DNA of 32,000 nucleotides from Alkanindiges illinoisensis DSM 15370. Lineage in GTDB: Bacteria > Pseudomonadota > Gammaproteobacteria > Pseudomonadales > Moraxellaceae. Position numbers and translations under genes: made by a program. The stretch spans positions 1,690,064 through 1,722,063 of the forward strand of contig NZ_JHUX01000003.1 in the NCBI RefSeq assembly GCF_000619845.1. Reading direction: 5' to 3'. The notes beneath the pieces are model-generated. The model saw only the letters and a program-made list of their open reading frames with translations. It was not told where the DNA came from and did not search any database. Within the stretch, counting starts at the first letter, position 1; each line of letters opens with the position of its first letter. Below, piece by piece: positions 1 through 32,000 of this stretch.

Positions 1-327
1 CTGCGGCTGATTAAACAGGCCCAGCAGGCAGAATTTTCCCTGACTGAAATCAAATCCCTTTTGCCCAAAAAAGACTTGCCGGGTAAGCCCGGTAAAGGAT
101 TACCGTGTGAGGGATTGCCGGAAAATCTGTCGCGCTGGAACCATGACAAGCTCATTGAAAGCCTGAGCCATAAAGTCAGTGAAATTGAAGCGCTGGAAAG
201 AAAACTGGCCGAAAATAAACAGCACCTGCTGAGCCTGATTCAGGTTATTAACAATAAACCTGATGATGTGAGCTGTGAGGAAAATGCCGAGCGTTTATTT
301 AAGGCCTATTTTCCAGACTTAAATTAA
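1..327 (+). CDS. MerR-family transcriptional regulator, C-terminal part (5' end lies upstream of the window)
   Basis: Frame 1 is open from base 1 (LRLIKQAQQAEFSLTEIKSLLP...). That sequence is the usual end of the MerR HTH/wing region. A coiled-coil-like dimerisation helix follows (KVSEIEALERKLAENKQHLLSL). Stop TAA at 325-327. The ORF track lists this ORF only from an internal alternative start at 61. Confidence 0.7.
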   Translation: MRLIKQAQQAEFSLTEIKSLLPKKDLPGKPGKGLPCEGLPENLSRWNHDKLIESLSHKVSEIEALERKLAENKQHLLSLIQVINNKPDDVSCEENAERLFKAYFPDLN

Positions 328-399
328 TGATGTGAACACCTACGAGCACCCGCCCAGCCTGCCTGAAATAACACTGGCTGGGCATGGCTTAGGGATTAA

Positions 400-1635
400 T
401 TAACTGGAAAAACGGCGTGCCATGCGGCTTTTATACTGACGGGTACGACGTGCCATGGCTGCTTGTTGCAGGATCAAGGCCCACAATGGTGAAATCTTTG
501 GATCAGGTGCTTTACCTTGGCTGAGTTTACGCAACTGGAACTTCACCGCAGCCATATTGGCCAGTGATCCCAATGTTTTGTTTTTCCACTCAATTGGCTT
601 TAATTCAGGTGCTGTAGCCTTACCCTGTTTCCATTGACTGGGCAGGTTAGGCTCAATTGCCAATGCGGTGCCCATCCCGACCATGTCAACACCACTATCA
701 ATCACCTGCTGTGCCACCTCCAGACGACGGATTCCACCCGTGACCATGATTGGCATGTGCGCCACCTTACGGATTTCCTTGGCAAATTCCAGAAAGTAGG
801 CTTCGCGTGCCAGCGTACGGCCATCACGCGCCTGTCCCTGCATGGCGGGCGCTTCATAACTGCCACCGGATAGTTCCACTAGGTCAACAGCCAACTCATT
901 CAGCATTATGACCACTTGCTGCGCATCTTCGCTACTAAACCCGCCACGCTGAAAATCTGCCGAATTTAACTTTACGGCCACTGCAAACTGTGGGGAAACC
1001 ACGGCACGCACCGCCTTAACAATTTCAATCAGCAGGCGCGCCCGGTTTTCAAGGGAACCACCCCACTGGTCATTACGCTGATTGCTTAATGGAGACAAAA
1101 ACTGGCTGAGCAGATAACCATGTGCGGCATGAATTTCCACGCCAGTAAATCCAGCCTGTTGACCCAGTTTGGCCGTTGTGGCAAAACGCTGAATCACGTC
1201 TTCAATTTTTTGCTGGGACATTGCCTGTGGCATATCAAAACGATTAGACATTTTGCCCAAATCCAGCGCAATGGCAGAGGGTGCATAGGTGGTTTGACCC
1301 AGATTTGATTGCATCTGGCGTCCGGGATGATTGATCTGCAACCAGAACTGGGCACCTTTAGAGCGGCCAATTTTCGCCCACTGTTTAAACTGCGCCAGAT
1401 ATTCATCATCTTCCAGCACCACGCCACCCGGCCCAGTCATGGCGTGGCTATCCACCATCACATTGCCGGAAATAATCAAACCAGCACCGCCATCAGCCCA
1501 GGCCTGATAGAGCCGCATCAGTTGCCCAGATGGCGCCTGTTCACAGTCTGCCATGTTTTCTTCCATGGCAGCCTTGGCCAGACGGTTGGGAATCGTTGAA
1601 CCATTAGGAAGTACTAAGCGGTCAAACACGTTCAT
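400..1635 (-). CDS. NADH:flavin oxidoreductase, Old Yellow Enzyme family (2,4-dienoyl-CoA reductase-like N-terminal domain type)
   Basis: 414-aa ORF with an OYE-like TIM-barrel signature (PNRLAKAAMEE..., GGAGLIISGNVMVD, GFTGVEIHAAHGYLLSQFLSP..N.R.D.WGGSLENR). I place the start at ATG 1635 (MNVFDRL...) because AAGGTGA lies 5 nt upstream. The track's start at 1644 is a GTG inside that Shine-Dalgarno. Confidence 0.85.
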   Translation of the reverse strand: MNVFDRLVLPNGSTIPNRLAKAAMEENMADCEQAPSGQLMRLYQAWADGGAGLIISGNVMVDSHAMTGPGGVVLEDDEYLAQFKQWAKIGRSKGAQFWLQINHPGRQMQSNLGQTTYAPSAIALDLGKMSNRFDMPQAMSQQKIEDVIQRFATTAKLGQQAGFTGVEIHAAHGYLLSQFLSPLSNQRNDQWGGSLENRARLLIEIVKAVRAVVSPQFAVAVKLNSADFQRGGFSSEDAQQVVIMLNELAVDLVELSGGSYEAPAMQGQARDGRTLAREAYFLEFAKEIRKVAHMPIMVTGGIRRLEVAQQVIDSGVDMVGMGTALAIEPNLPSQWKQGKATAPELKPIEWKNKTLGSLANMAAVKFQLRKLSQGKAPDPKISPLWALILQQAAMARRTRQYKSRMARRFSS

Positions 1636-1663
1636 ATCAATCACCTTATTTGATTCAGCTTAC

Positions 1664-1694
1664 ACTCTAAGATTAAAGTGAACTTTAATGTCAA
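1664..1694 (-). promoter_or_regulatory. MerR-type promoter (19-bp spacer) with a dyad operator, upstream of the OYE gene
   Basis: Minus strand reads TTGACA-TTAAAGTTCACTTTAATCT-TAGAGT. The -35 hexamer is the consensus and the spacer is exactly 19 nt. The spacer contains the perfect palindrome ATTAAAGT-nn-ACTTTAAT (1672-1689). The -10 ends about 28 nt before ATG 1635. Confidence 0.7.
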
Positions 1695-1787
1695 CCCGTT
1701 TTTTCATTCCAACTAAATCATTTTAAAATTGCATCCAAGCCACACCTACCCTTTTTAGGCCTATTAAAAAAACTTGTATTTTTGGGC

Positions 1788-1818
1788 TTGACCTTAAAGT
1801 GAGCTTAAAACTTATAGT
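1788..1818 (+). promoter_or_regulatory. Second MerR-type promoter (19-bp spacer), divergent from the first and facing the 2016-3260 gene
   Basis: Plus strand reads TTGACC-TTAAAGTGAGCTTAAAACT-TATAGT. The layout matches the 1664-1694 element almost position for position, with an imperfect dyad TTAAAG-n5-CTTAAA. It lies about 200 nt upstream of ATG 2016. Confidence 0.6.
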
Positions 1819-2015
1819 ACGTTCTAACCGCAGTGATCTGGCGTGCTAGCGATGCTATTTTGTCCAATCCATTCATCACAAGGTTAACCATGATGTGGAT
1901 GTAGTTAAAGATGCACAACTGGTACTGAATATGCCAACACCATTACAGTCATTGGAATACACTTAAAACCAAACTTGACATTAAATCTGAAAATCAGGGC
2001 TAAAAAGGAAAAACC

Positions 2016-3260
2016 ATGACCACACCACAATATGATCTTGTTGTTTTCGGCGCCACCAGCTTTGTAGGGCAAATCCTGAGCAAGTATCTGGCTGAATATC
2101 TGTCAACCGCAACAGAAACCCTGCGCTGGGCCATTGCCGGACGCTCACAATCCAAATTGCAGGAGGTTAAAACCTCGCTGGGTGATGGCGGACAGTCCGT
2201 ACCGATTATTATTGCCGATGCCAGCAATGCAGATCAGCTTAAGCAGCTTTGCGCCCAAACCCGGGTGGTAGTGTCTACTGTTGGCCCGTATGCCCTGTAT
2301 GGCGAACCGCTAATCAAAGCCTGTGTGGAAAGTGGTACGGACTATTGTGACCTGACTGGCGAAACCCAGTGGATCAAAAGAATGATTGAAAAATATCAAA
2401 CCGCTGCCCAGCAGTCCGGTGCACGAATTGTGCATTGCTGTGGTTTTGATTCTGTGCCTTCAGATATGGGTGTTTATTTCCTGCAACAGCAGGCCATGCA
2501 GCAATGGCAACAACCTGCAACCCAGATCAAGATGCGGGTTAAAACCCTAAAAGGCGGCGCTTCAGGTGGTACTGTGGCCAGCCTGATTAATGTGGTGCAA
2601 GAAGCAGCGGCTGACCCGGTATTACGCAAGGAATTGCTTAATCCTTATGCACTATGTCCCAAAAATCATGGCTTTATTACACGGCAGCACTTCGTAAAAT
2701 CTGCCGAATATGATCCAGATTTTAAGGCATGGATTGCGCCTTTTGTCATGGCCGCTGTGAATGAACGTGTGGTGCATCGCTCCAATGCCTTGTCCAATGA
2801 TGCGTATGGCACAAATTTTAGCTATAACGAAGCCATGCTGACTGGTGACGGCTTTAAGGGTCGCCTAAAAGCCACCAGTATTGTGGCGGGGCTTGGTGCA
2901 TTCATGCTGGGTGCAGTCAGCAAACCCATAAGCCAGTTGATGGAGCGTTTCCTGCTGCCCAAACCCGGTGAAGGCCCAAGTATTGAGGAGCAGCGCTCAG
3001 GCCGTTTTGATTTGCGCTTTTTTGGCCAAAGCGATGCAGGACAAACAATCCGAACCAAGGTGACGGGTGACCGCGATCCCGGCTATGGCTCTACTGGCAA
3101 AATGCTGGGTCAGGCTGCGATTAGCCTGGCACTTGATCATGCTCAGGACGGCAATAAAACTGGTCGTCAGGGTGGTTTCTGGACACCCGCCACGATGTTT
3201 GACCAACGGTTTATTGAACGCCTTACCCAATACGCTGGCTTGCATTTTGAGCAGCTCTAG
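2016..3260 (+). CDS. Saccharopine dehydrogenase-like NAD(P)-binding oxidoreductase (trans-acting enoyl reductase-like family)
   Basis: 414-aa ORF. N-terminal Rossmann motif YDLVVFGATSFVG, and overall resemblance to saccharopine dehydrogenase NADP-binding domain proteins. SD AAGGA lies 7 nt before the ATG. Confidence 0.75.
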   Translation: MTTPQYDLVVFGATSFVGQILSKYLAEYLSTATETLRWAIAGRSQSKLQEVKTSLGDGGQSVPIIIADASNADQLKQLCAQTRVVVSTVGPYALYGEPLIKACVESGTDYCDLTGETQWIKRMIEKYQTAAQQSGARIVHCCGFDSVPSDMGVYFLQQQAMQQWQQPATQIKMRVKTLKGGASGGTVASLINVVQEAAADPVLRKELLNPYALCPKNHGFITRQHFVKSAEYDPDFKAWIAPFVMAAVNERVVHRSNALSNDAYGTNFSYNEAMLTGDGFKGRLKATSIVAGLGAFMLGAVSKPISQLMERFLLPKPGEGPSIEEQRSGRFDLRFFGQSDAGQTIRTKVTGDRDPGYGSTGKMLGQAAISLALDHAQDGNKTGRQGGFWTPATMFDQRFIERLTQYAGLHFEQL

Positions 3261-3655
3261 CCACTATTGATGTACAGGAATTAGCACTTTTTTCTGTAGT
3301 GTAAGCTAGAAGATAGCTTAAGACACCAGTCTGCTGAAACTGGTTAAAACAGGCATCAAAAAAGGTCACTCGGGTGAGTGGCCTAAAATTGAATATATAA
3401 GTTATAGGACAATGCAGCAGGCTAGCCTACGCATGCTTAAATCCAGCAGCATATTTTAGTTGGTTAAATGATCTTGTAATGCAAAGGTATGAATTGGTGC
3501 ACCGTCTGACGATAGGCTTCCATGACTTTCTGATCCATAAAACCTGATGCAACAACTGCTATTATTTCAACACCTGATCAGCAGTTTTAATTATTTCTCA
3601 CCAGCCTTCCAACAATTTTATTTTATAACCCATTGAATTTAAATGACTCTATAAT

Positions 3656-3670
3656 TGGCATGGATTTCGC
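3656..3670 (+). promoter_or_regulatory. Candidate sigma-54 (-24/-12) promoter of the FMN reductase gene
   Basis: TGGCATGGATTTCGC compared with consensus TGGCAC-N5-TTGC. The GG and GC dinucleotides have the correct spacing, with one mismatch in each element. It ends about 40 nt before ATG 3711. A sigma-54 activator is encoded at 7152-8279. Confidence 0.6.
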
Positions 3671-3710
3671 CTTATGGTTTGCACTTATTAAAATGCAGCG
3701 GAGTTCTCCC

Positions 3711-4442
3711 ATGAGTCATTATCAGCAGCCTCGTCCACTAAAGGTCGTCGCCGTATCCGGTGGTTTAAATACGCCCTCCAAAACCGAAAGCCTGCTTGAT
3801 GCCATTCTCAACGAATTACAAAATGCCCTTGCTATTAATGTGCACTATATTAAGCTCAGTGAAATTGGCACGGGCCTGGGTGGTGTGATTAGCCGTAATG
3901 ATTTGCCAGCCAGTGTGCAGCAGGCCTTATCTGCCATTGAAACTGCTGATGTCCTGATCGTAGGTACACCGGTATACCGGGCATCCTTTACGGGCTTGTT
4001 TAAGCATCTGTTTGATTTTGTCGACCAGTTTGCTTTGGTGGATGTGCCTGTGCTACTCGCAGCTTCGGGCGGTAGTGACCGGCATGCGCTCGTGCTTGAA
4101 CATCAACTGCGTCCCCTGTTTAGCTTCTTTCAGGCACAAACCCTGCCTATTGGGGTGTATGCCACCGATCAGGATTTTACCAATTATCAGGTTAGCAGCA
4201 GTGTCTTGCTGGAACGCATTAAACTGGCTGCCACTCGTGCCCTGCCAGTATTTCAGTATGCCGCTACCCTGCCTGCACGCCAGACTAATGGGCAACATAA
4301 ACAGGGTACAGTTAAATTAAACCAGCCCATTGCCCAACCTGCTGTCCTGCCATCTGCACAGGCTTCCGGTATTGCAGGCGCAGGACAGGAATTGCCTGTC
4401 GAACAGCGTAACCCAGCCACATTTAAAGTGGTGAATGGATGA
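3711..4442 (+). CDS. NAD(P)H-dependent FMN reductase (SsuE/MsuE/SfnE-like) with a low-complexity C-terminal tail
   Basis: Motifs: KVVAVSGGLNTPSKT, ADVLIVGTPVYRASFTGLFKHLFD, LAASGGSDRHALVLEHQLRPLF. Start set at ATG 3711 (GGAG 7 nt upstream). The track's TTG start at 3633 adds a non-homologous leader. About 50 extra Q/A/P-rich residues follow the flavodoxin-like core. Confidence 0.85.
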   Translation: MSHYQQPRPLKVVAVSGGLNTPSKTESLLDAILNELQNALAINVHYIKLSEIGTGLGGVISRNDLPASVQQALSAIETADVLIVGTPVYRASFTGLFKHLFDFVDQFALVDVPVLLAASGGSDRHALVLEHQLRPLFSFFQAQTLPIGVYATDQDFTNYQVSSSVLLERIKLAATRALPVFQYAATLPARQTNGQHKQGTVKLNQPIAQPAVLPSAQASGIAGAGQELPVEQRNPATFKVVNG

Positions 4443-4738
4443 TTTCAACCATCAATTAGCCAAGCTGATATATTAATCTTTGGATGCAGTTTTTATCATA
4501 TGAAGTGATAGCGTTATTAGGCTAATTTTAGTTATATACTAACAGCGTTCCATAATATAAAATGACAAGCATCTTAATAATTAATTTTATTGGGATGCTT
4601 ATTTTCATTTAAACAAAACTATAAAATTAATAAATTGTCAAAATCATATTTTTAGCTTTTGTTATTCCTAATAATTCATTTTTAAATAATAAATAACTGT
4701 TTATGCTCTTAATATCCATTGATATGAGCTATTTAACC

Positions 4739-4954
4739 ATGACTATTTCTGCAATTAATGTACGCAATCAGTTTAAGGGAATTATTAAGGAAATTATTGA
4801 AGGCCCTGTGGTGTCGGAAGTGGACGTGGAAGCAGCACCGGGCCTGTTTACCTCGGTTATCACCACGCGCTCTGTAAAAGACCTGAACCTGCAAGTGGGC
4901 AGTGAAGTGATTGTGCTGATCAAATCCACTGAAGTTTCGCTGGCAAAGCTTTAG
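4739..4954 (+). CDS. ssuF: Small TOBE/Mop (molbindin-like) domain protein, SsuF-like
   Basis: 71 aa, MTISAINVRNQFKGIIKEI..GPV.SEVDV......TSVITTRSVKDL.L..GSEV..LIKSTEVS.AK. This is a single TOBE domain. Pseudomonas ssu operons end with such a protein (SsuF). The start (4739 or 4724) is uncertain because no clear SD is present. Confidence 0.7.
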   Translation: MTISAINVRNQFKGIIKEIIEGPVVSEVDVEAAPGLFTSVITTRSVKDLNLQVGSEVIVLIKSTEVSLAKL

Positions 4955-5008
4955 CCTGCTCTGTAAACCAGTTTATTCCAGCATTAAAACAGAAGGGATA
5001 AGTACACC

Positions 5009-5839
5009 ATGACCCAGCAATCAACCGGTGCTGTTTTAATACAGCATGTCAATAAAACCTATAGCCGTGCCGGTGAAGCACCATTACCCGTGCTGGAATA
5101 TATTTCACTGGATATTAAACCGGGCGAATTTATCGGCATTGTTGGCAGTAGCGGCTGCGGGAAATCCACCCTGCTGCGCCTGCTGGCAGGGCTGGAACCG
5201 TCGTTTGAAGGGAACATCAAGATTGATGGCCAGCCGATCCAGGGCACCAGTCTTGAGCGCGGCATTGTGTTTCAGGATCACCGTTTATTTCCGTGGTTAA
5301 CGGTGCGCGACAATATCCGCATTGCCTTGCAAAACAGCAAATTATCCCGTAGTGAACAGGATAAAACCATTGATGAGCATTTGGAACTGGTCGGTCTGAC
5401 TGCTTTTCAGAATGCCTATCCATCGCAGTTGTCAGGCGGTATGAGTCAGCGCGTGGCAATTGCCCGCAGTCTGGTTAACCGTCCCAATATCCTGTTGCTG
5501 GATGAACCATTTGGCGCACTGGATGCCTTGACCCGAAGTAACTTGCAACAGGAATTGCAACGCATCTGGCACACTGAAAAAATCACCATGATTATTGTCA
5601 CCCATGACGTTGAAGAAGCGGTTTTTCTGGGTAACCGTGTGGTGGTGATGCAGCCCAATCCCGGCAAAATCAAGCGAATTGTGTCGGTTGATTTACCGCA
5701 TCCCAGACAGCGGGATAGTGTCCGGCTGACAGCCATTAAACATGATATTTTAAGGGATTTTAGCCAGTTTTCCCTAGACCAGCTTAATGAGCTTTCCTTA
5801 ACCAGACAGCGCTTTGAGGAGTTTCAGTTTTCATGGTAA
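5009..5839 (+). CDS. ABC transporter ATP-binding protein, nitrate/sulfonate/taurine (SsuB/TauB) type
   Basis: Walker A GSSGCGKST, Q-loop VFQD, signature LSGGMSQR, Walker B LLLDEPFGALD, H-loop VTHD. No permease or binding-protein gene lies on the same strand next to it. Confidence 0.9.
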   Translation: MTQQSTGAVLIQHVNKTYSRAGEAPLPVLEYISLDIKPGEFIGIVGSSGCGKSTLLRLLAGLEPSFEGNIKIDGQPIQGTSLERGIVFQDHRLFPWLTVRDNIRIALQNSKLSRSEQDKTIDEHLELVGLTAFQNAYPSQLSGGMSQRVAIARSLVNRPNILLLDEPFGALDALTRSNLQQELQRIWHTEKITMIIVTHDVEEAVFLGNRVVVMQPNPGKIKRIVSVDLPHPRQRDSVRLTAIKHDILRDFSQFSLDQLNELSLTRQRFEEFQFSW

Positions 5840-5866
5840 AGCAAAAAATTTAAATCTGTTATCTCT

Positions 5867-5895
5867 AATAATCTGCCATGTGCAGATTATTTTTT
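5867..5895 (+). terminator. Rho-independent terminator after the ATPase gene
   Basis: AATAATCTGC-catgt-GCAGATTATT, a perfect 10-bp stem, followed by TTTT. Confidence 0.75.
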
Positions 5896-6112
5896 AGCAT
5901 GGAAAATACATAGTTAAAATAAGCTAAGTTAATCAGAAATAATCATTTTTAAATAAAAGTATAAGTCATTATATTTACTTTGCTTTTTATTAAATCTATT
6001 AAGCCGGATTAACTAATTTAAGTTCATTAATCCAAAGTTATCAGACCTTTCATATTATTAATGAACAGCTATTATCAGCCATTAATAATAAGTTATGTTA
6101 TGAGGTTATATC

Positions 6113-7045
6113 ATGTCAGCTTTAACCCAACTTTCCAGCTCCATTGCTCAGGCCCCGCGCTGGTATGAGCACAGCATTCAAACCCTGGATACCGTGCGTA
6201 TTACGCCAATTCAAGGTGCTTTAGGGGCAATTGTTACTGGAATTAACGCCAGTTTGCCGCAAAGTGCTGAAGTGATTCTGGCGCTTAAACAGGCTTTGCA
6301 TGAACACCTGATTCTGGTGTTTAAACAGCAACAATTAGAAGATGAGCAATTGCTGTCTTTTGCCAGCTATTTTGGTGCCATTTTTAAACCACCCGCTGAT
6401 ATTCCGGTACTGGCCACTCAGACCGATACCGGTTTACCGCCTGATGTCGTGCCTGTATCCAATGCAGTAGGCGCCGGGGATTATACGGGTCATGGCGAAC
6501 TGACTCCGCACAGCGACCATCACTGGACACCCCAGCCTTCCAGTGGCTCACTGCTGTATGCCATTGAATTGCCCAAAGATGGCGGTGCAACCAGTTGGTA
6601 CAACACCGTGCAGGCTTATGCAGATCTGGATGATGATGCCCGACAGGAAATCGACCAGCTTCAGTTAATTACCTATAATCCCTTCTTGCGGATCAAGTCT
6701 GGTGGGCCATTCCCCAAATACCGCTTTTCTAACCAACCTGTGCTGGGCGCCGCTTTCCCTCATCCCTTGGTGCGCACTCATTCTGAAAGTGGCAAGCGCG
6801 GGATTTATCTGGATACCCACACGGAAGTTGAAGTAGTCGGCTATGATGACCAGCGTGGCGCCGCATTGATTGAAAAATTGCGTGCGCACATTGTGCAGCC
6901 AAAGTATCGCTATGAGCATCAATGGGAAACCGGCGATATTGTGTACTGGGACAACCAAGTCACCTTGCATTCACGCACTGCATTTCCGGCTGAACAGCGC
7001 CGCTTGCTCAAACGGGTGAGTCTGGCGGGTAATCGTCCGTTTTAG
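6113..7045 (+). CDS. TauD/TfdA-family Fe(II)/2-oxoglutarate-dependent dioxygenase
   Basis: 310 aa. It has an HxD iron motif (PHSDHHW), a distal His (VTLHSRT) and the DIVYWDN motif typical of the family. SD GAGG lies 8 nt before the ATG. Confidence 0.85.
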   Translation: MSALTQLSSSIAQAPRWYEHSIQTLDTVRITPIQGALGAIVTGINASLPQSAEVILALKQALHEHLILVFKQQQLEDEQLLSFASYFGAIFKPPADIPVLATQTDTGLPPDVVPVSNAVGAGDYTGHGELTPHSDHHWTPQPSSGSLLYAIELPKDGGATSWYNTVQAYADLDDDARQEIDQLQLITYNPFLRIKSGGPFPKYRFSNQPVLGAAFPHPLVRTHSESGKRGIYLDTHTEVEVVGYDDQRGAALIEKLRAHIVQPKYRYEHQWETGDIVYWDNQVTLHSRTAFPAEQRRLLKRVSLAGNRPF

Positions 7046-7062
7046 CAAATTGAGTAACCTAT

Positions 7063-7092
7063 AAAAAAAGCTATCCAGGGATAGCTTTTTTT
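7063..7092. terminator. Bidirectional Rho-independent terminator between convergent genes
   Basis: AAAAAAAGCTAT-ccaggg-ATAGCTTTTTTT. The hairpin has an A-run on one side and a T-run on the other. It sits between the stop at 7045 (+) and the stop at 7152 (-). Confidence 0.85.
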
Positions 7093-7151
7093 ATGCTGAT
7101 GCATTTTTAATGCTGATTCATTCAGGGCGCATAAAGCGCAGCACAGCAGGA

Positions 7152-8279
7152 TTAATTGAATGCCAAATCCAGCTTGTCAGCTGCTTTGACAGACAAGCTG
7201 CGCTCTTCACCAATGAGGCCATATTTAATCAGGCGGGCACGGATAATATTACGGCTAATCCCAAGCAGTTTGGCAGTTTGCACCTGATTGCGGTGGCAGT
7301 ATTCATAGGCGACCTGAATCGTGGCTTCTTCAATCAACTGATCCAGTATTTCCCCGGAATGCACTGAAGCGGATTCAAACAGGTTTAACAGGGCCTGCTG
7401 TAAGTGTTGCTTGGGCAGCAGGTCTGTTTTGATCAAACCTGAGCGGGCCTGCTCTACATCAAGATGTGATTGCCCAGTTAAAGAGGAAAAGCAAAAATCG
7501 GCAGGTTGAATCTGATGGTTTTTGCACACCAGCAAGGCATGGTGAATGGCATTTTCCAGCTCACGGATATTGCCCGGATAAGTGTGACGCAGTAATTTTT
7601 GCTCAGCACTGGCACTAAATGAAGCCTGCGGATAGCCCAGACGCTGGCAATAATCCTGCACAAAATAGCGGGCCAGCGGCAAAATATCGCCTGGCCTGGC
7701 CGCCAGCGGTGCAATTCTCAATAAGGCCACATTCAGGCGATAGTACAGGTCTTCCCTGAACTTGCCAGCCTGCACCGATTCTTCCAGCCGGACATTGGTT
7801 GCGGCAATCACCCGGACGTTGAGTTTAATCGGTTTAAGTGAGCCAACCCGGTAAATTTCCCGTTCCTGTAGCACCCGCAGCAGTTTAACTTGCAGGGTTA
7901 AGGGCAAATCACCAATTTCATCCAGAAACAGGGTGCCATTATTGGCGGCCTCAAACCAGCCGACCTTGCTATGAATGGCCCCAGTGAAGGCACCTTTTTC
8001 ATGACCAAAGAGTTCACTTTCGGCAATCGATTCGGTAAATGCCCCACAATTCACGGCAATAAATGGCCCATTATACCGATGACTGAGCATATGAACATGC
8101 CGGGCAACCAGTTCCTTGCCGGTTCCGGTATCGCCAATAATCAGCACACTGGCTTCGCTGGGTGCAATCTGTTCTATTCTTTCCAGTAACTCGCAGGACT
8201 TCTGATCTTCATAGACCATGGCAGTGGCACGCTCTGACCGAAATAACCGGCGTGAATCAGGATGAGTTAATACTGACAT
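7152..8279 (-). CDS. Sigma-54-dependent transcriptional activator (bacterial enhancer-binding protein) lacking a receiver/sensor domain; SfnR-like
   Basis: AAA+ core with Walker A GDTGTGKE, the sigma-54 contact loop [15 protein letters not shown], Walker B LFLDEIG, and a C-terminal Fis-type HTH ([21 protein letters not shown]). Only about 30 residues precede the AAA+ domain. The SfnR analogy comes from its sulfur-gene context and is an inference. Confidence 0.9.
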
Positions 8280-8409
8280 AATGCTGTTCTATTCTCATGA
8301 AATCCAGTCAGTTATATTGCATGAATCCACTGAGCGTTAGAAATCACTAATCATTCTTAATAATCCATGAAATCAGCAAACTGGGCAGCATTACGCCATC
8401 CATCAACAA

Positions 8410-9240
8410 TTAACGCTCTGTTTTCCATGCGGTTAAGCGTCGTTCAATCAGCAATAAGCTGTAATTAAACATCAGCCCTACGACAGTAATAATGACAATG
8501 CCAAAGAACATTTCCGGAATCTGGAAATTAAATTGCGCATAATTAATGAGATAACCCAGCCCTGCTTTGGCACCAATCATTTCAGCGGCAATCAGGATCA
8601 ACACTGAAAATGCACCCGCCAGACGAATGCCTACAAAAATGGTGGGAACCGCAGCAGGCAGGATGACCTTACGGAACAGTTTTACCGGCCCAAGACCCAT
8701 GGTGCGTGCTGATTTAATCAGTAAGGGATCAACATTGCGTACCCCACTGACGGTATTCAGCAGGATCGGCCAGTTGCAGGCATAAATCACCAGTGCAATC
8801 TTGGAGGTTTCACCAATCCCCAAAAACAGAATGAAGACCGGCAATAAGGCCAGCGCGGCTGTATTTCTAAACAGCTCCAGCAAAGGACTAATCAGGTCAG
8901 AAAATGGTTTATACCAGCCAATCGCCAGCCCCAATGGAATGGCAATGATAATGGCAATTACAAAACCACTGAGTGAACGAATCAAGCTGGCTTGCAAATG
9001 TGCCAGTAATTGGCCGTTTAACGTCAGTTGCCAGCCGGTTTGCATGACCACGGAAAATGGCGGCAAAAATGCCGGGTCAACTGCGCCCACGCGTGGTAAC
9101 ACTTCCCATAAGGCCAGAAATACCACAATGGCAATGGAGCGCTTAAAGATAGTATAAAAAATACTGAAATCCACTTGCGGCGCTTTTAAGGTGGTTTTGG
9201 GTAAGATCAGCGTTTGTGTATGTTTGGTGCCAGACATCAT
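8410..9240 (-). CDS. ABC transporter permease, SsuC/TauC family (permease 3)
   Basis: 276 aa and multi-TM. It carries the binding-protein-dependent transport family EAA-like loop (IKSARTMGLGPVKLFRKVILPAAVP). SD GGGAGA lies just upstream of ATG 9240. Confidence 0.85.
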   Translation of the reverse strand: MMSGTKHTQTLILPKTTLKAPQVDFSIFYTIFKRSIAIVVFLALWEVLPRVGAVDPAFLPPFSVVMQTGWQLTLNGQLLAHLQASLIRSLSGFVIAIIIAIPLGLAIGWYKPFSDLISPLLELFRNTAALALLPVFILFLGIGETSKIALVIYACNWPILLNTVSGVRNVDPLLIKSARTMGLGPVKLFRKVILPAAVPTIFVGIRLAGAFSVLILIAAEMIGAKAGLGYLINYAQFNFQIPEMFFGIVIITVVGLMFNYSLLLIERRLTAWKTER

Positions 9241-9273
9241 TATTCTCCCGAATGCTTTAAATCATCTGCGTAA

Positions 9274-10122
9274 TCACGCAACCCGCTGTTTGGTTTTTTC
9301 CTGTTGCTGCGCCTTGAGCACTTCTTCACGCAGCAACGTCCAGACCTGATGTCTTAACTGGCCAAACTCGGCGCGCGAACGCACATCCTCATGCTTGCTA
9401 CGTAAAGACGCAGGCACGTCAATAACCTGTTTAATGCGACCCGGCCGTGAGGTCATGATGGCAATGCGCTGCCCCAGATAAATGGCTTCATCAATGCTAT
9501 GGGTAATAAAAATAATGGTCTTGCCGGTTTGCTGCCAGATTCTCAATAGCTCTGCCTGCAGGGTTTCGCGGGTTTGGGCATCCAGCGCGGCAAACGGTTC
9601 ATCCATCAGCAGCACTTCAGGGTCATAAGCCAGACTGCGGGCAATGGCAACGCGCTGTTTCATGCCACCGGACAGTTCTGCCGGATAATGATGTTCAAAA
9701 TCAGACAGGCCCACCAGTTGCAGGAAATGCCGGGCAGTTTTGCGGCGCTCGGTCTTGTCCACCCCTTTGGCTTCAAGGCCAAATTCAATATTTTCCAACG
9801 TGGTTAGCCACGGAAACAAGGCATATTGCTGAAACACAATGCCCCGGTCCAGCGCAGGCCCAGTGATGGGTTTATCGTCAATGGTCATTTGTCCGCTGGT
9901 GGGCGTGGTGAGGCCGGCCAGCAAATCCAGCAAGGTGGATTTACCACAACCACTAGGGCCAACAATGGCCAGAAATTCACCTGTTTTCACATCCAGTGAT
10001 ACGTTATCAACCGCCACAAAATCATCAGCCTGTTGTTTTTTACCTTTGATTTTTTTGGCAGGAAAGGTTTTATGCACATTGATGATCCGTAATTTATTGA
10101 CCGGGTTTATTTGAGTGCTCAT
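9274..10122 (-). CDS. ABC transporter ATP-binding protein, SsuB/TauB type
   Basis: Walker A GPSGCGKST, signature LSGGMKQR, Walker B LLMDEPFAALD, H-loop ITHS. Start set at ATG 10122 (MSTQINPV...), 1 nt after the stop of the upstream gene. The track's start at 10200 would overlap that gene by 77 nt. Confidence 0.9.
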   Translation of the reverse strand: MSTQINPVNKLRIINVHKTFPAKKIKGKKQQADDFVAVDNVSLDVKTGEFLAIVGPSGCGKSTLLDLLAGLTTPTSGQMTIDDKPITGPALDRGIVFQQYALFPWLTTLENIEFGLEAKGVDKTERRKTARHFLQLVGLSDFEHHYPAELSGGMKQRVAIARSLAYDPEVLLMDEPFAALDAQTRETLQAELLRIWQQTGKTIIFITHSIDEAIYLGQRIAIMTSRPGRIKQVIDVPASLRSKHEDVRSRAEFGQLRHQVWTLLREEVLKAQQQEKTKQRVA

Positions 10123-10123
10123 G

Positions 10124-11164
10124 TTATTTCTCACTGGCTGTAGGGCTTGCTTGAGTGGCATACGGATTAAACTGGTTGGTAAACAGACTATTGGCCTCAA
10201 TTTGATTGGGCTTTAGCAGGCCCTGTTTTACAAACAAATCAATCCAGCGCTGAAATTGGGCTGTAGTGAGCAGCCCACCTTTATCCACCACGCCAAAGCT
10301 GTGCCAGTACTGCACAAACTGGTCATTTTCCTGCCGCTTGCGTTTATGAATAATGGCTTTAAAACGGGCAATAACCTGTTCGCGTGGCGTGCTTTTGCTC
10401 CACTCCACGGCTTTGGCCACACCTGTGACAAACTGCTTCACGGTGTCGGGATGATCCTTGATAAACTGCTGGGTAAACACATAGCTACCCGCCGTAAAGC
10501 TGCCGTATAAATCGGTATCGGAAAACACCTTGCGAATGCCGCCACGTGCCAGTGCCTTATCCTGAAACACGGAAACCAGCGACGCAGCATCCACCTGTCC
10601 TGCCCGCAAAGATTGCTCGGTACTGGCAGGCGGGAGCACGGTCAGTTCAACCTTATTAATGTCTTCAGGCGATAAGCCCTGCTGGGCCAGATAGTCCTTC
10701 AAGACAAATTCATAATGAGCGCCCAGTGTATTGACCGCGACTTTTTTACCAATCAAATCACGGGCAGTATGAATGGGACTATCATCCTTGACGTAATAAC
10801 CCACCCAGCTTTTGTCGTCACTGCCGTAGGAACCCACCACGGATTTAATTTTGACATTGGCAGCAGCCAGCTTAATGATGGCGCCATTAAATGCAGTGGC
10901 CACATCGACATCACCCGTCGCCAGTGCCTGTAGATCCTGTGGGCCGCCCTGTACACTACCCACATAATTGAGCTTCAATGGCCCTAAATAGCCCAGATCC
11001 TCAGCCAGTTCAGGCAAGCTGACCGTGCCAGGCAGGCTTTGGTAGCGTAACTCGGTGACAGGTTGCCCTACACGTGCAGACTGATCTTCTGAATGCTTGC
11101 TGCAGGCAGTCAATAGGCTAGATAGAGCAAGGGCCAATACCGCAATTCGTTTATTTAATATCAT
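10124..11164 (-). CDS. Lipoprotein substrate-binding protein, aliphatic sulfonate (SsuA/NMT1-like) family
   Basis: Start at ATG 11164 (MILNKRIAVLALALSSLLTAC) gives a signal peptide with lipobox LTAC, and GGAGAA lies upstream. The body resembles NMT1/SsuA-type periplasmic binding proteins. No internal Met, and the only Cys is the lipobox Cys. Confidence 0.8.
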   Translation of the reverse strand: MILNKRIAVLALALSSLLTACSKHSEDQSARVGQPVTELRYQSLPGTVSLPELAEDLGYLGPLKLNYVGSVQGGPQDLQALATGDVDVATAFNGAIIKLAAANVKIKSVVGSYGSDDKSWVGYYVKDDSPIHTARDLIGKKVAVNTLGAHYEFVLKDYLAQQGLSPEDINKVELTVLPPASTEQSLRAGQVDAASLVSVFQDKALARGGIRKVFSDTDLYGSFTAGSYVFTQQFIKDHPDTVKQFVTGVAKAVEWSKSTPREQVIARFKAIIHKRKRQENDQFVQYWHSFGVVDKGGLLTTAQFQRWIDLFVKQGLLKPNQIEANSLFTNQFNPYATQASPTASEK

Positions 11165-11174
11165 TGATTTTCTC

Positions 11175-11951
11175 CTAACCCTGCTGACGCCAAACCAGCC
11201 AGCGACGTTCCAGATATACAGCCACACTGTTTAAGCCCACACCAATAATGCCAATGGTGAGCAGGCCAAATACAATCAGTCCCACATCCTGCGCAGCGCG
11301 GCCATTGATCACAATATTGCCAAGACCTACGCCATAGCTGGCCAGCAAAAATTCCGAGCCAATGGTGGCCAGCCACGCAAAGATCAATCCAAGCTGTAGA
11401 CCCACAAAAATCTGCGGTGCTGCGGCAGGTAGAATCAGTTTGCGCAGTAATTGCCAGGGGCTAAACTGATACACCCGTGCTACTTCATATTGCTGTAACG
11501 GAATGGCATTAACCCCTGCCAGCGTATGCAGCGCCACCGGGTAAAATACTGACAGTGTGATAAACAAGACCTTGGCACTATTGCCATAGTCCAGAAACGT
11601 GGAAATTAAGGGCAGCCAGGCAAACAGGGACACCTGACGCAATACATTAAAACTGGGCGCCAACAGATAGCTGGCCCAGCGCGATACGCCAATTAAAATG
11701 CCAAAAGCAATTCCCAGAAAACTGCCAACGGCAAAGCCACTTAAGTCACGCAGCAGGCTAGCTCCAACACCCTGCCAGAACGCTGCCGTAAATAACTGCT
11801 GCCAGCCCACATGCAAGACCGCACTTGGCGCAGGAATAAGTTTTGGGTTAAGCCAGTGCTGCCAGGACGCCAGCGCCCATAACAGAATAAACAGAACCGG
11901 AATAACCCAGCCACGCCAGTTAAAGGAAGGTGATGATTTAGTATGTGCCAT
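11175..11951 (-). CDS. ABC transporter permease, SsuC/TauC family (permease 2)
   Basis: Multi-TM with an EAA-like loop (YEVARVYQFSPWQLLRKLILPAAAP). Start set at ATG 11951 (MAHTKSS...), 10 nt after the stop of the upstream permease. The track's start at 12002 would overlap that gene. Confidence 0.85.
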   Translation of the reverse strand: MAHTKSSPSFNWRGWVIPVLFILLWALASWQHWLNPKLIPAPSAVLHVGWQQLFTAAFWQGVGASLLRDLSGFAVGSFLGIAFGILIGVSRWASYLLAPSFNVLRQVSLFAWLPLISTFLDYGNSAKVLFITLSVFYPVALHTLAGVNAIPLQQYEVARVYQFSPWQLLRKLILPAAAPQIFVGLQLGLIFAWLATIGSEFLLASYGVGLGNIVINGRAAQDVGLIVFGLLTIGIIGVGLNSVAVYLERRWLVWRQQG

Positions 11952-11961
11952 GATCTGCCCC

Positions 11962-12807
11962 TTAAAATGCCTTGCGTTGCCAGCGATTAAAGCGTTGCTC
12001 AATCAGGCGCAACATGTTGTCCAGCAAAAAGCCAATGATGCCAATCACGATAATTGCCATATAAACAATATCGGGCTGAATCAGTTGCCGCCCCCAGACG
12101 ATCAGGTAGCCAATGCCTTCACTACTGGCCAGCAACTCCACAAATACCAGTGCCAACCACGCTTGCATCACGCCCTGACGCAAGCCACCCACAATGCTGG
12201 GTAATGCCGCAGGAATAATCACTTTTTGCAGGGTTTGCCACTGGTTGAATTCGTAGACTCTGGCCACTTCCAGCAATTTTGCAGAAACATTCAGCACACT
12301 TTTATAGGTGGCGACCATTACGGGTACGACCACAGCCAGTGAAATCGCCACAATTTTCAAGCTTTCACCAATACCCAGGAAAATCAGCAACAAGGGAATC
12401 CAGCCAATCACCGGGAACTGGGCAATCAGGTTAAAGGTTGGATAAAGATACAAGTAAGCTCGACGCGATAAGCCAATCGCAAAGCCCAGAATCAAGCCGA
12501 CTGAGCCGCCAGCCAAGACACTCCAGCCAATCCGTTTTAAACTGATCAGCAGGTTATCTGGTAACTCGCCAGACTGGCTGAGTTCAATAAAGGTTTGCCA
12601 GACCAGTTTTGGGCTAGGCAAAATCTGTTCAGGTAGCCACTGCTGGTGATAGACCGTAGTCCACAAGGCCAATACCAACAGCGGAACCAGCAAACCCAGC
12701 AACATAAGATTCAGGCGTATGCCTAAACGCTTGGCGTGGTAAACCAGACGGGATGACCATTGCCAGTCCTGTCCTGCTGTTTTTTCTTCATACTCAAGAA
12801 CGCTCAT
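11962..12807 (-). CDS. ABC transporter permease, SsuC/TauC family (permease 1)
   Basis: Multi-TM with an EAA-like loop (LEVARVYEFNQWQTLQKVIIPAALP). I prefer ATG 12807 (MSVLEYEE...), which has GAGTGA upstream. The alternative is GTG 12819, which overlaps the MFS stop. Confidence 0.85.
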   Translation of the reverse strand: MSVLEYEEKTAGQDWQWSSRLVYHAKRLGIRLNLMLLGLLVPLLVLALWTTVYHQQWLPEQILPSPKLVWQTFIELSQSGELPDNLLISLKRIGWSVLAGGSVGLILGFAIGLSRRAYLYLYPTFNLIAQFPVIGWIPLLLIFLGIGESLKIVAISLAVVVPVMVATYKSVLNVSAKLLEVARVYEFNQWQTLQKVIIPAALPSIVGGLRQGVMQAWLALVFVELLASSEGIGYLIVWGRQLIQPDIVYMAIIVIGIIGFLLDNMLRLIEQRFNRWQRKAF

Positions 12808-12815
12808 GGTAAAGA

Positions 12816-14066
12816 TCACTCATACGAATTGGTTAAAATATCGATTCTGGGTTCTTTGGCCGGAACCACAGCGCGGACAAACGGATGTTTGAACTGCACT
12901 AGCACCACCAAAGCCACAAATACTGCACATAAAGGGAAAAAGATTGCCTGCAAACCCCACAGGTGCGCCAGCCAGCCACCAATCAAACTACCGAGCATGC
13001 TGCCGGACGGCCCACAGGTCAGCGATACGGCGGATACATTGGCCATGCCCAGATGCTGGCCGATGCGGGCAAATACCGACAGGTTAATGACATTGAGTGT
13101 GCCTAAACCAACACCCAGTAGTGGCGAACCCAGCCATAACCAGAAGGCAGACAGTGGTAAAGCCAGACAAAGCAAGGCTATTGCCACCAGCCCAAAACCC
13201 AGCTGGTAAGCGCGTTTTTCACCCAGTGCCTGCACCACCACGCCCATCCCAAACAGCGCTGCCATGTATACCCCGCCATATAGCGTCACCAGACTGGCAG
13301 CAACTGCCGGGCTAAAGCCATAATTGCGGATGGCAATCACCACAATAAAAAAGGTGAAATAGCCCATCACGGCACTGTCCAGCAGTTCAAACAAGCTGGT
13401 AAAACGCAAGGTAATGTCGCGCTTGAACAGCGAGAGTTGCTGGCCAATGAGCTGAAAACTCAGCTTGGGTGCCTGTTTACCTGCAACTTCATAACCTGAA
13501 AAAATCAGTGGCGACAAGAACACCGGCACCGTAAATAGCAGTGCAATCACTGCAAACACGCCACTAGGTACTAAATGGTTACTCAGCCATACCGCAAGCA
13601 GTGGCCCAAGCAGCATAAAACCAATCATGTGCGTGCCACGAAACCAGCCTGCCTTGACTGTGCCCAGCCGGTTTAGCTGACTCATGAATACGGTGTTGAG
13701 TGAAATAAACCGCAGCGGCATGCAAAAGCTCACCAGCACAATACAGCCCAGCAGAAACCACACCTGCCCCACCGCTGGAATCAGGCCATACCATAGCCCG
13801 GCCAGCAGGCTACCCAGGGCAAACAGCAGCAACGGGCCAAAACGGTTAATCAGGATTCCGGTAGGAATTCCCATGAGTAAAATGCCAATGCTTTGCGCAG
13901 CAGCAATCAGGCCCAGTTGTACTTCGGAAGCATGCAAATGCACCGCATACAACGACACTGCAATCTGGGCGGTGCCGACGCCAAGCCCAGCGGTTGAAGC
14001 CACCAGCATAAAGGCCAGCAAGAACCGGTTTTTCTCCACTTTATTTAATAACCAGTGCTTTGCCAT
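12816..14066 (-). CDS. Major facilitator superfamily transporter
   Basis: 416 aa and very hydrophobic, with about 12 predicted helices in a 6+6 arrangement around a central loop (KQAPKLSFQLIGQQLSLFKRD). It is embedded between a binding-protein gene and ABC permease genes. Confidence 0.8.
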   Translation of the reverse strand: MAKHWLLNKVEKNRFLLAFMLVASTAGLGVGTAQIAVSLYAVHLHASEVQLGLIAAAQSIGILLMGIPTGILINRFGPLLLFALGSLLAGLWYGLIPAVGQVWFLLGCIVLVSFCMPLRFISLNTVFMSQLNRLGTVKAGWFRGTHMIGFMLLGPLLAVWLSNHLVPSGVFAVIALLFTVPVFLSPLIFSGYEVAGKQAPKLSFQLIGQQLSLFKRDITLRFTSLFELLDSAVMGYFTFFIVVIAIRNYGFSPAVAASLVTLYGGVYMAALFGMGVVVQALGEKRAYQLGFGLVAIALLCLALPLSAFWLWLGSPLLGVGLGTLNVINLSVFARIGQHLGMANVSAVSLTCGPSGSMLGSLIGGWLAHLWGLQAIFFPLCAVFVALVVLVQFKHPFVRAVVPAKEPRIDILTNSYE

Positions 14067-14130
14067 ACATTGTTATCCACAATAACCATCAACATACCCA
14101 TCAACTTTTACCCAGCCAGAACCCTAAAGC

Positions 14131-14157
14131 GCATCTGGTGTACCAGCCACCAGATGC
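14131..14157 (-). other. Perfect 10-bp stem-loop within the operon, between the binding-protein gene and the MFS gene
   Basis: GCATCTGGTG-taccagc-CACCAGATGC. No T-run follows on either strand, so it is not a canonical terminator. A role as a partial terminator or mRNA-stability element is possible. Confidence 0.45.
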
Positions 14158-14172
14158 TCACAACTCATTGAT

Positions 14173-15261
14173 TTACTTGCCTGTACCTGTGCCTGCCACC
14201 TTGTTGCCATTCACATCAAAACGCGGCCAGAAATTTTCCAGATGCAGCTCTTTTAAGGCAGTATTGAGGTATTTCGGTTCAATCCAGTTGTCGACAGTGA
14301 CAGGACGACGGATCAATTTAAAATCAATGGATTGCTGTACAGATTTTTTAAGTGAATTAATCGCATAATCATCCCAGTAAGGACTATTGCGGTCTTTAAG
14401 GTCAGCATCAGCCCAGTCTTTTTTATAGTCCAGATAAGGCGTACCACTTTGTGCCCACAGTTTGTACTGCGCATCACGGTTAGCTTCGCGTGAACTCCAC
14501 TCATCCTGCTTGATCAGGGTGGTTACCACACGCTGCACGACACCTGGATATTTTTTCTCAAAATCCTCGGTTACCCAGAAACTCAAAGGCCCGTTTAAAT
14601 TTGGGTCTTTGCGTATTTCAATAATGCGCTTGGCCACGCCGCGTGATTCCAGTGTCCATGGGCTGGTAATGGTGCCGTCAATATCCCCGGTGGCCAGTGA
14701 AGTCTGGGCAGAATAGGTATCCTGGCTAATGATGCGAAAATCTTTTTCCGTAAAGCCGTACTTGCGCAGCAAGCGTCCCAGAATTAACTGGGCATTGGTT
14801 CCCTTGAATACAGAAATGGTTTTGCCTTTTAAATCCGTCAGACTTTTTGCGGATGAATCTGCGGGAACCGTAAAATAAACCGGGCCAAAACGTCCTGCCA
14901 CAAACAGCAATTTGGTTTTCAGTCCAGTGGAGCGCCCTACAATGGCAGGCAAGTCACCATGCCCTGCACCAAAATCCACTTTGCCATTGGCTAATGCTTC
15001 ATTTAAGGCAGGCCCTGCACCGGGAAAGAAGATCCACTTGACCTTAATGCCATCTTTTTTAAATTCTTCCTCAAGCACACCACGCAAGTGCGCACTGGCC
15101 ACAAAGGAATAACCCACTTTTGGCTTGCCACCCACACCAGCACCCGGCACACCCAGCCGGATTTCAACCGGCTTACCCACATCAGCCAGCGCAGGCAAGC
15201 CTGCACTTAAAAATAATCCAGCGGTTGCAGCAATTAAAAAACGTCGTGTTATTTGTTTCAT
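14173..15261 (-). CDS. Periplasmic substrate-binding protein, SsuA/AtsR/NMT1-like, with an RR-containing signal peptide
   Basis: The leader MKQITRRFLIAATAGLFLSAGLPALA/DV is twin-arginine-like, with an AxA cleavage site. The body is of the sulfonate/sulfate-ester binding protein type. SD GAGAG lies 8 nt upstream. No internal Met or Cys in 362 aa. Confidence 0.8.
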   Translation of the reverse strand: MKQITRRFLIAATAGLFLSAGLPALADVGKPVEIRLGVPGAGVGGKPKVGYSFVASAHLRGVLEEEFKKDGIKVKWIFFPGAGPALNEALANGKVDFGAGHGDLPAIVGRSTGLKTKLLFVAGRFGPVYFTVPADSSAKSLTDLKGKTISVFKGTNAQLILGRLLRKYGFTEKDFRIISQDTYSAQTSLATGDIDGTITSPWTLESRGVAKRIIEIRKDPNLNGPLSFWVTEDFEKKYPGVVQRVVTTLIKQDEWSSREANRDAQYKLWAQSGTPYLDYKKDWADADLKDRNSPYWDDYAINSLKKSVQQSIDFKLIRRPVTVDNWIEPKYLNTALKELHLENFWPRFDVNGNKVAGTGTGK

Positions 15262-15282
15262 GTTTAAACTCTCACAGTGAAA

Positions 15283-16770
15283 TTAAAAGGTGTACTGGAA
15301 CTGGGCCTGTGCTTCGTTAAAGTCTTTTTGCACCGGGGTTTCATGGGCATAATCCCAGTGATTTAAGCCCACCTGAAACTTGGTGGTTTCGGCAAAGAAG
15401 AAATTCAGTCCGAGTGTCTGAATGGTGACTTTGCCTTGCCCTTGCCCGGCAATGCCGGTCACATCAGCACTTTTATTCGGGTTATAAGTGTCAAAGCGAT
15501 AAAAGGTTTGAATGGAATTTGGCCATGAATCATCAAACTTGGCGGCGGATTTGATACTGTTATAAAACTGGTCACCCAGGGTATAAAACAGGGTGGCGGT
15601 ATGCCCTTCCGCTTTGACTTCACTGGCATTGCCGCTGGCAGTGGCATAATCCGAACGGCCCTGCACATATTCGTAAGTCACACCAAATGGCGCATGGTTG
15701 TAATACACATCAAAGCCCAGCCGGTCATTGCGGCCATTACCATCCAGAACTGTGGTTCCGTTGACCACATTCTTGCTACCCTTGATATAGGACGTACCAA
15801 ATTTCAGCTCACGGAAAATGCTGGCGTAGTCCACAGGCAGGGTGAATGCAAGGCGGCCAATGTAATCCTTGTGGTTATTGTCATCCAGCTTGTTGGTGCC
15901 ATTGCCATTGATCACCCCCAGCGCATACTCAAGTAACGGTGCGCGATAGTTGGAGCCATAATCCACAAAGGGCTTAACATCACCGCGTAAAATCAGCCCG
16001 CTCTGGCGATTAAACAATCCCAGTTGAGCCAGACCTGTAGCCACATTAATGGTGGGCCGTAAATCTTCGGGCGATTGAGGGTCCAACCCAAACGGAATAA
16101 GCTGCTGGCCAAAGGTGACATTGAGTTTGGGAATCTCCAGCCCGCCATTGGTTGAGGTGAAGTGGTAGCGCACAAATGCATCAGCCAGATTCAGATCACT
16201 GGCACTGCCCGTTGCAGTCGTACGCTTGCCATAGCTAAATGACAATTGATACTCCAGATTCTTGCCTTCCTTATAATCACGGTATAAGTTGCCACGTACC
16301 CCAATCAGGGCAGTTGGAATATCAAAGGTATTACGGCGGGCGCTATTGGGTGCCGGATTGCCTGCTGTCGTGGATTCATCCTGTCCCTGTGCACGCACCT
16401 GAACCGTGCCATACAGCGTGGTATCCCGGGTTGATTTCACCGTTTTGCGCTCATACTGGCGACCATCATCGTATTTATAATTTTCCAGATCAGTCCTGAA
16501 TCCAGCCAGATCACTTTGGGTTGCAGTCTGAATTGAAGTATCTTCCTCGCCATTTTCGTCAGTGGCTGAAGTCACCGATGTGTCAGAAGCAGTTGTATTG
16601 TCGGTTGCTTTTTGCTGCTTGAGCGCATCAACCTGTTGCTGCAATGCCACCAGTTGAGCCTGCAATTGCGCCAGATTTTCTTCCAGACTGGTATCGGCCC
16701 AGACGGTGGTACTTGGCACAACTCCCGCCAGTACAATGGCAATGGAACCTGCCAAAATAGTGTGCTTCAC
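15283..16770 (-). CDS. Outer-membrane porin, OprO/OprP (Porin_O_P)-like, with an N-terminal coiled coil
   Basis: GTG start with AGGGG 7 nt upstream. Signal peptide ...STTVWA/D, then a heptad-like segment LEENLAQLQAQLVALQQQVDALKQQ and an acidic/Thr-rich linker. Alternating beta-strand patterns follow, ending in QFQYTF with a C-terminal Phe, which is the outer-membrane beta-barrel signature. No internal Met or Cys in 495 aa. Confidence 0.7.
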   Translation of the reverse strand: MKHTILAGSIAIVLAGVVPSTTVWADTSLEENLAQLQAQLVALQQQVDALKQQKATDNTTASDTSVTSATDENGEEDTSIQTATQSDLAGFRTDLENYKYDDGRQYERKTVKSTRDTTLYGTVQVRAQGQDESTTAGNPAPNSARRNTFDIPTALIGVRGNLYRDYKEGKNLEYQLSFSYGKRTTATGSASDLNLADAFVRYHFTSTNGGLEIPKLNVTFGQQLIPFGLDPQSPEDLRPTINVATGLAQLGLFNRQSGLILRGDVKPFVDYGSNYRAPLLEYALGVINGNGTNKLDDNNHKDYIGRLAFTLPVDYASIFRELKFGTSYIKGSKNVVNGTTVLDGNGRNDRLGFDVYYNHAPFGVTYEYVQGRSDYATASGNASEVKAEGHTATLFYTLGDQFYNSIKSAAKFDDSWPNSIQTFYRFDTYNPNKSADVTGIAGQGQGKVTIQTLGLNFFFAETTKFQVGLNHWDYAHETPVQKDFNEAQAQFQYTF

Positions 16771-16841
16771 GTTAAAACCCCTAAATTAAATAACGATCTC
16801 TGGTTTGATTTAAAACCAAACTGTTTTGTCCCTTTTCTTAT

Positions 16842-16858
16842 TTCAACAAGTGTGCCAA
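16842..16858 (-). promoter_or_regulatory. Candidate sigma-54 promoter of the porin/transport operon
   Basis: Minus strand reads TTGGCACACTTGTTGAA, i.e. TGGCAC-N5-TTGA. The -24 element is perfect and the -12 element has one mismatch (TTGA for TTGC). It lies about 75 nt upstream of GTG 16770. Confidence 0.6.
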
Positions 16859-17050
16859 TAAATAAGTTTTTGTTTTTATTGAATTATTTTAAAATTTATT
16901 GATGAGGTGCGTGTTTTACAACGCCCAATGTGCTGAGAAATCAGCATGGTGCTTATTCACATTCATCTTTAAAATGGCAATCAAAATGCGTTTTTTAGAT
17001 AAAGGGGATAAAAAGTTAAATTCTTTTATTAAAATCAAACCTAAAAAAAT

Positions 17051-17080
17051 AAAAATGGCCGGGTGGTCCAAGCCATTTTT
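17051..17080 (-). terminator. Probable Rho-independent terminator after the Crp-family gene
   Basis: AAAAATGGC-cgggtggtccaa-GCCATTTTT. On the minus strand the hairpin is followed by TTTTTATTTTTTT. The loop is rather large. Confidence 0.55.
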
Positions 17081-17236
17081 TTTACTTTCGATGAGATGAA
17101 ATTTTTGAAACCAGGAAATATTAAATTTCTTTTGATCAGTTGAAAACGCTACATTAAGTTGATTAGATATTTCTCGATTTATTATCAATAGATTTGATGA
17201 ATAAAATATCTTAACTTAATCTATTCTTCCCTTACA

Positions 17237-17959
17237 TTAATCCAGCCTTGATAACTGCCGTATTCGATTTAAATCAATAATACGCACCTGACTATAATTC
17301 CACTCAATAATTCCTTCGGCAAAAAACCATTGCAGGCTTTTATGCAGGGTTTGTCTGGAAATATTAAATTGCTCGGCAAAATCCTGCTGGCGGATTTTTA
17401 AATGAATCAGGCCGGGATGGTTTTTTACCTCACCATACTGGCTATATAAGCGGTTTAAATAATAGGCAATCTTCTGGGTTAAACTGGCAGTCTGGATATA
17501 GCGGCTTTGTTCAAATAATCCATACATACGTTGGCTCATTAACTGCAACACCTGCCAGAGGGCCAGGGGCTGCTGCCTGAGTTGCTGGATATATACTGAT
17601 CCGGGCAATATGGCAATTTCAACCTGCCCCATGCTAAAAAAATCATAATTGACAGCCTGATGCTGTAATACCGCCACCAGATTAAACACAGAATGCTGGG
17701 TCATATAATCACTGATCTTGAGCTGGCCATCCTGTTGCAACCAGCCCACTTGCAAGGTGCCTTTTAACAGCACATAAATGTCTTCGACCACTTGCTGATG
17801 TGCTAACAGCAATTGTCCCGAATTAAATTTTTTAACAATAGCTTGATCACACAGCGCCTGCTGAGCGTCCTGACTGAATGCGCTAAACGCCGCATCCTGC
17901 TGTAAAATTGCACTCAGCCGTTGCCGTGCGTTAGGCTCACTATCCTGATGAAACATCAT
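17237..17959 (-). CDS. Crp/Fnr-family transcriptional regulator
   Basis: 240 aa. An N-terminal cNMP-binding-like beta-roll is followed by a C-terminal HTH (RQDFAEQFNISRQTLHKSLQWFFAEGII). No Fnr-type N-terminal Cys cluster. Confidence 0.8.
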   Translation of the reverse strand: MMFHQDSEPNARQRLSAILQQDAAFSAFSQDAQQALCDQAIVKKFNSGQLLLAHQQVVEDIYVLLKGTLQVGWLQQDGQLKISDYMTQHSVFNLVAVLQHQAVNYDFFSMGQVEIAILPGSVYIQQLRQQPLALWQVLQLMSQRMYGLFEQSRYIQTASLTQKIAYYLNRLYSQYGEVKNHPGLIHLKIRQQDFAEQFNISRQTLHKSLQWFFAEGIIEWNYSQVRIIDLNRIRQLSRLD

Positions 17960-18071
17960 AAAAATAAAAAATGACTTAATCCGGTTAAGACTAAGCCACG
18001 ATGTTTTATTGATAAAATATTATTTTTAAAAATGCTATGTACTAATTAAGATTAAAGCAGGCAATTTAAAC

Positions 18072-19088
18072 TCAGGATGCCTTTTCATAAATCCGTCCTT
18101 CCTCTGAACGTAAATTGGAAATATCCTGATTTTTGACATTCTTGATCACCTGACTTGGACGGCCATCTACCCCAACCGGGATATCTCCCTCAATCGTTAC
18201 CCGGGAAGCCACCCGCAGCGCATCGCCATAATCATTGATGGCACGATGCTGGGTAGCACGATTATCCCAAATCGCCACATCACCTACGGCCCAGCGCCAG
18301 CGCACAATGTTTTCCCACTGGGTAATATGATTCTGGAATTCCTCAAATAAATAGCGCGAATCCGTGCTATTTAGTCCACTAAAACGCTTAAAAAAATGGC
18401 CAAGTACCAGTGTTTTTTCACCTGTTTCAGGATGCACACGCACCAGCGGATGTTCGGTTTCAATTTCTACCGCAGTCCTGAACAGTTTGCGGTTTTCTAC
18501 CGTATTTTCAGCATGATGCGGTACACCATGATCGGCATAATCATAGGCATTGGTATGCACTGCCCTTAAGCTATCCGCCAGCGTCTTTAACACTGGGGGT
18601 AAGCCTGCATAAGCTGAAGTGGTGTTTGCCCAGACTGTATCACCGCCCACATCCGGGGTTACCACATTTCTTAAAATCGAGGCTTTAGGATAATTGGGCA
18701 AAAACGTAATATCGGTATGCCATGAATCAGCACGGCCACCGCGTGAATCAATCGACAAGGTATGCGCTGTGCCATCTTTAATCGGGACACTCGGATGATT
18801 TAACGGATTGCCCAGTAAACTGGCAAATGCTTCCTGCTCCAAATCGGTTAAATGTTGCTGGCCCCGAAAGAAAATGACTTTATGTTTTAATAAGGCATGC
18901 TGAATTTCTGATACCACATCACTGCTTAAATCACCTGCCAGTTTTACACCAGAAATTTCGGCACCGATTCGTACGGTAACGGGATTTACCTGAATATGCT
19001 GGTACTGATATTCGGGATTATAGGCATGATCTGCATGGCTAGGTATATGGGTGTGGACATCGGTATTGGCGATTGCTAGCTGGCTCAT
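18072..19088 (-). CDS. TauD-family Fe(II)/2-oxoglutarate dioxygenase (taurine dioxygenase / AtsK alkylsulfatase-like)
   Basis: Canonical TauD motifs SWHTDITF (HxD), [20 protein letters not shown] and a distal His/Arg region. It also has a His-rich N-terminal extension of about 30 aa ([23 protein letters not shown]). No internal Met or Cys in 338 aa. Confidence 0.85.
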
Positions 19089-19242
19089 TTTAAATAACCT
19101 CTGTAGATTCTAATAAACAGCTTTTTACTGTCTCTGTTAATGATTATGCCAACAACTCACCTTAACTCTGTCAAATTATTAACATTATCTAGAATAAAAA
19201 ATTAATAGAATATCTATTATGATCAATAGGAAAATTAAAAAT

Positions 19243-19291
19243 AAAAAAACCTGCCAATCCTACATTTTATTGTAAAACTGGCAGGTTTTTT
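19243..19291 (-). terminator. Rho-independent terminator after the aldo-keto reductase gene
   Basis: AAAAAAACCTGCCA...(22-nt loop)...TGGCAGGTTTTTT. The stem is flanked by an A-run and a T-run. Confidence 0.75.
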
Positions 19292-19410
19292 AAAGTGTTC
19301 TATGGCTATTTTAGTTTGATACCAAATAATCGTTATAATATTATCGGTAAAAAGTATTTAATTCGTATTCACCAATAACTAGTTTATCTATAGCCACTCA
19401 TTTTAATTGA

Positions 19411-20460
19411 TCAAGGGCTTGGATTTGGGAACAACTGGTGAATCCTTTCAATCTCCTGCAACACCTCATCAGATAAGCGCACATCAATACTGTCAATATC
19501 CGTTTTAAGCTGCGCAAGGTTGGTTGCCCCAATAATATTGCTAGTTACAAAACGGCGGGTGTTGACATAAGCCAGCGCCAGCTGTGCCGGGTCAAGGCCA
19601 TGGGCTTGGGCTAAATCAACATAGGCCTGGGTTGCCTGTTCTGCATTCTCGCTTTTATAGCGGGCAAACCGTTCAAACAGCGTGATTCTGGCGCCTGCTG
19701 GCTTGGCACCATTGAGGTATTTCCCGGTTAAATGCCCAAACGCCAGTGGTGAATAGGCCAGTAAACCCACATTTTCACGAATGGAAATTTCGGCATTGCC
19801 AATTTCAAACGTACGGTTGAGCAAGCTATAGGGATTCTGTATGGAAACAACCCGGGCTAGTCCTTGCTGCTCGGCAATGCGTAAAAACTGGTTAACCCCC
19901 CACGGCGTTTCATTGGACAGGCCAATATGCCGGATCTTGCCTGCCTTCACCAGATCATCCAATACCTGCAGGGTCTCTGCAATCGGTACAGTGTCTTCAT
20001 CCTCGACGTGTTCATAGCCCAGTTGACCAAAAAAATTGGTGGTTCGATCAGGCCAGTGCAACTGGTATAGATCAACATAATCAGTTTGCAAGCGCTTTAA
20101 GCTGTCATTAAGTGCCGCTTCGATATTGGCACGGTCATGACGGGTTTGGCCGCCACGCACGTTTCCGGCCTGTCCAGCATTACGCACCCGTCCTGCCACT
20201 TTGGTTGCCAGGATGATCTGGCCGCGTTTTCCTGTTTTTTGCAGCCATGTTCCAATATATTTTTCGGTTGAACCCTGTGTTTCCGGGCGTGGCGGCACCG
20301 GATACATCTCGGCCGTATCAACCAGATTCACCCCCTGCCCAATGGCATAATCCAGTTGCGCATGCGCCTCGGCTTCAGTGTTTTGCTCGCCCCATGTCAT
20401 CGTACCTAATGCAATCACACTGACATCAATATCGGTTGTACCCAGTTTTCTATATTGCAT
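19411..20460 (-). CDS. tas: NADP(H)-dependent aldo-keto reductase, Tas-like
   Basis: 349 aa. From memory it is collinear with E. coli Tas (MQY..., GTMT.GEQN.EA.AHAQLDYA..QG.NL.D.AEMYPVPPRPETQG.TE.Y.G.WL, LKRLQTDY.DLYQ.HWP, IQNPYSLLNR.FE.G.AE, LTGKYLNGAKPAGAR.TLF.RF.RY). I did not run an alignment. Confidence 0.8.
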   Translation of the reverse strand: MQYRKLGTTDIDVSVIALGTMTWGEQNTEAEAHAQLDYAIGQGVNLVDTAEMYPVPPRPETQGSTEKYIGTWLQKTGKRGQIILATKVAGRVRNAGQAGNVRGGQTRHDRANIEAALNDSLKRLQTDYVDLYQLHWPDRTTNFFGQLGYEHVEDEDTVPIAETLQVLDDLVKAGKIRHIGLSNETPWGVNQFLRIAEQQGLARVVSIQNPYSLLNRTFEIGNAEISIRENVGLLAYSPLAFGHLTGKYLNGAKPAGARITLFERFARYKSENAEQATQAYVDLAQAHGLDPAQLALAYVNTRRFVTSNIIGATNLAQLKTDIDSIDVRLSDEVLQEIERIHQLFPNPSP

Positions 20461-20474
20461 TCATTTAATCCTGT

Positions 20475-20518
20475 AAAAAATGCCTGAAACCATCAGTGTT
20501 TAGGGTTCAGGCATTTTT
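20475..20518 (-). terminator. Rho-independent terminator after the nitroreductase locus
   Basis: Minus strand reads AAAAATGCCTGAACC-ctaaacactgat-GGTTTCAGGCATTTTTT. The stem has one bulge and a T-run follows. Confidence 0.7.
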
Positions 20519-20524
20519 ATTGAT

Positions 20525-21154
20525 TCATCTATTCGTTAAATAAAAATTTTCCTTCGGCCACAAAACGATCAATTGATCGTCGTGGCGTCGGTTGTTGTCG
20601 GTTAGTTGTGCTCTAGCCTGCAAGCCTTGCGGCAAATGATCTTTACTGCCTTGCTGACCAATCACAATAATCGCTTCCAGTTGATAGTCTTCAGGAATAT
20701 GCAAACGCTGGCGTACCTGTGCCTGATCATAACCACCAATTGCATGGGTATGCCAGCCTTTCAAGGATGCCTGCAAGGCCAGATGCGCCCATGCTGCGCC
20801 TGTATCAAAGGAATGACTGGTTAAATTCACTGCATCCTGCTGATTTGGCGGCAAAAATGTCTTTTTTGACAAGACCAGTACCAGCGCTGAAACCTGTGCT
20901 GCCCATGACTGATTATATTCAGACAGGGTTCCAAATAATGTATTCCAGTGTGGCGTATTGGTAAGCGCATAAACAAAACGCCACGGCTGTGAATTCTATG
21001 CCGACGGCGCCCAGCGTGCAGCCTCAAAAAACTGTTTTAAGGTTACATGGTCAATTTCTGTCTGTTTAAAACCACGGGGTGACCAACGCTGTACAAACAG
21101 TGCGTCCACCTCATGCGCTGGTTGGCGCTGCTCTGCCTCAAATAAAACGGACAT
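20525..21154 (-). pseudogene. Nitroreductase-family flavoprotein gene interrupted by a single in-frame TAG at codon 53
   Basis: ATG 21154 (GGAG 8 nt upstream, 15 nt after the monooxygenase stop) opens MSVLFEAEQ...FVQRWSPRGF...FFEAARWAPSA. A TAG follows at 20996-20998, and the same frame continues NSQPWRFVYAL...SHSFDTGAAWAHLALQASLKGW.THAIGGYD... to the stop at 20525. The stop falls inside the conserved APSxxNxQPW motif. The track shows only the distal 115-aa piece. Confidence 0.8.
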
Positions 21155-21169
21155 TTTATTGTCTCCAGC

Positions 21170-22519
21170 TCAAGACGCTTTGGCCGCATGCTTTGCCAGC
21201 ACATACTGGTTTTCTGGACGTGCCAAGCCCAGATTTTCCCTTAAGGTCTTGCCTTCGTACTCGGTGCGGAACAGGCCACGACGCTGCAGCTCTGGCACCA
21301 CTAGATCAACAAAATCATTCAAACCGCCGGGTGTGGTCGGTGGCAATACGTTAAAGCCATCCGCAGCTTCATTTTCAAACCATTCCTGTAACTGGTCTGC
21401 CACCTGCTCAACCGTACCAATGAGCTGCCAGTGTCCGCGCACTCCTGCCACCCACTCATACAACTCGCGGATGCTGTAATTATTTTTCTTGGCAATATCA
21501 ATAATCAGGGCACGACGGCTAATCTGGGTTTCGGTTTCTGGCAATTCAGGCAATGGGCCATCCAGATCATACTTGGACAAGTCCCAGCCGCCTGTTAAGC
21601 CACTGAGCAAGGCAAGCCCTGCTTCAGGACGAATCAGTCTGGTAACTTGCTCATATTTTTCCCGTGCCTCTGCTTCGGTTTTCCCCACAAAAGCTGATAC
21701 TCCAGGCAGAATAAGCAGCTCTTCAGGGTGGCGGCCATATTTGGCTAAACGGCTTTTAACATCACGGTAAAACGCCTGCGCACTGGTTAGATCCTGATGC
21801 GCCGTAAAAATTACTTCAGCATAGCGGCCAGCCAGTTCACGGCCCGGCTCAGATGAACCTGCCTGCACAATCACCGGATAACCCTGAGGCGAGCGTGGCA
21901 CGTTTAGCGCACCTTTGACCGAGTAATATTTGCCCTTATGGTTAGGATGATGCAGCTTATCAATATCATAAAAAATGCCAGTGTCCTTGTTATATAAAAA
22001 CGCATCATCTTCCCAGCTATCCCAGAGCTTCTGAATCAGCTCAACATATTCCTGCGCCCGCTCATAACGGTCAGCATGGGTAGGCTGCTTGTCATAACCG
22101 AAATTATAAGCCGCAGATTCTGATGCGGTAGTCACCACATTCCATGCTGCCCGTCCATTGCTAATGTGATCCAAGGAGGCAAACTTGCGCGCCAGCAAGT
22201 ACGGTTCTTCGTAGGTTGAAGATGCTGTTGCAATAAAACCGATATGCTTGGTTACAGCGGATAATGCAGCAAACAATGTGACTGGTTCAAAGCCTGCCAC
22301 TTTGTCACTCACGCCAATGGTTTCACTGGCACCGAAATTGACCGATAAACCGTCTGCCAGAAAATAGGCATCAAACAAGCCACGCTCGGCGGTCTGGACA
22401 ATTTCCTTCACATATTCAAAATCCAGCGCGCGTGCTGGCTGGGACTCCGGCAATCGCCATGCTGCTACATGCTGGCCGGTGGTTGGAATAAATGCCCCTA
22501 ATCGAATTTTTCTGCTCAT
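21170..22519 (-). CDS. FMNH2-dependent monooxygenase, luciferase-like (NtaA/SnaA/DszA/SoxA subfamily)
   Basis: The N-terminus (IRLGAF..TTGQHVAAWR.P, LDFEYVKEIVQTAERGLFDAYFLAD), the roughly 450-aa length and the C-terminal region are typical of the DszA/NtaA group. I prefer ATG 22519 (GGAG 9 nt upstream) to ATG 22534 (no SD). Confidence 0.85.
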   Translation of the reverse strand: MSRKIRLGAFIPTTGQHVAAWRLPESQPARALDFEYVKEIVQTAERGLFDAYFLADGLSVNFGASETIGVSDKVAGFEPVTLFAALSAVTKHIGFIATASSTYEEPYLLARKFASLDHISNGRAAWNVVTTASESAAYNFGYDKQPTHADRYERAQEYVELIQKLWDSWEDDAFLYNKDTGIFYDIDKLHHPNHKGKYYSVKGALNVPRSPQGYPVIVQAGSSEPGRELAGRYAEVIFTAHQDLTSAQAFYRDVKSRLAKYGRHPEELLILPGVSAFVGKTEAEAREKYEQVTRLIRPEAGLALLSGLTGGWDLSKYDLDGPLPELPETETQISRRALIIDIAKKNNYSIRELYEWVAGVRGHWQLIGTVEQVADQLQEWFENEAADGFNVLPPTTPGGLNDFVDLVVPELQRRGLFRTEYEGKTLRENLGLARPENQYVLAKHAAKAS

Positions 22520-22584
22520 ACTATTTAGCTCCATAGCTCAAAGAACGCATGCTTAAAAAGCACTGAGGTTGCCTATGGATATAT

Positions 22585-22600
22585 GACAATTTCCATGCCA
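22585..22600 (-). promoter_or_regulatory. Candidate sigma-54 promoter of the monooxygenase/nitroreductase operon
   Basis: Minus strand reads TGGCATGGAAATTGTC, i.e. TGGCAT-N5-TTGT. It shares the first 9 nt (TGGCATGGA) with the element at 3656. It lies about 65 nt upstream of ATG 22519. Confidence 0.55.
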
Positions 22601-22802
22601 TTATTTTTTTAATAATTTTCAGCAGTTTATGTTTTATTTAAATAGTAGTTGATGAATTAACAACATAAATTTGCTTGGGATATGCTGAATTAGCAACAAA
22701 CTCATAATTTACTGGTCAATATTAAGAGCCGCGACTTTTCAGTCTAAGGACTATCCACATAAACAACTTAGCATGCCAATAGACTTATTAAAGCCCATCC
22801 TA

Positions 22803-23555
22803 CTACTCGATATTGCAGGGGTCATCTGTACTATTTACATCTGATTGAACAGAATCAGCCGATGTTGAAGAGGAATCATCATCGCTTGGCTCTGCACGAA
22901 TACTGGTCTGAAGAGCATCACATTGAGACTGGTGATCTTTTTTTAGCGAAATATCAGCTGAATATTGAGTTTCATAGCTGATTTGATAGTTAAGCTGCCA
23001 TTGCTGAAGTTGTTTTGGCAAATCAAATTTAAACTCGTAGGTTTTACATTCATGTGGTTGAATAATGTGGATCGATTCGCCACTGGAACAGCTAAACTGC
23101 TGATTACTAAAGTGCTCATAGCCTTGATCGTCAACCAACTTAAATGGCAATGCACAGGCATTATGATATTCATACATGATGTGTGAGGTGGTATTTTGCA
23201 CCCTGATTTGCAGAACCATATTGGTCGGGTCTATATCAGTAACTTTTGGAATGATACGTTGTTCACCCGCTGGAATCACTTGACCGGTTTCTTTATCAAT
23301 AAAACGGAATGAACGCTGTATACCTGCACAGTTTTGCTGGGCATTGTCAGGATAAGTCACCTTATAGAAATCAGGCTTAAAAACCACATGACCCTGACCC
23401 GGCAAAGTAGGCGGAATCGTGCTGCCTGTGCTAGGGCTACCCGTACCTGTGCCTCCCAGGCTTACTCCACCTGCGCTTAAAGGGTTATCTTCGTTACCAC
23501 AGCCTGTAAGTAAACATAATCCATATACCGAGCAGACAAGTATAAACTTCTTCAC
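22803..23555 (-). CDS. Hypothetical lipoprotein
   Basis: GTG start. Signal peptide with lipobox MKKFILVCSVYGLCLLTGC, then a Gly/Ser/Thr/Pro linker and a body of about 150 aa that looks beta-rich with several Cys. The tail is acidic and Ser/Asp-rich (EPSDDDSSSTSADSVQSDVNSTDD). I do not recognise a family. Confidence 0.6.
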   Translation of the reverse strand: MKKFILVCSVYGLCLLTGCGNEDNPLSAGGVSLGGTGTGSPSTGSTIPPTLPGQGHVVFKPDFYKVTYPDNAQQNCAGIQRSFRFIDKETGQVIPAGEQRIIPKVTDIDPTNMVLQIRVQNTTSHIMYEYHNACALPFKLVDDQGYEHFSNQQFSCSSGESIHIIQPHECKTYEFKFDLPKQLQQWQLNYQISYETQYSADISLKKDHQSQCDALQTSIRAEPSDDDSSSTSADSVQSDVNSTDDPCNIE

Positions 23556-24206
23556 TAAATCATCTCTATCACAGCGTCATGGTAAATCTTTTACTGTTCA
23601 AACTTTTTAAAATTATTCAATTGTTAAGCTGAATACCAGTAAAGCGAAATAACAGCATAGCAAAAATGTTCACACAACACATTTTTTATTTTTAGCGGGG
23701 TTCAATTATTTTATAAAAGGCTAAAAGTTAAATATTATGCAGACTATGTAGTATGGCCTTTAATGCCTCAGTTTTAAATTTTTTATTTTTAAAATCAAAA
23801 TATTATTTATAGGATCACATCATTAAGTATTCTGTTTATCCTCACGTTATGAAGTTTCAGATATATAACTCATCAGATAAAAACGCTGTAATGCACCAAA
23901 AACATTAGTATTGTGATTACATTATCCTCTAGAAGAAAATGCCAAACTGTTTTGAGTCATCATTTCGCATAGGTGAATATGTCTAACGCCTTTTTAATTA
24001 ACTGATTTAATTTTTATTTTCTTTGTTCGTTACTACAATATCTTTTATTAACCAGTATAAAGTCAAGATAAAACAGATGACTGCAAATATATTCAAAATC
24101 ACGATTAGTATTGGCATTTAAGCTATCCACTATCACAAGCAACTTTAAATTGCATGCCATTGATTATTCTTACTCAAATTCATTTGAGAATTACTGTTAA
24201 CCTATT

Positions 24207-24235
24207 AAAAAGCCCTGAATTACTCAGGACTTTTT
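24207..24235 (-). terminator. Rho-independent terminator downstream of the BamE-like gene
   Basis: Minus strand reads AAAAGTCCTGA-gtaat-TCAGGGCTTTTT. There is one mismatch in the stem, and a T-run follows. Confidence 0.65.
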
Positions 24236-24260
24236 AATCATTAATAGTGCGTAAAACCTT

Positions 24261-24284
24261 CTAATTCATGGAATTAGTTTTTTT
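24261..24284. terminator. Short hairpin with a T7 run on the plus strand, next to the stop of the BamE-like gene
   Basis: CTAATTC-atg-GAATTAG-TTTTTTT. By its T-run it would terminate a plus-strand transcript coming from the AT-rich gap. On the minus strand it is the first of two tandem hairpins after the stop at 24304. Confidence 0.4.
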
Positions 24285-24303
24285 ACTATTAATAAAAGCT
24301 CAG

Positions 24304-24696
24304 TTAAGTTGTCGCATTTACAAGGTCAGCACAGCTTTGATCTTTCCAGCTCAACTGTTGAACCTGGTTATGCTTATCAAAGTTAATTCTTAGCTGACAG
24401 TTCTGGTATTCCTTAGAGCCTGACTGCTGTAGCCCAATGGCATAATTCCATGTCTTGGGGCTAAAAATCCCCTCACGGAAATGAGGATTACCTAACAACT
24501 GTCTTACCTGGTCCTTATGCAGGCCAATATCCAGTTTTTGTACCTGGCTAACATCGTAGCGTTGCAGGCCTTTTAATGGACTTTGGGCGACAGATGGAAA
24601 TGCTTCCGGTTGCTGCGGCGTGAACATCGGAACGCTACTGCATGCTGACAAACCAACCACACCAGCGAATACCATACTTTTCAGAATAATTTTCAT
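24304..24696 (-). CDS. Outer-membrane lipoprotein with a single SmpA/OmlA (BamE-like) domain, adhesin-associated
   Basis: ATG 24696 (GAGAGA upstream) gives MKIILKSMVFAGVVGLSAC, a leader with lipobox LSAC. The body has a BamE/OmlA-like core (GLHKDQVRQLLGNPHFRE...WNY). It lies 66 nt downstream of the adhesin stop on the same strand. Confidence 0.7.
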   Translation of the reverse strand: MKIILKSMVFAGVVGLSACSSVPMFTPQQPEAFPSVAQSPLKGLQRYDVSQVQKLDIGLHKDQVRQLLGNPHFREGIFSPKTWNYAIGLQQSGSKEYQNCQLRINFDKHNQVQQLSWKDQSCADLVNATT

Positions 24697-24721
24697 AGTT
24701 TTTTCTCTCAAATCGGTTGAA

Positions 24722-24750
24722 AGAGGTGATTCAGAAACTCAATCACCTCT
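24722..24750 (-). other. Perfect 10-bp hairpin between the adhesin gene and the BamE-like gene
   Basis: AGAGGTGATT-cagaaactc-AATCACCTCT. No clear T-run follows on the minus strand. Confidence 0.5.
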
Positions 24751-24762
24751 CCGGTCCATGCC

Positions 24763-27700
24763 TTAGTCAATAATGCCACTGATACCAATACGGGCACTTG
24801 CTCCGCCTTCAGACGCAGCAGCTACACCACCGGTAAGACTCCAGCGACCGCTATCCGAAGTGCGGCGCAAGGTCGCACCAACTGCGTTTTCACCGCCATG
24901 GAAACCAGCACCAACCGAGTAAGTAAATTTACCCGGTACAAATGGTGCAGATTCCATTGATAGCGCTGCTGCAATACCGGCATTGGCACGTTTTTCAACT
25001 TTGTCAATGCGCTCGTTGGTACGGTAGAACGCCTGATCCAAGCGGTTGCTTAAAGCATTGGATTGATTATCAAGTTTGGTTAACGCATCGCCTACATTAG
25101 TGGCTGTTTCACCAGCCACCTGATAGCTTGGCGCTGTAATGTTGCCACTGGCATCTACTGCCGCACCACCACCCAGCGCATTGGCGACACTGGTGTTGGA
25201 CGCATGGAGCTGGGCACCATTTATTGCATCGCTGCTGGTGGCTGTTACGGCCCCGGCTTTAACACCTGTCACAGTACGGTTGCCGCTTGTACCGGCCATG
25301 CTCACGGAAGTGCCACCAGTATTTGCAGCAACAGTCACTTGTGCTGTATTACCAGCTTGCTGAACCAGACCAACTGAACCGTTGTTAATCTGGCTGGCCA
25401 GATTATTAACCTGCTGATTGGTTTCATAGAGCTGGCCACCATTTACTGCATCTTTACTACCGGCTGTCAGCGCACCATTTTTAACATTGGTCAATGTCGT
25501 GCCATCTGCACCACCGCCCAAAGTAATCTGGCCTTTGTTCACTGTGCCGTCAGCATTTTTATCATACTGAACAGCAGCATTACTTAAAGACTGGTTAGCA
25601 TTTTTGACATCATTCAGTGCAGTGTCGAGTGCGCCCAGTGCATCACCCACATTACTCTGGGTGCCGCCCTGTACATTGTAGGTTGGAGCCGTCAATGTGC
25701 CATTTGCATTAACAGCAGCACCGCCGCCCAATGCACTGGCCATATCCTTGATCTGGCCTACGGTTGCAGCAGCGTTATTTTGGCCACTGGCTGCAACACC
25801 TGTTAATTGACGATTACCGTCGGTGCCAGCAAAGTTCACTATCGTGCCGCCGGTTGCAGCGCCCACTGTAATTGGAGCAGTAATGCCCACTTGCTGTACC
25901 AGACCAATGCTGCCATTGCCAATACCGCTGGTTAAGTTGGCTAATGCATTGTCTACGGCTTTTAACTGTGCCAGGTTAACGGCATCAGAATCTTCTGTAC
26001 CTGGTGCAACACCTGTAATCTGGCGGTAAACACCATTGGCTGCATCACCGACTGCCACAGCACCTGTAGTACTGGTGGTTGCCGCAATTGCAAGCTGATC
26101 CGCAGCTGATGCTGCTTGCAGGGCATAACCCGCTACACCAGCGCCTGTGGTTGCTGCAGAATTGGAACCCAGCGCAACAGAACCATCTACTGTGGTTGTA
26201 ACATTATTACCCAGTACAAAGGTGTCATCGCTATTTACGGTATTGTTGTTACCAACCGAATAGCTGTCACTGCCGTTAATAATGCTTGGATCACCAATCG
26301 CACCGGAACGGTCACCGTTCACGATGTTACCAGTACCAATACTGATGGATTGCTCACCATTTACCTGCGCGTTATTACCAATAGCGATACTCTGATCAGC
26401 GCCCTGTGCAATATTGGCACCATCACCAATTGCTATTGCACTATCTGCTGCACTGCTGGCATCCACACCCATGGAAATAGTGCGGTTACCCTGCTGCTGA
26501 GCTGCTGAAACTGGCCCGATGGCAATACTGTCTTCACCCAGCGCTACAGCATCACTCTGCGTAGAATTGGTACGGAAGTATTTAATCCCAACGTCGCTGG
26601 TTTGCAGGTTATTAATCTGGCCACCAATGCTGTTCAGCGCATCACCTACAGTGTTTACCACCGATGGGGTAACAATCATCATGCCGGTATTTGGGTCAAT
26701 ACTGTAATTATTCACCGTATACTCTGGTGCAATAATCACGCCGGTGTTTGGATCAACATTACCACCGAGTGCTGTGGTCAGGTCTTTTAACTGTTGCATG
26801 TTGGCTGCATCAGTAGCATCTACACCATTGGCAACATCACGGAGCTGACGGGCTTCGCCGTTGGCATTGGCAAAGCTGATGCTTGTACCCAGAGAATCCT
26901 TGCCAACAGTAATTTCTGCGGTATTACCGGCTTGTTGAACCAGGCCAATAGTACCATTGTTCAGGTTACTGGCCAGATCAGCAATATCTGCGGTGTTGGC
27001 AGTAGTACGGCCATCGAGGTTACCCAACGCATCACCGACATTGTTAAAGTCAGCAGTAGTGCCGGTGTTGCTGCCATCATCCAATGTATAGGTAGGCGCT
27101 GACACAGTACCATCGGTATTAAGTGTTGCGTTACCACCCAGTGCATTGGCAATAGAGGTGTTGGCCGCATGAATCTGGCTACCATTAACAGCCTCAGTAG
27201 AGCTTGCACTGATTTCGCCAGAACCTACATTACCCAGCACAGTACCGTTGTTACCATTCAAGGTGACACGGTCATAATTTACGCTGCCATCCAGGTTGCG
27301 CTCATACTGTACGGCACCAGCAGACAGATCCTGAGTAGACTGACGTACATTTTCAATTGCGCCATCAATGGTATTTTCACCAGTTCCACCGATATTGCTG
27401 GCAGAGACTGAACCATTATTATTAAATGCATTTCCACCAATCAGATCAGTGACCGACTGAGCGTTGCTATTTAACTGATCACCCGTAACTGCATCGGTTG
27501 AGCCAGCAGCAACATTACCATTGGCAACATTGGTTAGCTGACGCGCATCACCGTTGGCATTGGCAAAGTCAATGGTTGTGCCTAAGGAATCCTTACCGAC
27601 TGTGATAGAGGCCGTATTGTTAGCCTGCTGAACCAGACCAATAGTTCCATTGTTCAGGTTGCTGGTTAGATCAGCAATGTCTGCGGTATTGGTAGTAGTG

Positions 27701-30700
27701 CGACCATCGAGGTTGGTTAAGGCATCGCCTACATTGTTGTAAGTGGTTGTACTGCCATCATTGTTGCCAGTGTCCAGTACATAATCTGGCGCGCTAACAG
27801 CACCTGTTGTCTTGTCATAAGCTGCACCACCGCCCAGATTGGCTGCTGTGCTAGTACCCAATGCATCAGTCTTGGCATCATTTGCACTGGCAGCCTGACG
27901 TACGTTATCAATGGCACCATCAATGGTGTTTTCACCAGTACCACCAATATTAGTGGTAGTGATTACACCGCCGTTATTAGTGGCATTACCACCGATCACA
28001 TCCGCTACAGACTGAGTACTGCTGTTTAACTGATCACCATTGATGGCATCAGTTGAACCTGCTGCAACACTGCCAGCGGCCACATTAGTTAGCTGACGCG
28101 CATCACCGTTGGCATTAGCAAAATTAACCGTTGTTCCCAAGGAATCCTTGCCAACAGTAATTTCTGCGGTGTTATTGGCTTGCTGAACCAGACCAATAGT
28201 ACCGTTGTTTAGGTTATCGGTTAGGTTTGCAATGTCTGCGGTGTTGGTAGTAGTACGGCCATCAATGTTGGTTAAGGCATCACCGACATTGTTAAAGTCA
28301 GCAGTGGTGCCAGTGTTGCTGCCATCATCCAATGTATAGGTTGGGGCAGTTACGGTGCCAGTAGCCGGATTATAGACCGCGCCACCGCCCAGATTGGTTG
28401 CAACGCTGTCACCCAAACTTTGTGCTGCATTTAGCGCCTGACCTACAGTAACAGCATCATCCAGCGCTGTGCCATCAGCCAGATTGGTGATGCGTTGACC
28501 ACCCGCATTGATACCTCCTGCAGAAATGCTTGGGCCAGTTGCATTGCCCTTGCTATCAGTAAAACCTAAGCCTGTCTGGTTTACCACAGTTGAATTACCA
28601 ACTGCATCAGTTACTGTGATGCCATCCGCATTGTAGCGGGCTGCACTACCAGCTGCATTGGTTACATAGGTGCCATCTGTGCTTAGTACAGTGCTGTTAC
28701 CCTTACCGTCATCCGCAGTTATAGTATTAATACTAATGTCTTTGTTCAGTGCAACATTAACACTGCCGTTGTCATCTGTACCATTTTGAGTCACGGTCAG
28801 GTTGCTGTCACCATTAAAGGTCACGGTACCATTAGGACCAATATTGCTGCTGGTAGACCCTGTACCATTGGCAGTCACATTCCAGCCTGCGTTGGCAGAC
28901 TGACGTACACTGTCAATTGCACCATCAATCGTGTTTTTACCAGTTCCACCAATATTGGTAGTGGTAATCACACCGGCTTTATTGATTGCATTGCCACCTA
29001 TCACGCTAGCCACTGACTGGGCGTTGCTATTTAACTGATCACCCGTAACTGCATCGGTTGAACCAGTGGCGACATTACCATTGGCAACATTGGTCAGTTG
29101 TCGGGCTTCACCTTTATCATTGGCAAAGTTTACGCTGGTGCCACCCGTACCTGCACCGACAGTAATCTGGGCGGTGTTGCTGGCTTGCTGAACCAGACCG
29201 GCTTTACCTGATGTCAGGTCAGCAATGTCTGCGGTGTTGGTAGTAGTACGACCATCCAGATTGCCTAGGGCATCGCCTACATTGTTGTAGGTTGTGGTGG
29301 TAGCAGTATTGCTGCCATCGTCCAGCACATAACCCAGCTTATCAATGGTGCCTGTAGTTTTGTTATAGGTTGCGCCACCACCCAAACTGGCTGCTGTACT
29401 TGCACCCAAGGTATCAGTTTTGGCATCAACAGCTGCAGTAGCAGTATTGAGCTGACCCAGATTTACGGCATCATTTGCCTGTGTCCCATCAGCCAGATTA
29501 CTAATAGTCTTGCCATCAGCATCAATACCATCCACTGTAATACTTGGGCCGCCACTAATTGTAAGACCAGTGCTCTCCAGGATGGTGTCTTTGCCAGCCG
29601 CATTGGTCAGTGTAATGCCAGTTGCCGCATAATTAGCAGTATTGGTGCCATCAGTGACATTAGTGCCTGTCGCTGTTACTGTGCTGACATTGCCCTTGCC
29701 ATCGTTTGCAGTCAGGCTATCAACAGTAACGTTATCTGCCAGATTATAGTTCACGGCATTATTGGTATGGCTTACCACCAGATTGCTATCTGTATTGGTG
29801 AAGTTAACTGTTTCACCCAGTTTTACGTTATCGCTGGCCACACTACCATTGCTGGTAATGTTAAAGCCTGTGTTGGTTACGGTAGTTGTAACATCACCAA
29901 TTGCACTGTTTAGATCACCTGCATTTACAGCATTGTTGGCATTACCAGCCAAGGTATAGTCACCTGCACTGGCAATACCCGTTAACTGACGATCACTACC
30001 TTTATCATTGGCAAAGTTTACGCTGGTGCCACCCGTACCTGCACCGACAGTAATTTCAGCAGTATTGCTGGCTTGCTGAACCAGACCAGCTTTACCTGAT
30101 GTCAGGTCAGCAATGTCTGCGGTATTGGTAGTGGTGCGGCCATCGATGTTACCCAAGGCATCGCCTACATTGTTGTAAGTGGTTGTACTGCCATCATTGT
30201 TGCCAGTGTCCAGTACATAATCTGGCGCGCTAACAGCACCTGTTGTCTTGTCATAAGCTGCACCACCGCCCAGATTGGTTGCAACGCTAACACCCAGAGC
30301 ATCAGCGTTGCCTGCACCGGAAAGCGCATTATTCAACTGATCAAGGTTAACAGCATCTGTACCAGCAGTTGCTGCACCAACATTGGTTAAGCGATTGCCA
30401 TTTAAGCTAGCGCCACCATTTAAGTTGGCAACACCTGTCGTGGTTAACGTACCACCGACGGTCGTAGCTCCAGTAACCGTTAAAGCACCACCGATGCTTG
30501 CTGCACCAGTCGAAGTTACGGTAGTAAAGGTCGGGGTTGCTGAGGTGGCAACACTAATGGTATTACCAGTACGGGTAATATTGATGTTATTGCCATCAGC
30601 AAAGGTAATTGTATCGTTTGCACCTACAGCAGTTGCAGTATCTTTATTGGCCTGAATTTTAAAGGTCTGATTTTGCAAAGTAGTAATGTTGCTGCTGTTT

Positions 30701-32000
30701 GCCGTTGTGCGCGCATCAACATTGGAAATCGCCGCGCCTACATTACCTACTGTCGTACCGTCTACGCTGTAGCTAGGTGCAGTGATGCCACCAGTACTTG
30801 CATCATACTTTGAACCACCGCCCAATGCTGCTGCGGTATCAACACCCTGTTGATTACTCAGATCATTCTGTTTTTGTAATTGCGCAACAGTAACGGCATC
30901 ACTGGCTGCTGCACCATCAGCCAGATTGGTCAGGCGACGCTTTGTTGTTGTATTACCGAATGATACAGTACCCTGCGTTGTTGCAGCAGTATTGGTCAGG
31001 AAAGCTGAGCCGGTTTGTGCTGCGGCTACAGAATTCAGACCCAAGGCCGCACTGTTTATACCAGTTACCTGCGCATTTAAGCCCAGTGCAACCCCGCCTG
31101 CCACGTTAGTGTTGGCACCTTCACCAATAACTACCGCATTGGCAGCAGTTGCTGTTGCACCTGTACCAATGGCAACTGATTTTTCAGCAGTAGCCTGTGA
31201 AAAGGCACCAATTGAAAGCGCATTATTTGCAGTGGCCTGTGCACCACCACCAAATGCTATAGAATCCTGGGCAGTTGCTTTCGTTTGACCGGTAGTTTGA
31301 TAATTTGTTCCTGACTGTCCACTACCACTGCTGCCAGCATTTTCAATATCAGGTGAACCAATGGCAATTGCGCGGTAACCAGTTGCTGTTGCAGAATGAC
31401 CTACTGCCAGCGAACCTTTACCTGTGGCAGCAGATACGTTACCAATCGCTTGCGCATAATCAGCCGTTGCAGTGGACTGACGTCCAATCGCCAATGAGGT
31501 ATTACCAGTAGATGCAGCCGCAACACCAATGGCGACAGCCGCGGTATTGGTTGCTTTGGCATAAGTACCCAAGGCAGTGGCCAAGCCAGCAGCCTCAGCG
31601 CCAGTCCCAATGGCTGTACTGCCACCGGTATAACCATTATCAGTACTCCACTTGATATTGTTGGTATTGGCAGTAGTACTATTGTTATATGGATTTTGGC
31701 GATCCAGAATACCCGAATCACTACCGGCTGTGGTATTACAGCCAATTGCAACCGCATTACCGCCTGAGGCTGTTGCCTGCTTGGTTGCACCTGTGGTTCC
31801 TGTACAACTGGAAATTGCTGTGCCAGTACCAGTGCCACCACCCGTTCCAGTTTCAGCAAAAGCCTGCGGTGCAAAACCGAGTACTAAACTGGCCAAGCCA
31901 GTTGTCACAACGCCGGCTTTTTTTGAACGACTTTTTGTTTTGCTTTTTGCAGTTTCTGAAACAGCCACCCAAGCGCCTGTTGAAGCATTCCAGACAACTC
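24763..32000 (-). CDS. ata: Giant trimeric autotransporter adhesin (Ata/AtaA-like); N-terminus truncated by the window edge
   Basis: The C-terminal YadA-type anchor ends ...GRWSLTGGVAAASEGGASARIGISGIID. Two blocks of YadA-head repeats are present (SxAIGxxAxA). The long stalk has repeated neck motifs (R.LTNVA.G...TDAVNG.QL). The frame stays open to base 32000, reading VVWNASTGAWVAVSETAKS, which is the extended signal peptide region (ESPR). The true start is therefore a few codons beyond the window, and GTG 31968 in the track is internal. Confidence 0.95.
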   Translation of the reverse strand, partial: VVWNASTGAWVAVSETAKSKTKSRSKKAGVVTTGLASLVLGFAPQAFAETGTGGGTGTGTAISSCTGTTGATKQATASGGNAVAIGCNTTAGSDSGILDRQNPYNNSTTANTNNIKWSTDNGYTGGSTAIGTGAEAAGLATALGTYAKATNTAAVAIGVAAASTGNTSLAIGRQSTATADYAQAIGNVSAATGKGSLAVGHSATATGYRAIAIGSPDIENAGSSGSGQSGTNYQTTGQTKATAQDSIAFGGGAQATANNALSIGAFSQATAEKSVAIGTGATATAANAVVIGEGANTNVAGGVALGLNAQVTGINSAALGLNSVAAAQTGSAFLTNTAATTQGTVSFGNTTTKRRLTNLADGAAASDAVTVAQLQKQNDLSNQQGVDTAAALGGGSKYDASTGGITAPSYSVDGTTVGNVGAAISNVDARTTANSSNITTLQNQTFKIQANKDTATAVGANDTITFADGNNINITRTGNTISVATSATPTFTTVTSTGAASIGGALTVTGATTVGGTLTTTGVANLNGGASLNGNRLTNVGAATAGTDAVNLDQLNNALSGAGNADALGVSVATNLGGGAAYDKTTGAVSAPDYVLDTGNNDGSTTTYNNVGDALGNIDGRTTTNTADIADLTSGKAGLVQQASNTAEITVGAGTGGTSVNFANDKGSDRQLTGIASAGDYTLAGNANNAVNAGDLNSAIGDVTTTVTNTGFNITSNGSVASDNVKLGETVNFTNTDSNLVVSHTNNAVNYNLADNVTVDSLTANDGKGNVSTVTATGTNVTDGTNTANYAATGITLTNAAGKDTILESTGLTISGGPSITVDGIDADGKTISNLADGTQANDAVNLGQLNTATAAVDAKTDTLGASTAASLGGGATYNKTTGTIDKLGYVLDDGSNTATTTTYNNVGDALGNLDGRTTTNTADIADLTSGKAGLVQQASNTAQITVGAGTGGTSVNFANDKGEARQLTNVANGNVATGSTDAVTGDQLNSNAQSVASVIGGNAINKAGVITTTNIGGTGKNTIDGAIDSVRQSANAGWNVTANGTGSTSSNIGPNGTVTFNGDSNLTVTQNGTDDNGSVNVALNKDISINTITADDGKGNSTVLSTDGTYVTNAAGSAARYNADGITVTDAVGNSTVVNQTGLGFTDSKGNATGPSISAGGINAGGQRITNLADGTALDDAVTVGQALNAAQSLGDSVATNLGGGAVYNPATGTVTAPTYTLDDGSNTGTTADFNNVGDALTNIDGRTTTNTADIANLTDNLNNGTIGLVQQANNTAEITVGKDSLGTTVNFANANGDARQLTNVAAGSVAAGSTDAINGDQLNSSTQSVADVIGGNATNNGGVITTTNIGGTGENTIDGAIDNVRQAASANDAKTDALGTSTAANLGGGAAYDKTTGAVSAPDYVLDTGNNDGSTTTYNNVGDALTNLDGRTTTNTADIADLTSNLNNGTIGLVQQANNTASITVGKDSLGTTIDFANANGDARQLTNVANGNVAAGSTDAVTGDQLNSNAQSVTDLIGGNAFNNNGSVSASNIGGTGENTIDGAIENVRQSTQDLSAGAVQYERNLDGSVNYDRVTLNGNNGTVLGNVGSGEISASSTEAVNGSQIHAANTSIANALGGNATLNTDGTVSAPTYTLDDGSNTGTTADFNNVGDALGNLDGRTTANTADIADLASNLNNGTIGLVQQAGNTAEITVGKDSLGTSISFANANGEARQLRDVANGVDATDAANMQQLKDLTTALGGNVDPNTGVIIAPEYTVNNYSIDPNTGMMIVTPSVVNTVGDALNSIGGQINNLQTSDVGIKYFRTNSTQSDAVALGEDSIAIGPVSAAQQQGNRTISMGVDASSAADSAIAIGDGANIAQGADQSIAIGNNAQVNGEQSISIGTGNIVNGDRSGAIGDPSIINGSDSYSVGNNNTVNSDDTFVLGNNVTTTVDGSVALGSNSAATTGAGVAGYALQAASAADQLAIAATTSTTGAVAVGDAANGVYRQITGVAPGTEDSDAVNLAQLKAVDNALANLTSGIGNGSIGLVQQVGITAPITVGAATGGTIVNFAGTDGNRQLTGVAASGQNNAAATVGQIKDMASALGGGAAVNANGTLTAPTYNVQGGTQSNVGDALGALDTALNDVKNANQSLSNAAVQYDKNADGTVNKGQITLGGGADGTTLTNVKNGALTAGSKDAVNGGQLYETNQQVNNLASQINNGSVGLVQQAGNTAQVTVAANTGGTSVSMAGTSGNRTVTGVKAGAVTATSSDAINGAQLHASNTSVANALGGGAAVDASGNITAPSYQVAGETATNVGDALTKLDNQSNALSNRLDQAFYRTNERIDKVEKRANAGIAAALSMESAPFVPGKFTYSVGAGFHGGENAVGATLRRTSDSGRWSLTGGVAAASEGGASARIGISGIID
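24766..24987 (-). other. YadA-like membrane anchor (beta-barrel translocator) domain of the adhesin (approximate)
   Basis: The last 74 residues are ANAGIAAALSMESAPFVPGKFTYSVGAGFHGGENAVGATLRRTSDSGRWSLTGGVAAASEGGASARIGISGIID. This is the four-strand pattern of the YadA anchor, preceded by a coiled coil. Confidence 0.85.
26120..26590 (-). other. C-terminal (second) YadA-like head domain of the adhesin (approximate bounds)
   Basis: KYFRTNSTQSDAVALGEDSIAIGP...SAIAIGDGANIA.GADQSIAIGNNAQVNGEQSISIGTGNIVNGDRSGAIGDPSII.GSDSYSVGNNNTV..DDTFVLGNN. These are left-handed beta-roll repeats, followed by a neck (YRQITGVAPGTEDSDAVNLAQL). Confidence 0.75.
27721..27842. repeat. 122-bp exact direct repeat inside the adhesin gene, copy A
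   Basis: A base-by-base comparison with 30157-30278 shows identity (ggcatcgcctacattgttgtaagtggttgtactgccatcattgttgccag...cccagattgg). The flanks continue at lower identity. Confidence 0.95.
29110..29289. repeat. ~180-bp direct repeat inside the adhesin gene (copy 1; partner at 29998-30177)
   Basis: A 57-nt exact core (29110-29166 = 29998-30054) is followed by about 120 nt with scattered mismatches. The offset is 888 bp (296 codons), in frame. Confidence 0.85.
30157..30278. repeat. 122-bp exact direct repeat inside the adhesin gene, copy B
   Basis: Identical to 27721-27842. The offset is 2436 bp (812 codons), so the copies are in frame. Confidence 0.95.
31020..31660 (-). other. N-terminal YadA-like head domain of the adhesin (approximate bounds)
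   Basis: Repeats STAIGTGAEA, AVAIGVAAAS, SLAIGRQSTA, AQAIGNVSAA, SLAVGHSATA, AIAIGSP, SIAFGGGAQA, LSIGAFSQA, SVAIGTGATA, VVIGEGANT, then a neck (RRLTNLADGAAASDAVTVAQLQ). Confidence 0.75.

Follow-up and report, generated by a model that had tools for sequence, protein, structure and literature searches.

Why are the proteins with which a bacterium seems equipped to acquire sulfur almost devoid of sulfur themselves, and is this a property of the proteins or of the DNA that encodes them? The question is raised by a locus in the window, i.e. the whole 32,000-nucleotide stretch of Alkanindiges illinoisensis (Moraxellaceae) analysed here, for which a first-pass annotation had listed eight products without Met or Cys apart from the initiator. 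Our recount from the sequence agrees for all eight, as well as for a lipoprotein SBP with Met1 and Cys21 as its only sulfur residues, and for a Tas-like reductase with two internal Met and no Cys. All entries of that list hold, but it had missed the ABC permease at 11175-11951, and its heading "soluble proteins" does not suit the porin, which is an outer-membrane protein. The depleted set, with functions assigned by homology, is as follows:

3711..4442, plus strand: MsuE-type NAD(P)H:FMN reductase, 243 aa, no internal Met/Cys (TIGR03566 FMN_reduc_MsuE, 241.9 bits, above cut-off).
4739..4954, plus strand: single-domain TOBE/Mop protein, 71 aa, no internal Met/Cys (PF03459, TIGR00638; identical to RefSeq WP_026471226.1).
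6113..7045, plus strand: TauD/TfdA-family Fe(II)/2-oxoglutarate dioxygenase, 310 aa, no internal Met/Cys (PF02668 at 1.3e-50; top PDB matches taurine dioxygenases, ~1e-29).
10124..11164, minus strand: SsuA-family lipoprotein SBP, 346 aa, Met1 and lipidated Cys21 only (NMT1 and SsuA_fam matches; lipobox LLTAC).
11175..11951, minus strand: ABC permease, 258 aa, no internal Met/Cys (PF00528; identical to RefSeq WP_026471233.1).
14173..15261, minus strand: SsuA-family periplasmic binding protein, 362 aa, no internal Met/Cys (SsuA_fam at 1.7e-35).
15283..16770, minus strand: outer-membrane porin, 495 aa, no Met/Cys (NCBI homologues named "DUF3138" or OprO/OprP-like).
18072..19088, minus strand: AtsK-like 2-oxoglutarate-dependent sulfate-ester dioxygenase, 338 aa, no internal Met/Cys (PDB 1OIH, P. 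putida AtsK, E 8e-105, with aligned metal-binding motifs).
20525..21154, minus strand: nitroreductase-family pseudogene, 209 codons without internal Met/Cys (TGG to TAG at 20996-20998 and a 14-nt insertion at ~20591-20604).
21170..22519, minus strand: NtaA/DmoA/DszA-type FMNH2-dependent monooxygenase (LLM), 449 aa, no internal Met/Cys (TIGR03860, 595 bits; PDB matches YtnJ/MoxC 4e-114, DszA 6e-101).

The TOBE/Mop protein is presumably SsuF-like. The short start codons at 3711, 11164 and 22519, for which the depletion had been taken as support, are correct and already used by RefSeq: they are preceded by Shine-Dalgarno motifs (GGAG 7 nt, AGGAG 7 nt and GGAG 9 nt upstream, respectively), and the short forms are identical to RefSeq proteins (WP_084494783.1, WP_026471232.1 and WP_026471239.1), while the long forms were not found in the protein collection.

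These ten products (about 3,081-3,091 codons) contain a single internal Met/Cys codon, that of the lipidated Cys. This corresponds to 0.03 in-frame ATG/TGY per 100 codons, as compared to 3.03 per 100 in the remaining window genes, i.e. to one codon observed where ~93 are expected (Poisson P ~3e-39). Off-frame ATG and TGY occur at much the same frequency in the depleted and the other window genes (8.9 vs 8.7 and 7.4 vs 6.1 per 100), and GC content is identical; thus, the depletion acts on the protein and not on the DNA, and is real. Given these values, a genome-wide or compositional bias, or chance, is extremely improbable. In the window and the related loci we found no point in its favour, the genes adjoining the depleted set on both strands encode 2-4.6 Met+Cys per 100 residues, and background ORFs in the 80 related loci from Moraxellaceae and Betaproteobacteria used for the orthologue counts show a median of 2.97 per 100, those few without any sulfur being cluster-linked (sulfatase, sulfate-binding protein, nitroreductase-like, GST-like).

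Several neighbours had been regarded as ordinary controls unrelated to sulfur. Their Met+Cys counts are indeed ordinary (OYE reductase 19 in 411 residues, saccharopine-DH-like protein 16 in 414, lipoprotein 22803-23555 11 in 250, sigma-54 activator 8 in 375, Crp regulator 6 in 240). However, synteny of both regulator genes (sigma-54 and Crp) with the cluster extends to many species, orthologues of the sigma-54 activator adjoining ABC genes in 42 loci and the order TauD2-Crp-porin recurring in 10 loci, so that, judged by gene order, they are conserved cluster parts. The genes that retain sulfur, including one more distant neighbour, and a terminator are:

5009..5839, plus strand: ABC transporter ATPase, 276 aa, 3 internal Met, 1 Cys (PF00005).
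7152..8279, minus strand: sigma-54-dependent activator, 375 aa, 2 internal Met, 6 Cys (PF00158 at residues 22-185, AAA_lid, weak HTH_8).
8410..9240, minus strand: ABC permease, 276 aa, 6 internal Met, 1 Cys (PF00528).
9274..10122, minus strand: ABC ATPase, 282 aa, 4 internal Met, 1 Cys (PF00005; identical to RefSeq WP_026471231.1).
11962..12807, minus strand: ABC permease, 281 aa, 5 internal Met, no Cys (PF00528).
12816..14066, minus strand: MFS transporter, 416 aa, 11 internal Met, 5 Cys, the sulfur-rich exception (PF07690).
17237..17959, minus strand: Crp/Fnr-family regulator, 240 aa, 5 internal Met, 1 Cys (PF00027, PF13545).
19244..19291, minus strand: strong hairpin terminator after the aldo-keto reductase (AKR) gene.
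19411..20460, minus strand: Tas-type NADP(H) aldo-keto reductase, 349 aa, M21 and M52 as only internal sulfur (NF007912, 511 bits).
24763-31968, minus strand: trimeric autotransporter adhesin, 2,401 aa, 7 Met, 2 Cys; a non-sulfur neighbour, yet sulfur-poor.

The cluster ATPases and two permeases have 5-7 Met+Cys each. The depletion had also been proposed as a marker of regulon membership. The depleted genes do lie in the cluster, but the marker works one way only, since the MFS gene (16 Met+Cys) lies within the porin-ABC gene string, which, from its gene spacing, is probably co-transcribed. The gene keeps this place in the majority of related loci, where its product has 11-22 Met+Cys; co-transcription would thus not enforce depletion.

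The adhesin, being sulfur-poor although unrelated to sulfur, indicates that a low sulfur content by itself is not specific. Together with E. coli OmpF (no Cys, 4 Met) it speaks for an explanation by general economy or folding constraints of exported proteins, which commonly lack Cys and contain few Met, so that porin and SBPs would be unremarkable. We consider this very unlikely as it leaves six cytoplasmic products and an inner-membrane permease unexplained, OmpF still has 1.1 Met+Cys per 100 residues vs 0-0.09 in the DUF3138 porin family, and the non-sulfur lipoprotein 22803-23555 contains 9 Cys.

The completeness of the depletion had been called striking, and a comparison with relatives had been suggested. 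Carried out here, it shows that this completeness is not peculiar to the locus: orthologues with 40-89% identity in ~80 other genomes contain zero or nearly zero Met/Cys, those in Acinetobacter and Betaproteobacteria being equally poor in sulfur, and variants with at least 90% identity retain zero. The porin lacks both residues in 36 of 53 orthologues (among its best 120 homologues, 70 have none and all have at most three), the AtsK-like (TauD2-type) protein in 13 of 13, the TauD-family protein at 6113..7045 in all three orthologues found, and the permease 11175..11951 in 16 of 68 (median 2), and the medians for the LLM monooxygenase and the SBP are 1. The nitroreductase pseudogene had been read as a further sign of the depletion. 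It carries two lesions, not one, its last ~30 codons lie outside the ancestral frame, and the repaired 203-aa product contains no Met/Cys; as a relative with a 97% identical porin has an intact, sulfur-free 208-aa orthologue, the pseudogene is of recent origin and offers no further evidence.

The absence of sulfur from the DUF3138 porin and the AtsK-type dioxygenase in different genera and classes might also mean that these families were purged long ago and that the state persists by inertia, without present selection. This is hardly probable: at 40-60% identity all positions had time to mutate, and still zero or one sulfur residue is kept in dozens of lineages, even though Met is one step away from Leu, Ile and Val codons and off-frame ATG/TGY are abundant. 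Moreover, window proteins lie at the extremes of the orthologue distributions (LLM 0 vs median 1; lipoprotein SBP 1, the lipidated Cys, vs median 4), implying continued purging.

A further alternative concerns the reason for the purging. Met and Cys might be avoided near O2, FMNH2 as H2O2 source, Fe(II) and sulfite, the driver being protection from oxidation or reactive sulfur and not economy. Several products are oxygenases or flavin reductases, and antioxidant defences are induced by sulfur starvation in P. aeruginosa (PMC12581299). However, the depletion is just as complete in the non-redox porin, the two SBPs, the TOBE protein and the membrane permease, whereas among 150 representatives of the FMNH2/O2-using LLM family (40-56% identity) the median is 9 Met+Cys, and only six have none; at family positions rich in Met the window protein carries Ile/Leu, at those rich in Cys it carries Ala. 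Likewise M. tuberculosis Rv3406, which shares AtsK chemistry, keeps Met and Cys, unlike the window protein. We therefore regard oxidation protection as unlikely.

The depletion is confined to products of the sulfur-acquisition cluster, which supports elemental sulfur sparing, the explanation offered at first and consistent with protein-level depletion. We hold it to be highly probable that the 3.7-22.5 kb region is a conserved chromosomal organosulfur-scavenging cluster with classical sulfur sparing in presumably starvation-induced proteins, where induction, SfnR-like control and substrates are suggested by homology and context. The DUF3138 porin may provide the outer-membrane route for anionic sulfonates and sulfate esters, which would be bound by the SsuA-family SBPs and imported by the ABC transporter. 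In the cytoplasm the AtsK-like dioxygenase, the second TauD-family dioxygenase and the NtaA/DszA-type monooxygenase would desulfurise them, with reduced flavin supplied by the MsuE-type reductase, and the aldehyde formed as by-product would probably be cleared by the Tas-type reductase. As cells would produce large amounts of these proteins at precisely the times of Met and Cys shortage, selection has probably exchanged virtually all dispensable Met and Cys residues of the abundant components, Met for Leu, Ile, Val or Gln and Cys for Ala, Ser or Val. Sulfur would be kept where function demands it, i.e. in the lipidated Cys and two AKR Met, and in function-bound or low-copy items such as the regulators, ATPases, two permeases and the MFS protein. 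This residual sulfur appears constrained, because Cys21 is invariant (19 of 19 orthologues) and M21 and M52 are kept in 19 and 17 of 20, respectively. If correct, the scavenging machinery spares the very nutrient it should supply, and its translation is independent of scarce Met-tRNA and Cys-tRNA.

Control may be exerted by the sigma-54 activator, which lacks an N-terminal sensor domain and thus has SfnR-like architecture; SfnR itself is a CysB-regulated sigma-54 activator according to titles cited in PMC13352529 and PMC8234197. Candidate promoters are:

3656..3671, plus strand: candidate sigma-54 promoter TGGCATGGATTTCGCC, GG-N10-GC, ~40 nt upstream of the FMN reductase start.
16842..16857, minus strand: candidate sigma-54 promoter TGGCACACTTGTTGAA, 72-87 nt upstream of the porin start.

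The former, a single-sequence match with three mismatches to TGGCAC-N5-TTGCW, lies inside the longer ORF version of the FMN reductase, and the latter has a degenerate -12 element (TTGA for TTGC). The strict motif TGGCAY-N5-TTGC occurs 60 times in 3 Mb of related loci, 18 matches lying directly upstream of the porin and ~10 upstream of the preceding amidohydrolase gene; conservation in relatives of a candidate site upstream of the monooxygenase was looked for and not found. The most useful by-product may be the uncharacterised DUF3138 porin family itself, sulfur-free throughout, often with a sigma-54 promoter upstream and almost always next to an SsuA-type SBP gene (immediately downstream in 69 of 80 loci, with at most two Met+Cys in 66 of the 69). 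The porin combines a signal peptide, an N-terminal coiled coil and a predicted beta-barrel (AF2 model, pLDDT 64; Foldseek matches VhChiP, OprP, OprO, Omp32 and OmpF at E ~1e-11).

Assimilatory enzymes depleted of sulfur and phycobiliproteins free of Met and Cys have been described (Baudouin-Cornu 2001; Mazel & Marliere 1989; both cited in PMC5513900), as have low-sulfur-content proteins of P. putida (Scott 2007, as cited in PMC8557817), and SfnG is induced up to >2,800-fold in sulfur-starved P. aeruginosa (PMC12581299). P. putida AtsK, like its window counterpart, has no Met/Cys over 284 aligned residues. The tau/ssu systems of E. coli show the same graded pattern, albeit weaker, with 0-1 Met+Cys per 100 residues in soluble proteins and ~2 in ATPases and permeases. 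The depletion here exceeds this textbook case, SsuE, TauA, TauD, SsuA and SsuD having 0.54 Met+Cys per 100 residues as compared to 0.03. The locus is thus a very clean new example of well-known sulfur sparing and not a new phenomenon.

Translating and recounting every candidate gene of the organosulfur-scavenging cluster at ~3.7-22.5 kb upheld all Met and Cys numbers of the first-pass annotation, which had claimed a near-total removal of both residues. Eight products contain no internal Met or Cys, the lipoprotein substrate-binding protein (SBP) has Met1 and the Cys21 of its lipobox as its only sulfur residues, and an ABC permease that had been overlooked is a tenth sulfur-free member:

ATG at 3711, FMN reductase, 243 aa
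TOBE protein, 71 aa
6113-7045, plus strand, TauD-family dioxygenase, 310 aa
10124-11164, lipoprotein SBP, 346 aa
11175-11951, minus strand, ABC permease, 258 aa
14173-15261, SBP, 362 aa
15283-16770, minus strand, porin, 495 aa
18072-19088, minus strand, TauD-family (AtsK-like) dioxygenase, 338 aa
20525-21154, minus strand, interrupted nitroreductase frame, 209 codons
21170-22519, minus strand, NtaA/DszA-type FMNH2 monooxygenase (LLM; ATG at 22519), 449 aa

These ten products hold a single in-frame ATG or TGY in 3,091 codons (0.03 per 100) as compared to 3.03 per 100 in the other window genes, i.e. ~93 such codons would be expected and one is observed (P ~3e-39). Off-frame, ATG and TGY amount to 8.9 and 7.4 per 100 in the ten products as against 8.7 and 6.1 for the remaining window genes, and depleted and normal gene sets do not differ in GC content. 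Thus, the depletion is imposed on the protein and does not reflect a nucleotide bias. The Tas-type aldo-keto reductase (19411-20460, minus strand), which is not among the ten, has M21 and M52 and no Cys, and the partner permease (11962-12807), unlike the sulfur-free one, contains five Met. All sulfur-free cytoplasmic products (starts at 3711, 4739, 6113, 19088, 21154 and 22519) begin with Met-Ser or Met-Thr and the permease at 11951 with Met-Ala, so that the initiator Met is probably excised and recycled; such starts are not statistically distinct from those of the other window genes (6/10). At 24763-31968 (minus strand) lies a gene for a trimeric autotransporter adhesin of 2,401 aa with YadA head, stalk and anchor domains and an ESPR signal, which is sulfur-poor as well (seven Met, all past residue 1723, and two Cys) and has no evident link to sulfur metabolism.

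The short start codons at 3711, 11164 and 22519, initially favored because longer versions would add internal Met, are correct, as each is preceded by GGAG/AGGAG 7-9 nt upstream and the RefSeq proteins are identical. The longer starts have no comparable Shine-Dalgarno sequence upstream, and the long versions are not found in a collection of 15 billion proteins; the composition argument points the same way, but is not required. Similarly dispensable is the nitroreductase pseudogene, which had been taken as additional support. Its frame carries two independent lesions, a TGG to TAG change at 20996-20998 and a 14-nt insertion (TAACCGACAACAAC) at ~20591-20604, whose removal restores the conserved C-terminus ...AQPTPRRSIDRFVAEGKFLFNE. 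A sequencing error as the origin of the TAG was rejected, as an assembly from another sequencing run, possibly of the same strain, also has it and the second lesion is present. In a relative with a 97% identical porin the nitroreductase gene is intact and encodes a sulfur-free product of 208 aa, with Trp at that codon (locus L085, 5503-6129). Inactivation is thus recent, and the composition of the pseudogene is inherited and adds no information. A hairpin follows the pseudogene at ~20470-20510.

Family models identify the gene set as an organosulfur-scavenging cluster. Its enzymes are an MsuE-type FMN reductase (equivalog model, above cut-off), two TauD-family dioxygenases, an NtaA/DmoA-type FMNH2 monooxygenase and a Tas-type aldo-keto reductase. 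For transport it encodes three ABC permeases and two ATPases, two SsuA-family binding proteins and an MFS transporter, and it also includes a Mop/TOBE protein, a sensor-less sigma-54 activator and a Crp-family regulator. The MsuE, SsuA, TauD/AtsK and NtaA/DszA assignments support a role of the depleted proteins in sulfur acquisition. AtsK of P. putida is a 2-oxoglutarate-dependent alkylsulfate dioxygenase, and it is the closest match of the 338-aa dioxygenase (PDB 1OIH, E 8e-105, residues 31-314). In the alignment the WHTD, ...TQH... and C-terminal R motifs coincide, which we take, by analogy to TauD, to be the HxD...H iron ligands and the 2-oxoglutarate-binding Arg; similarity and motifs suggest that the product is an AtsK-type 2-oxoglutarate-dependent sulfate-ester dioxygenase. 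For the monooxygenase the closest matches are YtnJ/MoxC of B. subtilis and DszA.

The cluster had been described as an island. However, tRNA and Rfam scans of the window found nothing and a plasmid similarity search of 14000-22600 gave no match, so that there is no sign of mobility, and the cluster is syntenic across genera. Two long A/T-flanked hairpins help to mark operon boundaries, one at 7046-7151 between the convergent genes for the 310-aa dioxygenase and the sigma-54 activator, which looks bidirectional, and one at 19244-19291 after the aldo-keto reductase gene. The MFS gene (12816-14066, minus strand; 16 Met and Cys, 11-22 in orthologues) is located between the gene for the sulfur-free SBP and the permease genes and keeps this slot in most related loci.

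In order to compare orthologues, as proposed along with the original observation, 80 loci around porin homologues were fetched from Acinetobacter, other Moraxellaceae and several Betaproteobacteria, and Met and Cys were counted in the regions aligned to the window proteins. A widely recurring gene order is LLM-(nitroreductase)-Tas-(TauD)-(Crp)-porin-SBP-MFS-permeases-SBP-ATPase-permease-sigma-54 activator. The low-sulfur state is kept in these relatives, with medians of 0-2, as compared to a median of 2.97 Met and Cys per 100 residues in the other ORFs of the loci.

Table. Orthologues with zero Met and Cys in the region aligned to the window protein.
AtsK-like dioxygenase: 13/13, median 0
Second dioxygenase: 3/3, median 0
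Porin: 36/53, median 0, maximum 3
Nitroreductase: 6/9, median 0
SBP (14173-15261): 24/83, median 1
LLM monooxygenase: 2/35, median 1
Sulfur-free permease (11175-11951): 16/68, median 2

The zero state also persists in near-identical variants recovered from other samples. The few other ORFs that are sulfur-free are linked to the cluster and encode a Ser-type sulfatase, a sulfate-binding protein and nitroreductase-like, GST-like and amidohydrolase-like proteins. The sulfatase (locus L031 of a relative, 244-2556; 770 aa) has neither Met nor Cys, so that its catalytic formylglycine must come from Ser. Where sulfur persists in the cluster it is functionally pinned, since M21 and M52 of the Tas-type reductase are conserved in 19/20 and 17/20 orthologues, respectively, and the lipoprotein Cys in 19/19.

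Depletion is not inherent to the enzyme folds, as 150 representatives of the wider LLM family (40-56% identity) have a median of nine Met and Cys, with zero in only six; at positions rich in Met in the family the window protein has Ile or Leu, and at those rich in Cys it has Ala. This also bears on the idea that avoidance of oxidation drove the loss of Met and Cys. This explanation fails because components without redox function are equally depleted and family members of the same chemistry keep their sulfur. Classical sulfur sparing is the best explanation. In sulfur-starved P. aeruginosa induction is >2,800-fold for SfnG and up to 470-fold for Msu/Ssu proteins (PMC12581299), so that any Met or Cys in proteins of this kind truly drains the sulfur pool, and their translation would hang on scarce charged tRNAs. 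Homology to genes induced elsewhere and candidate sigma-54 promoters suggest that the window genes are likewise induced under sulfur limitation.

The sigma-54 activator and the Crp-family regulator (17237-17959, minus strand) had served as unrelated controls of ordinary composition, but both are conserved parts of the cluster in related loci. The activator (375 aa) has a PF00158 domain (residues 22-185) and no N-terminal sensor domain, and its HTH_8 match is weak (5e-4, below cut-off). This architecture resembles that of SfnR, named in titles cited in PMC13352529 and PMC8234197 as a CysB-regulated sigma-54 activator of Pseudomonas. As in the SfnR regulon, a sensor-less activator adjoins msuE-type and LLM-type genes, and candidate GG-N10-GC promoters precede target operons; here the porin-ABC transporter operon would be the main conserved target of sigma-54, whereas Pseudomonas SfnR acts on sfn/msu (sfnFG). 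Scanning both strands of 3 Mb of related loci with a strict motif (TGGCAY-N5-TTGC) yielded 60 matches, 18 of which are directly upstream of the porin and ~10 upstream of the preceding amidohydrolase-like gene, and none upstream of any other cluster gene family, LLM orthologues included. In relatives this is a strong enrichment ahead of the porin operon. Candidate sites in the window have 1-3 mismatches. The one at 16842-16857, the counterpart of the porin-upstream site of the relatives, has a degenerate -12 element, and a better GG-N10-GC candidate precedes the FMN reductase at 3656-3671, within the longer ORF version that was rejected. The loose pattern (3 mismatches) is not enriched in the window (251 found, 239 expected), and information came only from comparing specific positions between loci. 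Two further candidates were discarded, a site at 22585-22600 upstream of the monooxygenase, which is not conserved in relatives, and a TGGCAT near 19150 upstream of the AtsK-like dioxygenase, which has no -12 element.

The proposal that the composition marks regulon membership holds in one direction. Ordinary sulfur content is seen in the regulators, in the ATPases and two permeases, and above all in the MFS transporter, which lies mid-cluster, apparently in the same operon, and has 16 Met and Cys; thus, sulfur-free composition predicts membership, but ordinary composition does not exclude it.

Only the porin offers more than another example of a known phenomenon. Neither Pfam (even at E up to 10) nor NCBIfam matched its barrel, and a PDB sequence profile search returned only coiled-coil noise and no solved porin; NCBI names its homologues 'DUF3138' or 'OprO/OprP family porin', and PF07396 is recorded for a few of them only. 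Its N-terminus (...VPSTTVWA/DT) resembles a signal peptide and its terminal Phe495 is invariant. The AlphaFold (AF2) model, of moderate confidence (pLDDT 64), has a coiled coil at the N-terminus ahead of a beta-barrel, for which Foldseek gives a probability of 1.00 to VhChiP, OprP, OprO and OmpF (trimeric porins, E ~1e-11). Signal peptide, barrel fold and terminal aromatic residue thus point to the trimeric 16-strand OprP/OprO-like class, a predicted assignment outside any curated family. The coiled coil, predicted at ~27-57 and 85-114, is unusual among proteobacterial general porins. Among the best 120 homologues (down to 47% identity) 70 have no Met or Cys and the count never exceeds three. 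Directly upstream of the porin in locus L016 (8299-9840) and ~20 other loci lies a gene for an Amidohydro_2-family protein of ~500 aa with a single Met, often behind a sigma-54 promoter; it is missing in the window and replaced by a 469-bp AT-rich spacer (16771-17236).

There is essentially no literature on DUF3138, and the one paper found to mention it guesses at a different role. In many species a sigma-54 promoter precedes the porin gene. An SsuA-family binding protein directly follows the porin in 69/80 loci, and from this synteny the porin may be selective for anions, i.e. sulfonates or sulfate esters. From context and composition we give an even chance to the possibility that DUF3138 porins are sulfur-starvation-induced, sigma-54-dependent channels for anionic organosulfur compounds, the counterpart of OprP/OprO. 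If so, the sulfur-free composition of DUF3138 across Gamma- and Betaproteobacteria would be a mark of this channel role, and Alkanindiges would have an uptake route built entirely without sulfur, from porin and binding proteins via one permease subunit to the cytoplasmic enzymes, whose mature proteins, after signal-peptide cleavage or Met excision, would be free of sulfur bar one lipidated Cys. The composition signature gives the family a testable function.

Overall, the original observation is confirmed and its interpretation largely right, with several specifics overstated. As sulfur sparing is already established, the locus does not change the understanding of the phenomenon. What it offers is practical: it is a remarkably clean case from nature (one sulfur residue per ~3,100), the ~80 orthologous clusters constitute a comparative series for measuring the strength of selection on single atoms, and the signature flags likely sulfur-starvation members in related clusters, namely the ~500-aa amidohydrolase-like, Ser-type sulfatase, GST-like and nitroreductase-like proteins.

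The earliest description of sulfur sparing concerned phycobiliproteins free of Met and Cys (Mazel & Marliere 1989), and Baudouin-Cornu 2001 extended the principle to enzymes of sulfur assimilation (both cited in PMC5513900); low-sulfur-content proteins in sulfur-starved P. putida are covered by Scott 2007, as cited in PMC8557817. The Calothrix phycobiliproteins and the assimilation enzymes, as presented in PMC5513900, share with the window the adaptive eradication of Met and Cys from bulk proteins of sulfur limitation; however, in Calothrix sulfur-free isoforms replace abundant housekeeping proteins, whereas here the acquisition machinery itself is sulfur-free. The sulfur-starvation-induced set of E. 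coli and Pseudomonas (tauABCD, ssuEADCB, AtsK) shares its families with the window, i.e. SsuA/TauA SBPs, TauD/AtsK, FMN reductase plus FMNH2 monooxygenase and an ABC transporter, and Pseudomonas AtsK is sulfur-free in the aligned region. E. coli tau/ssu and the window also share a gradation, with abundant soluble parts near sulfur-free and ATPases and permeases less depleted. In E. coli K-12 SsuE and TauA have no Met or Cys, TauD has one, SsuA three and SsuD four (0.54 per 100 in 1,494 residues), as compared to ~2 per 100 in TauB, TauC, SsuB and SsuC, ~3 in neighboring genes and 1.1 in OmpF. At this density (0.54 versus 0.03 per 100 in the window) the ten products should hold ~17 sulfur residues but contain one (P ~1e-6), so that the completeness noted at first reading is quantitatively fair, but it is shared by the whole orthologous cluster and is not this locus's own. 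Beyond the E. coli and Pseudomonas sets, depletion in the window also reaches an outer-membrane porin and one integral-membrane permease, and regulation appears to be sigma-54/SfnR-like and Crp-family rather than by CysB/Cbl alone. The porin finds its parallel in OprP/OprO of phosphate-starved P. aeruginosa, which like it are outer-membrane channels upstream of a binding-protein-dependent importer and whose structures 2O4V and 4RJW are matched by its predicted fold (Foldseek E 2e-11 and 1e-10, respectively), whereas it differs from them in its extra N-terminal coiled coil and in that its sequence has no detectable resemblance to that of a solved porin.

Follow-up and report, generated by a model that had tools for sequence, protein, structure and literature searches.

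The window, i.e., the whole stretch of 32,000 nucleotides of Alkanindiges illinoisensis DNA that was analysed, carries on its minus strand a compact series of transport genes followed by a regulatory gene and accompanied, in the flanks, by genes of sulfur scavenging types. The features considered in the present work are the following:

17043-17080, minus strand: intrinsic terminator past the Crp-family gene that lies upstream, made of a stem and a U-run (-13.7 kcal/mol, z = -2.25)
16931-16946, no strand assigned: perfect palindrome TGCTGA-N4-TCAGCA, a candidate upstream activating site for SfnR
16857-16842, minus strand: sigma-54-type promoter TGGCACACTTGTTGAA (TGGCAC-acttg-TTGAa), with the GG of the -24 element present and GA instead of GC at -12
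15283-16770, minus strand: outer-membrane porin of the DUF3138 group (a name taken from the sources), with signal peptide, N-terminal helical segment and beta-barrel
14173-15261, minus strand: periplasmic binding protein SBP1 (NMT1/SsuA family, PF09084) with the twin-arginine (Tat) signal TRRFLI
14131-14157, minus strand: intercistronic hairpin, perfect 10-bp stem GCATCTGGTG-N7-CACCAGATGC
12816-14066, minus strand: MFS transporter (PF07690)
11962-12819, minus strand: ABC permease 1 (SsuC/TauC-like), starting at GTG 12819 or ATG 12807
11175-11951, minus strand: ABC permease 2, 34.5% identical to permease 1
10124-11164, minus strand: lipoprotein binding protein SBP2 (NMT1/SsuA family), lipobox LLTAC
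9274-10122, minus strand: in-operon ABC ATPase, best NCBIfam match TauB, below its cut-off
8410-9240, minus strand: ABC permease 3, 29-31% identical to permeases 1 and 2
7152-8279, minus strand: SfnR-family sigma-54 activator (AAA+ domain with GAFTGA, C-terminal HTH, no receiver or sensory domain)
7063-7086, bidirectional: intrinsic terminator between sfnR and a convergent TauD-like gene (-15.9 kcal/mol, z = -4.75, 0/200 shuffles equally stable)
5009-5839, plus strand: second ABC ATPase, located 1.3 kb beyond sfnR and sharing 50.7% identity with the in-operon ATPase
4739-4954, plus strand: small, SsuF-like stand-alone TOBE/Mop protein, whose gene immediately precedes that of the second ATPase
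3557-3670, plus strand: candidate second regulon member, palindrome 3557-3572 and sigma-54 promoter TGGCATggattTCGC at 3656-3670
22586-22698, minus strand: candidate third regulon member, palindromes 22647-22665 and 22683-22698, sigma-54 promoter TGGCATggaaaTTGT at 22600-22586

An earlier note on this DNA had listed ten minus-strand elements, and all of them were found in the order given there, which, downstream of the promoter, reads porin, SBP1, hairpin, MFS, permeases 1 and 2, SBP2, ATPase, permease 3, and activator. The 21-nt gap between porin and SBP1, the RR signal and the perfect hairpin stem were likewise confirmed. As claimed, the junctions past the MFS start (best start codons being assumed) consist of one 4-nt overlap and gaps of 1-33 nt; the long gaps are those before the MFS gene (106 nt) and between permease 3 and sfnR (130 nt).

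Porin homologues are named DUF3138, OprO-OprP family, or carbohydrate porin in their sources. The protein matched no model of Pfam or NCBIfam; its predicted structure (pLDDT 63.6) was assigned by Foldseek, with a probability of 1.00, to 16-stranded porins, among the many of which OprO ranked third and sixth. The designation OprO/P-like thus holds at the fold level and not at the sequence level, and the N-terminal segment proposed earlier appears in the model as a helix at residues 27-57 (LEENLAQLQAQLVALQQQVDALKQQ). The MFS protein, which retrieved no match from NCBIfam or from the PDB sequences, shows 100% identity with a protein of A. illinoisensis, with only 106 relatives found; its gene is present in 47/67 comparable loci, and the protein belongs to a clade tied to this operon type.

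Promoters, activator, and extent of the transcription unit

The bare sigma-54 pattern is not significant in the window (46 matches vs 36 expected), and the -12 element of the porin promoter reads TTGA, vs the canonical TTGC. The comparison of related loci, in turn, bears out the promoter proposed ahead of the porin: 39/68 loci vs 6.8% of control windows have a sigma-54 motif in the 450 nt ahead of the porin gene, orthologous loci show TGGCAY-N5-TTGC/TTGA at the corresponding place, and one of them (L032) harbors the identical TTGA variant with the same geometry. Judged from this comparison, TGGCAC-N5-TTGA is a real promoter. The palindrome, the sole exact match to TGCTGA-N4-TCAGCA in the window, starts 89 nt ahead of the TGG in the -24 element; with up to two mismatches, it recurs in 34 of the 39 motif-bearing loci (background rate, 0.056 per 190 nt), at -80/-81 or at -88 to -92, about one helical turn lying between the two clusters. 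Both promoter and palindrome are therefore conserved across related loci.

The same combination occurs three times in the window, i.e., upstream of the porin operon, of msuE (3711-4442), and of the gene for an FMNH2-dependent monooxygenase of the NtaA/DmoA family (22534-21170). The last promoter is kept in 20/34 related loci, 17 of which also have the palindrome, and these promoters include the non-canonical TTGT/TTGA at -12. Moreover, a P. putida sfnR-like gene adjoins a TGGCAT-N5-TCGC promoter with the palindrome TGCTGC-N4-GCAGCA upstream. The presence of an activator gene within the 10-kb flanks did not correlate significantly with that of the promoter motif (Fisher p = 0.105), and 17 activator-bearing loci have no sigma-54 motif within 450 nt.

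The activator, which is not an orphan, shares 60-61% identity with Pseudomonas proteins across 94-95% of its length; one of these is named SfnR in its source. The N-terminus is common to them, and GAFTGA is present. This similarity identifies it as an SfnR homologue, so that the general scheme of its regulation is known. SfnR would bind the palindrome, and sulfur limitation would control the operon. Since the protein lacks a sensory domain, its activity is presumably set by the amount made. The positive feedback by read-through suggested earlier is possible in Alkanindiges; it is not a conserved trait, since sfnR lies on the opposite strand in 24 of the related loci fetched.

Concerning the extent of transcription, the minus strand yielded no sigma-70-like site between 6900 and 17300, and clear terminators lie only outside the unit, one at each end, the upstream one (17043-17080) being predicted to isolate it from transcription entering from the Crp-family gene. 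These data, together with the conserved promoter and upstream site, support the proposal of a single enhancer-dependent unit for sulfur-related uptake with the activator gene at its distal end. An organization in several transcripts, which we regard as unlikely, would have the hairpin end a porin-SBP1 mRNA and the MFS-to-permease 3 genes and sfnR depend on promoters of their own (e.g., CysB-dependent ones), so that the sigma-54 promoter would govern just porin and SBP1. The hairpin is indeed strong (-18.7 kcal/mol, z = -3.86, 0/200 shuffles equally stable), and many related loci have a strong hairpin of unrelated sequence directly past the SBP1 stop, so that its position is conserved; the two long gaps fit this organization as well, the one before sfnR could accommodate a separate promoter, and Endoh and co-workers reportedly found in 2003 that the expression of sfnR is CysB-dependent in Pseudomonas putida DS1. 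However, the hairpin lacks a U-tract, the genes from MFS to permease 3 are closely packed, and the region offers neither a sigma-70-like site nor an internal clear terminator. Within a single unit, the hairpin is likely an mRNA-stabilising or partial-stop element.

Two proposed importers rather than one

The earlier note had described a three-permease ABC system with a single ATPase; the synteny of related loci does not agree with this view and suggests that the genes are better read as encoding two importers. Permeases 1 and 2 are adjacent in 67/67 loci; in 25 of them, they are followed by the orthologue of the 5009-5839 ATPase (order "12D"), and simpler relatives consist of porin, SBP1, permease 1, permease 2, and this ATPase, with nothing more. 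The pair formed by the in-operon type of ATPase and permease 3 occurs as a unit in 41/67 loci. Beyond this pair, the 5009-5839 orthologue follows the cluster in 25 of the 41 loci; the other 16 end at the flank limit, and in 12 of these the TOBE gene is visible at the locus end. Wherever a related locus reaches far enough, the cluster thus ends with this orthologue. The TOBE gene lies directly upstream of it in 29 loci and just upstream of the porin in 9 simple ones; SsuF is named a Mop-like member of ssuEADCBF in PMC3596284.

On these grounds, importer A is proposed to comprise SBP1 and permeases 1 and 2, the latter presumably forming a heterodimer, driven by the 5009-5839 ATPase; importer B would be an added module in tauABC order, SBP2-ATPase-permease 3, with permease 3 presumably a homodimer partnering the adjacent ATPase and SBP2. 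The pairing of ATPases with permeases is deduced from gene order. SBP1 has SsuA (3uif) as its best PDB match (E = 9.6e-45) and scores 122.7 bits against TIGR01728, under the cut-off of 163.5; BLASTP of SBP2 against SBP1 gave no match at E <= 1e-3.

A single unusual importer, in which three permeases and two SBPs share the in-operon ATPase and make up, with porin and MFS, a new multi-route system, appears very unlikely to us. It would agree with an operon proper that holds all three permeases and one ATPase only, and some relatives, e.g., those of classes Oa1212D and OaM12aa12D, combine four permeases with just one ATPase, so that one ATPase may serve several translocators in this family. Yet the second ATPase, encoded nearby, belongs to the same family, its orthologue directly follows permeases 1 and 2 in the simple loci, and SBP2-ATPase-permease 3 is gained or lost as one block.

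The search of other genomes proposed earlier retrieved the three-permease core from 41/67 comparable loci, 40 of which also have the MFS gene. The operon is thus made of known types of parts and is widespread among related bacteria; it had been called undescribed, which is fair insofar as our literature search found no paper characterising this porin/two-importer/MFS/sfnR uptake system experimentally; the gene order, in turn, is a common one.

Sulfur context and comparison with known systems

The neighbouring genes code for an alkylsulfatase that resembles AtsK (354 bits), an MsuE equivalog (241.9 bits vs a cut-off of 212.5), a YtnJ/DszA-like monooxygenase (87 bits vs the SfnG cut-off of 383), a TauD-like dioxygenase, an aldo-keto reductase, and the SsuF-like protein; no sfnG or msuD equivalog was found within the window. 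Across genera, the sulfur-scavenging neighbours and the porin cluster are conserved together. None of the SBPs, permeases, and ATPases reached an NCBIfam equivalog cut-off, and therefore substrates were not assigned from them; the AtsK-like, TauD-like, MsuE, and aldo-keto reductase neighbours point to alkyl sulfate esters and/or sulfonates as the likely ones. Sigma-54 is classically tied to nitrogen control, and permeases and ATPases match the nitrate models TIGR01183 and TIGR01184 with similar sub-threshold scores; nevertheless, the import of a non-sulfur anion (nitrate, cyanate, or bicarbonate, NitT branch) under nitrogen-type control is hardly credible, given an activator that is SfnR-like rather than NtrC-like and has no receiver domain, SBPs whose best matches are SsuA-family proteins, and neighbour enzymes that are all of sulfur-scavenging types and co-conserved. 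In Paraburkholderia phymatum, a DszA-like gene and a two-permease ABC set annotated "sulfate ester" are expressed in an RpoN-dependent manner (PMC5979394).

Hence, the ~9.7-kb operon most likely serves the uptake of organic sulfur compounds under sulfate scarcity, and we consider it probable that the following scenario is correct as a whole. During sulfur starvation, SfnR would bind TGCTGA-N4-TCAGCA about 90 nt upstream of the three sigma-54 promoters of the island (porin operon, msuE, and DszA/YtnJ-like monooxygenase gene) and drive open-complex formation. The porin promoter would yield one transcript of ~9.7 kb ending at the terminator past sfnR; the hairpin probably acts on the porin-SBP1 segment, by protecting it or by ending it in part, so that porin and SBP1 would outnumber the membrane subunits. 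Anionic organosulfur compounds would cross the outer membrane through the trimeric-porin-like channel and the inner membrane through importer A, with the Tat-exported SBP1, and importer B, with the lipoprotein SBP2, while the MFS protein may be a secondary uptake route or an exporter of the desulfurised carbon skeleton. In the cytoplasm, the two dioxygenases (AtsK-like and TauD-like) and, together with MsuE, the FMNH2-dependent monooxygenase would free sulfate or sulfite, and the aldo-keto reductase may reduce aldehyde by-products.

Among the closest known systems is the SfnR regulon of P. putida DS1 and P. aeruginosa (sfnECR, sfnFG, sfnA, msuEDC), with which the locus shares a receiver-less activator (~60% identity over the full length), the sulfate-starvation context, and msuE behind a sigma-54 promoter. 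There, however, sfnR ends sfnECR, whereas in Alkanindiges it ends a transport operon composed of porin, two ABC importers, and MFS, in a window that has no sfnG/msuD equivalog. TauABC and SsuABC of E. coli and Pseudomonas have SBPs, permeases, and ATPases of the same families (NMT1/SsuA, TauC/SsuC, and TauB/SsuB types), as well as the tauABC order of importer B and an SsuF-like Mop/TOBE counterpart; they differ in being under direct CysB/Cbl rather than the proposed sigma-54/SfnR control, the Alkanindiges proteins all score below the equivalog cut-offs, and the operon adds another importer, whose two permeases differ from each other, as well as the porin and the MFS. Compared with OprO/OprP of Pseudomonas aeruginosa, the porin has the same 16-stranded fold (Foldseek TM 0.48/0.55 for OprO); it is only 16-17% identical, has no Pfam Porin_O_P match, carries an extra N-terminal helical extension, and is surrounded by sulfur rather than phosphate genes.

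Lastly, the earlier statement that characterised systems have no dedicated outer-membrane component was too strong, since the Pseudomonas atsACBR-sftR-atsK-sftP cluster includes a TonB-dependent receptor (PMC3596284). In that system (atsRBC-sftR-atsK-sftP), as in Alkanindiges, an AtsK-like alkylsulfatase adjoins an ABC importer of the SsuA family and an outer-membrane protein dedicated to the system; the latter is a TonB-dependent receptor there and a diffusion porin (DUF3138) here, and the LysR-type SftR is replaced by SfnR/sigma-54 and a Crp-family protein.

Organization of the gene array

The minus strand of the window harbors, from about 17080 to about 7060, a single tightly packed gene array. 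Its elements were re-found in the order and with the spacing described in the earlier note, whose account of gene content was accurate:

16770-15283, minus strand, porin
15261-14173, minus strand, SBP1, a binding protein of the NMT1/SsuA family with a twin-arginine signal
14157-14131, minus strand, hairpin with a perfect 10-bp stem
14066-12816, minus strand, MFS transporter
12819/12807-11962, minus strand, perm1, an SsuC/TauC-like ABC permease with two candidate starts
11951-11175, minus strand, perm2, an SsuC/TauC-like ABC permease
11164-10124, minus strand, SBP2, a binding lipoprotein that shares its superfamily with SBP1
10122-9274, minus strand, in-operon ABC ATPase
9240-8410, minus strand, perm3, the third ABC permease
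8279-7152, minus strand, sfnR, coding for a 375-residue sigma-54 activator without a sensory domain, 130 nt past perm3

If the likeliest start codons are taken, neighboring genes from the MFS gene to perm3 either overlap by 4 nt or are separated by 1-33 nt. The array lies between an intrinsic terminator 3' of the upstream Crp-family gene (17080-17043, minus strand, z = -2.25) and a strong bidirectional terminator 3' of sfnR (7086-7063, z = -4.75). On the minus strand between 6900 and 17300, a search for sigma-70-like sites found none.

The hairpin 3' of SBP1 lacks a U-run and has a local folding energy of -18.7 kcal/mol (z = -3.86); no signal came from the SBP1-MFS spacer folded as a whole (z = -0.94), the significance being confined to the local hairpin. 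Strong hairpins of unrelated sequence occupy the same spot, right after the SBP1 stop codon, in many related loci, and this recurrence of position suggests a conserved role. We infer that the hairpin might act through mRNA stabilisation or partial termination, which would lift the expression of the porin and SBP1 over that of the membrane subunits. An Rfam scan of the window retrieved no known RNA, and no tRNA genes were found in it. The window also embeds a gene for a trimeric autotransporter adhesin of 2401 residues (24763-31968, minus strand), with YadA head, stalk and anchor, an ESPR signal and internal repeats, followed downstream by a BamE gene (24304-24711).

Two proposed importers, an MFS transporter and a predicted porin

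The ABC genes had been read as one system with three permeases; synteny over the 67 loci with enough downstream sequence, sorted into classes, favors two importers. The genes perm1 and perm2 are neighbors in all 67 loci. In the simple loci the order is porin-SBP1-(MFS)-perm1-perm2-ATPase, and the final ATPase is orthologous not to the in-operon one but to a second ABC ATPase of the window, here called ATPase_dn, which is preceded by a small gene:

4739-4954, plus strand, stand-alone, SsuF-like TOBE/Mop protein, directly 5' of ATPase_dn
5009-5839, plus strand, ATPase_dn, shortly past sfnR; the pair is oriented opposite to the operon

Twenty-five loci show the order perm1-perm2-ATPase_dn. Forty-one loci carry an extra ATPase-perm3 block, mostly with SBP2 in front, and ATPase_dn closes the cluster in 25 of these; the other 16 end at the flank limit, and in 12 of them the end of the locus still shows the TOBE gene, which precedes ATPase_dn in the complex loci. 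The TOBE gene lies directly 5' of the ATPase_dn orthologue in 29 related loci and just 5' of the porin in nine simple ones. The counterpart of its product in Pseudomonas is SsuF, from the ssuEADCBF operon (PMC3596284); as a speculation, it might serve the ATPase as a separate regulatory domain that senses oxyanions.

Identity is 50.7% between the two ATPases and 29-35% among the three permeases, and BLASTP detected no similarity between SBP1 and SBP2. The simplest reading of these data, with the ATPases assigned to permeases from synteny only, is that SBP1, perm1/perm2 and ATPase_dn would form one importer and SBP2, the in-operon ATPase and perm3 another, the genes of the latter standing in tauABC order. 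Betaproteobacterial and Pseudomonas relatives display two perm1-perm2 pairs, one to four SBPs and usually one terminal ATPase (four-permease loci L048, L050-L052, L054-L057, L060, L061 and L063, three of which have two ATPases). Four permeases with one ATPase imply, in these relatives, an ATPase shared between translocators, and the same may apply here.

The MFS gene is present in 47 of the 67 loci. Its product in the window is 100% identical to a protein of Alkanindiges illinoisensis (Moraxellaceae), the source organism, and belongs to a small clade of 106 detectable relatives, nearly all annotated plainly as "MFS transporter", and a sequence search of the PDB gave no match. On one metagenomic contig (L082, order porin-SBP-MFS::perm-perm-perm-perm) the MFS transporter is fused to perm1 in a 696-residue ORF (protein P0339, 2557-4647). 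Loss of a stop codon or faulty assembly may explain the fusion; its junction retains an internal Shine-Dalgarno sequence and ATG, and for this reason it counts as weak evidence for physical coupling.

As for the porin, no match was found in Pfam at E <= 0.001, PF07396 (Porin_O_P) included, nor in NCBIfam; precomputed matches to PF07396 exist for only some homologues, and the source names of its relatives are DUF3138, "OprO/OprP family" and "carbohydrate porin". An AlphaFold model of moderate quality (15 sequences, pLDDT 63.6) predicts a beta-barrel preceded by long helices at the N-terminus, and Foldseek matched this model to many 16-stranded trimeric porins (probability 1.00, TM 0.43-0.68), with OprO in third and sixth place. 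The label "OprO/P-like" of the earlier note holds for the predicted fold and not for the sequence profile: the protein would behave as a porin and is at most a putative member of OprO/P. The sole paper found to mention DUF3138 describes a gene of this kind next to an ABC operon of the polyamine type and guesses at a coupling factor, a role contradicted by the predicted porin fold. The presence of DUF3138 genes beside different ABC operons makes it seem that the family partners with ABC importers generally.

The predicted sigma-54 promoters and the SfnR-family activator

A sigma-54 promoter was defined by GG at -24 and GC at -12, 10 nt apart. The sequence 5' of the porin, TGGCACACTTGTTGAA (16857-16842, minus strand), has the GG and the correct spacing, and its -12 element is TTGA, with GA in the place of GC; in the msuE promoter of the window both dinucleotides are present. 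Since the bare pattern is not enriched in the window (46 matches vs 36 expected), significance was drawn from conservation. To this end, 80 loci with porin relatives were fetched from species-representative genomes, 68 of which were usable. The motif lies within 450 nt 5' of the porin in 39 of the 68, vs 6.8% of control windows; matches to GG-N10-TTGAA in the nearest MAG loci (L006, L015 and L016) fall inside an upstream coding region and were discarded as chance.

Moreover, a perfect palindrome, TGCTGA-N4-TCAGCA (16946-16931), the sole exact match within the window, starts 89 nt 5' of the promoter TGG, which fits the spacing of about 80-150 nt set for an upstream activator site. With up to two mismatches it was retrieved in 34 of the 39 motif-bearing loci (background 0.056 per 190 nt), its positions clustering sharply at -80/-81 and from -88 to -92, about one helical turn apart. 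The presence of an activator gene within the flanks showed no significant association with the promoter motif (p = 0.105) and was given no weight.

Two further sets in the window share this palindrome-promoter geometry:

3557-3572 and 3656-3670, plus strand, palindrome and promoter TGGCATGGATTTCGC, 5' of msuE (3711-4442)
22647-22698 and 22600-22586, minus strand, palindromes and promoter TGGCATGGAAATTGT, 5' of a monooxygenase gene (22534-21170)

The monooxygenase promoter is kept in 20 of 34 related loci with TTGT or TTGA at -12, variants also kept at the promoters of orthologous porin loci; their recurrence at conserved promoters argues that the non-canonical -12 is a trait of the regulon and no defect. 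The porin promoter is therefore credible through three lines of comparative evidence, and the sigma-54-type promoter proposed in the earlier note is backed by the 39 loci, the upstream palindrome and the two further sets. Together, the three sets would define a local SfnR-type regulon with candidate sites.

In Pseudomonas putida (L083, 9707-10001) an sfnR-like gene and a neighboring operon run divergently; the latter codes for an NMT1 SBP, a LIP-family protein, a monooxygenase, an SBP_bac_5 protein, a TonB-dependent receptor and another monooxygenase. The promoter of this operon reads TGGCAT-N5-TCGC, and a palindrome TGCTGC-N4-GCAGCA lies about 125 nt upstream, which is one more hint that SfnR-family activators may bind at the palindrome.

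The activator has an AAA+ domain (PF00158, E = 9e-70) with a Walker A motif and EKGAFTGA, and a candidate C-terminal Fis-type HTH, which scores just under the gathering threshold (HTH_8, 20.1 vs 22 bits). The AAA+ domain begins at residue 22 of 375, and profile search found no other N-terminal domain, that is, no receiver or sensory domain, as the SfnR type requires. It is 60% identical over 95% of its length to P0182, a relative named SfnR by its source rather than from a tested function, and 61% identical to P0230, a widespread Pseudomonas aeruginosa protein; with 350-362-residue Pseudomonas proteins it shares 60-61% identity over 94-95% of the length, the N-termini aligning from residue 1. 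On this basis we file it as a member of the SfnR family. According to titles cited in PMC8234197 and PMC13352529, SfnR is a receiver-less, CysB-regulated sigma-54 activator of genes for dimethylsulfone and methanesulfonate utilisation.

In the Acinetobacter orthologues, the stretch that leads from the sigma-54 promoter to the start of the porin gene (about 9600-10000 of the locus) is 190-380 nt long and encodes small Cys/Met-rich peptides, such as MKMLRCCMES, MIVILRCCMKT, ...AQLCCCMMTPAMMRA, ...VMCMTMCGYTCCHQ and ...PMCCDAMSL (L002-L012, L014, L019, L022, L025, L027, L029, L034, L035, L037, L039, L043 and L045); a hairpin and T-run follow the peptide in L002, L008, L014 and L019. The arrangement looks like peptide attenuation, which would sense Cys/Met supply on a sulfur-scavenging operon. 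An Rfam scan of one such leader (L002) gave no match. The porin leader of the window is 71 nt long and lacks this arrangement.

Neighboring genes, substrates and known systems

Two genes lie on the upstream side of the operon:

18072-19088, minus strand, AtsK-like alkylsulfatase gene, two positions upstream of the operon (354 bits to AtsK; also close to Rv3406)
17237-17959, minus strand, Crp/Fnr-family regulator gene, upstream of the porin

The other neighbors are a second TauD-family gene (6113-7045), an MsuE equivalog, the YtnJ/DszA-like monooxygenase, typed NtaA/DmoA/YtnJ (FMNH2), and a Tas-like aldo-keto reductase. Between the last two genes lies a 115-residue ORF (20525-20872, minus strand) whose match to the nitroreductase family is confined to the C-terminal third of that family (23.3 vs a gathering score of 23.5 bits); the ORF may be a gene remnant. 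The AtsK-like and Crp-family genes stand 5' of the porin cluster in ten fetched Acinetobacter loci, seven of them without a sigma-54 activator in the flanks, and the Crp/Fnr-family protein may offer another way of regulating the module. In the Acinetobacter loci L070, L072, L073 and L078-L081 the pair precedes a simple cluster, with no sigma-54 promoter 5' of the porin and no activator in the flanks.

The NMT1/SsuA-type SBPs, BPD_transp_1 permeases and ABC_tran ATPases are those of the NitT/TauT family. None reached equivalog level for TauA/B/C or SsuA/B/C, every match scoring under its curated cut-off (SsuA_fam, 122.7 and 105.4 vs 163.5; SsuC, 152.5 vs 347; TauB, 248.9 vs 357); the best structural relative of SBP1 by sequence is an SsuA (3uif). 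Our best guess is that the substrates are alkyl sulfate esters and/or sulfonates. We regard as rather unlikely, taken as a whole, a joint reading in which the DUF3138 porin, the operon-specific MFS transporter and a heterodimeric ABC importer would form one dedicated envelope-spanning organosulfate/organosulfonate route as an output of an SfnR regulon not defined before, with the MFS transporter physically working with the ABC permease, the regulon marked by TGYTGA-N4-TCARCA and leader-peptide attenuation in Acinetobacter.

Sulfur in aerobic soils is mostly organic (PMC3596284), and little is known of how sulfonates and sulfate esters cross both membranes in Gram-negatives beyond Escherichia coli and Pseudomonas. 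The operon family, which is frequent in Moraxellaceae and in several genera of betaproteobacteria, offers a candidate channel for organosulfur anions in the outer membrane, what would be a clear case of two ABC importers joined in one operon, and a concrete candidate DNA site for SfnR-family activators. It would also carry the SfnR regulon beyond enzymes into transport, and should interest, to a moderate degree, those who study sulfur metabolism in bacteria or regulation by sigma-54.

Searches on DUF3138, on SfnR with sigma-54 and sulfonate, on Acinetobacter porins and sulfur starvation, and on RpoN with porin and ABC found no characterising paper, and the work on DMS assimilation in A. baylyi (PMC13352529) does not deal with the transport cluster. 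As far as we found, the combination of a diffusion porin with two putative ABC importers, merged in one operon, and with an MFS transporter is without published description, and so are its proposed SfnR/sigma-54 control, sfnR as the last gene and the conserved palindromic site. To this extent the uptake system can be called undescribed, as proposed; its order of porin, SBP, MFS transporter and three permeases, sought in other genomes, is widespread and not peculiar to this organism.

The adjacency of the AtsK-like gene is the sole tie to the AtsRBC importer. Known systems had been said to lack a dedicated outer-membrane component; SftP, in the sulfate-starvation ats/sft cluster of Pseudomonas (PMC3596284), is a counterexample. 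In Paraburkholderia phymatum a DszA-like gene and a two-permease ABC set annotated "sulfate ester" are RpoN-dependent (PMC5979394), which fits sigma-54 control of this type of module. Hence, the component types and the regulator family being already known and the gene order widespread, the operon represents a refinement of known biology rather than a new category.
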